64,000 nucleotides of DNA, taken from Eledone cirrhosa. Taxonomy: Eukaryota. The notes under the pieces were generated by a model that saw only the letters and a program-made list of their open reading frames with translations, was not told the DNA's origin and ran no database searches. Position 1 is the first letter of the stretch, and each line of letters starts with the position of its first letter. The position numbers were made by a program, and so were the translations under genes. Shown here piece by piece: positions 1 through 64,000 of the stretch. The stretch is taken from the NCBI GenBank assembly GCA_964016885.1, contig OZ024742.1:339636001-339700000 (forward strand), written 5' to 3'.

Positions 1-710
1 TAGCCTCGGCGGGATTTGAACTCAGAAAGTAAAGGGCCGTAACTATGTACTGGAAAGCATGTTGTCTGCTGCTCTACTGATTCTGCTAATCCACCACGCT
101 CACGTATCTAATAATTGTTTCTAATTTTGGCACAAGGCCAGCAATTACCCAGTGCATTACTGGTACTTTATTTTATCGACCCCGTAAGGATGAAATGCAA
201 AGTTGACATCGGCGGGATTTGATCTCAGACCGTAAGGGAACGTAACTACGCTGGGAAGCATGGTATCCGACCCTTTACCTATACTGCCATTATTTCTTAT
301 TTAGGTACAATGCCAACAATGTTTTGGGGAGGGGAAAGTCGATTATTTCAACCCAAGTACATTACTGGTACTTTATTTTAACGACTCTATAAGGATGAAA
401 GGCAAAATTAACCTTGGCAGGATCCGAACACAGAACATAAAGGGCCGTAACTATATACTGCAAAGCATGGTGTTCGCTGCTCTACCGATACTGCCAATCC
501 ACCATGCTCACGTTTCTAATAATTGTTTCTACTTTTGGCACAAGGCCAACAATTATCCCAGTGTATTACTGGTACTTTATTTTATCGACCTCGTAAGAAT
601 GAAAGGCAAAGTTAACCTCTGCGTGATTTGAACTCAGACCATAAAGGGCCGTAACTCTTTGCTGCAAAGCATGGCGTCAGACTCTCAACCCATACTGCCA
701 ATCCACCGTT
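1..710 (-). mobile_element. Tandem cluster of about four tRNA-derived SINE copies (Meta/MESC-like central domain)
   Basis: Repeated block whose reverse complement reads GAGTTCAAATCC (B box) then AACTTTGCCTTTCATCCTTACGGGGTCGATAAAATAAAGTACCAG with an (ATT)n tail; copies at about 1-100, 109-290, 290-505 and 517-710. The domain name is from recall. Confidence 0.85.
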
Positions 711-1320
711 TCTAATAATAAGAATTATTTCTAATATTGATAAAGATGGTTTCTAATGCAGGTACAAGAGAGGAAAGTTGAATATATTGCCATTGTCCCC
801 AGACCATATCACTATTCACTGATAGCGGAGCGGAATTGGCTGCCCGAAGGTGCAGACTTCACGAGATGGAGTGGTTGTTTCAGCATGTCTCCCTCACCGT
901 CTTCTGGGGAAAATATTCACCATCCTGTCGGCCGGGACCCAGTGACGGAAGGTAAGTTAGTTGGAGATGGAGGATACTCGTTCGGACGTCACTTTTTCTC
1001 TATTTCATTTAAATTCTCTTCAAAACCATTTACATGTGAATTCTCACTGATTAAAACCTTGCTTCATTACTTGGCATGTGTTTTATTTTAGTGACATCAG
1101 AAGGAGGAAGGACAAAGTGAACTCAGCCGAATTTGAACTCAGAACGTAAAGAGCCCGAAAAAAATACTGTTGTAGTAATTGTTGTGGTTGTTACTCTACT
1201 TACCTGTCAAATATGGCGGTCTCGGTCCCCCACTCTCCTGTCTCAGAAAAAATACAAGAATATCTCAGGGTAGCATTCTAGATCCGAGGTAGTAAAGCTT
1301 TAGGTATTATCATGAATATA

Positions 1321-1510
1321 TACGAGGGAGTGCTCAAAAGTTTCCGGCCTTAAGGGTATCGCGAAAGGGTAGAGCTGTTACCTTCACAGGGGAGGTAGGA
1401 CCGCTGAAATAAGTGTGTGAATCTGAGATGAGAAATATGTTGAATAAAATCATAAATAACTGATTCTTCTGTATTTTCTTTTACCCAAACCCAGGAACAT
1501 TTCAGCACCC

Positions 1511-1516
<6 letters not shown>
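1321..1516. mobile_element. Mariner-type MITE
   Basis: Left end TACGAGGGAGTGCTCAAAAGTTTCCGG; right end reverse-complements to TATGAGGGGTGCTGAAATGTTCCTGG; TA at both ends. Confidence 0.75.
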
Positions 1517-1558
<42 letters not shown>

Positions 1559-1563
<5 letters not shown>

Positions 1564-1723
1564 AAGATGAAATCGAAAATGCAACTGGAGTCTTATTTTT
1601 TTTTTAAATATATATATTTATTTGGTTATATATATATTTATTTGGTTCCTTTACCGGTTTCGCAGTTCTTCTGCTTTTGAAAAGTAGAGTTGAGATGGAG
1701 GGTCTGTGGTTTTTCTCACATCT

Positions 1724-1730
<7 letters not shown>
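1559..1730 (-). mobile_element. Penelope-like terminal-repeat remnant with degenerate hammerhead motif
   Basis: Same family as 10497-10750. Minus strand TTCAAAA-GCAG-AAGAA-CTGC-GAAA-CCGGTA at 1651-1685; flanked by (TA)n. Confidence 0.55.
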
Positions 1731-1783
<53 letters not shown>

Positions 1784-2498
1784 AGAAAACGAAAAATCAG
1801 TGATGCATCTGGACTTAGTTTATTTCGTGTTACAAATGTTTCGCCGGCATGTAGCGCGAGTCATGGTCCTTGTATGGATCTGGCTGATTCTACTTATATA
1901 TATGAGTTCAAATTCGGCCGAATTCTCCTAGACTTAATGATTAATTGATTAATTTAATTAGACAATTCTATTTATTGGTTAATTGTTTATGTTTGTTTAA
2001 TAACATCTCGTTGAGAGCTTTATTCGGTTTGTGAAAAGGAATTTATTCCTTTGTTCAAATTTTGAATTTGACCGCCAAAAACCGGAGGTTACCTGTCTTC
2101 GGGAAAACCACGTGACTACTGGCCGTGTTTACTGCTAATATTTACAACCGGAGTGGCCTAGAACTGAAACTGGTTGACGAAGTAAATTCCACTGTTCTAT
2201 CTTCCAAAACCAATAACTTGCAGGCCTCTGCAAGTGGATTTTGTTGATTTCGGATTTACAGAAACCTAGCGGAGATATTGTATAATATCAACGCGATGGT
2301 CCAGGTTTGTCACATTTCCTGAGTCAGTTTTTTTCGTTGCTTTGGTCACTGCGGCTCGCTTATCGGTCGCTGTCTTCAATTTGCAAAGGTGTTATAACTC
2401 TAAGGTACTATACCTTATTGAGTGCTTAGTTGCACATCCCGATTGTATTCGTTAGCTTAGCTGCAGCCAGAGCTTCGATTATGCTGTACTAACTTTTG

Positions 2499-2547
<49 letters not shown>

Positions 2548-2860
2548 AGGAAAAGAGTCGGGACCCCGTCGGTACTGCTCAAGCCGTTTCGACGTTTATT
2601 TCTGGACTAAATTAAATTTAGCGTGGTGTAGATATAGCCGAACTCTTCAAGGGGTATTTAATATATGAAATACCCCTTGAAGAGTTCGGCTATATCTACA
2701 CTACGCTAAATTTAATTTAGTCCAGAACTAGCCGTCGAAACGGCTTGAGCAGTACCGACGGGGTCCTGACTCTTTTCCTATTTCCCACTCTACTACCCAA
2801 AGTATCGAGTACTCTGGTGCGTTATGGTCCACCTGGTTCCTTACCACACTTCCTTCGTTA
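2548..2860 (+). mobile_element. Penelope-like fold-back remnant (about 112-bp inverted arms) with hammerhead motif
   Basis: Inverted arms 2548-2659 and 2668-2779. ACCCC-TTGAAGA...CGGCTA..TAGCCG..GAAA-CGG..CCG-AC-GGGGT at 2672-2764; lies in (TA)n. Confidence 0.65.
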
Positions 2861-2872
2861 TATATATATACG

Positions 2873-2963
<91 letters not shown>

Positions 2964-3150
2964 ATGTGTGTATGTGTGAGTGTATATATATATATATATA
3001 TGTATGCGTGTGTGTATCTGTATTATTATATACATTTTTCTGCCATATTTCACGTGCGTAAATGCATCATTTAAGTTTATTATATGACATTTTAAACGTT
3101 AAATTTCATAATATATATATATATATATGTGTGTCTGTGTGTGTTTTTAA

Positions 3151-3198
<48 letters not shown>

Positions 3199-3367
3199 AT
3201 ATATATAAATATAACAACGCGTATATAACAAATGTGGTTAAGACACAATTTTGCTTTATTATATTACATTATATTACATTATACACACACGCATCCACAA
3301 CCACACACATCCACACACACACAGACACACAGACACACATGCACGCATAGACACACACAGACACAGA

Positions 3368-3430
<63 letters not shown>

Positions 3431-3566
3431 ACACACACACAATTATGGCTGTATCGATTGAATTATTCAGAATTACAGATAGTACAGGGTTTCCGTGGTC
3501 ATTAATTCCCAGAACATCATTTATTCCATATTAATAAATCATGATTAGATATCAAGCACCCCTCCT

Positions 3567-3617
<51 letters not shown>

Positions 3618-3638
3618 TATATGTATATATATATATAT

Positions 3639-3698
<60 letters not shown>

Positions 3699-3732
3699 TA
3701 TACATACACACACACACACACATATATATATG

Positions 3733-3830
<98 letters not shown>

Positions 3831-3877
3831 TATTATATATATTAAATATATATATATATATATATATATTATATTAC

Positions 3878-3972
<95 letters not shown>

Positions 3973-4932
3973 GCCATTTTCTAACACATGTACATACATA
4001 AACACACGTGTGCATAACGACACTCACGCACGCACATACATATACACACACACATGCATACACACGCACACATGCATATACAAAGCATAAAAGAAGGAGA
4101 GGCAGTGTGAGTGCTGCATGCATGTACAGTAGTTGTATGCACACGCACATCAACATATGCACACACATTAGCATATGCACACATATCAACATATGCACAC
4201 ACATCAACAGTTGCACACACATCAACATATGCACACACATCAACATATGCACACACATAGACACTGGCTGGCCCGCATATGAATGGAGGAGAAAGTCCAT
4301 CCTAATAAACAGGCTTGTATATATATATATACACACACACATGCACATACATATGCACAAACACACCCACCCACAAACACATAGACACACACACCCACAC
4401 ACATATATGCATATTTAAAGTGGGGGGGGGGTCGCAGAGGGAAAGGAGACAGAAACGTACATCAGGTACATATTGAATTACAAAGAAGCACAGGTGTATG
4501 CATATATGTATACACACATATATATATATATAAACATACATAAAACATACATTTACATATATACGTACGTACATGCTTATATACGTACGTACATGCATAT
4601 ATACATGCATATATACAGACATACATATATGTACGCATAAATACATTACATACATGCATACACACATGCGTATTTGCATATATGTGTACATACATAAGTT
4701 CATAGGTACATACATCCATGCATACATGCATCCATGCATCCATGCATACATACATATATGCATACATACATAAGTACATACATCCATGCATACATACATA
4801 CATCCATGCATACGTACATACATGCATGCATTCATACACCCATCCATGCATGCAGACATACATACATGCATACATGCATACATACATATTTACATATATA
4901 CATACATGCATACATAAATACATACATACATA
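2859..4932. repeat. Compound microsatellite field (TA, TG/CA, TACA, plus an 18-bp CACACACATCAACATATG minisatellite)
   Basis: Directly visible simple repeats. Confidence 0.95.
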
Positions 4933-5543
4933 CATGGTGGCTGCCAACTCGTTTTCGAGTACGGCCACTACTTTATATCCATGTAGGAGAACCCCTACCG
5001 AAGCGCTGAACGAGTGTGACTTTTTAGTCCAGCCAGCGACTTGAAAACTCTGGTACAAACACTACACTTGTGACAATTATTGACACATAGTGCTGGGCCC
5101 ATGGTACCATGTGAGGACAAGTGCAGAGAGATCTCCAGATACAAAGCAATGCCTGTGCCGTGAAGCTTTTATAGTGAGCAAAGGCACTGCACAAAGCCAG
5201 TCCCACTCTCTTAACCAAGATGATATTTACCAAAAAGAAGAACAAGTCAACATCATTGGATACCATCAGGGTTGCAGGTGTTATATCAGAGTTTTCCTTC
5301 TCCTAGAATTCTGCCTTGACAAAGGCTAAGGGGTCATCTCTCCCGGTGATTTTGGATGGCCATCGACTCTTAAGAGTTTCTTTGCCCTTTGACAGGTTTT
5401 GTTTTTAGTCCTGCAGGATGTCCAAAGTCACCCTCCTCACCAAGAAACCTTGGTGGGGTTGCCAGTTTAGTCGCCAACGACCCGACCATGAGACAGGTTG
5501 TACTGGGATACATGTTACCAGTAGCACCAACTGGTGACCTGAC
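4933..5543 (-). mobile_element. Non-autonomous bipartite RTE-derived retroelement (about 610 bp), family 1
   Basis: Near-identical to 54289-54897 and 55033-55604. RTE-like 5' UTR motif GGAGAAGGAAAACTCTGAT; residual C-terminal zinc finger [21 protein letters not shown]; 3' hairpin CTCG-AAAA-CGAG then (ATGT)n. Confidence 0.75.
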
Positions 5544-5640
5544 ATACATACATACATACATACATACATACATACATACATACATACATACACACATACA
5601 CACATACATACATACATACATACATACATACATACATACA

Positions 5641-5671
<31 letters not shown>

Positions 5672-5689
5672 GTAGGAGTATCTTGTTTT

Positions 5690-6318
5690 AAAAATGGAAT
5701 GTGCCTTAATTTGAACTATTTGAATTCAAGAATTGCAGGAGCTGGTGCAGTAATGCGCCAGCTTCAGCATTTGGTAATCAGAAGAAGGGAGATATGTGTA
5801 AAAGCCAAACTCACTATCTTCAATTCGGTATTCGAGCCAAAACTTACCTATGGTTATGAATGTTGGGTAATGACCGAAAGTATACGATCGGGAATACAAG
5901 CGGCCGAAATGGGGCCCGAAACGTCTTTGGAATAATGTTACTCGATAAAGTGCATAGATTGGAACTCAGAGATTCACCCCCAGTAGAACCGTTACTTCTC
6001 CGAATTGAGAGATCACAGCTCCGATACTATGGGCATATGGTTAGAATGTATTAGGAAAGAATCGCTGGACAGACTTTACGGGCAAAACTAACTGGCAGGA
6101 GACCCAGGCGTAGACCCTGAGCAAGATAGTTGGACACCATACATGATCTTGGCTGGTCTCGCTTGGGGATCTAGCCAATTCATTTGGGGATGAATGCTTC
6201 TGACAGGACCCGCTGGAAGGAGTGTTTGAGGACTCTTCCCCAAACGACCCTCTGGAAGGAGTGTTTGAGGACTCTGCCCCCATGACCTTCTCAGCAATAA
6301 GTGGGCGAAGAAGAAGAG
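5690..6318 (+). pseudogene. 3' fragment of an RTE-clade (Expander/Rex3-like) LINE
   Basis: Broken ORF RIAGAGAVMRQL..KAKLTIFNSVFEPKLTYGYECWVMT..IQAAEM..VEPLLLRIERSQLRYYGHMVRM..GRRP; short (GAA)n tail; about 38-bp internal tandem duplication near 6210-6285. Confidence 0.85.
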
Positions 6319-6449
6319 TTTTTCCTCTTATATTTTCATGTTAGACGTTAGAACAATAATGTTACCAAGTTATCTTCAACGTTTCTAACCTTTGTAATCT
6401 CATATTTCAGATGAAGTGTTGTATACCTCTACTTTTCTATCTATACATT

Positions 6450-6665
6450 GCTTTCTTAGTTAGGCACAAGGCCAGCAATTTGTGGGGAGGGGAAGATCGA
6501 TTATAGCGACTGCACTACTTGACTGGTTCATTATTTTATCGACACCGGAAGAATTATTTGTGATGTTGACCTCAGCAGGATTTGACCTCGGAAAGTAAAG
6601 CACAATAACTAAATGTCGGAAAGTATTTTGTTCGAGGTTCTAATGATTTTGTTTATCCATCGTCC
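6450..6665 (-). mobile_element. Diverged tRNA-derived SINE (same family as 1-710)
   Basis: GGCACAAGGCCAGCAATT..TTATCGAC..GACCTCAGCAGGATTTGA similarity. Confidence 0.7.
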
Positions 6666-7177
6666 TTGAGAATTGATCCCAATACTTGACTGTTAATTTA
6701 TTTAGAAATTATCGATGTTTGTTCTCATTACATGTGTTTCACTCACAAAGTAGGCTTAAAAACCATTCAAATATTAAAAGCAAAGATAAAAAACAAAATA
6801 AAGTAATGAGAAAAGGGGGAAGGGGTAAAGAAAGCAGATCTGGTTGTATGGGAAAGTAGAGAAAAGGAGTATATATGTCATAAATGAGAGGAAAAGGAGA
6901 GAAAAAGCAAGGTCTCTTAGGTCACAGAACAAAGGGAGAGGGGGAGAGGGTGATAGGTTGTGGACCTAGGGCGGGGTAGTGTCTGGGCTACGCCCCGCAG
7001 ACATATCTGCGACCCACAGCAGACAGCCGAAGAGCGGGATTTGTCCTTGTGTTTCTGTTTTTCTTACGTTTTCTAAACAATATTTATTAGTAACCACAGA
7101 GCGTCTTTGGCACTTTTAATTCATATATATATATATAATACTTCCACACACACATACACTTATGTATATATATCTAT

Positions 7178-7216
<39 letters not shown>

Positions 7217-7362
7217 ACGAAGGAAATGTACTCAATACTTAGCGTAGTAGAGTGGGTAATAGGAACGAGTAGGACCCCGACGGCTGAGCTCAAGCCGTTT
7301 CGACGGCTAATTCAGAATTAGCCGTCGAAACGGCTTGAGCTCAGCCGTCGGGGTCCTACTCG

Positions 7363-7365
<3 letters not shown>
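7217..7365. mobile_element. Penelope-like fold-back remnant, same family as 2548-2860
   Basis: 51-bp inverted arms 7263-7313 and 7315-7365; contains GAAA-CGGCT..AGCCG-TC-GGGGT (hammerhead stem III and GUC). Confidence 0.7.
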
Positions 7366-7447
<82 letters not shown>

Positions 7448-7451
<4 letters not shown>

Positions 7452-7689
7452 GAAAATGAAAGGAATTCTTTGGTACAGTAATATATATTCGAAGAAAGAG
7501 GAAAGAATGACTTCACTGGTTGATGTTCTTTAATAATTCAAACCTTTACAATAAGTTGTAATTGAATTAATATCAACAACGACTTATTGTAAAGGTTTGA
7601 ATTATTAAAGAACATCAACCAGTGAAGTCATTCTTTCCTCTTTCTTCAAATATATATTACTGTACCAAAGAATTCCTTTCATTTTCTAC

Positions 7690-7690
<1 letters not shown>
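7448..7690. repeat. Near-perfect palindrome (about 105-bp arms) in (TA)n, probable Penelope-like fold-back
   Basis: AGTAGAAAATGAAAGGAATTC... is mirrored by ...GAATTCCTTTCATTTTCTACT. Confidence 0.8.
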
Positions 7691-7745
<55 letters not shown>

Positions 7746-7778
7746 GATAAATAGATATACACTAGAAACAGAGGACAA

Positions 7779-7825
<47 letters not shown>

Positions 7826-7950
7826 CAATCACACACGCATATACACACACACATTAATCTCTCTCTCTATATATATATATATGTGTATGTGCGTGTATAT
7901 AATAATTTTTGTAGCTGCAAACTTTAAATAATAAAATAGGAAAGGAGTGT

Positions 7951-7980
7951 TTACGTTTCGGATAGTAGTCCTTCATCAGA
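7951..7980 (-). ncRNA. Minimal hammerhead ribozyme motif (Penelope-type)
   Basis: CTGATGA-A-GGA-CTACTA-TCC-GAAA-CGTA; stem I is weak. Confidence 0.55.
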
Positions 7981-8089
7981 AGATAGAATAAGAAATAAAT
8001 TATGAAATCGAAAGATAGAGGATGAAAAGAGGAAGGAACGGAAAAAGGTTCTTGAGAAAAAACACGTGCTTATTCTGTCAACCATTTTG

Positions 8090-8120
<31 letters not shown>

Positions 8121-8216
8121 TGGGAACGGACGAAGACCCCAAGAGTACACACTTCGTCCGTTCCCATGTCGATTCAATTTGGATTGCCTCGGAAACATAA
8201 CCTTATTATGCAACAA

Positions 8217-8290
8217 GGTGTCTGACGATGTCGTGGCACTGGCGCACGGAACAGTGTGGCCATTGTCGCCATTGAAATATGTATCACAGC
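8217..8290 (+). ncRNA. Type I hammerhead motif with long stem II
   Basis: GGTGT-CTGACGA-[long hairpin]-GAAA-TATGTA-TC-ACAGC; inverted twin at about 10320-10393. Confidence 0.55.
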
Positions 8291-8358
8291 ATTATTATTA
8301 AAGGACTTTAACATCTGAAACTACTTCGCTTATCCTTATTCTATATATATACACAGCA

Positions 8359-8536
8359 ATCGGTAGAGGGTCGGACGCCATGCTTTGACGCATAGAGTTA
8401 CGGCCCTTGCCATTCTGAGTTCAAATCCCGCCGAGGTTAACTTTGCCTTTCATCCTTACGGGGTCGATAAAATAAAGTACCAGTAATACACTGGGAAATT
8501 GCTGGCCTTGTGCCAAAAGTAGAAACAATTATTATT
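8359..8536 (+). mobile_element. tRNA-derived SINE, slightly 5'-truncated
   Basis: B box GAGTTCAAATCC, core CTTTGCCTTTCATCCTTACGGGGTCGATAAA, (ATT)n tail. Confidence 0.85.
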
Positions 8537-8573
8537 AAAGGACTTTAACATCTGAAACTACTTCGCTTATCCT

Positions 8574-8818
<245 letters not shown>

Positions 8819-8820
8819 CG

Positions 8821-8888
<68 letters not shown>

Positions 8889-9000
8889 TTGAAAAAAAAT
8901 GAAAACGAAATTTCATTTCTCATTCTTAGTATGGCACTTACTTAAATATAAGTATGTATGTATGCGTACATACATATATGTATACAGACGTACAGTAGCA

Positions 9001-9084
<84 letters not shown>

Positions 9085-9184
9085 AAATTGAGGTTGGTAA
9101 TGGCACATGGAATATATAAGAGACAGAATACTTTTTTGTGAAAAAACATAATTTTATAAGGTAAGGAAATAATAAAGGGTATAA

Positions 9185-9232
9185 AAAATGACCGGTTTCG
9201 ATGGGTCTGCAAAAGCCATCTTTTCAAATGTT
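9185..9232 (-). ncRNA. Hammerhead motif, U3-A8 core variant
   Basis: AACAT-TTGAAAA-GATGG..CCATC-GAAA-CCG-GTC-ATTTT. Confidence 0.55.
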
Positions 9233-9547
9233 GATTAATATTAAGAAAAATTAATAATACGAAGAGTTAAAATTTGAGACTTGAAAATTCAAGTATAAAA
9301 TTCATTGTGGGATTTCATAGCAGTTTTCATCTAGGTAGCAACAACAGGTTGACTGCTGTGTCCCTTTCTATATATATACACATATGCATACAGGTACACA
9401 TACATATATGCACGCATCAGTTTAGCCGACGTTTATTATAACGCCGGCCGCTTTGTTCGTTTGTTTGTCAACAAAGCGAACAGCCTGAATTTATGCCATA
9501 CGGTGTTAAGGCAACCACGTCACCTTTTTGTTCAACACTGACACAGG

Positions 9548-9592
9548 AACGATGTACTAGTTTCAAGCTTGTTAGCTATCATCAGCACCGTT
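9548..9592 (-). ncRNA. Minimal type I hammerhead ribozyme
   Basis: AACGGTG-CTGATGA-T-AGCT-AACA-AGCT-T-GAAA-CTAG-TA-CATCGTT: 7-bp stem I, 4-bp stem II, palindromic stem III, GUA triplet. Confidence 0.75.
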
Positions 9593-9721
9593 TACCCATC
9601 TGCCAGATCTGCATAAATTCAGGCTGTTCGGTTTGTTGACAAACAAACGAACAAAGCGGCCGGCGTTATAATAAACGTCGGCTAAACTGATGCGTGCATA
9701 TATGTATGTGTACCTGTATGC

Positions 9722-9774
<53 letters not shown>

Positions 9775-9824
9775 TGCTACTGTACGTCTGTATACATATA
9801 TGTATGTACGTATACATACATACT

Positions 9825-9906
<82 letters not shown>

Positions 9907-9919
9907 TATATATATACAC

Positions 9920-10166
<247 letters not shown>

Positions 10167-10441
10167 TTCTAGTTGCGACCGATAGATAGTATTAGCAATT
10201 GGAAAGACCAACGGAAACATCGTTCCCTCGGTCCGATTTGACGAAAGTCGATCGTTCCTTTATATATAGAATAAGGATAAGCGAAGTAGTTTCAGATGTT
10301 AAAGTCCTTTAATAATAATGCTGTGATACATATTTCAATGGCGACAATGGCCACACTGTTCCGTGCGCCAGTGCCACGACATCGTCAGACACCTTGTTGC
10401 ATAATAAGGTTATGTTTCCGAGGCAATCCAAATATATATAT

Positions 10442-10496
<55 letters not shown>

Positions 10497-10498
<2 letters not shown>

Positions 10499-10750
10499 AA
10501 AAGATGAAATCGAAAATGCAACTGGAGTCTTATTTTTTTAAAAAATATATATATTTATTTGGTTCCTTTACCGGTTTCGCAGTTTTTCTGCAGAAGAACT
10601 GCGAAACCGGTAAAGGAACCAAATAAATATATATATTTAAAAAAAAATATGACTGCAGTTGCATTTTCGATTTCATCTCTTTTTCTTTATACTTTCACTC
10701 GTGTAGGACACCTCGGTTATTTTTCAATTTGTAAAAAAAACCTCACTTTC
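10497..10750. mobile_element. Penelope-like fold-back remnant (about 90-bp arms)
   Basis: Palindrome centred on TTCTGCAGAA (about 10590); arms contain CTGC-GAAA-CCGGTA; same family as 1559-1730. Confidence 0.65.
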
Positions 10751-11299
10751 TAATATATATATATATATATACATATATATACATAGGTTTGTGTGTGTAT
10801 GTGCGTGTATATAAATGTACTTATAAAGCAGCAAACTCTCAGCCATATTATAAAATATTCCTGTTTGTAAGTGATCATGCATGTGTATATGTACATATGT
10901 ATATATGCATATGGAGGTGTGTATGTTTGTTTATATGTATTTATGTGTGATCGTTAATTGCAAATGGCCGAGTCATTTATATTTAACTTTCTGAAGTAAA
11001 TTAATAAATGATATAGATATAAGTAACATATGTAATGATTATATATATATATATATATATACGTACCCCCCCGCCCACATGTATATATATATATATAAAT
11101 GTATATATATATATGTATGCATCTATGTATATATCTATGTATATGTATTTATGTATACACACACACACAATCACACACACAGACATATATACATATACAC
11201 CGATACTTAGCTAATCAATATAATATGTGGCAAACAGAACAAAAGCAACAATATATAAAAAGAAAGTATCATACTCATTTAATCACAAACACAAGCACT

Positions 11300-12418
11300 A
11301 ACGGGTGCACACACAAACTCACGCTGCACACACAAACACACACTGTATACATAAACACACGCTGCACATACAAACACACGCTGCACACACAAACACATCC
11401 TGTATACATAAACACACACAAGCACACACAAACGCACGCTGCACACACAAACACACGCTGTACACACAACCACACGCTGTATACACAAACACACGCTGTA
11501 TACATAAACACACGCTGTATACACAAACACGCTGTATATACAAACACACGCTGCACACGCAAACACACGCTGTATACACAAACACACGCTGCACACACAA
11601 ACACACGCTGCACACACAAACACACGCTGTATACATAAACACACACAAGCACACACAAACACACGCTGTACACACAAACACACGCTGCACACACAAACGC
11701 ACGCTGCACACACAAACACACGCTGTACACACAAACACACGCTGTATACACAAACACACGCTGTATACATAAACACACGCTGTATACACAAACACGCTGT
11801 ATATACAAACACACGCTGCACACGCAAACACACGCTGCACACACAAACACACGCTGCACACACAAACACACGCTGTATACATTAACACACGCTGTATACA
11901 TAAACACACGCTGCATACACAAACACACGCTGTATACATAAACACACGCTGTACACACAAACACACTCTGTATACACAAACACACGTGGTATACACAAAC
12001 ACAGCCGTACACACGCAAACACAGCCGTGCGCACACAAACATAGCCGTACACACACAAACACAGCCGTACACACACAAACACATCCGTACACACACAAAC
12101 ACAGCCGTGCGCACACAAACACAGCCGTGCGCACACAAACATAGCCGTACGCACACAAACATAGCCGTACACACACGGACACAGCCGTACACACACAAAC
12201 ACAGCCGTACACACACAAACACAGCCGTACGCACCCAAACACACGCACAAACACAGCCGTACACACACAAACGCAACCGTGCACACACAAACACAGTATT
12301 ACACACACAAACACAGCCATACGCACACAAACACAGCCGTACGCACACAAACATAGCCGTACGCAGACAAACACAGCCGTACGCACACAAACAGCCGTAT
12401 GCACACAAACACACACAC
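11300..12418. repeat. 20-bp CA-derived minisatellite (AAACACACGCTGYAYACACA switching to AAACACAGCCGTACACACAC near 11990)
   Basis: Directly visible periodicity. Confidence 0.9.
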
Positions 12419-13022
12419 TTGGCCTCTTAAACAGACGACAATTGCAGGCATACAGTCAAGCAGACACCTTACTAACGGTCAGTCAATTGACGAGCCCTCT
12501 GAAGAGATAATGCTAGCTAGTAAATGGACACGGGTGTTAATCAATTTACCATGGGGTAGCTCTACTATCTCTCTACCAACCTCTCTCTCTATATCCTTTT
12601 CTTTGTCTTATCTATCTTTTTGTGTCTATTATTAATAATGCGCCATTTTGAAAAGACTTAGTGAAAAGAAAAAAAAAAAGGAAAAGAAACCGAGATTTGA
12701 AAGTAAATCACCGCCTTTTACAGCTGACGATAAGTGTTTGGAAGACAAAAGTAGCGTATAAAATAAAAGGTATATATAAAAGTATATATGTATAAAATCA
12801 GAGTTATATATATATAAATAAAATATATGTATCAAAAGCACCGTATATATATATAAAAATACCGAAGAAAAGTATAAAATATAATATAAACCTATAAAAG
12901 GATAGCTCTTGGTAGGAGTGTACTAAACATTATATATATTTATACGCGTGTGTGTGAGACGCTCAGTAAAGTCAATAAAATACGCTGTGGGGAGAAGAAT
13001 CAAGATCGATACACACACACAC

Positions 13023-13074
<52 letters not shown>

Positions 13075-13350
13075 ATATAAGTGTGTGTGTGTATGTGTGT
13101 GTGTGTGCGTTTGTGAGTGTGTGTATGTTGGTGTATGTATCAATCGGGAAATTCTCTTCTTGTGTAGAAACCACGAAGCTGCGCGACATTAAACTTTCCA
13201 ATTCCCACAATAAATCTTCGTTCTACAAATGACTGTTTTGAGTTTTCTCACTCTTAGGCATAGTACGAATTATGATATGTAATGATACATACACACATAC
13301 ATACATACATATATATGTACATACATATGTACATACATACATACATGCAT

Positions 13351-13940
13351 ACATGATGGCTGCCCCCTCGTTATCGAGTATGGCCGTTGCACGATATACC
13401 ATTATTAATAATTACTAACTAATTCTATCATGCAATGCCTGTGCGTGAAGATATTTTTTAAAGTGAGTAAAAACTGTGCACTGAGCCAATCCCACTCTCT
13501 GAGCGACAGTAGCTATAACCCGAAAAGAAGAAAAGATCAACATCATCAGTAACTACTGAGCCGCAGTTTCCTGAGTTGCCTTCTCCTAGAAGAATGCTTT
13601 GAAAAAGGCTAGGGGTCCTTCACCCCCAGTGGTTTAACCGCGCAATCGGATATCCAGCCCGCGTATTTCTATGGCCCCGCGCATATACATAAACATGCAC
13701 CCATGTATATATACATATATACATATACATACATATGTACATGTGTATATACATACCTACACACTTTTGGATGGCCGTTGACTCTTATATGTCGGGTCAC
13801 TCTTGAGTGCTACTGGTAACATATAACCCAGGATAATCTGTCGCATGGTCGGGTCGTAGGCAACCTCACCAAGTTTACTTGGTGAGGAAGGGGGATTTTG
13901 GACACCCTGCAGGACAAAAAACAAAACCTGACAAAGGACA
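13351..13940 (-). mobile_element. Non-autonomous RTE-derived element, family 2, with inverted 5' segment
   Basis: 13351-13788 matches the body of 51446-51924 on the minus strand; 13789-13940 matches its first about 150 bp on the plus strand. Confidence 0.75.
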
Positions 13941-13990
13941 TGCATATATACATACTTACACACTTACATACTTACATACTTACATACATG

Positions 13991-14038
<48 letters not shown>

Positions 14039-14389
14039 TATATATATGTGTGTGTATATATATAAATATATAAAGAGAGAGGGAGTGAGAAATTGATAGG
14101 TAGGGTTGAGAAATATATATATATATCCAGGGAGTGTAACGAAGAGTTACTCTAGGTTCACCCGGGTGAGCACTCGATGTTTAGGTTCACGTCTGTATCG
14201 AGGTGTAGAGCTAGACAGAGTGTAGTATATTAACATAAAACAAGGACGAGAGGTTACTCCTTCATTACTTTTATTGGTTGGTGACGCACATTTCTCCACC
14301 GATCAGCTCAAAGTTCAATCTGTATCGATCTAGCCCGAATCTGTAAACCACGAGCCGTCAGACCCTTTTAGTGGTAATGGTTTTTTCAA

Positions 14390-14737
14390 CTTTCTGAAAA
14401 TTTAGCTCTCACCCGTTTATCTTGTTTCAAGTAACAAAAAACCAATCTCTGCAAAATATTAGCTCAAGCTGACAACTGCAAGGCGACCCTCATCAACCGT
14501 GAATGTTTGAAGTTTTCGTCCAGAAAGTCATTTTTCCAGATGAATATTTGTTATCTCTTATATAATTTTCTCTTAAATTAAAAACTTGTTCAGACTTATT
14601 CTTGGTATTAGAAAGATAAGTGACAATAAATATAATGGGGAAGGTAACTTGCAAATATGGGGGCAGACCTATTTTTCGGTGTGGGAGCAGCAACATTTTA
14701 ACTTTCGGAAAATTCCCTATTGCTAAGGGCCACCCTA
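14390..14737. mobile_element. hATm-like transposon terminal remnant
   Basis: Ends in GCTAAGGGCCACCCTAATATA, identical to the end at about 17639-17659; shares sub-terminal sequence with 17525-17570 in inverted orientation. Confidence 0.55.
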
Positions 14738-14811
14738 ATATACATATATCCGGCAGCTGAGAGAAACGAGTACTCGGTATTGAGTACTGATTTTCCGATA
14801 CTCGATTATTC

Positions 14812-14899
<88 letters not shown>

Positions 14900-14998
14900 A
14901 CATGTATATATACATATCATATATATATAATCAAGGTTTAGCAAATAAGAAAAAGTTTCAAAATAAATTTCAAAAAATTCACTGTACTTACTATGATT

Positions 14999-15085
14999 AC
15001 CTTTACCGAATCGGTTTCGAGTCTCAAAATTATATGGAAAGTCCTTGCGGGCTACCATTGACAAGATAAACTCTCGTCAGAAGGT
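14999..15085 (-). ncRNA. Type I hammerhead ribozyme with canonical core
   Basis: ACCTT-CTGACGA-GAGT..ACTC-GAAA-CCG-ATT-CGG-TA-AAGGT. Confidence 0.7.
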
Positions 15086-15390
15086 TAGATTCTTTTCACT
15101 CGGAGAATATACATTCCCGAGTTCAAATTACGAACTGGCGCTATTCAAAATTGTTCCCGAGATGAGAATGAATGGTGTGGAAGCAATTCTGCCCAGTGCC
15201 GTGTGTAGAGATAGAAGCAGAGGCAGGGAGGTCAGTCTACTACCACTATAAATAGCAGCAGTCAAAATGATCAGATTTCATCTCAACCAGAGGGAGTTTA
15301 ATAATAATAATAAAGTATATATCCCTACACGCAAAAAACGAATAGGAACACATGTATTATCCAGGCATGTATATATGTATATATATATAT

Positions 15391-15421
<31 letters not shown>

Positions 15422-15456
15422 CATGTATATATACATATCATATATATATATATGTA

Positions 15457-15556
<100 letters not shown>

Positions 15557-16019
15557 AAAGTAAGTACATAGAGTCATTTGATAAAATATATACAGTATTT
15601 CTTCTCCCAATCAGTATAATCAATCACATAAAAAATCATTTAAGCGAGGCTATAAGTTTAAAATGTACTTATGAAGAAACAATAGATAAATAAATGATAG
15701 CTTTTTATCCGCGATCAACAGCCACAGAAGATTTACCTAGTATTTCTGATAGCCTGTAGAAATTGACTAGATATATAGTTAACCATACAAAATTAGGTAC
15801 AAAATCAAAGTTAGAAGAAAGAATGTACATAAACATACCAAAATCATATCTCTACCCCGGGGGTTTCATTCCATTTTTGGAAATATCCGATCATGGATAA
15901 ATCAACGAGTTTCGAAATCATCAGGAGACAAACTCAATTGGACAAAGATTTTTCTTAAATGATCCCCGCCAGAATCGAATTCAAAATGGCTAAGAATCGT
16001 CACATGGCCAGTGGTCAAG

Positions 16020-16068
<49 letters not shown>

Positions 16069-16115
16069 ATGTTTATATACATATATACATATATATATAA
16101 TATGTATATATATAC

Positions 16116-16495
16116 TCTCCTTACTATCCTTGCTTTCATATTTCTCCTTGCTCCCCTTTTCTCATTGTTTTTGTATATAAACAAGGAGAAAGGGGGAGGA
16201 AGGAGAAAAGGATAGCAAGGAGAAAAGGAGAGCAATGAGGGCAATGAGAAGAAGGAGAAAAGGAGATCAAGGAGAGCAAGAGGAAAAGGGGAGAGCTAGG
16301 AGAACAAGGAGAGCAAGGACAAAAAGAGAGCAAGGAGAGCAATGATAAAGGAGAGCAAGGAGAGCAATGAGGAAAGGAGAGCAAGGAGAGCAATGAAAAA
16401 AGGAGAGCAACGAGAAAAGGAGAGCACGGAGAGCAAGGAGAAAAAGAGAGAAAGGAGATCAAGGAGAAAAGGAGAGCAAGGAGAGCAAGGAGAGG
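16116..16495. repeat. 9-bp GGAGAGCAA-type repeat with a short inverted block at its left end
   Basis: Directly visible. Confidence 0.85.
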
Positions 16496-16836
16496 TTAAG
16501 GTAAATATTGCTCAAGTTATGCTGGAAGCAGACAAAGGTGAAGAAAAGGAAAAAGAAAAAGAAGAAAAGTCTTTTGTAACTCCAGGTACAAAAACTTTCT
16601 TCACGAGATTTTCTATCAGCACCAATTTCCTCGACAAAGACCCTTCAACATGGAAGGATGATCCTGATTACAAAAGTGGACTTGAAAAACTGGAGAAGAC
16701 AGTTGTTGTGAATGATGTTACAGGATTACAATAACATTCTTACAAAAGATGAAACTGAGAAACAAATTGTTTTACAGATCGTTACCAAAAACCGTAAAAC
16801 ATACCCAACTGCTACTAAATCATCTCTTATGCAAAA

Positions 16837-17187
16837 ATAATTGTTTCTACTTTTGGCACAAGGCCAGCAATTATCCCAATGAATTACTGGTACTTTATTC
16901 TATCGACCCCGGAAGGATGAAAGGCAAAGTTAACCACGGCGGAATTTGAACTCAGATCATACAGGGATATATGATCTTATGAACTCAGATTTTATGCAAA
17001 AATAATTGTTTCTACTTTTGGCACAAGGCCATCAATTATTCCAGTGCATTACTGGTACTTTATTTTATCGACCTCGTAAGGATGAAAGGCAAAGTCAACC
17101 TCGGCGGGATTTGAACTCAGATCGTAAAGGGACGTAACTATGCTGGAAAGCATGGTGTCTGACCCTCTACCGATACTGCCAATCCAC
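16837..17187 (-). mobile_element. Two tandem tRNA-derived SINE copies inserted in the hATm remnant
   Basis: Family match to 1-710; GCAAAAATAAT repeated at 16831, about 16996 and 17188 (target duplication). Confidence 0.85.
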
Positions 17188-17752
17188 GCAAAAATAATGT
17201 TCAATATTCAGTGTTCAGTGTTCACATTATGTTTTTGATTCTATAGAAATTATTGTTGTAAATAAAAATGCGTTTCTCTTATAGAAGTTGTGTGCTTTAT
17301 TAATAAAAGCTAATATTTCTTAGGTTTTTCATGTTATTTCGGGAATTTTTCAAATTAACTATTGGTAAATTTGAGTCAGAACGTTTTTAAACATTTTCTG
17401 GGGTTGCCTGGATGTGCCCACATGAATTTCTCTAAGAAGAAAAAAGAAAATGGTTGAAATAGTGAACAGTGTACCGCTTTTGAACAGAATTAATCGTTAC
17501 CTATACTATGTTACAACTTCTAGGCATGTGAGGGTCGCTTAACAGTTGTCCAATTGAGCTGAAATTTTGCACACCTTGTGTTTTCGTTGATTGAAACAGG
17601 ATTAGGGGGTGGGAGCAGCAACTTTCCTATTATGTATTGCTAAGGGCCACCCTAATATATATATGCATATATGTATTATATTATGTGGTGATACTAACTG
17701 GAAAATACATTTCTTTCAATGGAGGGAAAATGGGTTAGCCGTTATTTTTCGT

Positions 17753-18010
17753 GGAGACGTATGGCCTAGTAGTAAGGGTTTTGGAATTATGATCACATGT
17801 CGTGGGTTCATTTCCTGGACTGGGTTGTGTGTTGTGTTCTGAAAAAAAAAAACACTTCATTGCATGTTGCTCTATACTGGGGGTTTAACCATGCAATGGA
17901 CTGGCGTCCTGTCCAGGGTGGAGTAGTGTACTCTCAGTCGCTTAACGCCAAGGAAACCGGGATAATCACTGGCCTGATGAGTCTTCTGACTCAAGACAGA
18001 TTTTAGACTT
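17753..18010 (+). mobile_element. tRNA-headed SINE with CORE-like and V-like domains
   Basis: TGGCCTAGTAG A box, GGTTCATTTCC B box, ATGGACTGGCGTCCTGTCCAGGGTG. Confidence 0.7.
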
Positions 18011-18015
18011 CTAGT

Positions 18016-18581
18016 TTGTCCTCTCGGGTCTCGATGAATCACCTCCACCCACTTATTACATTTTGAGACTTTATAAAAACGCCCCACACGTGTTCCACCC
18101 CCGCTTATTACATTTTGTTAACCGATCTCCAGCAAAATTTAATTTTCTTTAGATATTAAATAACATTATATATGACATAAAAGGGCGGTGGTTTGGCAGT
18201 ATCGGTAGAGAGTCTGACGCCATGCTTTGCAGGATAGTTATGGCCCTTTGTGTCTCTAAGTTCAAATCCGCCGAGGTTAACTTTGCCTTTCATCCTTACG
18301 GGGTCGATAAAATAAAGTATCAGTAATGTACTGGGTAATTGCTGGCCTTGTGCCAAAAGTAGAAACAATTATATGACATAAAAGTACATTTCTAGAAATC
18401 CCATACATTATAAAATAAATAGGATGGTTTGGGGTCGCAATATTTAAACTAAACGACAAATTCTCTTTTTTTTTTTAAATCAACGGAAACAACCTAGAAA
18501 AATTAGCGATTTTCAACACCCCCACATATTCCCCTTCCCCGCTTATTCCACACCCCGTCTTTTTATTTGGGACCCAAGAGT
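18016..18581. mobile_element. Probable MITE with CCCCGCTTATT sub-terminal repeats
   Basis: Imperfect terminal inverted repeats CTCTCGGGTCTC / GGGACCCAAGAG; interrupted by a SINE. Confidence 0.4.
18184..18369 (+). mobile_element. Full-length tRNA-derived SINE with 15-bp TSD
   Basis: A box TGGCAGTATCGG, B box AAGTTCAAATCC; TATATGACATAAAAG at 18169-18183 and 18370-18384. Confidence 0.9.
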
Positions 18582-18677
18582 TCATAAAGACCTGGGACCA
18601 GCGAGTGAACTGGCTTTAAGAGACCAGAACCCGAATAGTTGATATAGTGTTGGTTTATAGTCATAAATATTATTGAA

Positions 18678-20221
18678 ATGATGATGGTGGTGATGGTGGT
18701 GATGGTGGTGATGGTGATGGTGGTGCTGGTGATGGCGATGGTGGCGGTGGTGGTGATGGTGATGGTGGTGATGATGGTGATGGTGGTGATGGTGGTGATG
18801 GTGGTGATGGTGATGATGGTATTGATGATGATGATGGTGATGATGATGTTGATGGTGATGATGAGGATGATTATGATGGTGGTGGTGAGGATGATTATGA
18901 TGATGTTGATGGTGGTATTGATGATGATGGTGGTGGTGATGGTGATAATAACGACGTTGCTGTTGCCGTCGCGGCTGCTCTTGCTGCTAATGCTGGCAAC
19001 ACTGCTGCTGCTGTTGATGGTGATGTTGATGGTGATCGTGATCGTGATGTTGATGGTGATGGTGATGGTGATTGTGATGTTGATGGTGATGGTGATCGTA
19101 ATGTTGATGGTGATGGTGATGGTGATGGTGATCGTGATGTTGATGGTGATGGTGATGGTGATGTTGATGGTGATGGTGATGGTGATGGTGATGGTGATGG
19201 TGATGGTGATGGTGATGTTGATGGTGATGGTGATGGTGATGTTGATGGTGATGGTGATGGTGATGGTGATGTTGATGTTGATGGTGATGGTGATGGTGAT
19301 GGTGATGTTGATGGTGATGGTGATGGTGATGTTGATGGTGATGGTGATCGTGATGTTGATGGCGATGGTGATGGTGATGTTGATGGTGATGGTGATGGTG
19401 ATGGTGATCGTGATGTTGATGGTGATGGTGATGGTGATGTTGATGGTGATGGTGATGGTGATGGTGATGGTGATGGTGATGTTGATGTTGATGGTGATGG
19501 TGATGGTGATGTTGATGTTGATGGTGATGTTGATGTTGATGGTGATGGTGATGGTGATGTTGATGTTGATGGTGATGGTGATGGTGATGTTGATGGTGAT
19601 GTTGATGGTGATGGTGATGGTGATCGTGATGTTGATGGTGATGGTGATGGTGATGGTGAGGGTGATGGTGATGTTGATGTTGATGGTGATGATGGTGGTG
19701 ATGGTGTTGTTGATGGTGATGGTGATGGTGATGGTGATGTTGATGGTGATGGTGATGGTGATGTTGATGTTGATGGTGATGGTGATGGTGATGTTGATGG
19801 TGATGGTGATGGTGATGTTGATGGTGATGGTGATGTTGATGTTGATGGTGATGGTGATGGTGATCGTGATGTTGATGGTGATGTTGATGTTGATGGTGAT
19901 GATGATGTTGATGTTGATGGTGATGATGGTGGTGATGGTGTTGTTGATGGTGATGATGGTGATGGTGATCGTGATGGTGATGGTGATGGTGATGGTGATG
20001 GTGATGTAGATGGTGATGGTGATCGTGATGTTGATGGTGATGGTGATGTTGATGGTGGTGGTGATGGTGATGGTGATGTTGATGGTGATGGTGATGGTGA
20101 TGGTGATGGTGATGGTGATGTTGATGATGATGGTGATGGTGATGGTGATGGTGATGTTGATGGTGATGGTGACGGTGATGGTGATGTTGATGGTGATGGT
20201 GATGGTGATGGTGATGGTGAT
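18678..20221. repeat. About 1.5-kb GAT/GGT/GTT triplet-based repeat (GATGGT)n
   Basis: Directly visible. Confidence 0.95.
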
Positions 20222-20597
20222 CTACATGTAAGTGGTGGTGAATAACCTGCCCGACTCTGTCACTTGGGACCAACGACAGTCTTCTTCATTTACTAAAGTA
20301 TTGTTACTATGACCAATTAGCGTAATGAAGTGGATGACATACTGATAAACGGACAGACAGACAAATTTCTGTTTATTTGCCACGAGGGCACAAAAGAAAA
20401 GGACACATACATGGGGGGGGGGGGAGTTTACATAGAAATCGAGTAAAAAAATGTAATAACAAATAAAATTATAACAAAATGGTCCTGAATAAGGAGGGAT
20501 CGTTTTGGGGTCACACACACCCCCGAAAAAAATGTGCGACCCTTCACAACGGGAGCACAAAGAGAGGGTGCTCCCTTCTTCCTTCATCCTTTTCCAC

Positions 20598-23500
20598 CTA
20601 CAAGCTGAGGTAGAGAGAAAGCCCATTCACACGGGCCATTCTCGAAACTTTCATCCACCTTTCATAAAACTGGCTGGGGTGGAGCACCTATCTCTCCATC
20701 CTAATCCTTCTTCCGAAATGGTATCGGAAGAAAAGGACTAGTTGTTGGCCGGAAAGAAAGGTGTCCGACCTCAGCCCTTTTAGACGCGTTCACCATACAA
20801 CCTCTTTTACCATGGCTATTACACAGAGAAAGACCGCCTCTCCTTCATTTTTGAAGGGGGGAGGCGGCTTGATCGTTACAATGGAATCGGTGGTCAACCT
20901 AATTGGTCCCACCCGTGACAGCAGTTGTTCGACATAGCCCCACAGATCGGCAACGCCCGGGCAGTGTACCAATGCGTTCCCGACGGTTTCTCCGAGGGCG
21001 TCGTCGCACCTGCTAACCACCAGCCCTCTATAGAATGACGAAGTGGAGTCTCCACCGATAGCCGGGTCCGTGAGCGCCTGGGCAAACTCGGTGTGCCAGT
21101 CGCCCAGTTTTCTCGGTCTTTGCTTCACCCAGGACGAGACGAGCCTCGGGAAGGCTCGCCTCACAAACGGGGCCCACACCGGTTGACCGGTGAGGAATAC
21201 CTGGAGGTGCCGTAGCCTCAATGCGTGTTTACGCATTTTTATCCACGGCATCCCCAGACCTCCTTTCAAAGGGTGTTGACAGCAGATGGATCTCCTCACC
21301 AGAGGAGACCTCTTCTTCCAAAGGAATTGAAAGAGGGCGCGCTCCATTTTGGCGAGGATCTCATCCGGCCAAGGCACGACAGTCAAGCGGTAATAGATGA
21401 CGGACGCTATGTAAGCGTTCGCCACTTCCGCCCGACCTTTCAAGGATAGTTTGCACTCGGCCCATTTCTGGGTCAGTGCAAACACCCTATCGTAACCTCA
21501 CCACAGTTTTTCTCCACCTGGAGGTCCGGTCCGAACCAGACCCCAAACAACTTCACCGGGCCCTCCGTCCACCGTCCGGGGATACTGTCGGACGACATCA
21601 GTTTGCTCCTCCAATCGCCGAGTTGCAAAGCGACTGAATTGTCTCGGTTCAGCTTAGCCCCTGTCAACCTTTCGTACTCCTCCAATAAGGTGCTGATTGC
21701 CCCGATTTCCGCGGTGGTCGACACAATTACTGTTACGTCATCGGCGTAGGCCGACACCGCTTTGCGGAATCCCGGTTCCAAAGGGATGCCCTGCAACAAC
21801 TCCAACTTCCGCAGTAGTGGCTCGATAGCCAATACATACAGAAGGGAGGAGAGAGGGCACCCCTGTCGGATGGAGCGGGTGATTTCGAACGGCTCCGAGA
21901 GGTACCGTTCACCTTGACTCTAGAGCAGATGCGGCTGTTATGCATGGCAGTGATCCAGCCCCTGAAAATGGGTCCGAAACCAGGCGCCGCTAGTACCGCA
22001 TCCAGGTAACCATGGTCCTCCCTATCGAAAGCTTTAGACTGATCTAAATTTATCAGGGCCCCACCAAAGCCGGGTTCGTTCCCAACCCTCGCTATGATGT
22101 ATCGCATGAGGTGGAGGTTGTCGTGGATGGACCTGGACGGGATAGCGCATGTCTGCGCATCTCCCACCAGGCCCCCCACGACAAGCGCCAACCTCTTCGC
22201 TAACACCTTGGCCAACATCTTTAACTATGGATTTAGCAGAGTTATGGGCCTAAAATTACTAATATCATGCCCCTTGTTCTCGTCCTTCCTCACTAGCGAG
22301 ACTACGCCTTGGTCACAGAACAGGAAATTCTCCCGTTCTGTTGCCAGTTGCAGTAGACCGCCTCGAGGAGATCGGGGAACAAGTCCGGCATATTAATATA
22401 TAGTTCGTAGGGCAGACCATCGAGGCATAGGCTCAGCACGTCCCCTATTTCAACAACTGAGATCGGCCCGTCGCAGGACCTCACCTCCTCGTCTGAAAGA
22501 CGCGGCAGGCCGTCGAGGTATGGACCGAAATTCACATCCCCGACCGGCCCCCCGCCCCTCCCGAACAATCGGGCGAAGTGCCTTTGAAACGCCTCGCACA
22601 TTTGCTTAGGTTCAAGGATCACCCGTCCATCCTGGTCTCGCAAAGACCGGATAGTGGATCTAATCCCACTTTTGGCTTCTGTCAAGCGGGCCCAGCTAAC
22701 AGCTTTGGTCCCCTCGTTTCCCAGAGCACGTATTTTGCTTCGGACAACGCAGCCTTCGTGTTTCGCATCGAAGAACTGGCTCAAAGCCGTTCTCGACGCT
22801 TGCACTCTGGCCACGTTGCCCCTTCTCATTGCCTCTTCAACATTAACTACCAACTCCCTTTCCTTCCTATTTGTATCTGAGGCTAACTACTTACTAACTC
22901 CTATTGAAACTACTCTAATCTCTCTTTTCAGAGAGCCCCACCACCTGCTGTTGACGATGGCGCCCGTCAACCGCTCCTTATCTAAGGTTCTAATCCGGTC
23001 CCTGTAAGCTCTACTTGCCGGTAAGGACAAGTTGAGCTACCAGTAACCGGGTCCCTGCCTATGCGTTCTATCAAGGTGGACTATGCAGGTCACTAACTTG
23101 TGGTCTGAATAGCCCACCATGAGCATTTCTGGACAACTTAAAAAGTCCCTATCCTTAATTCTAACTAAGAACCTATCAAGGTACGATCTAGATTGACCGC
23201 TATGGTTTGTCCAAGTCCAGGTTGGCACAGTCGTAAAATCTAGTCGATATCTATCGGCCAGGTCAAATCGGCCGATTAACCCCTTGAGGTTGTTACACCC
23301 CCCTCTATCGGGACATGCCCCTACATAGTCCCAAAATGCATCTAGGATACCATTCCAGTCATCACTAAAAGCAAGGAGCCCTAGAAAAGTCTCCAGACGA
23401 TGGAAGAAGTCCGACCGCATTGCCTCAAAAGGGGCGTAAACTGCGACCAGCCTAAAAGCTTCGCCTTCACCACTGCCAAGGTCCAGAACCACTAGTCGAC

Positions 23501-23771
23501 CCTCCGGGTCCAAGTGTACCGTCTGTGTAGCGAGACCCAGATGTTTTTGTGGCAGAATGACAACCCCACCCCCACCTCCGGGCTGACAGAGAGATGCGTG
23601 CATCTCAAAGTCATCAAAGGTGGGGGCTAGTTGTTGCACGCTGCTGATCCGGGCCTCGCAAATAGCCATCACATTTATACATCGTGATCTGAGGTCATTT
23701 AGAAGTTTAGCTTGCTTCCAAGGTGAGCCCAGGCCACGCGCATTTAGACAATCTACTCTTAACACAGCCAT
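20598..23771 (-). pseudogene. Tx1 ORF2 (APE endonuclease-reverse transcriptase), frameshifted and deleted
   Basis: MAVLRVDCLNARGL, SYLDRFLV, YSDHK, LDQSKAFDR, SAYADDVT, GGLGMP. Confidence 0.92.
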
Positions 23772-23789
23772 GTTGGTGGTAAAGAAAGA

Positions 23790-25607
23790 GGCACTTACCT
23801 CTCTGCGTCCGGGGTCCGGGCTGTTCAGTTTCCATGGGGGTGGTGGAGGGTGGTTGGGTGGGGTGGTGGTTTGTGGTGGTGTGGGGGTATTAGTGTGTGG
23901 AGGGGTTGGGGTATTTGGAGTTGTGTGGGTGTTTGAGGAGGGGGTGGGTAACCTTTTAAGAGGACGCGGTTAAACGGTTTGTTACAGGGGGGCCCCACGT
24001 CCTCTTTATAAACGTTTTTTAAAGTTTGATAAAGGTTCATGGGGACCTTTATCATTTTGAGGTGTGGAGAGTCATCCACTGTCTTAAAATTTGGCCCTTC
24101 GGTGCAAACCGAAGGGTTGCTGTTTATTATATTGAGCAATTTTTTGTTTTGTTTGTTGATGTAAGTGTACTGTAATGTTTTGTTCTGTGACGCTGTTAGT
24201 GTTGTGTAATGGGGAGGGGTGCTTTGTGTTGTGTTGGTTTCTTCTGTGTTTGTTTGGTTTCTGTTAGTGGTATGTTTCCTTTTTTTTCTTTTTACTGGTC
24301 GGAACGGCTCTCCTTCATCTTCGCTATGCTCCGATGTAAGGAGGTTTTCGTCCGTGTTCGGGGGTAGGGGGATATTTTGTGGTAGTGTTGTGTTGGTGTG
24401 TGTATTTTTGATTGTTTTCTGTGTGGGACGGGTGCGTGTGACTGTGATTTGTTTCGTGGTCTTTTGTTTTTGTTGTTGTTGTGGTGGTGGTGCAGGAGGT
24501 GGTGTTCTTGGATTTTGTTGTCGTGGTGGTGGTGGTGGTGGAGATGGTGTTGTATTTTGTTGTTTTTGTGGTGGTGGTGTTGGTTGTTTTTATTGTTGTT
24601 GTGGTGTTTGTAGTAGTGGTTTTTTTGTTGTTAGTAGAGGGCAGGCAGTCCTCAGGTGATCTCTGCCAGCGCAGTGGTAGCATGAGGGCCTCCTGCCTTC
24701 CACCGTAATATTATTGAAAGTTCGACTATCCAGTAGTACTCGGTCGGGAATTTCGGCGATTTTCTCTGGTGTCCTCTGTATGAGAACCTCCAGACTTTTC
24801 CCCCCCGAACAGTCCACTGGTGGACTCACCTGCTGATACTAGAATGTCCTTTTCTAGGTCCGTGAATCCTGTCAGGACGGACCAGATGTCTACTTCTGGC
24901 GTTGAGCTCCACATTCTTAATCTTTGTGTTCTTCTTCCTTTATATGTGGGGAAAAAGGTGTATTGTGGTGACACTATAGGTGCCACCGAGCATTTTCGAG
25001 CCAGCATTTGGTCCTTCATTCGGACTATAATGCTGGCATAAAGCTTTCCTCTTTCAATAAAGAGTATGTCCTTTATAATGTCTTTCAGAACCAGCTCAAT
25101 TTGACTTTCTGTCAATTGAGCTGGTTTTCTTGTTGCGTTGGATATAATCCTGAAAGTTATAGTATTCCTATATGCCTGTTGACGAACTTCTTCTGAGGAA
25201 TTGATCGTAAAAGAACCATCCTCCCCAAAAGATACGTTTTTTCTGGCATTTAGTAAGTTTTGCTTAGCGTTAGTAATGTCTATGGGTTTGTATTCGATCG
25301 TTTTTTTTACCGTTTGGGCAAAAGAAATTTTGCTGTCTTTGTTGTTTTCGTTTCGTTCATTGTTGTTTGTTGTTGCAATGTTGTTGGTTTTATTAAGTCC
25401 ATTTGTTGTGGTATTTTTTTCCCCGTTATCTTTTTCAAAATTTGGGTTTTCACTCAAATTAACAGACTTTTTCACAGTATTTTTTCCATTCGAGAGGAGG
25501 GGTAGTTCAACAGTTTGAATTGTTGTTCCCTCTTTCCCGCTTTTTTTGGTGGGCGTGGCGTTAGCTTGCAATATGGCTTCCTCGTTTTTAACGATATCAA
25601 TAAACAT
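23790..25607 (-). pseudogene. Tx1 ORF1 (gag-like, zinc knuckle, Pro/Thr linker)
   Basis: Homologous to ORF1 of the array units (RKPAQ..IELVLKD, Y.GRRTQR, VEGRRP.CY.C). Confidence 0.85.
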
Positions 25608-25811
25608 TTTAAATTAAAGATTTTCACCCCAAAAGGGCGAACATATATTTACCCTACGTCTACAGTTCCAGACGAGGGGTTAGAGTCAACAATAATAACA
25701 AAATTCAAATAACGCACTCACAAATGACAAAGTAGTGATCGAAGAGCCGATATGAAAGACGTCCACTATCACACAGACAGAGAGACGGACAGAGAGGTAG
25801 ACAGATAGATA

Positions 25812-26044
25812 TGTTTATTTGCCACAGGAGCGTAAAAAAGTGGGACATTACAAGACGTGATGGCGGCGCTTTTACATAAATATCATATAACTTTAACATT
25901 AATAAATAACAACAAACCATATATAATAAAATAACAATTGAAATCCCCAGTATGGGGCAACGTCGGTAGAACAACCCTGAACACCAGGAACAGGTTTTGT
26001 AGGTGTTCCCGTCTTCCCTCTGTTTATCTTCCTTAACCTAAAGT
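25812..26044 (-). mobile_element. Severely 5'-truncated Tx1 copy (3' UTR only, distinct subfamily)
   Basis: Shares the terminal GTGGCAAATAAA and TGTCCCACTTTT motifs; flanked by GAYA repeats. Confidence 0.65.
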
Positions 26045-26061
26045 CAGACAGACAGATAGAT

Positions 26062-27570
26062 ATGTTTCTCTTTATTTGCCACCAGGGCATCAAAAAGTGG
26101 GACAAGTACAATGGGGGGGGGGGGAGTTTACACAAAAAGGCGAGTAAAGAAAACAAATAACAAATATAAAATTAACAATAAAGTGTGCAACCCCTTCTCC
26201 TCAGTAGCACAGAGAGAGGGTGCTCCCTCGTTCCTTCCTCTTTTCCACCTACAGGCTGATGTAAAGAGAAGGCCCATTCACACGGGCCATTCTCGCCACT
26301 TTCACCCACCTTTCATAAAAACGACTGGGGTGGAGCTCCTCTCTCTTCATCCTGATCCTTCTTCCGAAATGATATCGGAAGAAACGGACCAGTTGTTGGC
26401 CAGAGAGAAAGGTGCCTGACCTCAGTCCTTTCAGACGCGTCCACCATACAACATCTTTCACCATGGCTATTACGCACATAAACACCGCCTCTCCTTCATT
26501 TTTGAAAGGGGGGAGGCGGCTTGATCGTTACAATAGACTCGGTGGTCAACCGGATCGGTCCCAACCTTGACAGCAGTTGTTCGACATAGCACCACAGATC
26601 GGCTACGCCCGAGCAGTGTACCAATGCGTGTGCAACGGTTTCCTCGTCGCACACGCATCTGGGACAGATCTTTTTGGCGGGGTCCCTACCCGGGCGCCCG
26701 TGTCTGTAGAGCTTTTCTCGAACGGGTAGAACCCCTCGGTAGCACTGCCAGGCCAGGGACTTCTGGAAGTTGTCCATAGGTCCCGGGCTGAATGTCCTAC
26801 CGAACAGGCTGGGCAGTTCGTCTTCCTCCATGTCTAGAGCTTCTCCGAGGGCGTCGTCGCCCCTGCAGCGTACCAACCCTCTATAGAATGTTGCGGTGGA
26901 GTCTCCACTGATAACCGGATCCGCCTGCCAGAGGGCGGTGAGCGCCTGGGCACACTCAGTGTGCCAGGCGCCCAGTTTTCTCGGTCTTTGCTTGACCCAG
27001 GATTGCAGCTCGGTGAGTGAGACGAGTCTGGGAAAGGTTCGTCTCACAAACGAGGCCCATACCGGTTGACCGGTGAGGAGTACGTGGAGGTACGATAGCC
27101 TTAATGCGTGTTTACGCATCATTAGCCTCGGCATCCTCAGCCCTCCTTTCAAAGGGTGTTGACAGCAGATGGATCTCCTCACCAAAGGAGCCCGCTTCTT
27201 CCAAAGGAATTGGAAGAGTGCGCGCTGAAGCTTGTTCCACTTCTAGATGTTGAGGCGATGATGTTCGCCCCTCTTTGTCCATGTCTGCTACTACCTGCTG
27301 GTCAAGTAGGCATAGCTTTCCCTTCCCATCTTCTTGTTTTGGCAAAGAAGTAGGTGCTTCGGCCATTTAAAAAAAAATGTACAGTTTTGCAAAATATTTT
27401 GGATGTTTTTGCCCTGAGGGGCACGATATTTTGGAGGACTGACCAGATCAAAATTTGACCTGTCAGTCCCTCTACAAATTGGTATAAAATTAAAAGTTCG
27501 CAATGACGAATTTCTAAGGAAATTAATAAAAAACTTACCGAGCAGGTTTAACAAGTGTCCATCCCAGATC
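26062..27570 (-). mobile_element. Internally deleted Tx1 element (5' UTR and ORF1 start fused to ORF2 3' part)
   Basis: ORF2 3' region 26249-27225; upstream MAEAPTSLPKQ.. from 27366 and the conserved 5'-end motif GACAC-N11-GCTC. Confidence 0.75.
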
Positions 27571-27977
27571 AGATAGTTAGATAGAGACAGACAAGCTATG
27601 GGATAGACAGGTAGACAGTTAGATAGAGAGACAGACAGGCTATGGGATAGACAGGTAGACAGTCAGGTAGAGAGACAGACATGCTATGGGATAGACAGGT
27701 AAACAGTTAGATAGACAGACAGACAGGCTATGGGATAGACAGGTAGACAGTTAGATAGAGAGACAGACAAGCTATGGGATAGACAGGTAGACAGTTAGAT
27801 AGAGAGACAGACAAGCTATGGGATAGACAGGTAGACAGTTAGATAGAGAGACAGACAGGCTATAGGATAGACAGGTAGACAGTTAGATAGAGAGACAGAC
27901 AAGCTATGGGAGAGACAGGTAGACAGTTAGATAGAGAGACAGACAAGCTATGGGATAGACAGGTAGACAGTTAGATA
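27571..27977. repeat. 44-bp satellite GATAGACAGGTAGACAGTTAGATAGAGAGACAGACARGCTATGG, block 1
   Basis: Directly visible tandem units. Confidence 0.95.
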
Positions 27978-29310
27978 TGTTTCTTTTATTTGCCACTAGG
28001 GCATCAACAGTGGGACAAGTACAAAGGGGGGAGTTTACACAAAAAGGCGTCCTCAATAAGGAGGAGCAATAACAAAATATAAAAATAAAATAAGATATAA
28101 CAAAAAATAAAATTTTTAACAAAATCCTCAATAGAGAGGAGGCGCCTTGGGGGGTCGCACACACCCCCGAAAAAAGTGTGCAACCCTTTTCCTCAGGAGC
28201 ACAGAGAGGGGGTGCTCCCTCGTTCCTTCATCTTTTCCACCTACAGGCTTATGTAAAGAGAAGGCCCATTCACACGGGCCATTCTCGCCACTTTCACCCA
28301 CCTTTCATAAAAACGACTGGGGTGCAGCACCTCTCTCTCCATCCTGATCCTTCTTCCGAAATGATATCGGAAGAAACGGACCAGTTGTTGGCCAGAGAGA
28401 AAGGTGCCTGACCTCAGTCCTTTCAGACGCGTCCACCATACAACCTCTTTCGCCATGGCTATTACGCACAGAAACACCGCCTCTGCTTCATTTTTGAAGG
28501 GGGGAGGCGGCTTGATCATTACAATAGACTCGGTGGTCAACCGGATCGGTCCCACCCTTGACAGCAGTTGTTCGACATAGCCCCACAGATCGGCTACGCC
28601 CGAGCAGTGTACCAATGCGTGTGCAACGGTTTCCTCGTCGCACACGCATCTGGGACAGATCTTTTTGGCGGGGTCCCTACCCGGGCGCCCGTGTCTGTAG
28701 AGCCTTTCTCGAACGGGTAAAGCCCCTCGGTAGCACTGCCAGGCCAGGGACTTCTGGAAGTTGTCCATAGGTCCCGGGCTGAATGTCCTACCGAACAGGC
28801 TGGCCAGTTCGTTCTCCTCCATGTCTAGGGCTTCTCCGAGGGCGTCGTCGCACCTGCTGCGTACCAGCCCTCTATAGAATGTTGCGGTGGAGTCTCCACT
28901 GATAACCGGATCCGCCTGCCAGAGGGCGGTGAGCGTCTGGGCACACTCAGTGTGCCAGGCGCCCAGTTTTCTCGGTCTTTGCTTGACCCAGGATTGCAGC
29001 TCGGTGAGTGAGACGAGTCTGGGAAGGTTCGTCTCACAAACGAGGCCCACACCGGTTGTCCGGTGAGGAATACGTAGAGGTGCCGTAGCCTTAATGCGTG
29101 TTTACGCATCATTAGCCACGGCATCCCCAGCCCTCCTTTCGAAGGGTGTTGACAGCAGATGGATCTCCTCACCATAGGAGCCCGCCTCTTCCAAAGGAAT
29201 TGGAAGAGCGCGCGCTCCATCTTGGTGAGGGTTTCCCTTGGGCAGGGCACTACGGTCAGGCGGTAGTAGATGACGGACGCTATATAAGTGTTCGCCACCT
29301 CCGCCCGACC
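27978..29310 (-). mobile_element. 5'-truncated Tx1 copy inserted in the satellite
   Basis: ORF2 C-terminal region with CPRC..ETVAHALVHC zinc finger; same subfamily as 26062-27225. Confidence 0.92.
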
Positions 29311-30316
29311 TTTAGATAGAGAGACAGACAGGCTATGGGATAGACAGGTAGACAGTTAGATAGAGAGACAGACAAGCTATGGGATAGACAGGTAGACAGT
29401 TAGATAGAGAGACAGACAGGCTATAGAATAGACAGGTAGACAGTTAGATAGAGACACAGACAAGCTATGGGAGAGACAGGTAGACAGTTAGATAGAGAGA
29501 CAGACAGGCTATGGGATAGACAGGTAGACAGTTAGATAGAGAGACAGACATGCTATGGGATAGACAGGTAGACAGTTAGATAGAGAGACAGACAAGCTAT
29601 GGGATAGACAGGTAGACAGTTAGATAGAGAGACAGACAGGCTATAGGATAGACAGGTAGACAGTTAGATAGAGAGACAGACAAGCTATGGGAGAGACAGG
29701 TAGACAGTTAGATAGAGAGACAGACAAGCTATGGGATAGACAGGTAGACAGTTAGATAGAGAGACAGACAGGCTATGGGATAGACAGGTAGACAGTTAGA
29801 TAGAGAGACAGACAGGCTATGGGAGAGACAGGTAGACAGTTAGATAGAGAGACAGGCTATGGGAGAGACAGGTAGACAGTTAGACAGAGAGACAGACAGG
29901 CCATGGGAGAGACAGGTAGAAAGTTAGATAGAGAGACAGACAAGCTATGGGATAGACAGGTAGACAGTTAGATAGAGAGAGAGACAAGCTATGGGATAGC
30001 CAGGTAGACAGTTAGATAGAGAGACAGACAAGCTATGGGATAGACAGGTAGACAGTTAGATAGAGAGACAGACAGGCTATGGGAGAGACAGGTAGACAGT
30101 TAGACAGAGAGACAGACAGTCTATGGGATAGACAGGTAGACAGTTAGATAGAGAGACAGACAAGCTATGGGATAGACAGGTAGACAGTTAGATAGAGAGA
30201 CAGACAGGCTATGGGAGAGACAGGTAGACAGTTAGACAGAGAGACAGACAGTCTATGGGAGAGACAGGTAGACAGTTAGACAGAGAGACAGACAGTCTAT
30301 GGGAGAGACAGGTAGA
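29311..30316. repeat. 44-bp satellite, block 2
   Basis: Directly visible tandem units. Confidence 0.95.
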
Positions 30317-30546
30317 TTTCTATTTATTTGCCACGAGGGCACAAAAGAAGGGGACATTTACACAGTGGGTGAGTTTACATAAATCGAGTAAAGAAAAAAG
30401 GAATAACAATAATAATATAACAATAAAAAGTCCTCAAAAGGGAGGGGGCGTGTTGGGGATTGCACATACCCCCGAAAAGTGTGCAACTCTTTTCGCGGGG
30501 GAAGCCCAGAGAGGAGGCGCTCCCCCTTTCCTCTTCACTTCTTCAC

Positions 30547-33500
30547 CTACAGAACAATGTAGAGAGAAGGCCCATTTACACGGGCCATTCTCGCTTCTTT
30601 CACCCACCTTTCATAAAACTGTCTGGGGCCAAGCACTTCTCTCTCCATCCTGATCCTTCTTCCGAAGTGGTATCGGAAGAAGTAAACCAGGTGATGGCCG
30701 GAGAGAAAGTCACCCGACCTCAGACCTTTCAGGCGCATCCACCACACAACCTCTTTCATCATGGCTATTACGCACAGAAAGACCGCCTCTGCTTCATTTC
30801 TGAAGGGAGGAGGCGGCTTGATGTTCACCACAGACTCGGCGGTTAATCGAATCGGCGCCACACGCGACAGCAGTCGTTCGACGTAGCCCCACAGATCGGC
30901 AACGCCCGGGAAGTGTACCAGTGCATGCGCAACGGTTTCCTCGTCGCGCACGCATCTGGGACAGATCTTTTTCGCGGGATCCCTGCCCGGGCGCCCGTGT
31001 CTGTAGAGCTTTTCTCGAACGGGCAGAGCCCCCGGGTAACACTGCCAGGCTAGGGACCTCTGGAAGTTGTCCATGGGTCCCGGGCCGAAAGTTCTACCGA
31101 ACAGGCTGGCCAGTTCGTCCTCCTCCATGCCTAGCTACTCTCCAAGGGTGTCGTCGCCCTTGCTAGCCACCAACCCTCTATAGAATGTCGAGGTGGATTC
31201 TCCACTGATAGTCGGGTCCGCTTGCCAGATAGCCGTGAGCGCCTGGGCACACTCGGTGTGCCAGTTGCCCAGTTTTCTCGGTCTTTGCTTCACCCAGGAT
31301 TGCAGTTCGGTGAGCGAGACGAGCTGTGGGAAGGCTCGCCTCACAAACGGGGCCCACACCGGCTGACCGTTGAGGAATACCTGTAGATGCCGTAGCCTCA
31401 ATGCGTGCCTACGCATCAACAGCCACGGCATACCCAGCCCTCCTTTCGAAGGGTGCTGGCAGCAGATGGATCTCCTCACCATGGGAGGCCGCTTCTTCCA
31501 GAGGAACTGGAAGAGCATGCGTTCCATGATGGTGAGCTTTTCCTTGGGGCAAGGCACGACGGTCAGGCGGTAGTAGATGACGGACGCTATGTAAGCGTTC
31601 GTCACCTCCGCCCGACCTTTCAGTGATAGTTTGCACTTGGCCCACTTCTGGGTCAGCGCAAACACCCTGCTCGTCACCTCGCCCCAATTCTTCTCCACCT
31701 GGAGGTCCGGTCCGAACCAGACCCCGAGCAGCTTCACCGGGCCCTCCGTCCACCGCCCGACGACACCGTCTAACGGCATCGGTTTGCCCCTCCACGTTCC
31801 GAGTTTCAAATCGACTGACTTGTCCTGGTTCAGCCTAGCCCCCGTCAGCCTTTCGTATTCCCCCAGTAGGGTGGCGATCGCCCCGATTTCCGAGGCGTCC
31901 GCCACCATTACTGTTACGTCGTCGGCATAGGCCGAGACCGCTTTGTGCAATCCCGGTTCCAGGGGTATGCCCCGCAGCAACTCCAACTTCCGCAGCAGTG
32001 GCTCGAGAGTCAATACGTACAGAAGGGAGGAGAGGGGGCACCCCTGCCTGATGGACCGGGTGATTTGAAACGGCTCCGAGAGGTAGCCGTTTACTTTAAT
32101 CCTAGAGTAGATGTTGCCACTGTGCATGGCAGAAATCCAGCCCCTGAAAACGGGTCCGAAGCCCGCCGCCGCTAGCACCCCATCCAGGTAACCATGGTCG
32201 ACCCTATCGAACGCCTTAGATTGATCCAAGTTGATCAGGGCCCCACCAAAGTCGGGTTCGTTGCCAACCCTCTCTACGATGTATCGCATGAGGTGGAGGT
32301 TGTCGCGAATGGACCTGGACGGGATAGCGCATGTCTGCGCGTCTCCCACCAAACCACCCACCACAAGCGCCAACCTCTTCGCCAACACCTTGGCCAAAAT
32401 CTGTAACTCTGCATTTAGCAGAGTTATGGGCCTAAAGTTACTTAAGTCGTCCCCTTTGCTCTCGTCCTTCCTCACTAGCGTGACCACGCCCTTGGTCACA
32501 GAACAGGGAATTCTCCCGTTCTGTTGCCAGTTGCAATAGACAGCCTCGAGGAGTTCGGAGAACAAGACCGGCATAGCTAAATAAAGTTCGTATGGTAGAC
32601 CATCGAGACCCGGAGATTTGCGTCTGCTGCATTGGCTGAGCGCTTCCCCGATTTCAGTGGTTGTGATTGGCCTTTCGCAGCACTCCGCTTCGCCCCTCGA
32701 AAGACGCGGTAGACCGTCGAGGTATGGACCGAAGTCCACATCCCCGTCCGGCCCCCCGCCCCCTCCGAACAGTCGAACAAAGTGCCTTTGAAAGGCCTCG
32801 CACATCCGCTCAGGTTCAAGGATCACCCGTCCATCCTGGTCTCACAAAGACCGAATCGTGGATTTAATCCCACTCTTGGCTTCTGTCACGCGGGCCCAGC
32901 TAACAGCTTTGGTCCCCTCGTTTCCTAAAGCACGTATTTTAATTCGGACAACGCAGCCTTCGTGCTTCGCGTCAAAGAACTGGCTCAACGCCGTTCTCGC
33001 CGCTAACACTCTGGCCACGTCTCCGCTCCTAATCGCCTCTTCTAGTTTAGCTGTTAACTCCCTTTCCTTCCTATTTCTATTTGCCGCTAGTTCCTTACTG
33101 TAACCTATCGAACTTACTCTAATCTCTCTCTTTAGAGATACCCACCACCTGCTGTTGACGATCGCTCCCGTCAACTGCATTTTAACTAAGCTACTAATCC
33201 GGTTCATGTAATCTTTCTTTGCCGGCAAGGACAAGTTCATCTTCCAGTAACCGGGACCCTGTCTATGCGTTCTATCAAGGTTGACCACGCAGGTCACTAA
33301 TTTGTGATCTGAATAGCCAACCATGATCAGTTCTGGACAACTAAATACGTCCCTATCCTTACTCCTAACCAACAACCTATCTAGGTACGATCTAGATTGT
33401 CCACTGCGGTTTGCCCAGGTCCAGGTTGGCGCATTTGGACAATCTAGTCGAAATCTATCGACCAGGTCGAATCGATCGAGTAACCCCTTGAGGCTGCTAC

Positions 33501-33985
33501 AGCACCCTCTATCGGGACATGCCCCTGCATAGTCCCAACGCGCATCTAGGATTCGATTCCAGTCCCCCACTAAAAGCAGGGAACGTGACGTTCCTAGAAA
33601 AGTCTCCAGACGCTGGAAGAAGTCGGCTCTTTCCGCCCCGAAGGGGGCATAAAGACCGACCAGTCTGAAAGCCCCGCATTCACCGCCTCCGACGTCCAGC
33701 ACCAGTAATCGACCCCCCGGGTCCGAGTGAACAATCTGTACGTCGAGAGTCAGACGTTTATCCAGCAGTACGGCAACTCCCCCCCCCCGCCTCCGGGTTG
33801 ACAGAGAGATGCGTGCATCTCAAAGTCATCGAAGGCGGGCGCCAGCTGTCTCACGCTGCTGATCCGACTCTCGCAAACAAGCATCACATCTATACTTTGT
33901 GATCTGAGGTCATTTAGAAGCTTTGCTTGCTTCCAAGCTGAGCCCAGGCCACGCGCGTTCAAACGGCCAACTCTCAATTGATCTA
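30547..33985 (-). pseudogene. Unit A ORF2 (APE-RT-zinc finger), disrupted
   Basis: Stops at 31135 and 32842 and a G-run frameshift near 33780; APE, YADD and CCHC motifs present. Confidence 0.9.
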
Positions 33986-35826
33986 TTTTGGTGTTGAAAG
34001 TGAAGAACGAAAAGCACCTACCTCTCTGGGTTGTGTAATTTCCATGGCATCAGGTGTGTTGGGTGGAGGGATGTTTTGTGGTGGTGTGGTGGGGTACCCG
34101 TGTGTGGTGGGGTTGGGGTATTTGGAGTTGTGTCAGGGAGAGGGGCGGTTATGGGGAAATCTTTCAAGAGGACGCGATTTAACGGTTTTAAACAGGGGGG
34201 CTCACGTCCCGTCTAAATTGTTCTTTTAAGGAACGATAAAGGTCCAGAGGGACCTTTATCATTTTTAAATGGTTGAAGTTCTCTGTTGAGATAAAGTTTG
34301 GCCCTTCGGTCTGCACCATAGGGTTATTGTTTATTAATTTAACCAGTTTTTTGTTTTCTTTATTTATATATGTGTATTGTAACGTCTTTTTTTGTGATGC
34401 TGTCAATGTTTCGGAGAGGGGAGGCGCAGATTTATTTTTGTTTGTTGAGGGTGGGGTGTTTTTGATTGGAGTTGGTGTTTGTGTGTGGGTTATTTGTGGT
34501 TAGCTGGGTGTGTGTTTTCTTTTTTTTCTTTTAACTTGTCTGAAGGCTTCTCCTCCTTCTTCTTCAGAAGTTGGGGGAAACTCTTCAGCGCTAGGTGGGA
34601 GGGACGTGTTGTGTGGTTGTTGTTTTTTGCGGGAGGGGTAGATTTGTTACTGTTTTTTTTATTATTTGTTTGGAATGGGTTTTGTGGTTGTGGTGGTGGT
34701 GGTGGTAATGTTTGTGTCGTGCTTGTGGTTGGTGATGGTGGTGGTGATGTTTGTGTTGTGGTTGGTGGTGGTGATTTTTGTGTCGTGCTTGTGTTTGGTG
34801 CTGGTGGTGGTGATGTTTGTGTTGTGTTTGTGGTTGGTGGTGTCTGTATTTTGTTTGCTGTGTGTGGTATTAGTGTATTTTTGGAGGTGGGTGGTGTTGG
34901 TGTACTGTTTGTGGTGGGTGTGGGCAATAGTCCTTTTTGGGGGATACGTTTCGGGCAGTTAGCCTTAACGTGTCCCCTTTCCATGCATAAATAGCATGCT
35001 GGTCTTCTCCCCTCTACAATTATATCTATTGGGGTAAGGACATCCAGCCAGATGCGATCCGGGATTTGTGCTATTCTTTCGGGCCTCATTTGGACTAGTA
35101 TGTCGAGGCCCATTCCCAGGAACGCATCTCCAGTTGCCTTCCCCATTGACAGCATTGTGTCTTCGCCCATGTCTATGAAGCCAGCAATAGCCCACCAGAA
35201 GTCCATTGTGGGCAGCATTGTTTTTACTTTTACTCTCTGTGTTCTTCTACCCATGTAGGAGGGATAGAAGCTGTATGTTGTCGATGAGAGTGGGCTTAGG
35301 GAAAGCTTCTCTGCCGTTTCCTTGTCTTTTGTTAAGACCGAAATGCTGCCATAGAGTCGGTCCTTTCGTATGAAGAGAATATTCTTCATATAGTCTTTTA
35401 GGACCAACTCTATTTCCATTTGGCTGGGCTGTGCTGGCTTTCTTGTTTGGTTCAGTATAGTTCTGAAGAGAACTGTGCTCTCTGTTCTGGCTTTCTTGAA
35501 TTCTGGGGGGGAGTTAATGGAAAACATTCCGTTCTCCCCCAAGACTATTTGTTTTTTCGCTTCGGCCAGTTTTTCTCTGGCGGCAGTTAAGTCAATTGGT
35601 GTGTATGTTATGGATTGTTTTGTTTTCTGGGTGAAAGTTGCCCTGTTGTTATTTGTATTATTTTCTGTTTGTTTGTTTTCCGTTAGCTCATAGTTTCCTT
35701 AACATTTGTTTTTTCATTTTCCTTGTTTGTTTCGTTGTCTAATTTTGTTGTAATTATGTTTTGTTCTTCAGACTTGGGGGGCGTGGCAGAGCTAATGGCA
35801 GACATGTCTGCCATCTTTTCCGCCAT
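33983..35826 (-). pseudogene. Unit A ORF1, disrupted
   Basis: ATG GCG GAA AAG at 35826; CYLCMERGHVKANC; frame breaks near 35690 and 34625. Confidence 0.85.
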
Positions 35827-36273
35827 GCTGCTAAGAAAGAAATTTTTCGGCAAAAAAATAGATATTTATTTTACCCCCTAAAAAGGGGGTAAATGCAAAA
35901 ATGTTTCCCTAAATAACAGGGGTTAGTGTTCCAAATGTGTTGCACTGAAAAATTTATCCGGTACTTACAATAGTAAGGGTAAATCCCGATGGAATAGCGG
36001 AGCCGATGTGAAGCGTGTCTCTCTATCTATCAAGATAGATAAATTTCTATTTATTTGCCACGAGGGCACAAAAGAAGGGGACATTTACACAGTGGGGGAG
36101 TTTACATAAATCGAGTAAAGAAAAAAGGAATAACAATAATAATATAACAATAAAAAGTCCTCAAAAGGGAGGGGGCGTGTTGGGGATTGCACATACCCCC
36201 GAAAAGTGTGCAACTCTTTTCGCGGGGGAAGCCCAGAGAGGAGGCGCTCCCCCTTTCCTCTTCACTTCTTCAC

Positions 36274-39200
36274 CTACAGAACAATGTAGAGAGAAGGCCC
36301 ATTTACACGGGCCATTCTCGCTTCTTTCACCCACCTTTCATAAAACTGCCTGGGGCCAAGCACTTCTCTCTCCATCCTGATCCTTCTTCCGAAGTGGTAT
36401 CGGAAGAAGTAAACCAGGTGATGGCCGGAGAGAAAGTCACCCGACCTCAGACCTTTCAGGCGCGTCCACCACACAACCTCTTTCATCATGGCTATTACGC
36501 ACAGAAAGACCGCCTCTGCTTCATTTCTGAAGGGAGGAGGCGGCTTGATGTTCACCACAGACTCGGCGGTTAATCGAATCGGCGCCACACGCGACAGCAG
36601 TCGTTCGACGTAGCCCCACAGATCGGCAACGCCCGGGCAGTGTACCAGTGCATGCGCAACGGTTTCCTCGTCGCGCACGCATCTGGGACAGATCTTTTTC
36701 GCGGGATCCCTGCCCGGGCGCCCGTGTCTGTAGAGCTTTTCTCGAACGGGCAGAGCCCCCCGGTAACACTGCCAGGCTAGGGACCTCTGGAAGTTGTCCA
36801 TGGGTCCCGGGCCGAAAGTTCTACCGAACAGGCTGGCCAGTTCGTCCTCCTCCATGCCTAGCTACTCTCCAAGGGTGTCGTCGCCATTGCTAGCCACCAA
36901 CCCTCTATAGAATGTCGAGGTGGATTCTCCACTGATAGTCGGGTCCGCTTGCCAGATAGCCGTGAGCGCCTGGGCACACTCGGTGTGCCAGTTGCCCAGT
37001 TTTCTCGGTCTTTGCTTCACCCAGGATTGCAGTTCGGTGAGCGAGACGAGCTGTGGGAAGGCTCGCCTCACAAACGGGGCCCACACCGGCTGACCGTTGA
37101 GGAATACCTGTAGATGCCGTAGCCTCAATGCGTGCCTACGCATCAACAGCCACGGCATACCCAGCCCTCCTTTCGAAGGGTGCTGGCAGCAGATGGATCT
37201 CCTCACCATGGGAGGCCGCTTCTTCCAGAGGAACTGGAAGAGCATGCGTTCCATGATGGTGAGCTTTTCCTTGGGGCAAGGCACGACGGTCAGGCGGTAG
37301 TAGATGACGGACGCTATGTAAGCGTTCGTCACCTCCGCCCGACCTTTCAGTGATAGTTTGCACTTGGCCCACTTCTGGGTCAGCGCAAACACCCTGCTCG
37401 TCACCTCGCCCCAATTCTTCTCCACCTGGAGGTCCGGTCCGAACCAGATCCCGAGCAGCTTCACCGGGCCCTCCGTCCACCGCCCGACGACACCGTCTAA
37501 CGGCATCGGTTTGCCCCTCCACGTTCCGAGTTTCAAACCGACTGACTTGTCCTGGTTCAGCCTAGCCCCCGTCAGCCTTTCGTATTCCCCCAGTAGGGTG
37601 GCGATCGCCCCGATTTCCGAGGCGTCCGCCACCATTACTGTTACGTCGTCGGCATAGGCCGAGACCGCTTTGTGCAATCCCGGTTCCAGGGGTATGCCCC
37701 GCAGCAACTCCAACTTCCGCAGCAGTGGCTCGAGAGTCAATACGTACAGAAGGGAGGAGAGGGGGCACCCCTGCCTGATGGACCGGGTGATTTGAAACGG
37801 CTCCGAGAGGTAGCCGTTTACTTTAATCCTAGAGTAGATGTTGCCACTGTGCATGGCAGAAATCCAGCCCCTGAAAACGGGTCCGAAGCCCGCCGCCGCT
37901 AGCACCCCATCCAGGTAACCATGGTCGACCCTATCGAACGCCTTAGATTGATCCAAGTTGATCAGGGCCCCACCAAAGTCGGGTTCGTTGCCAACCCTCT
38001 CTACGATGTATCGCATGAGGTGGAGGTTGTCGCGAATGGACCTGGACGGGATAGCGCATGTCTGCGCGTCTCTCACCAAACCACCCACCACAAGCGCCAA
38101 CCTCTTCGCCAACACCTTGGCCAAAATCTGTAACTCTGCATTTAGCAGAGTTATGGGCCTAAAGTTACTTAAGTCGTCCCCTTTGCTCTCGTCCTTCCTC
38201 ACTAGCGTGACCACGCCCTTGGTCACAGAACAGGGAATTCTCCCGTTCTGTTGCCAGTTGCAATAGACAGCCTCGAGGAGTTCGGAGAACAAGTCCGGCA
38301 TAGCTAAATAAAGTTCGTATGGTAGACCATCGAGACCCGGAGATTTGCGTCTGCTGCATTGGCTGAGCGCTTCCCCGATTTCAGTGGTTGTGATTGGCCT
38401 TTCGCAGCACTCCGCTTCGCCCCTCGAAAGACGCGGTAGACCGTCGAGGTATGGACCGAAGTCCACATCCCCGTCCGGCCCCCCGCCCCCTCCGAACAGT
38501 CGAGCAAAGTACCTTTGAAAGGCCTCGCACATCCGCTCAGGTTCAAGGATCACCCGTCCATCCTGGTCTCGCAAAGACCGAATGGTGGATTTAATCCCAC
38601 TCTTGGCTTCTGTCACGCGGGCCCAGCTAACAGCTTTGGTCCCCTCGTTTCCTAAAGCACGTATTTTACTTCGGACAACGCAGCCTTCGTGCTTCGCGTC
38701 AAAGAACTGGCTCAACGCCGTTCTCGCCGCTAACACTCTGGCTACGTCTCCGCTCCTAATCGCCTCTTCTAGTTTATCCGTTAAATCCCTTTCCTTCCTA
38801 TTTCTATTTGCCGCTAGTTCCTTACTGTAACCTATCGAACTTACTCTAATCTCTCTCTTTAGAGATACCCACCACCTACTGTTGACGATCGCTCCCGTCA
38901 ACCGCATCTTAACTAAGCTACTAATCCGGTTTCTGTAATCTTTCTTTGTCGGCAAGGACAAGTTCATCTTCCAGTAACCGGGACCCTGTCTATGCGTTCT
39001 ATCAAGGTTGACCACGCAGGTCACTAATTTGTGATCTGAATAGCCAACCATGATCAGTTCTGGACAACTAAATATGTCCCTATCCTTACTCCTAACCAAA
39101 AACCTATCTAGGTACGATCTAGATTGTCCACTGCGGTTTGCCCAGGTCCAGGTTGGCGCAGTTGGACAATCTAGTCGAAATCTCTCGACCAGGTCGAATC

Positions 39201-39715
39201 GATCGAGTAACCCCTTGAGGCTGCTACACCCCCCCTCTATCGGGACATGCCCCTGCATAGTCCCAACGCGCATCTAGGATTCGATTCCAGTCCCCCACTA
39301 AAAGCAGGGAACACGACGTTCCTAGAAAAGTCTCCAGACGCTGGAAGAAGTCGGCTCTTTCCGCCCCGAAGGGAGCATAAAGACCGACCAGTCTGAAAGC
39401 CCCGCCTTCACCGCCTCCGACGTCCAGCACCAGTAATCGACCCCCCGGGTCCGAGTGAACAATCTGTACGTCGAGAGTCAGACGTTTATCCAGCAGTACG
39501 GCAACTCCCCCCCCCCCCGCCTCCGGGTTGACAGAGAGATGCGTGCATCTCAAAGTCATCGAAGGCGGGCGCCAGCTGTCTCACGCTGCTGATCCGACTC
39601 TCGCAAACAACCATCACATCTATACTTTGTGACCTGAGGTCACTTAGAAGCTTTGCTTGCTTCCAAGCTGAGCTCAGGCCACGCGCGTTCAAACAGCCAA
39701 CTCTCAATTGATCTA
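36274..39715 (-). pseudogene. Unit B ORF2, disrupted
   Basis: 803-aa open stretch 36862-39273; TAG at 36862 shared with unit A; homopolymer frameshifts near 39230 and 39510. Confidence 0.9.
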
Positions 39716-41542
39716 TTTTGGTGTTGAAAGTGAAGAAAGAAAAGCACTTACCTCTCCGGGTTGCGTAATTTCCATGGCATCAGGTGTGTTGGGTGGAGGG
39801 ATGTTTTGTGGTGGTGTGGGGGTACACGTGTGTGGTGGGGTTGGGGTATTTGGAGTTGTGTCAGGGAGAGGGGCGGTTATGGGGAAATCTTTCAAGAGGA
39901 CGCGATTCAACGGTTTTAAACAGGGGGGGCTCACGTCCCGTCTAAATTGTTCTTTTAAGGAACGATAAAGGTCCAGAGGGACCTTTATCATTTTTAAATG
40001 GGTGAAGTTCTCTGTTGAGATAAAGTTTGGCCCTTCGGTCTGCACCATAGGGTTATTGTTTATTAATTTAACCAGTTTTTTGTTTTCTTTATTTATATAT
40101 GTGTATTGCAACGTCTTTTTTTGTGATGCTGTCAATGTTTCGGAGAGGGGAGGCGCAGATTTATTTTTGTTTGTTGAGGGTGGGGTGTTTTTGATTGGAG
40201 TTGGTGTTTGTGTGTGGGTTATTTGTGGTGTGCTGGGTGTGTGTTTTCTTTTTTTTCTTTTAACTTGTCTGAAGGCTTCTCCTTCTTCTTCAGAAGTTGG
40301 GGGAAACTCTTCAGCGCTAGGTGGGAGGGACGTGTTGTGTGGTTGTTTTTTTTTGCGGGAGGGGTAGATTTGTTACTGTTTTTTTTATTATTTGTTTGGA
40401 ATGGGTTTTGTGGTGGTGGTGGTAATGTTTGTGTCGTGCTTGTGGTTGGTGATGGTGGTGTTTGTGTTGTGGTTGGTGGTGGTGATTTTTGTGTCGTGCT
40501 TGTGTTTGGTGCTGGTGGTGGTGATGTTTGTGTTGTGTTTGTGGTTGGTGGTGTCTGTATTTTGTTTGCTGTGTGTGGTATTAGTGTATTTTTGGAGGTG
40601 GGTGGTGTTGGTGTACTGTTTGTGGTGGGTGTGGGCAATAGTCCTTTTTGGGGGATACGTTTCGGGCAGTTAGCCTTAACGTGTCCCCTTTCCATGCATA
40701 AATAGCATGCTGGTCTTCTCCCCTCTACAATTATGTCTATTGGGGTAAGGTCATCCAGCCAGAAGCGATCCGGGATTTGTGCTATTCTTTCGGGCCTCAT
40801 TTGGACTAGTATGTCGAGGCCCATTCCCAGGAACGCATCTCCAGTTGCCTTCCCCATTGACAGCATTGTGTCTTCGCCCATATCTATGAAGCCAGCAATA
40901 GCCCACCAGAAGTCCATTGTGGGCAGCATTGTTTTTACTTTTACTCTCTGTGTTCTTCTACCCATGTAGGAGGGATAGAAGCTATATGTTGTCGATGAGA
41001 GTGGGCTTAAGGAAAGCTTCTCCGCCGTTTCCTTGTCTCTTGTTAGGACCGAAATGCTGCCATAGAGTCGGTCCTTTCGTATGAAGAGAATATTCTTCAT
41101 ATAGTCTTTTAGGACTAACTCTATTTCCATTTGGCTGGGCTGTGCTGGCTTTCTTGTCTGGTTCAGTATAGTTCTGTAGAGAACTGTGTTTTCTGCTCTG
41201 GCTTTCTTGAATTCTGGGGGGGGGGGGGGAGTTAATGGAAAACATTCCGTTCTCCCCCAAAACAATGTGTTTCTTTGCTTCGGCCAGTTTTTCTCTGGCG
41301 GCAGTTAGGTCAATTGGTGTGTATGTAATGGATTGTTTTGTTTTCTGGGCGAAAGTTGCCCTGTTGTTATTTGTATTATTTTCTGTTTGTTTGTTTTCTG
41401 TTTGCTCATTTTCCTTAACATTTGTTTTTTCATTTTCTTTGTTTGTTTCATTGTCTAATTTTATTGTAATTATTTTTTGTTCTTCAGACTTGGGGGGCGT
41501 GGCAGAGCTAATGGCAGACATGTCTGCCATCTTTTCCGCCAT
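39713..41542 (-). pseudogene. Unit B ORF1, disrupted
   Basis: MAEKMAD..; C-run frameshift near 41220; -1 break near 40350. Confidence 0.85.
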
Positions 41543-41981
41543 GCTGCCAAGAAAGAAATTTTTCGGCAAAAATAGATATTTATTTTACCCCCTAAAAAGG
41601 GGGTAAATGCAAAAATGTTTCCCTAAAAAACAGGGGTTAGTGTTCCAAATGTGTTGCACTGAAAAATTTATCCGGTACTTACAATAGTAAGGGTAAATCC
41701 CGATGGAATAGCGGAGCCGATGTGAAGCGTGTCTTACTCTATCAAGATAAATTTCTATTTATTTGCCACGAGGGCACAAAAGAAGGGGACATTTACACAG
41801 TGGGGGAGTTTACATAAATCGAGTAAAGAAAAAAGGAATAACAATAATAATATAACAATAAAAAGTCCTCAAAAGGGAGGGGGCGTGTTGGGGATTGCAC
41901 ATACCCCCGAAAAGTGTGCAACTCTTTTCGCGGGGGAAGCCCAGAGAGGAGGCGCTCCCCCTTTCCTCTTCACTTCTTCAC

Positions 41982-44900
41982 CTACAGAACAATGTAGAGA
42001 GAAGGCCCATTTACACGGGCCATTCTCGCTTCTTTCACCCACCTTTCATAAAACTGTCTGGGACCAAGCACTTCTCTCTCCATCCTGATTCTTCTTCCGA
42101 AGTGGTATCGGAAGAAGTAAACCAGGTGATGGCCGGAGAGAAAGTCACCCGACCTCAGACCTTTCAGGCGCGTCCACCACACAACCTCTTTCATCATGGC
42201 TATTACGCACAGAAAGACCGCCTCTGCTTCATTTCTGAAGGGAGGAGGCGGCTTGATGTTCACCACAGACTCGGCGGTTAATCGAATCGGCGCCACACGC
42301 GACAGCAGTCGTTCGACGTAGCCCCACAGATCGGCAACGCCCGGGCAGTGTACCAGTGCATGCGCAACGGTTTCCTCGTCGCGCACGCATCTGGGACAGA
42401 TCTTTTTCGCGGGATCCCTGCCCGGGCGCCCGTGTCTGTAGAGCTTTTCTCGAACGGGCAGAGCCCCCCGGTAACACTGCCAGGCTAGGGACCTCTGGAA
42501 GTTGTCCATGGGTCCCGGGCCGAAAGTTCTACCGAACAGGCTGGCCAGTTCGTCCTCCTCCATGCCTAGCGACTCTCCAAGGGTGTCGTCGCCCTTGCTA
42601 GCCACCAACCCTCTATAGAATGTCGAGGTGGATTCCCCACTGATAGTCGGGTCCGCTTGCCAGATAGCCGTGAGCGCCTGGGCACACTCGGTGTGCCAGT
42701 TGCCCAGTTTTCTCGGTCTTTGCTTCACCCAGGATTACAGTTCGGTGAGCGAGACGAGCTGTGGGAAGGCTCGCCTCACAAACGGGGCCCACACCGGCTG
42801 ACCGTTGAGGAATACCTGTAGATGCCGTAGCCTCAATGCGTGCCTACGCATCAACAGCCACGGCATACCCAGCCCTCCTTTCGAAGGGTGCTGGCAGCAG
42901 ATGGATCTCCTCACCATGGGAGGCCGCTTCTTCCAGAGGAACTGGAAGAGCATGCGTTCCATGATGGTGAGCTTTTCCTTGGGGCAAGGCACGACGGTCA
43001 GGCGGTAGTAGATGACGGACGCTATGTAAGCGTTCGTCACCTCCGCCCGACCTTTCAGTGATAGTTTGCACTTGGCCCACTTCTGGGTCAGCGCAAACAC
43101 CCTGCTCGTCACCTCGCCCCAATTCTTCTCCACCTGGAGGTCCGGTCCGAACCAGACCCCGAGCAGCTTCACCGGGCCCTCCGTCCACCGCCCGACGACA
43201 CCGTCTAACGGCATCGGTTTGCCCCTCCACGTTCCGAGTTGCAAACCGACTGACTTGTCCTGGTTCAGCTTAGCCCCCGTCAGCCTTTCGTATTCCTCCA
43301 GTAGGGTGGCGATCGCCCCGATTTCCGAGGCGTCCGCCACCATTACTGTTACGTCGTCGGCATAGGCCGAGACCGCTTTGTGCAATCCCGGTTCCAGGGG
43401 TATGCCCCGCAGCAACTCCAACTTCCGCAGCAGTGGCTCGAGAGTCAATACGTACAGAAGGGAGGAGAGGGGGCACCCCTGTCTGATGGATCGGGTGATT
43501 TGAAACGGCTCCGAGAGGTAGCCGTTTACTTTAATCCTAGAGTAGATGTTGCCACTGTGCATGGCAGAAATCCAGCCCCTGAAAACGGGTCCGAAGCCCG
43601 CCGCCGCTAGCACCGCATCCAGGTAACCATGGTCGACCCTATCGAACGCCTTAGATTGATCCAAGTTGATCAGGGCCCCACCAAAGCCGGGTTCGTAGCC
43701 AACCCTCTCTATGATGTATCGCATGAGGTGGAGGTTGTCGTGAATGGACCTGGACGGGATAGCGCATGTCTGCGCGTCTCCCACCAAACCACCCACCACA
43801 AGCGCCAACCTCTTCGCCAACACCTTGGCCAAAATCTGTAACTCTGCATTCAGCAGAGTTATGGGCCTAAAGTTACTTAAGTCGTCCCCCTTGCTCTCGT
43901 CCTTCCTCACTAGCGTGACCACGCCCTTGGTCACAGAACAGGGAATTCTCCCGTTCTGTTGCCAGTTGCAATAGACAGCCTCGAGGAGTTCGGAGAACAA
44001 GACCGGCATAGCTAAATAAAGTTCGTATGGTAGACCATCGAGACCCGGGGATTTGCGTCTGCTGCATTGGCTGAGCGCTTCCCCGATTTCAGTGGCTGTG
44101 ATTGGCCCTTCGCAGCACTCCGCTTCGCCGCTCGAAAGACGCGGTAGACCGTCGAGGTATGGACCGAAGTCCACATCCCCGTCCGGCCCCCCGCCACCTC
44201 CGAACAGTCGAGCAAAGTGCCTTTGAAAGGTCTCGCACATTCGCTCAGGTTCAAGGATCACCCGTCCATCCTGGTCTCGCAAAGACCGAATGGTGGATTT
44301 AATCCCACTCTTGGCTTCTGTCACGCGGGCCCAGCTAACAGCTTTGGTCCCCTCGTTTCCTAAAGCACGTATTTTACTTCGGACAACGCAGCCTTCGTGC
44401 TTCGCGTCAAAGAACTGGCTCAATGCCGTTCTCGTCGCTAACACTCTGGCTACGTCTCCGCTCCTAATCGCCTCTTCTAGTTTATCTGTTAACTCCCTTT
44501 CCCTCCTATTTCTATTCGCCGCTAGTTCCTTACTGTAACCTATCGAACTTACTCTAATCTCTCTCTTTAGAGATATCCACCACCTACTGTTGACGATCGC
44601 TCCCGTCAACCGCATCTTAACTAAGCTACTAATCCGGTTTCTGTAATCTTTCTTTGTCGGTAAGGACAAGTTCATCTTCCAGTAACCGGGACCCTGTCTA
44701 TGCGTTCTATCAAGGTTGACCACGCAGGTCACTAATTTGTGATCTGAATAGCCAACCATGATCAGTTCTGGACAACTAAATACGTCCCTATCCTTACTCC
44801 TAACCAAAAACCTATCTAGGTACGATCTAGATTGTCCACTGCGGTTTGCCCAGGTCCAGGTTGGCGCAGTTGGACAATCTAGTCGAAATCTATCGACCAG

Positions 44901-45422
44901 GTCGAATCGATCGAGTAACCCCTTGAGGCTGCTACACCCCCCTCTATCGGGACATGCCCCTGCATAGTCCCAACGCGCATCTAGGATTCCATTCCAGTCC
45001 CCCACTAAAAGCAGGGAACGCGACGTTCCTAGAAAAGTCTCCAGACGTTGGAAGAAGTCGGCTCTTTCCGCCCCGAAGGGAGCATAAAGACCGACCAGTC
45101 TGAAAGCCCCGCCTTCACCACCTCCGACGTCCAGCACCAGTAATCGACCCCCCGGGTCCGAGTGAACAATCTGTACGTCGAGAGTCAGACGTTTATCCAG
45201 CAGTACGGCAACTCCCCCCCCCCCCGCCTCCGGGTTGACAGAGAGATGCGTGCATCTCAAAGTCATCGAAGGCGGGCGCCAGCTGTCTCACGCTGCTGAT
45301 CCGACTCTCGCAAACAACCATCACATCTATACTTTGTGACCTGAGGTCACTTAGAAGCTTTGCTTGCTTCCAAGCTGAGCTCAGGCCACGCGCGTTCAAA
45401 CAGCCAACTCTCAATTGATCTA
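41982..45422 (-). pseudogene. Unit C ORF2, nearly intact
   Basis: 843-aa open stretch 42735-45266; CAA>TAA at 42735; G-run frameshift near 45220. Confidence 0.9.
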
Positions 45423-47246
45423 TTTTGGTGTTGAAAGTGAAGAAAGAAAAGCACTTACCTCTCCGGGTTGCGTAATTTCCATGGCATCAGGTGTGTTGGG
45501 TGGAGGGATGTTTTGTGGTGGTGTGGGGGTACACGTGTGTGGTGGGGTTGGGGTATTTGGAGTTGTGTCAGGGAGAGGGGCGGTTATGGGGAAATCTTTC
45601 AAGAGGACGCGATTCAACGGTTTTAAACAGGGGGGGCTCACGTCCCGTCTAAATTGTTCTTTTAAGGAACGATAAAGGTCCAGAGGGACCTTTATCATTT
45701 TTAAATGGGTGAAGTTCTCTGTTGAGATAAAGTTTGGCCCTTCGGTCTGCACCATAGGGTTATTGTTTATTAATTTAACCAGTTTTTTGTTTTCTTTATT
45801 TATATATGTGTATTGCAACGTCTTTTTTTGTGATGCTGTCAATGTTTCGGAGAGGGGAGGCGCAGATTTATTTTTGTTTGTTGAGGGTGGGGTGTTTTTG
45901 ATTGGAGTTGGTGTTTGTGTGTGGGTTATTTGTGGTGTGCTGGGTGTGTGTTTTCTTTTTTTTCTTTTAACTTGTCTGAAGGCTTCTCCTTCTTCTTCAG
46001 AAGTTGGGGGAAACTCTTCAGCGCTAGGTGGGAGGGACGTGTTGTGTGGTTGTTTTTTTTTGCGGGAGGGGTAGATTTGTTACTGTTTTTTTTATTATTT
46101 GTTTGGAATGGGTTTTGTGGTGGTGGTGGTAATGTTTGTGTCGTGCTTGTGGTTGGTGATGGTGGTGTTTGTGTTGTGGTTGGTGGTGGTGATTTTTGTG
46201 TCGTGCTTGTGTTTGGTGCTGGTGGTGGTGATGTTTGTGTTGTGTTTGTGGTTGGTGGTGTCTGTATTTTGTTTGCTGTGTGTGGTATTAGTGTATTTTT
46301 GGAGGTGGGTGGTGTTGGTGTACTGTTTGTGGTGGGTGTGGGCAATAGTCCTTTTTGGGGGATACGTTTCGGGCAGTTAGCCTTAACGTGTCCCCTTTCC
46401 ATGCATAAATAGCATGCTGGTCTTCTCCCCTCTACAATTATGTCTATTGGGGTAAGGTCATCCAGCCAGAAGCGATCCGGGATTTGTGCTATTCTTTCGG
46501 GCCTCATTTGGACTAGTATGTCGAGGCCCATTCCCAGGAACGCATCTCCAGTTGCCTTCCCCATTGACAGCATTGTGTCTTCGCCCATATCTATGAAGCC
46601 AGCAATAGCCCACCAGAAGTCCATTGTGGGCAGCATTGTTTTTACTTTTACTCTCTGTGTTCTTCTACCCATGTAGGAGGGATAGAAGCTATATGTTGTC
46701 GATGAGAGTGGGCTTAAGGAAAGCTTCTCCGCCGTTTCCTTGTCTCTTGTTAGGACCGAAATGCTGCCATAGAGTCGGTCCTTTCGTATGAAGAGAATAT
46801 TCTTCATATAGTCTTTTAGGACTAACTCTATTTCCATTTGGCTGGGCTGTGCTGGCTTTCTTGTCTGGTTCAGTATAGTTCTGTAGAGAACTGTGTTTTC
46901 TGCTCTGGCTTTCTTGAATTCTGGGGGGGGGGGAGTTAATGGAAAACATTCCGTTCTCCCCCAAAACAATGTGTTTCTTTGCTTCGGCCAGTTTTTCTCT
47001 GGCGGCAGTTAGGTCAATTGGTGTGTATGTAATGGATTGTTTTGTTTTCTGGGCGAAAGTTGCCCTGTTGTTATTTGTATTATTTTCTGTTTGTTTGTTT
47101 TCTGTTTGCTCATTTTCCTTAACATTTGTTTTTTCATTTTCTTTGTTTGTTTCATTGTCTAATTTTATTGTAATTATTTTTTGTTCTTCAGACTTGGGGG
47201 GCGTGGCAGAGCTAATGGCAGACATGTCTGCCATCTTTTCCGCCAT
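45420..47246 (-). pseudogene. Unit C ORF1, disrupted
   Basis: Essentially the same as unit B ORF1. Confidence 0.85.
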
Positions 47247-47453
47247 GCTGCCAAGAAAGAAATTTTTCGGCAAAAATAGATATTTATTTTACCCCCTAAA
47301 AAGGGGGTAAATGCAAAAATGTTTCCCTAAAAAACAGGGGTTAGTGTTCCAAATGTGTTGCACTGAAAAATTTATCCGGTACTTACAATAGTAAGGGTAA
47401 ATCCCGATGGAATAGCGGAGCCGATGTGAAGCGTGTCTTACTCTATCAAGATA

Positions 47454-48446
47454 AATTTCTATTTATTTGCCACGAGGGCACAAAAGAAGGGGACATTTAC
47501 ACAGTGGGGGAGTTTACATAAATCGAGTAAAGAAAAAAGGAATAACAATAATAATATAACAATAAAAAGTCCTCAAAAGGGAGGGGGCGTGTTGGGGATT
47601 GCACATACCCCCGAAAAGTGTGCAACTCTTTTCGCGGGGGAAGCCCAGAGAGGAGGCGCTCCCCCTTTCCTCTTCACTTCTTCACCTACAGAACAATGTA
47701 GAGAGAAGGCCCATTTACACGGGCCATTCTCGCTTCTTTCACCCACCTTTCATAAAACTGTCTGGGACCAAGCACTTCTCTCTCCATCCTGATTCTTCTT
47801 CCGAAGTGGTATCGGAAGAAGTAAACCAGGTGATGGCCGGAGAGAAAGTCACCCGACCTCAGACCTTTCAGGCGCGTCCACCACACAACCTCTTTCATCA
47901 TGGCTATTACGCACAGAAAGACCGCCTCTGCTTCATTTCTGAAGGGAGGAGGCGGCTTGATGTTCACCACAGACTCGGCGGTTAATCGAATCGGCGCCAC
48001 ACGCGACAGCAGTCGTTCGACGTAGCCCCACAGATCGGCAACGCCCGGGCAGTGTACCAGTGCATGCGCAACGGTTTCCTCGTCGCGCACGCATCTGGGA
48101 CAGATCTTTTTCGCGGGATCCCTGCCCGGGCGCCCGTGTCTGTAGAGCTTTTCTCGAACGGGCAGAGCCCCCCGGTAACACTGCCAGGCTAGGGACCTCT
48201 GGAAGTTGTCCATGGGTCCCGGGCCGAAAGTTCTACCGAACAGGCTGGCCAGTTCGTCCTCCTCCATGCCTAGCGACTCTCCAAGGGTGTCGTCGCCCTT
48301 GCTAGCCACCAACCCTCTATAGAATGTCGAGGTGGATTCCCCACTGATAGTCGGGTCCGCTTGCCAGATAGCCGTGAGCGCCTGGGCACACTCGGTGTGC
48401 CAGTTGCCCAGTTTTCTCGGTCTTTGCTTCACCCAGGATTACAGTT
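47454..48446 (-). mobile_element. Tx1 array unit D (3' about 1 kb only)
   Basis: Matches the 3' end of unit C including the TAA lesion; ends at ACAGTT microhomology with the satellite. Confidence 0.93.
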
Positions 48447-51220
48447 AGATAGAGAGACAGACAGGCTATGGGATAGACAGGTAGACAGTTGGATAGAGAG
48501 ACAGACAGTCTATGGGATAGACAGGTAGACAGTTAGATAGAGAGACAGACAAGCTATGGGATAGACAGGTAGACAGTTAGATAGAGAGACAGGCTATCGG
48601 ATAGACAGGTAGACAGTTAGACAGAGAGGCTATGGGAGAGACAGGTAGACAGTTAGATAGAGAGACAGACAAGATATGGGAGACAGGTAGACAGTTAGAT
48701 AGAGAGACAGACAGGCTATGGGATAGACAGGTAGACAGTTAGATAGAGAGACATACAAGCTATGGGATAGACAGGTAGACAGTTAGATAGAGAGACAGAC
48801 AGGCTATGGGATAGACAGGTAGACAGTTAGAGAGAGAGACAGACAAGCTATGGGATAGAGAGGTAGACAGTTAGACAGAGAGACAGACAGGCTATGGGAG
48901 AGACAGGTAGACAGTTAGATAGAGAGACAGACAGGCTATGGGAGAGACAGGTAGACAGTTAGATAGAGAGACAGACAGGCTATGGGATAGACAGGTAGAC
49001 AGTTAGATAGAGAGACAGGCTATGGGATAGACAGGTAGACAGTTAGACAGAGAGACAGACAGGCTATGGGAGAGACAGGTAGACAGTTAGATAGAGAGAC
49101 AGACAGGTTATGGGATAGACAGGTAGACAGTTAGATAGAGAGACAGACAAGCTATGGGAGAGACAGGTAGACAGTTAGACAGAGAGACAGACAGGCTATG
49201 GGAGAGACAGGTAGACAGTTAGATAGAGAGACAGACAGGCTATAGGATAGACAGGTAGACAGTTAGATAGAGAGACAGACAAGCTATGGGATAGGCAGGT
49301 AGACAGTCAGATAGAGAGACAGACATGCTATGGGATAGACAGGTAGACAGTTAGATAGAGAGACAGACAGGCTATGGGATAGACAGGTAGACAGTTAGAT
49401 AGAGAGACAGACATGCTATGGGATAGACAGGTAGAAAGTTAGATAGAGAGACAGTCAAGCTATGGGATAGACAGGTAGACAGTTAGATAGAGAGACAGAC
49501 AGTCTATGGGATAGACAGGTAGACAGTTAGATAGAGAGACAGAAAAGCTATGGGATAGACAGGTAGACAGTTAGATAGAGAGACAGACAGGCTATGGGAT
49601 AGACAGGTAGACAGTTAGATAGAGAGACAGACAAGCTATGGGATAGACAGGTAGACAGTTAGATAGAGAGCCAGACAGGCTATGGGATAGACAGGTAGAC
49701 AGTTAGATAGAGAGACAGGCTATGGGATAGACAGGTAGACAGTTAGACAGAGAGACAGACAGGCTATGGGAGAGAGAGGTAGACAGTTAGATAGAGAGAA
49801 GACAGGTTATGGGATAGACAGGTAGACAGTTAGATAGAGAGACAGACAAGCTATGGGGAGACAGGTAGACAGTTAGATAGAGAGACAGACAGGCTATGGG
49901 ATAGACAGCTAGACAGTTAGATAGAGAGACCGACAGGCTATGGGATAGACAGGTAGACAGTTGGATAGAGAGACAGACAGTCTATGTGATAGACAGGTAG
50001 ACAGTTAGATAGAGAGACAGACAAGCTATGGGATAGACAGGTAGACAGTTAGATAGAGAGACAGGCTATCGGATAGACAGGTAGACAGTTAGACAGAGAG
50101 ACAGACAGGCTATGGGTGAGACAGGTAGACAGTTAGATAGAGAGACAGACAAGATATGGGAGACAGGTAGACAGTTAGATAGAGAGACAGACAGGCTATG
50201 GGATAGACAGATAGACAGTTAGATAGAGAGACAGACAAGCTATGGGATAGACAGCTAGACAGTTAGATAGAGAGACAGACAGGCTATGGGATAGACAGGT
50301 AGACAGTTAGATAGAGACACAGACAAGCTATAGGATAGACAGGTAGACAGTTAGACAGAGAGACAGACAGGCTATGGGAGAGACAGGTAGACAGTTAGAT
50401 AAAGAGACAGACAGGCTATGGGAGAGACAGGTAGACAGTTAGATAGAGAGACAGACAGGCTATGGGAGGGACAGGTAGACAGTTAGACAGAGAGACAGAC
50501 AGGCTATGGGAGAGACAGGTAGACAGTTAGATAGAGAGACAGACAGGCTATAGGATAGACAGGTAGACAGTTAGATAGAGAGACAGACAAGCTATGGGAT
50601 AGACAGGTAGACAGTCAGATAGAGAGACAGACATGCTATGGGATAGACAGGTAGACAGTTAGATAGAGAGACAGACAGGCTATGGGATAGACAGGTAGAC
50701 AGTTAGATAGAGAGACAGACAAGCTATGGGATAGACAGGTAGACAGTCAGATAGAGAGACAGACATGCTATGGGATAGACAGGTAGACAGTTAGATAGAG
50801 AGACAGACAGGCTATGGGATAGACAGGTAGAAAGTTAGATAGAGAGACAGACATGCTATGGGAGAGACAGTTAGAAGTTAGATAGACAGACAGACAGGCT
50901 ATGGAGAGACAGGTAGACAGTTAGATAGAGAGACAGACAGGCTATGGGAGAGAGGTAGACAGTTAGATAGAGAGACAGACAGGCTATGGGATAGACAGGT
51001 AGAAAGTTAGATAGAGAGACAGACAGGCTATGGGAGAGACAGGTAGACATTTAGATAGAGAGACAGACACGATATGGGATACACAGGTAGACAGTTAGAT
51101 AGAGTGACAGACAAGCTATAGGAGAGACAGGTAGACAGTTAGATAGAGAGACAGGCTATGGGAGAGACAGGTAGACAGTTAGATAGAGAGACAGACAGGC
51201 TATGGGATAGACAGGTAGAC
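48441..51220. repeat. 44-bp satellite, block 3 (about 2.8 kb), decaying into GACA repeats to about 51345
   Basis: Directly visible tandem units. Confidence 0.95.
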
Positions 51221-51445
51221 AGAGTCAGACAGACAGACTGACAGGGGGACAGACAGACGTGCAAACCGACAGGTAGATAGTCAAAATAGTCAGACAGTTA
51301 GTCAGAGAGGTAGAAAGACAGTCATACATACATACAAGCAGACAGAAATGTATGTATGTATGTTGTATGTATGTTGTATGTATGTTGTATGTATATATGT
51401 ATGTATGTATTTATGTATGTATGTATATATGTATATGTATGTCAT

Positions 51446-51923
51446 GTCGGGTCACTCTTGAGTGCTATTGGTAACATGTAACCCAGTTCAACCTGGTCGG
51501 GTCGTCGGTGACTAATCCGGCAACCCCACCAAGTTTACTTGGTGAGGAGGGTGATTTTGGACAGCCTGCAGGACAAAAAACAAAACCTGACAAAGTGCGA
51601 AACATCTCATAAGACTCAACGGTCATCCGAAAGTGTGTAAATATGTATATACAGATGTACCGCAGCGGTTAAACTACTGGGAGTGAAGGACCCCTAGCCT
51701 TTGTCAGAGCATTCTTCCAGGAGAAGACAACTCAGGAAACTGGGATAACTCCGACATAAAACCTGCGGCTCAGTAGTTACCGATGATTGGGATTGGCTCA
51801 GTGCACAGTCATCACTTTAAAAAATATCTTCATGCACAGGTATTGCACGATAGAATTAATTAATAATTATTAATAATGGTATATCGTGCAATGGCCATAC
51901 ACGATAACGAGGGGTCAACCATC

Positions 51924-51924
<1 letters not shown>
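51446..51924 (+). mobile_element. Non-autonomous RTE-derived element, family 2
   Basis: 5' end homologous to family 1; 3' end GGCCATACACGATAACGAGGGG..ACCATCAT then (ATGT)n. Confidence 0.75.
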
Positions 51925-51954
<30 letters not shown>

Positions 51955-52008
51955 TGTATGTATGTATGTATGTATGTATGTATGTATGTATGTATGTATG
52001 TTTGTATG

Positions 52009-53356
52009 TTTTCTCTTTCTCTTAATTTCGAGTATATTTTTTTGACCGGCCACCTTCCTGGTGGCAAGGTTGTAAAAGAAAAGAAATTGTCATCCCTTGA
52101 ATCGCAAGAATGTTTTGCAAATTTTGAAGGTGCCAGCTATCGCAGCCATTTGTAGACTATGAATTAGGGAGCTGCGCTTTTTGTCCGCAAATCCAAGTAC
52201 AGTCATACTTTGGTCCAAGCGGGTTGGTATATAACCCGTAGCACCAATAATGATGGGTATGAAGCTAAAGGTGTATCTTGGATACTGGATTTGTAAACTC
52301 CTCATCAATGGTCCATAGATGTCCTCCTTCTCCTGTATTTTTCTGACAACGTTTACATCAAGTGGGCAGCTGATCTCCACAACAGAACACGTTTTCAATG
52401 TGTGGTCCCAAACTACAATATCAGGCCGGTTGTGCTTTAATTTGGTGGCAGTTTTTATTTACAGGTTCCACCAGTATTCCTTAGTGCCATCTCAATATAT
52501 TCTTCCTCGTTTGTTGTTAATTTTGTTTTCCGAAGTGCGTTCCAGATGGTTCTAGCTATCCCATCGTGTCTCATGGGGAGGTAGTAGCGAGATGACATTC
52601 TTTCGCAGCTGGCAACAATGTGGCTTACATCCTCGATCTTTGTTTTACATAGCCTACATTTATTGTCAGCTGCTGGCCCTCCTCTTTTGTGCAGCAGATA
52701 TTTGGTAGGGAGTTCTTGTCCTGTATTGCATAGAGATATCCCTCAAGGTGTGATGTCATAAACTTGTCGGAACTCCATGCCAGGTTTTTTGAGTGGTTTA
52801 TCCCCTCTATGGTCTGTGTTTTACGCCTCAAGTATCCATGCACAACTTTTTCTGTAAATTCGTCAATTTTTTTATCTTGTTTGAACATTGAATAGGATCT
52901 TCCGATTTCTCTGGGTGAGAGATTTATATCAGGCTTTATTCCATATCTCTCCTCCAGATCAGTCGCTATTCTAATGATATTTCTTTTTTCATGGTCATAA
53001 ACCTGGGCAAGATGGTTGCCAACCTTTTTCCTCTGTTGAAGGTGTTGCTTCAGTGTTACTATCCGGGTCTCATATGTTGTTAATATTGATTTTAGACCCC
53101 GGCCACCTTCCTTGCGTGAGAAGTATAGCCTATCCACATCACCATTGATGTTAAAGTTCCCAGTAACACTGAGAAGTTTTCGAGTTCTAACATCCATCTC
53201 ACTTAGTTCTTGCAATGACCAGTTCAGTAGGCCAAATGTTGGCGTTAGAATTGGCACAGCATAAGTATTGTGGGCAATGTATTTGTTGTATGCTGACAGT
53301 TCTGATGACCATATTTTCTTTACTCTTCTGAGGTATTCAGTTCTGGTTCTCTCCTT
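52009..53356 (-). pseudogene. 5'-truncated R4/Dong-clade non-LTR element (restriction-like endonuclease)
   Basis: EYLRRVKKIWSSELSAYNK, RLYFSRKEGGRGL, CRLCK..SHIVASC, HNRPDIVVWD..VVEISCP; (TATG)n on both sides. Confidence 0.88.
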
Positions 53357-53509
53357 ATGTATGTATATGTATGTATATGTATGTATATATGTATGTATGT
53401 ATGTTTGTATGCATGCATGTATGTATGCATGTATGTATGTATGTATGTATGTATGTATGTATGTATGTATGTATGTATGTATGTATGTATGTGTGTATGT
53501 ATGTATGTA

Positions 53510-53712
53510 AAGAGCCACATTCGATCGCAGCACTGTTAATTGTTACTATTTTACCTGTTCCAGCCATCTGGCTGAGGCCATGCTGGGGCACCACCCTTGA
53601 TATATTTATTTTATTATTATCATCATTATTATTGTTATTATTATTGTCGTTATTATGTTTTTTTGTGTGCAATGGCCATACTCGATAACGAGGGGGCAAC
53701 CATCATCATCAT
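53510..53712 (+). mobile_element. Short element with RTE family-2 3' end
   Basis: GTGCAATGGCCATACTCGATAACGAGGGGGCAACCATCAT then ATGT repeats. Confidence 0.55.
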
Positions 53713-53763
53713 GTATGTATATATGTAGGTATGTATGCATGCATGCATGCATGTAAGTATGTA

Positions 53764-53858
<95 letters not shown>

Positions 53859-54288
53859 TTATGTATGCATGTATGAATGTATGTATATATGTATATATGT
53901 ATGGATATATACATATATGTATGTATGCATGTATATATATATATATGTATGTATATATATATGTATATATGTATGTACCTGTCTGTGTCATGTATTCCAT
54001 CCTGATGCTTGTCTAGTGATCAATTGACTTGGTTCGATGGTTATAGATATTTCGTTTCGTGTGAGTGCCTAGAAAATGTTAACTACATATGTATGTATTT
54101 GTATGTTTATGTCTACCTACTGTGAAGTAGCCTATATGCATGTATGTATGTATGTATGTATGTATGTATGTATGTATGTATGTATGTATGTATGTATGTA
54201 TGTATGTATGTATGTATGCATGTATGTATGTATGTATGTATGTATGTATGTATGTATGCATGTATGTATGTATGTATGTATATATTAT

Positions 54289-54897
54289 GTCAGGTCACCA
54301 CTTGGTGCTACTGGTAACATGTATCCCAGTACAACCTGTCTCATGGTCGGGTCGTTGGCGACTAAACTGGCAACCCCACCAAGGTTTCTTGGTGAGGAGG
54401 GTGACTTTGGACATCCTGCAGGACTAAAAACAAAACCTGTCAAAGGGCAAAGGAGCTCTTAAGAGTCAATGGCCATCCAAAATCACCGGGAGAGATGACC
54501 CCTTAGCCTTTCTCAAGAAAGAATTCTAGGAGAAGGAAAACTCTGATATAACACCTGCAACCCTGATGGTATCCAATGATGTTGACTTGTTCTTCTTTTT
54601 GGTAAATATCATCTTGGTTAAGAGAGTGCGACTGGCTTTGTGCAGTGCCTTTGCTCACTATAAAAGCTTCACGGCACAGGCATTTTTTATATCTGGAGAT
54701 CTCTCTGCACTTGTCATCACATGGTACCATGGGCCCGGCACTATGTGTCAATATTTGTCACAAGTGTAGTGTTTGTACCAGAGTTTTCAAGTCGCTGGCT
54801 GGACTAAAAAGTCACACTCGTTCAGCGCATCGGTAGGAGTTCTCCTACATGGATATAAAGTAGTGGCCGTACTCTAAAACGAGTTGGCAGCCACCAT
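54289..54897 (+). mobile_element. Non-autonomous RTE-derived element, family 1
   Basis: Copy of 4933-5543. Confidence 0.8.
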
Positions 54898-55032
54898 GTA
54901 TGTATGTATGCATGTATGTATGTATGCATGTATGTATGTATGTACGTATGTATGTATGTATGTATGTATGTATGTATGCATGTATGTATGCATGTATGTA
55001 TCTATGTATGTATGTATGTATGTATGTATGTA

Positions 55033-55604
55033 TGTATCCCAGTACAACCTGTTTCATGGTCGGGTCGTTGGCGACTAAACTGGCAACCCCACCAAGGTTT
55101 CTTGGTGAGGAGGGTGACTTTGGACATCCTGCAGGACTAAAAACAAAACCTGTCAAAGGGCAAAGGAGCTCTTAAGAGTCAATGGCCATCCAAAATCACC
55201 GGGAGAGATGACCCCTTAGCCTTTGTCAAGGCAGAATTCTAGGAGAAGGAAAACTCTGATATAACACCTGCAACCCTGATGGTATCCAATGATGTTGACT
55301 TGTTCTACTTTTTGGTAAATATCATCTTGGTTAAGAGAGTGGGACTGGCTCTGTGCAATGCCTTTGCTCACTATAAAAGCTTCATGGCACAGGCATTGCT
55401 TTATATCTGGAGATCTCTCTGCACTTGTCACATGGTACCATGGGCCCAGCACTATGTGTCAATAATTGTCACAAGTGTAGTGTTTGTACCAGAGTTTTCA
55501 AGTCGCTGGACTAAAAAGTCACACTCGTTCAGCGCATCGGTAGGGGTTCTCCTACATGGATATAAAGTAGTGGCCGTACTCGAAAACGAGTTGGCAGCCA
55601 CCAT
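55033..55604 (+). mobile_element. Non-autonomous RTE-derived element, family 1, slightly 5'-truncated, in the tail of the previous copy
   Basis: Begins at TGTATCCCAG, where the element ATGTAT matches the (TATG)n flank. Confidence 0.8.
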
Positions 55605-55750
55605 GTATGTATGTATGTATTTATGTATGTATGTATTTATGTATGTATGTATGTATGTATGTATGTATTTATGTATGTATGTATGTATGTATGCATGTAT
55701 GTATGTATATATACAATATACATACAGTATACACACATATATATATATAT

Positions 55751-55796
<46 letters not shown>

Positions 55797-55831
55797 CATA
55801 TATATATATATGTATATATACCTACATACAT

Positions 55832-55878
<47 letters not shown>

Positions 55879-56064
55879 AATGCATATATATATGTATATA
55901 TGAAAGCTTATCGTTGCGTTGATTAATTTAAAATTGAAAGATTGAAAATTCAATTGAAAATTCAACATCAAAGCCTCTTCGTTGGACCAGAACACATACA
56001 TGGCGGTAAACAACTGCGATTGTTGGGTCACAGGTACGATCTTAGTGTGTCACATACCTCATGA

Positions 56065-57095
56065 TGAAACATTGTGTCTGATGTCACGTGTATTGTGTTT
56101 GTTGTGACATACACACTGTCTAATGTCACATCTATCGTGTCTGATGTGACATATTGTGGCTGACGTGACATATATTGTATCTGATGTGACATATATTGTG
56201 TCTGATGTGACATATATTGTGTCTGATGTAGCATACATTGTGTTTGATGTGATATACATTGTGTCTGATGCGCAATTGTGTCTGATGTGACATGTATTGT
56301 GTCTGATTTGGCATGTATTGTGTCTGATATAACATAGACTGTGTCTGATATAACATACACTGTGTCTGATGTGACATGTATTGTGTCTGATGTGACATAC
56401 AATGTGTCTGATGTGACATGTATTGTGTCTGATGTGGCATATATTGTGTCTGATGTGGTATGTATTGTGTCTGATGTGACATAATGTGACTTATGTGACA
56501 TACAATGTGTCTGATGTGACATACACTGTGTCTGATGTGACATATTGTATTTGATGTGACATGTATTGTGTCTGATGTGACATACAATGTGTCTGATGTG
56601 ACATGTATTGTGTCTGGTGTGATTAACACTGTGTCTGATGTGACATATATTGTGTCTGATGTGACATACACAGTATCTGATGTGACATATATTGTGTCTG
56701 ATGTGACATATATTGTGTCTGATGTGACATATATTGTGCCTGATGTGAAATACACAGTGTCTGATGTGACGTGCATCGTGTCTGATGTGAAATACAATGT
56801 GTCTGGTGTGATATGTATTGTGTCTAATGTGACATATACTGTGTCTGATGTGACATGTATTATGTCTGATGTGACATATATTGTTTCTGATGTGACATTG
56901 TGTCTGGTGTGACATGTATTGTGCCTGATGTGACTAACATTGTGTCTGATGCAACATGTACTTTGTGATGTGACATACATTGTGTCTGATGTGACATACA
57001 TTGTGTCTGATGTGACATACATTGTGTCTGATCTGACATACATTGTGATGTGTGATGTGAGATGCATTATGTCTGATGTGACATGTATTGTGTGT
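56065..57095. repeat. 21-bp minisatellite TGTGTCTGATGTGACATATAT
   Basis: Directly visible; gives a 7-aa periodicity in the ORF track. Confidence 0.95.
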
Positions 57096-57369
57096 GAAAT
57101 TGACTTGCCAGAAACTGTGATGGTGCTCTTCCATTAATTGGTTTGTACTTGTACTTCAAACATCTCAATGTGGCACAACCTGTGACATAATAGTTCACAT
57201 GTCTGAGGAAAATCTCAGCTCCTTATCCTATCATACAATATGGATTGTACTTAACCATGTCGCATCCTGTCAGGCTGATTTAACTGAGGGTTAAGTTAAA
57301 GGCTTATATAGCCGTGGAATGCTTAGTCACTTAGACTATAATACAATATTCTTGTAATTCAAAGCTTTG

Positions 57370-58400
57370 AATTATCACATACTATGTCACATTGATCCTC
57401 TCCCTAGAAATATCACATACTATGTCTCATTGACCCTCTCCCGAGAATTATCATACACAATGTCTCGTTGATCCTCTCCCGAGAATTATCACATACTATG
57501 TCATGCTGATCCTCTCCCTAGAATTATCACACACAATGTCTCATTGATCCTCTCCCTAGAATTATCACATACTATGTCTCGTTGATCCTCTGCCAAGAAT
57601 TATCACATACTATGTCACATTAACCCTCTCCCGAGAATTATCACACACAATGTCTCATTGATTCTCTTCCTAGAATTATCATACACAATGTGTCGTTGAT
57701 CCTCTCCCGAGAATTATCACACACAATGTCTCGTTGATCCTCTCCCTAGAATTATCACATACTATGTCACATTGACCCTCTCCCGAGAATTGTCACATAC
57801 TATGTCTCGTTGATCCTCTCCCGAGAATTATCATATACTATGTCTCGTTGATCCTCTCCCGTGAATTAATCACACACAATGTCTCGTTGATCCTCTCCCT
57901 AGAATTATCACACACTATGTCTCGTTGATCCTCTCCCTAGAATTATCACACACAATGTCTCGTTGATCCTCTCCCTAGAATTATCACACACTATGTCTCG
58001 TTGATCCTCTCCCTAGAATTATCACACACTATGTCATGTTGATCCTCTTCCTAGAATTATCATATACTATGTAATGTTGATCCTCTCCCTAGAATTATCA
58101 CACACTATGTCATGTAGATCCTCTCCCTAGAATTATCACATACTATGTCATGTTGATCTTCTCCCTAGAATTATCATATACTATGTAATGTTTATCCTCT
58201 CCCTAGAATTATCACATAGTATGTCATGTTGATCCTCTCCGTAGAATTATCATATACTATGTAATGTTGATCCTCTCCCTAGAATTATCACACACAATGT
58301 CTCGTTGATCCTCTCCCTAGAATTATCACACACTATGTCATGTTGATCCTCTCCCTAGAATTATCACATACTATGTCACATTGATCCTCTCCCGAGAATT
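57370..58400. repeat. 38-bp minisatellite GAATTATCACAYACTATGTCTCGTTGATCCTCTCCCTA
   Basis: Period 38 (for example 57901 to 57939); isolated relic unit at about 59230-59265. Confidence 0.95.
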
Positions 58401-58469
58401 ACGTTAAAGATTCAGATGTTTATATAACGTGCAGCTATTTACACTGTAATATAAAATGAATTTTATATT

Positions 58470-59150
58470 AATAAGTAAATAAGTAAATTAAAGATCCAGC
58501 CTTATGGCACGCGGTGACTTGTTAATTCTGCTTCTCTCCAATCAAATTCAATCCAGGTCTTTCTCCCTCCTGTTAGAGGAACTCCTCCCTGGTTGTCCTC
58601 CACCACTTTCTGTTTGGTTTTGTTCATGTCAAGGGTGTAGCCGTACTAACCACGCTTGGCCAATTGCGGGTTGGTGAGGTTACTTAATCCATAGTTGGCG
58701 AGGATGGCTGTTGATTCTGAGGAGTTCATTCGCCCCTTTAACAGGTATTGTTGTTTGTGCTGCTGAGGTTTCACTTACCCTCTTCTTGTACTTGTATTTG
58801 TGGCGGCGTTCACTGGAGGTGGGTTGAACCGGCTCCACCAAAAGAATTCATGATGTAAGTTCATTTCAATGGAGTTTCTTCAGCCGATTGGTTTTACAAG
58901 CGGCAGTGCCCTGCCGCAAGTATATGCACTTTAGGATAGTGTATTCCAAGCGTTGCATCGGTTATAGCGCCGAGCCTTCGCTTTCACACCCAACCAAATT
59001 TCGTGAAGCCAGTGCCGCGATGGGGACGCATGGGAGGGAGTTTGGCTGGAAGAGGTGATAAACAGAACCGATTTGAGTCATTTTGTAGACCAGCTGGAGC
59101 TCACCCCACTGCCCAGCCGAAGCATACCGACCCTCGGCACCTATCCTCTT
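58470..59150 (-). mobile_element. Probable non-autonomous LINE-derived (RTE-like) insertion
   Basis: GC-richer block ending on the minus strand in GTGCCATAAGGCTGGATC with a TACTTATT-type tail; family not identified. Confidence 0.4.
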
Positions 59151-59700
59151 CACTACTTGATTATTAATTTAAAATTCAGCCATTTTCACTATACAAGACA
59201 AAATGTATCAGTAATTCCAATTATCATCCGTGTCACACAGTGTCATGTTGATCCTCTCCCGTGAAGTACTCAACAACCTATACTGTACTACAAGACAGAT
59301 TATACACGTAATTCACAATATCAGCCATCCATGCCACACAATGCTCCATTAACCCTAACAATTTCACTATATTCAATGAGAATCTATTATAGCTCAGTTG
59401 ATCTAACTCGTAGATCTGTCATCGTTGAAACATATGGAGGATCTATTTAAATTTAAATTCAGCTGATGTGTGAAGATTTATTTGATTCGTGAGAAATATT
59501 TTATAGATTATAGATTAGTTTTCTTTGTTTAAAATATTGTTGTTGTTTCTAGTTTCATGTTGTTTGTTCTTCGCCATATTGATTTGATCAATTTTGAATT
59601 TGCTGAATGTTAATAAATTATTTATTCCACTTCAATGAATACTTACATTTGCTATTTGACTTTATAGATTTGTCTTCACAGAATAAGTGTGTAAGTATTA

Positions 59701-59843
<143 letters not shown>

Positions 59844-59873
59844 CATATATATATATACACACACACATACACG

Positions 59874-59923
<50 letters not shown>

Positions 59924-60038
59924 TATGTATATATATATATAATATATATATATATATACATATACACACTCTCTTTCTCACATATATATATATATACATA
60001 CAAACATATATATATATATATATATATATATTAATATA

Positions 60039-60325
60039 GAAGAGCTTCTACAGGACTAGAACTGTTTCATTCGTTAGAAATCAGCAGCTGCTATGTATTG
60101 AGTACCTTACTTACTGTGGTTACCTCCGATTCAACACGGAATAACATATATATATATATATATATATAAGTTTATATAGAAAAGAACTAGAATTGTTTCA
60201 TTCGTATGAAATCGAAACAGTTCTCGTTCTGTAGAAGCCTTTTCTATATAAACTTCTGTCTTCCCTCTACACATGTATTGAGTACCTTATTTACTGTGGT
60301 TATCCCCAACTCAACTCGGGATTTA
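60039..60325. mobile_element. Two related Penelope-like remnants with degenerate hammerhead and small fold-back
   Basis: Minus strand CTGCTGA-TTTC-TAAC-GAAT-GAAA-CAGTT; duplicated ATGTATTGAGTACCTTA..TACTGTGGTTA; in (TA)n. Confidence 0.45.
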
Positions 60326-60358
60326 CTTATACATACATACATATATACATACATACAT

Positions 60359-60431
<73 letters not shown>

Positions 60432-61948
60432 GTATCTATGTATGTATGTATGTATGTGTGTGTGTATGTATATGTATCTGTGTCTGTGCATAACCATGCG
60501 TTGCCAAGTAAATACTTTGAAGACACTACATATTAAAGTATTGCAGGTAGTTGATTTGACCCCAGCACGTGGTCCATGTTTTGCACCCATACATAAGAAA
60601 GTTGAAATAGATGACCCATCTATACATGAACTTGGTAATGACATGAAGCCTCTCGATGTGGAAAGGTTTGCTGTGGAAACGGACAATAACAGTAAATTCT
60701 ACCCACATCTCTTTTCTCCTGTGTAAAGAATGGTAACAAAAACCAGGAAAAAAAATTAAAAAGTATAGGATCCAGTACCGGGCCTTGACTGACACCCACA
60801 TCTACATTAAAACGCGTAGATTATCGTCCCACAAACAACAACTCGGGTCTTAATCCTTTATTGGAATCGCCGGAAGAAATTTACGAATTAGGGAGAGCAG
60901 ACAAAATGTCGCACATCATTCTAGAGACGTTCCTGTTTACAGAGACGAAAATATTTGACAGATCCACAAATGTAATGAACAGGTCATAATGATGCTCTCA
61001 TCATTTGTAATGAAGCTGCCTTTGACGAAGATTCTTTCAACTTCGCCGAAATCCTCACAGGAGCCACATTGTTATTTTAGAGTGATATTTTCTGATACCA
61101 ATCAAAGCGTTCTAGTTATTAGTTCATTGGTCAATACCTCCCTAGCAACAGACAACTGTTAGTAACAACTATTATTGGGACTAGCAGATAATTGTAATCT
61201 TGTTTTTGTAGATTCTAACGATGTTAACATCTTTATATTGTTGCTGTATATACGCATATTTCCACGTTTTCGTTATGTAGAAATAAAACCCATTTGTGTA
61301 GAGGTTAGCAGCCATCTTTACGATGTTTGTAAGAATGTATTTTGGTCTAGGTTTTCAACGTTATGATGGTAGCAATAATTTCAACTAAGATGTGAGATTG
61401 CTTAAGGGGAATTATATATGGGAATATCAGAAAATTCCTCCATGATTGCTAGAGCCACTAGCTAAAGATGGATTAGGGGCTATTTGAAGCGTCACACTTT
61501 TTCTCCACCATTACCGACAAGTTTTTCAGTGGGGAAGGGACATCTACTAACTTGACTAGCGCTATCGAACACTATCTATTGACAGCCTAAAAATCATGTA
61601 CTGCAACCTAGAAATCATGTATATCAGGATTATCGATCTGCAACTGAATTTCTTGAGGATTGGCTAGTACCATACACTTTTCTATCATACATTATTATAG
61701 GATTAATAAAAACATGTTTGTGATCTACTAGGTTCACCATGTTGAAATTAATGAGATGTACTCTTGCTCCACATACACAGAGAAGAATCTGCTTTATCGC
61801 TGTTAGGTTTCTTTACACCGTGGTCCTCAATATATTCCACTTGAAGAAACTTAGTGCAATTTTATGTTTCCTAATCTTCGACCATTACGTTGAATGCCAC
61901 GTCATTCTACACACGCACACGTATATACATGTACGTATATATATGTAC

Positions 61949-62037
<89 letters not shown>

Positions 62038-62231
62038 CACTCACACGCACACATAAGAGCAAGAATGAAGGACTCATTCTACTGACATGGCTTAAAAGAG
62101 GGTGTTTGCATAATTGTAAACGAATCGAATATTATTATTAATATCGAAAAACTCAGATTACGTTTATTGCATTCAGCCATTTAGAGTAATAATTAGTTGT
62201 TACTTATTATATATATATATATATATATATA

Positions 62232-62377
62232 CTAGCAGAATGGCTCGGCGTTGCTCGGGGTTTGCTCTAGGGTTCTTATATATTTGATATATATTTATCC
62301 TTATTGAGCCTCGTGAAATAAATACTTTTGTTTATATTTTGTTATTGCGTATGCAAAATTATCTGTACACGAATATA

Positions 62378-62413
<36 letters not shown>

Positions 62414-62829
62414 TAACAATTTAAAGTTTAAGCAAAGAATCGCTGCTTTCACCCTTAACGGGATCTTCTGAAATAAAAAAAATCAATCTGTGAACGCAGA
62501 AGTAAATATTTCGAAAAACGTTACACACTATATATATATATACACACACACACCGCGTCATAATATCGTAATGCAGACAGCCAGACATACAGACAGATAT
62601 TATAAGAGTTCAACGTTATATCTATGTATCTATCTAGAAAGAGAAAGACTAAGAATTATAGAGAGAGATCGCTAAATCGCCTAATGCGGTCTCTAGGTCA
62701 TTGAAAATTTGAAAAAAGGATTTTCTCAAAACACTCACAGAACCATAAGTATTACATTTGTAAAGTTTGAAAACAATCGGTTGGGTGGTTCTCGAGTTTT
62801 AGTGAGCTAACAGACAGACAGACATTCTC

Positions 62830-62840
<11 letters not shown>
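62232..62840 (-). mobile_element. Non-autonomous Helitron-like element
   Basis: Minus-strand 3' end CCGAGC-AACG-CCGAGC..CTGCTAG|T (degenerate hairpin then CTAG); GACA microsatellite near the 5' end; TA-rich flanks. Confidence 0.65.
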
Positions 62841-62903
<63 letters not shown>

Positions 62904-62906
<3 letters not shown>

Positions 62907-63308
62907 AATTGTTTCTACTTTTTGGCACAAGGCCAGCAATTATCCCAGTGTATTACTGGTACTTTATTTTATCGACCCCGTAAGGATGAAAGGCAAAGTT
63001 AACCTCGGCGGGATTTGAACTCAGTCCGTAAAGGGACGTAACTGTGCTACAAAGCATGGCGCCCGACCCTCTACCGATACTGACAATCCACCACCGATAT
63101 ATATATACAATAATGATTTCTAGTATAGGTACAAGGCCAGTCATTTGGGGGGAGGGGAAAGTCGATTAAATCGATTCCAGTGCATTACTGGTACTTTATT
63201 TTATCGACCCCCGTAAGGATGAACGGCAAAGTCAACCTCAGCGGGATTTGAACCCAGACCGTAAAGGGCCGTAAATCTATGCCGCAAAGCATATTATCCG
63301 ACGTTCTA
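62904..63308 (-). mobile_element. Two tandem tRNA-derived SINE copies
   Basis: Family match to 1-710; copies at about 62904-63095 and 63108-63308. Confidence 0.88.
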
Positions 63309-63439
63309 CACACACACACACACACATACATACACACATACACACATACACACATGGGGATATTTGACTAAAATGATATTAAATCATAACTGTGAATGTG
63401 AGTTCCACCTGGCGTTATGGGACAAAAGAGTCGCATAGG

Positions 63440-64000
63440 AGAAGAAGGAGATGAAGAAGACGATGATGATACTGATGAGGATGGGGATGCTGATAAGGAT
63501 GGGGATATAGAGGAAGAGGAAGAGGAGAATGAGGAGGAGGGGGAGAAGAAGAAGAAGAAGAATAGAAGCACAACAACAAGATCAAGTAAAAAGGAAGTTG
63601 AAATATTAAGAAACGATATAAAAAAAAGATGAAGAAAAAGAAGAAAATGAAGAAGAAGAAGAAGAAGAAGAAGAAGAAGAAGAAGAAGAAGAAGAAGAAG
63701 AAGAAGAAGAAGAAGAAGAAGAAGAAGAAGAAGAAGAAAGCTAATAATAATAATAAGAAGAAGAGGAAAAAGAAGAAGCAAAAGAGGAGGAAGAAAAAGA
63801 AGAAGATGAAGAAGCAGAAGTAGTAGAAGATGAAGAAGAAGAAAAAGAAGAAGAATAAAAAGTGGAGGAAGAAGAAGATGAAGAAGAAGAAGAAGAAGAA
63901 GAAGAAGAAGAAAACGAAGAAGAAGAAGAAGAAGAAGAAGAAGAAGAAGAAGAAGAAGAAGAAGAAGAAGAAGAAGAAAAAGATGAACCAGAAGAAAACG
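63440..64000. repeat. (GAA)n purine-rich simple repeat
   Basis: Directly visible. Confidence 0.95.

Follow-up and report, generated by a model that had tools for sequence, protein, structure and literature searches.

Do retrotransposons of the Tx1 lineage in an octopod aim at GATA/GACA repeats? The question is raised by a 64,000-nucleotide stretch of Eledone cirrhosa DNA (the window; positions are counted from its first letter), in which a sequence-only reading had described eight LINE insertions in one orientation, every 3′ end abutting GAYA-type sequence. The answer reached here, with good confidence, is that copies of an APE-type, Tx1-like LINE occupy AGATA or AGACA sites within one GAYA-rich tract, and that their endonuclease likely nicks right after this pentamer, priming reverse transcription. 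At this single locus, with 5–7 events, the local preference for AGATA^ is real and precise, with AGATA preferred to AGACA. A preference for AGAYA that is genome-wide and common to the family would be an extension of this result; family-wide specificity rests on one locus.

Copies, subfamilies and the composite stack

Self-comparison of the window yielded eight minus-strand copies, A–H, spanning 20364–48446 (Table 1). All eight 3′ ends of the earlier reading (the lower coordinate of each copy in Table 1) were recovered on the minus strand, one of them shifted by a nucleotide (26063, not 26062). Every full-length copy is disrupted by stops or frameshifts. Copy A is the most damaged of them, its ORF2 being broken by both, and ORF2 of copy G carries a single stop and a single frameshift, the latter in a G-run. 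In copy C, the 27219–27570 segment resembles the 5′ end of its own subfamily, and an internal deletion may have joined it to the 3′ part. As had been claimed, poly(A) is absent (0/8 copies) and the elements end 2–8 nt past AATAAA; in copy E the 3′ end falls 2 nt short, and a 9-nt spacer, AGATAGATA, comes next. Folding lends no support to a 3′ stem-loop around GCCAC/GGCA, with z between −1.3 and +0.4 in 5/5 folds.

Table 1. Elements, open reading frames and satellite arrays of the cluster, in window coordinates
Feature	Position	Strand	Description
Copy A	20364..25771	−	Full-length 5.4 kb, degenerate; ORF1 with CCHC knuckle
Copy B	25812..26043	−	232-nt 5′-truncated 3′ UTR, distant subfamily
Copy C	26063..27570	−	3′ 1.15 kb joined to 350 nt (27219–27570)
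44-bp GAYA-derived satellite, array 1	27571..27977	+	
Copy D	27978..29313	−	5′-truncated; splits satellite unit in register
44-bp satellite, array 2	29314..30316	+	
Copy E	30317..36032	−	Full-length; ORF2 stops at 32844 and 31137
Copy F	36042..41744	−	Full-length mosaic; ORF2 stop at 36864, common with E
Copy G	41750..47448	−	Full-length, least damaged; ORF2 stop at 42737, common with H
ORF2 of copy G	41982..45420 (approximate limits)	−	APE endonuclease, RT, zf-RVT
ORF1 region of copy G	45420..47246 (approximate limits)	−	Frameshifted; CX2CX4HX4C knuckle, T/P-rich tail
Copy H	47454..48446	−	5′-truncated; equals 3′ 993 nt of G
44-bp satellite, array 3	48447..51245	+	About 64 units; grades into degenerate GAYA to about 51330

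The copies fall into four subfamilies (A; B; C/D; E–H), in agreement with the earlier estimate of about four. Identity is 93% within C/D and 99–100% within E–H, and 77–85% among A, C/D and E–H over the 3′ 630 nt. The short copy B is a true distant homolog, scoring 65–72 against 33–43 for the best of 300 shuffles.

Further copies were sought inside and outside the window. A scan of the window gave no ORF2 match beyond 20300–48500, and the sole UTR match outside the cluster is a weak, AT-rich one of 25 nt (62401–62425). The abundant TA, CA, TACA and GAA tracts are empty of copies, as had been stated, and so are the GA/TC tracts; no insertion was found in a tract at about 56–57 kb that carries 52 minus-strand AGAYA. 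No further locus of the family emerged from the metagenome, genome and viral collections searched. The 3′-end motif scan returned 29 metagenome, 11 genome and 0 viral loci: none of the 29 has ORF2 homology or a match longer than 23 nt, and the 11 are bacterial or archaeal records. Searches with single proteins and against viral loci gave no match.

The E–H stack is a mosaic. G and H are identical over 993/993 nt. F and G differ by no substitution over the 5′ 2.2 kb (alignment column 3373 to the 5′ end) and at more than 40 sites in the 3′ part; 3.2 kb without substitution are contained in the stack. In the 3′ 2.5 kb, E and F have 14 derived sites in common (polarised against A, C and D). One ORF2 stop is common to E and F and another to G and H. 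Copy F is sister to E in its 3′ half and identical to G in its 5′ half. The inactivating changes held in common, and affinities that switch, suggest that unequal exchange or conversion has acted within the stack, and the near-identity of F, G and H may be an assembly artefact. At 41750 and 47454 a single joint has been counted twice. With this joint and the mosaic taken into account, the number of events comes to about 5–7. Eight copies on one strand stand, and eight independent insertions are rejected on the mosaic, the shared stops and the identity of G and H over 993 nt. Their single orientation is no separate evidence either, because all lie in one tract with AGAYA on one strand. The order of stacking can be read both ways: growth to the right fits E as the most damaged copy of the stack, and its spacer, and growth to the left fits the 6-nt microhomology of H with the satellite.

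The target tract and its junctions

When the elements are removed, what remains is one GAYA-rich tract of 4,389 nt, mostly 44-bp satellite, which holds all copies. All 472 of its AGAYA sites are on the plus strand; the minus strand has 0. The left flank ends in AGAYA in 7/8 copies (six AGATA, including copy B, and one AGACA); the exception is E, which ends in GGTAGA, and the claim that every 3′ end abuts GAYA is narrowed to that extent. For the target, the pentamer AGATA (with AGACA in second place), set in a degenerate GAYA tract and in a 44-bp satellite, is a more fitting description than the pure (GATA)n/(GACA)n repeats first proposed.

The second joint is also precise. Five of the eight copies (C, D, F, G and H) carry an exact 5-nt duplication of AGATA on both sides. 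Copy A has ACAGACA on either side plus one extra base, which brings duplications to 6/8 copies overall; E has 3 nt and B none that is clean. Copy D offers the clearest example: GTT-AGATA closes the array to its left and AGATA-GAG opens the one to its right, with 2-nt microhomology at the 5′ joint. At copy H the sequence resumes at AGATA, with the 6-nt microhomology (ACAGTT) to the satellite. Flank sequences vary between copies. Beside the duplications, the first letters of copies A, E, F and G are TGATAG, a sequence able to pair with the AGATA of the adjoining flank, and the first 15 nt of copy E are a perfect inverted copy of GATA-plus-satellite sequence.

How surprising such a register is depends on the composition of the tract, where AGAYA ends at 10.8% of positions. 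Against this background the junction register has p=6e-4 (at least 4/5 events) or p=1e-5 (at least 6/7 events), values on the optimistic side, since the cluster was the reason for picking the window. AGATA makes up 94/472 of the sites, yet accounts for 4/5 AGAYA-type junctions (p=0.007, post hoc and optimistic for the same reason). All four subfamilies (A, B, C/D and E–H) show the same junction register. One published threshold for target specificity is more than 20% of flanks, genome-wide (PMC4494074); the 7/8 at AGAYA counted here refer to the window locus only.

A local sink has been weighed against a specific target. A tolerant satellite might have retained a few weakly selective insertions, whose number then grew by DNA duplication, the family being dispersed elsewhere. 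The homogenisation of E–H at the DNA level speaks for it, as do arrays of a sister family at unrelated, non-GAYA sites (see below) and an annotation of Octopus vulgaris in which 13 L1-Tx1 families account for 421 recent insertions, with no target analysis in the accessible portion of that paper (PMC13282606). The same pentamer at the ends of A, B, C and D, which belong to three subfamilies, is left unaccounted for, and so are the empty TA, CA, TACA and GAA tracts; this explanation is considered unlikely.

A second alternative places the specificity in RNA–DNA pairing. Cleavage normally occurs further downstream of AATAAA, so that the RNA would include flank sequence. Read-through past a weak AATAAA into the duplicated TATCT would then let the transcript anneal at an AGATA nick, and the endonuclease would be only loosely purine-preferring. 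The ends 2–8 nt after AATAAA with poly(A) in no copy agree with this, and the odd joint of E is readable as 2-nt microhomology. Pairing at the 3′ end alone does not fix the second joint, whose 5-nt duplication is exact in 5/8 copies, and the account is held to be rather improbable. RNA pairing can coexist with a specific nick.

A GAYA tail of the element's own making, like the microsatellites common at the ends of RTE elements (PMC9115989), would suit the lack of poly(A) and the repeat following the 3′ end, but it is very improbable: AGATA at both joints, 5′ joints of truncated copies included, and the in-register split of a 44-bp unit by copy D mean that the repeat predates insertion, the flanks differ between copies, and copies C, D and H largely refute it. 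Of the two, a pre-existing target, as in the sequence-only reading, is supported.

Clade assignment and relatives

ORF2 matches Exo_endo_phos (3e-8), RVT_1 (3e-24) and zf-RVT (4e-6) in Pfam, and its best match among solved structures is human L1 ORF2p (5e-47). Features of the L1 group are present: an N-terminal APE, an RT and a C-terminal zinc region, 5′ truncation (copies B, D and H) and short target duplications. ORF1 has no Pfam match at E≤0.001. Its knuckle, CX2CX4HX4C, occurs in A, E and G, and a zf-CCHC cluster feature matches at 0.92. An ORF1 with a CCHC knuckle, not of the coiled coil-RRM-CTD type of L1, is a Tx1 trait. The closest named proteins, at 63–68%, are from Argonauta hians.

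Phylogenetic placement relied on quick trees anchored by behaviour, that is, by elements inserted in U1 and 5S genes; a named Tx1 reference was sought among 30 clusters and none was found. In the main tree (24/33 rows, after 2 long branches and 7 more had been dropped), support of 99 joins the window lineage to the U1- and 5S-inserted elements, with vertebrate L1 and a Ciona-seeded set falling elsewhere. A second tree gives the same split from vertebrate L1 with support 98, and a further tree agrees. In another tree the lineage lies outside a 96-supported group of anchors and vertebrate L1, and its position shifted when long-branch rows were included. The label ‘vertebrate L1’ derives from one source name, P0536, and 100 support for the group. 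Membership of vertebrate L1 is rejected: the RT and endonuclease group apart from it (AU test, p=0.0008), and poly(A) is found in 0/8 copies. Joining the group that contains L082, an element sister to L085 in another tree, is neither rejected nor demonstrated (AU p=0.26). Tx1 clade membership, as first proposed, is probable with regard to domain content (APE/RT/zf-RVT) and to trees in which behaviour-defined anchors stand in for named Tx1 families. In behaviour, too, the lineage appears to work like a target-specific Tx1.

A profile search gave 54 loci, on eukaryote-like contigs binned into bacterial genomes. Among them is a sister family at about 45% identity (support 99–100 across four trees). 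It forms long head-to-tail arrays with a period of 6.4–6.9 kb and mostly intact ORF2. Its joints carry array-specific spacers, and TRTCT was found in 0/60 readings (overlapping loci with many re-counts, 21 distinct 10-mers). Since this family stacks without TRTCT, stacking is a habit of the lineage, and the GAYA preference is not lineage-wide.

Relatives at 27–32% identity are inserted in U1, U2 and 5S genes. Five insertions are at the U1 5′ end (L084, L086, L087, L088 and L093) and two inside U1 (L082 and L091); L085 is in U2 and L089 in 5S. The names ‘Keno-like’ and ‘Mutsu-like’ are labels by behaviour for such elements. In another tree the U2-inserted element falls among the U1- and 5S-inserted ones. 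Its 3′ flank reads AG-TATCTGTTCTT, where TATCTGTTCTT opens with the pentamer TATCT, the target in the window. This shared pentamer may serve as a lead only, weakened as it is by the sister family. A bolder scenario could be built on it: the endonuclease of the octopod branch would recognise no more than the AGATA core within the U2 site of its Keno-like relatives, and the branch would have exchanged an snRNA gene for GATA microsatellites and their satellites, becoming the first lineage dedicated to GATA/GACA, with copies that begin with the inverted target (TGATAG) and rebuild the site for the next. This scenario is speculative, and little confidence is placed in it.

Proposed mechanism and known systems

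Under the preferred reading, a plus-strand nick at AGATA^ (the bottom strand) would prime target-primed reverse transcription of an RNA ending without poly(A). A second nick 5 nt away would duplicate the pentamer, and truncated cDNAs might join via microhomology. The duplication would restore the target, allowing later copies to insert head to tail, and unequal exchange or gene conversion may afterwards have homogenised E–H, as for R1. Several findings count against an AGATA model: E does not abut AGAYA, B lacks a clean duplication, the sister family lacks TRTCT, the tract at about 56–57 kb with its minus-strand AGAYA is free of insertions, and the locus is one.

What the locus offers is probably a new target for an already known kind of element, a class aimed at simple repeats, as judged from the literature. 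If true, (TATC)n/(TGTC)n joins the Tx1 series of (TC)n, (TTC)n and (TTTC)n/(TTCC)n. How APE endonucleases change target toward microsatellites has been called ‘not well understood’ (PMC3812793), and the sister family (45% identity, other sites) and the U1/U2/5S relatives supply a close natural comparison for such a change. The locus also displays a LINE stack homogenised inside a satellite. The concept being established, the gain is incremental, unless the U2-site link holds.

Targets in Tx1 are diverse: Mutsu inserts into 5S genes and Dewa into tRNA arrays. Keno is specific to U2 snRNA (PMC4494074, PMC4640811), and the published Keno/Utopia flank begins at U2 nt 39 (PMC4640811), 2 nt inside the TATCT pentamer of the L085 flank. 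In the window, no match to U2 or any other Rfam family was found. Literature on non-LTR targets (including PMC3812793, PMC4640811, PMC8967140, PMC10294476 and PMC4120745) yielded no GATA- or GACA-targeting retrotransposon in the portions available, and the target figure and supplements of PMC4494074 may list more; a review (PMC13708176) describes the STITCHR survey as one of RLE elements. Waldo (ACAY), Mino (AC), Dong (TAA) and Togen (TG) likewise target microsatellites (PMC3812793, PMC4640811), but they belong to other clades and use other units.

The nearest parallels for the target are Kibi ((TC)n) and Koshi ((TTC)n) in teleosts and crocodilian Tx1 families on (TTCC)n/(TTTC)n (PMC4494074, PMC3812793), likewise APE-type non-LTR elements landing in a simple repeat. 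The sense-strand flank in the window, (TATC)n/(TGTC)n, is one base per unit off the (TTTC)n of the crocodilian families, and the flanks read TATCT/TGTCT, not the (TC)n or (TTC)n of Kibi and Koshi. The present elements differ from all of these in unit, in their octopod host and in also inserting into a 44-bp satellite. For the stack, the parallels are tandem copies around a duplicated target in the Tx1-mobilised SINEU-3 (PMC4494074) and in R1 (bioRxiv 10.1101/158386). Tandem SINEU-3 and the R1 array of Drosophila are also head to tail, with the target duplication between copies, and were then expanded or homogenised by unequal exchange; the R1 duplication is 33 nt against 5 nt here, R1 is of another clade, and the stack in Eledone cirrhosa comprises only four copies.

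5' ends and neighbouring repeats of the window copies

Several of the eight minus-strand Tx1-type LINE copies in the window (A-H) have 5' ends that open with TGATAG. Judged from base complementarity, this motif could form a hairpin with the AGATA pentamer that adjoins the copies; in copy E the arm would reach 15 nt, provided that the satellite (the 44-bp GAYA-derived repeat around the copies) came next. The splice-donor-like motif GTAAGT is repeatedly present in the 5' UTR and ahead of ORF2, and it likewise occurs in the 5' UTR of the sister family, the nearest relative lineage (~45% identity).

The window also holds other tandem repeats. Its degenerate 204-bp and 165-bp units presumably resemble octopus SINEs. 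The (TGATGG)n array immediately adjoins copy A, and there are no insertions in this array or in the 21-bp, 38-bp and 19/20-bp minisatellites of the window.

Coordinates of features in the window and at outside loci
Feature	Location	Detail
TGATAG 5' ends	36018-36041, 41738-41749, 47442-47453, 25766-25771	
GTAAGT, 5' UTR	sense position 33 (copy C); 63-65 (copies E, G)	
GTAAGT, ORF2	copies A, G	immediately ahead of ORF2
Degenerate tandem units	window 4-707 and 16827-17132	204-bp and 165-bp
Further tandem arrays	window 18679-20221, 56071-57097, 57369-58401, 11306-12413	(TGATGG)n; 21-bp, 38-bp, 19/20-bp minisatellites
19-nt end motif	L001, L002, L006-L010, L014, L016, L018, L020, L022, L023, L027, L029	
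Sister family arrays	L041-L078, L095-L106	G001 contigs C3-C19
APE LINE at U1 start (example)	L088 4677-8500	
Element with 1284-aa ORF2, short A tail	L089 4422-4534	adjoins 5S rRNA gene
L082 3' end	near 6010	inside U1
L091 3' end	near 7270	inside U1
L085 3' end	near 3520	inside U2

Relatives and end-motif loci outside the window

Head-to-tail arrays of the sister family (period 6.4-6.9 kb, copies mostly intact, spacers array-specific) fill eukaryote-like contigs included in a bacterial genome bin (G001). Several metagenome loci share the 19-nt 3'-end motif of the window copies, at the apparent ends of other repeats; both ORF2 homology and GAYA flanks are absent there.

LINEs at snRNA genes

At five loci (L084, L086, L087, L088, L093), an APE LINE has its 3' end directly against the beginning of a U1 snRNA gene, and ~13-16 nt are duplicated at the insertion. 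A U2-U1-5S array is the site of several families of these LINEs. Three further elements (L082, L091, L085) are close relatives (tree support 100); two end in U1 and one in U2, and a recent target switch among them is possible. The sole U1 element named in PMC4640811 (2015) is Dada-U1, a DNA transposon, so Tx1-type LINEs specific for U1 may be undescribed.

Follow-up and report, generated by a model that had tools for sequence, protein, structure and literature searches.

The locus considered here, a window of 64,000 nucleotides from Eledone cirrhosa (contig OZ024742.1, positions 339,636,001 to 339,700,000; coordinates below count from its first base), raises the question of whether a LINE can hold its entire second open reading frame (ORF2) within an intron, with the AG of the ORF2 stop codon as acceptor. 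In the window, a young LINE of L1/Tx1 type (family 1) forms a tandem array, accompanied by older relatives (Table 1). Because the family 1 copies of the array are 97.6–99.2% identical, their acceptors (four) and donors (three) amount to a single observation. Copy numbers in the young families are high: ORF1 is reached by no fewer than 582, 1527, and 338 copies. The ORFs of unit B are interrupted by homopolymer frameshifts and one stop.

Table 1. Features of the window and of the predicted intron; a slash marks the predicted splice point.
Feature	Coordinates	Strand	Remarks
Unit A, full-length family 1 LINE	30315..36032	-	GTAGGT sublineage
Unit B, full-length family 1 LINE	36046..41744	-	5' end 41744
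Unit C, full-length family 1 LINE	41750..47448	-	
Unit D, family 1 copy	47455..48458	-	5'-truncated: ORF2 end and 3' UTR
Unit B ORF1	39713..41542	-	CCHC zinc knuckle; frameshifted in unit B, open in L033, L038, L040
Unit B ORF2	36274..39716	-	Endonuclease, RT, zf-RVT; start ATA overlaps ORF1 stop; without ATG
Unit B 3' UTR / predicted terminal exon	36046..36273	-	In-frame TGA at +9, AATAAA at +218
Donor GAG/GTAAGT, unit B	39746..39754 (site 39751)	-	Phase 0, ORF1 end
Donor GAG/GTAAGT, unit C	45453..45461 (site 45458)	-	
Donor GAG/GTAGGT, unit A	34016..34024 (site 34021)	-	
Candidate acceptor, unit B	36273..36295	-	Pyrimidine tract and TGTAG/G, AG of ORF2 stop; same at 30547, 41982, 47686
Predicted hairpin, last ORF2 codons	36290..36318	-	Pairs with part of pyrimidine tract
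Predicted intron, unit A	30547..34021	-	3475 nt
Predicted intron, unit B	36274..39751	-	3478 nt, holds whole ORF2; inferred
Predicted intron, unit C	41982..45458	-	3477 nt
Older family 2 element	20355..25613	-	ORF2 ATG 23771, ORF2 end 20598
Family 2 3' fragment	26054..27218	-	ORF2 end 26249
Family 2 3' fragment	27969..29313	-	ORF2 end 28241
Family 3 fragment	25810..26043	-	3' UTR only; truncation junction holds the TTTAG of 26038

By its domains, repeat-targeted insertion, and absence of LTRs, the element is an L1/Tx1-type non-LTR retrotransposon. ORF2 of the intact copy L038 bears an APE endonuclease (PF03372, E 4.8e-12) and a reverse transcriptase (PF00078, E 4.8e-24); a zf-RVT domain is found in unit B (E 2.8e-6) and falls under the cut-off in L038, while the zf-CCHC of ORF1 is under the cut-off in family 1 and over it in L240. 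The 5' flanks of family 1 finish in TATC repeats (17/17 among the flanks listed), and the 3' end consists of AATAAA and a short tail. Xenopus Tx1 and the octopus L1-Tx1 elements, of which 13 families have been recently active in Octopus vulgaris (PMC13282606), share the ORF2 endonuclease, RT and zinc finger, the ORF1 CCHC knuckle, the repeat targeting, and the tandem arrays. The present clade differs from them in forming a branch of its own (support 100 in a quick RT tree, which leaves its position relative to P0031 unsettled), and the protein is 29% identical to that of Xenopus Tx1. The main text of the octopus study (PMC13282606) holds no word beginning with "splic". Relatives in metagenome contigs were limited to distant RTs (below 37%), with a usable ORF2 start in 1 of 81 loci; viral contigs contained none, a word search of the protein database for ORF1 gave no matches, and a search with a distant query recovered families 5 and 4 again. 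Rfam returned no matches over 20000–41300.

The donor is the better conserved of the two sites. Those proposed by the first-pass annotation at 45458, 39751, 34021 (GTAGGT), and 23798 all lie there on the minus strand, and the last, from family 2, contains the ORF1 stop and is in phase 2 in intact-frame copies. G/GTAAGT stands at the end of ORF1 in all eight lineages found in the E. cirrhosa genome (families 1–6 and sublineages 5b and 5c), and it is conserved across reading phases: phase 0 in family 1 and 5b, phase 1 in families 5, 5c, and 6, and phase 2 in families 2, 3, and 4. On the ORF2 tree, this distribution implies at least four changes of donor phase. Across six families, 72 of the 255 four-fold sites of ORF2 are invariant (0.28), a rate at which seven invariant donor bases have a probability of 1.4e-4, or 0.006 when TAA is left out. 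A relative with 40% identity carries the donor just past the ORF1 stop, at a non-coding position, in 74/74 ORF1 ends seen; ORF1 of the distant family L222 ends without it, so the donor is present in one of two distant families. When scored with a generic matrix, the ORF1-end site is the top one in 6/7 elements (tied first in family 3). Two ORF1 proteins in the database have GK or GKS as their last residues, which is what a phase 1 donor encodes. Retention through three reading phases and at a non-coding position, the conservation test that the first-pass annotation had proposed, argues that the donor is kept by nucleotide-level selection, beyond chance; U1 would presumably bind it.

The reading frame at the junction points in the same direction. 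The ORF2 stop supplies the last three bases of the enclosed stretch in all three full units, and the in-phase join claimed for the array holds for family 1, where three codons are added before a stop. An in-frame stop occurs within 9 nt past the junction in 5/8 lineages, compared to 164 of 1665 positions in the 3' UTR background; families 5 and 5c use TGA and TAA, respectively, both at +5. Sublineage 5b, which branches within the phase 1 lineages, carries its donor in phase 0 in 6/6 copies reaching it (20 fetched) and has its stop at +6, so that a 1-nt change of donor phase is matched by a 1-nt shift of the downstream stop 3.5 kb away. Both the frequency of in-frame stops and this matched shift support the junction. 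A frame-matching test conditioned on the stops being present is borderline (P 0.055; 0.078 with 5c merged into family 5). Joining the sites would append 29–76 codons in families 2, 3, and 4, whose donors are in phase 2, and the phase 0 stops, which lie in the ORF2 frame too, may be ordinary backup stops.

The acceptor side is less uniform. The acceptor-like TGTAG/GTG was correctly located on the minus strand at 47686, 41982, 36274, 30547, 28241, 26249, and 20598. The first-pass list of motifs is thus real at its cited sites, except that TTTAG/GTT at 26038, listed there for the most divergent fragment, is actually the 5' truncation junction of a fragment from a third family and is dismissed as independent evidence. 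The list also has to accommodate a family 1 ORF2 that lacks an ATG: its frame opens at ATA, 35 nt past the donor and overlapping the ORF1 stop, in 20/20 fetched copies. The true ORF2 end of family 3 reads CCTGTAG/GTT, with an A-rich and weak tract. In family 1, the stop AG scores best (rank 1 of 264 AGs), but it ranks 5–7 in families 2, 5, and 5b, 5–21 in 5c, and 24–55 in families 3, 4, and 6 (33/283 in family 3; 24–52 of about 260 in family 6), and it is lost in family 4, whose ORF2 stop is TAA. A stop-codon AG is found in 7/8 lineages of the genome; retention of TAG in 5/6 families is ordinary, being equaled by 36/60 two-fold purine sites, and conservation of the acceptor above chance is not shown when taken by itself. 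The pyrimidine tract is also accounted for by the codons of a hydrophobic C-terminus and perhaps by the predicted hairpin, for which 86% of cells are paired, with 0 compensatory pairs. The last 25 ORF2 codons exhibit no excess of synonymous conservation (3/6 vs. 69/249, P 0.22), and no obvious branch point was seen on inspection of the alignment by eye. Distant relatives hold strong acceptors inside the 3' UTR.

Retrocopies lacking exactly the 3.5 kb, which would be a trace of splicing, were not found in families 1–5: there are 0 among about 2,450 copies (582 + 1527 + 338 unspliced ORF1 ends), and the family 1 junction has no exact match in the genome and a single, unrelated match with three mismatches. 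This search required exact flanks of 16–19 nt, so diverged copies were missed, and it left out the continuations GVA (families 1 and 4), HNA (family 5), and third base A (families 2 and 3), as well as 5b, 5c, and 6 entirely. All exceptions are explained by point changes or small deletions (28/28 on the donor side, 4/4 on the acceptor side), and the enclosed stretch is kept in every genomic copy examined. A separate candidate intron in the 5' UTR (GTAAGT at 41682, with the AG preceding the ORF1 ATG) is not supported: its sequence is retained in 17/17 copies listed. The original claim of an ORF2 wholly enclosed by an intron is supported in part: it stands as to motifs, coordinates, and conservation of the donor and only partly as to the acceptor, no spliced retrocopy from families 1–5 backs it, and the splicing switch is still an inference.

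The reading that we favor, with a probability of roughly 0.55, is that of a copia-like spliced mRNA encoding ORF1 only. The donor at the ORF1 end would be joined to the AG of the ORF2 stop, excising ORF2 and yielding a short ORF1-only mRNA, whereas unspliced RNA would go on serving as template and as message for ORF2; the splice, if it occurs, would thereby set the ratio of ORF1 to ORF2 protein. With the donor located at the ORF1 stop, ORF1 would stay whole and the junction would adjoin the stop. Nonsense-mediated decay follows a 50-nt rule, and a junction so placed would avoid it. Since the spliced RNA lacks ORF2, cis-preference would prevent it from being copied back. For the clade as a whole, the odds seem about even that cephalopod-type LINEs hold ORF2 within a regulated spliceosomal intron that runs from the end of ORF1 to the ORF2 stop or the 3' UTR, adjusting the protein ratio through intron retention like retroviruses and copia, with donor phase and downstream stop co-evolving across 3.5 kb.

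The main rival, which we consider unlikely but worth weighing, regards the donor as a docking site for U1 snRNP. Bound there, U1 would keep the RNA from being cleaved and polyadenylated too early, in the A-rich end of ORF1 or farther downstream, and full-length RNA would result; the stop AG would be incidental, and splicing that removes ORF2 negligible. A donor conserved far better than any acceptor and the lack of spliced retrocopies in families 1–5 both fit this view, as does a further GTRAGT directly past the ORF2 stop in the distant families. The 700 nt that precede the donor contain AATAAA or ATTAAA in families 1, 2, 4, and 5 and in distant family A (13 vs. about 6.5 in shuffles), and there are precedents in an HIV-1 donor that suppresses a poly(A) signal 195 nt upstream of it (PMC3694450) and in a second role of this kind for the copia donor (PMC5580714). 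However, such hexamers are missing from the 1000 nt preceding the donor in three of four copies of family 6, ORF2 is free of hexamers in families 2, 3, and 4 and both distant families, and this view leaves unexplained both why the donor coincides so exactly with the ORF1 stop and why 5b shows the matched shift of 1 nt.

It is also conceivable, though improbable, that the donor is spliced mainly to another, family-specific acceptor: 7 nt before the stop AG (family 2), at +178 in the 3' UTR (family 4), some 250 nt short of the ORF2 end, or beyond the element itself, in the following array unit or the DNA that flanks it. AGs outranking the stop AG exist in families 2–6 and both distant families; the site at +178 is the best one of family 4, and the AG at -7 is present in 7/7 family 2 copies listed, where a phase 2 join would reach the ORF2 stop. 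Nevertheless, no site in family 1, the family of the window, scores higher than the stop AG; the -7 AG falls in a serine codon and the -250 site in a run of prolines, so that coding accounts for both, and the searched classes contain no retrocopies with other continuations. Least credible, and in our judgment a long shot, is that stop codons, coding constraint, and shared ancestry gave rise to both motifs incidentally, or that GGTAAGT acts in the re-initiation of translation and not in splicing. TAA is indeed the ORF1 stop in phase 2 lineages, the last T begins the stop in phase 1 lineages, the eight lineages descend from one ancestor, the distant comparison rests on one of two families, and family 1 ORF2 requires an unusual start. 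Against this, the motif is retained in families 1 and 5b, where no stop of either ORF lies in it, and at a non-coding position in the distant family; its flanks diverge while the seven bases stay constant, and a related 3' UTR motif varies solely where the donor consensus permits A or G.

A spliced ORF1-only mRNA would find its closest counterpart in Ty1/copia elements, where subgenomic gag splicing has been demonstrated (shGAG of Arabidopsis EVD; Drosophila copia, with an intron of about 3 kb; PMC5580714). There, too, the structural gene ends at a conserved donor that is better kept than the acceptor, and a short spliced RNA gives the structural protein while the unspliced RNA gives enzymes and template, as proposed here. 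Those are, however, LTR elements with a single gag-pol frame and a demonstrated RNA, whereas this is a two-ORF non-LTR element with an intron predicted from sequence that holds all of ORF2. Human L1 exemplifies functional splice sites within an L1-group LINE, in contrast to the predicted ones here: the spliced forms SpIREs (PMC5860796) and SpORF2 (PMC2896524) begin in the 5' UTR, remove the promoter or ORF1, are regarded as detrimental, and leave retrocopies (131/6609). Here, the donor lies at the ORF1 stop, would remove ORF2, seems to be selected for, and left no retrocopy that was found in families 1–5. HAL1 (PMC5753468) resembles the proposed product in being the ORF1-only form of an L1-group element, although HAL1 are genomic non-autonomous elements, and no ORF1-only genomic copy was found here. 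The U1-dependent poly(A) occlusion of HIV-1 and foamy virus (PMC3694450) likewise involves a strong donor with AATAAA tens to hundreds of nt upstream of it, but at defined LTR poly(A) sites rather than putative ORF1-internal hexamers. Such a strategy is known from LTR retrotransposons, and we found no description of it for the LINE class.

LINEs require much more ORF1 protein than ORF2 protein, an imbalance usually ascribed to inefficient translation of a single unspliced RNA with two ORFs. If the favored reading is true, enclosing ORF2 in a conserved intron would be a second way to reach this ratio, convergent with that of copia elements, and would provide a host-controllable switch on young, high-copy families. 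Element expression in cephalopod RNA-seq may then be ORF1-only and non-mobile. Even without the splice, a donor retained through three reading phases is a new selected RNA signal in LINEs.

The young L1/Tx1-type LINE of the window (family 1) holds a 5' splice consensus (G|GTAAGT) at the end of ORF1 and a candidate acceptor in the AG of the ORF2 stop codon. Joining both would remove all of ORF2 and yield an ORF1-only mRNA, a reading suggested by the sequence to which we assign a probability of roughly 0.55. The scheme would work like the subgenomic splicing of copia, although the element itself is not a copia element and the splice is predicted. Some fish LINEs, named in the first-pass annotation, reportedly contain functional splice sites as well. 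No LINE with an intron-enclosed ORF2 was found described in the literature covered, which excludes most subscription papers, Repbase reports, and supplements. Splicing of human L1 starts in the 5' UTR and may remove ORF1 (PMC2896524), the introns of TART belong to an antisense RNA (PMC1636488), and HAL1 are genomic elements with ORF1 only (PMC5753468).

Positions of the elements and associated features (window coordinates unless the Eledone cirrhosa genome, G000, is named)
Feature	Position	Strand	Remarks
Family 1 LINE, three complete units of 5.7 kb each plus a 5'-truncated one	30.3-48.5 kb	minus	97.6-99.2% identical
Older relatives of the family 1 LINE	20.4-29.3 kb		
ATA opening the family 1 ORF2 frame	39716, 45423, 33986	minus	overlaps ORF1 stop TAG
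Predicted hairpin in last ORF2 codons	36290-36318	minus	
GTAAGT in 5' UTR	41682	minus	
Pyrimidine tract/CAG immediately 5' of ORF1 ATG	41543	minus	
122-residue frame	52090-52458	minus	
Inverted copies of a dispersed ~750-nt repeat	4794-5546 and 54286-55429		92-98% identical, 49 kb apart
Head-to-tail array of family 5	G000:C1:423365591-423418125		also in other places; up to 10 units, ~5.84 kb each

ORF1 bears a CCHC knuckle, while ORF2 comprises endonuclease, RT, and zinc-finger domains; among named proteins the closest comes from Argonauta hians (63%), with Xenopus Tx1 at 29%, which marks the host as octopod-like. Family 1 is young: of its 839 candidates in this 3.0 Gb genome, the 40 best show 100% identity. 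With 656 exact 3' ends versus 582 ORF1/ORF2 boundaries in this genome, most copies apparently reach ORF1, and 5' truncation seems unusually rare for a LINE. Family 1 inserts into TATC repeats (17/17 flanks), and family 5 into TTA-type repeats. The stretch between the 5' UTR GTAAGT and the tract before ORF1, a candidate intron, is retained in 17/17 copies inspected, which gives an intron there no support. The 122-residue frame looks, by its motif, like the terminal restriction-like endonuclease part of a different non-LTR element.

All the splice-like motifs cited in the first-pass annotation are present in the window, although the site at 26038, taken for the acceptor of a divergent fragment, is actually the truncation junction of a third family. 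The expected conservation holds for the donor, and only in part for the acceptor. Among six families and two further sublineages, all from the same genome, G|GTAAGT lies at the ORF1 end in 8/8 lineages, 27-45 nt upstream of ORF2; of the family 1 copies listed, roughly half carry GTAGGT instead. ORF2 identity among the intact families 1, 4, and 5 is 67-75%, and 72 of 255 four-fold sites in ORF2 are invariant across the six families. On that basis, the rough chance of seven invariant donor bases is 1.4e-4, rising to 0.006 once TAA is set aside as a stop codon. Both figures are guides rather than exact tests, because the families share ancestry and two of them supplied the motif in the first place. 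The donor lies in different ORF1 phases, 0 (f1 and f5b), 1 (f5, f5c, and f6), and 2 (f2, f3, and f4), which on the lineage tree ((f3,(f1,f2)),((f4,f6),(f5,(f5b,f5c)))) needs at least four changes by our count. By a generic matrix, it is the top of 274-359 GT sites in six of seven elements. Two of four long octopod-type ORF1 proteins retrieved by profile search end in GK or GKS, the expected reading of a phase 1 donor, and two do not. The donor is very probably functional in some way.

The ORF2 frame of family 1 lacks an ATG at its start in 20/20 copies, and its first Met is residue 35, past the first conserved endonuclease motif; the sister family 2 has an ATG at the corresponding position. 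Such an arrangement suggests that ORF2 translation in this young and intact family begins by non-AUG stop-start coupling.

The in-phase join proposed by the first-pass annotation stands for family 1, with a stop at +9 (nt past the stop AG), and in the three phase 2 lineages translation would meet a stop only after 29-76 codons. With the donor phase kept, stops lie at +5 in f5 (TGA) and f5c (TAA), +6 in f5b, and +2 in f6. The telling case is f5b, nested within phase 1 lineages: one base has been lost upstream of the donor in the 6/6 copies that reach it (14 of the 20 retrieved end short), and the stop is displaced one base downstream in 20/20. Conditioned on the stops present, phase-stop matching is borderline (P 0.055; 0.078 with f5c merged). 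The stops in phase 0 could serve as backups for ORF2 termination; those in phase 1 could not.

That both motifs are a by-product is very improbable. Conservation of TAG in five of six families is ordinary (36/60 comparable sites equal it), and the pyrimidine tract doubles as codons for the hydrophobic ORF2 end, with hairpin pairing also possible. The predicted hairpin is present in all families, and compensatory changes are absent. The stop AG ranks 1/264 among downstream AGs in family 1, 6/255 in f2, 5/264 in f5, 7/237 in f5b, and 5-21 in f5c, and poorly in f3 (33/283) and f6 (24-52). In f4, where TAA terminates ORF2, the AAG at +7 is weak and the acceptor site at +178 strong. Splicing of the donor to other acceptors is unlikely. 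Strong 3' UTR acceptors also occur in relatives at 40% identity, found as tandem arrays (L222-L261) in CAXXMW01 contigs filed as an uncultured Arenicella MAG; these LINEs are eukaryote-type, and the contigs are likely host DNA binned into a bacterial MAG. Their family A holds AAG|GTAAGT directly past the ORF1 stop in 74/74 observed ends, family B (L222) lacks a donor at the ORF1 end, and in one family the TAG of the 3' UTR acceptor is invariant behind a variable pyrimidine tract (14/14 variants). A second donor-like consensus lies 14 nt (L223-L260) or 40 nt (L222) past the ORF2 stop, which in some variants falls inside it, with a strong acceptor 150-250 nt further downstream, possibly a 3' UTR intron or an alternative donor.

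A donor serving as a U1 docking site, with no splice removing ORF2, is a less probable reading than the ORF1-only mRNA. Both can be compatible in one element, as in Arabidopsis EVD, where one donor splices the gag RNA and prevents early termination (PMC5580714). Retrocopies lacking exactly the 3.5 kb, envisaged in the first-pass annotation, were not found in families 1-5: the family 1 junction probe gave no exact match and one unrelated match in the genome, and patterns with other continuations gave 28 donor-side and four acceptor-side matches, all point changes or small deletions. These stand against 2447 ORF1 ends without the splice, counted for f1, f4, and f5 but not for f2 and f3, and against 656 family 1 3' ends. 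Human L1 has 131 spliced copies per 6609, 11 of which require help in trans (PMC5860796). At that trans-dependent rate (11/6609) about four would be expected in 2447, so their absence counts modestly against splicing. RNA devoid of ORF2, however, may be copied more rarely still, and the hairpin, if it is the recognition site of the RT, would be removed by splicing, which would account for the missing retrocopies.
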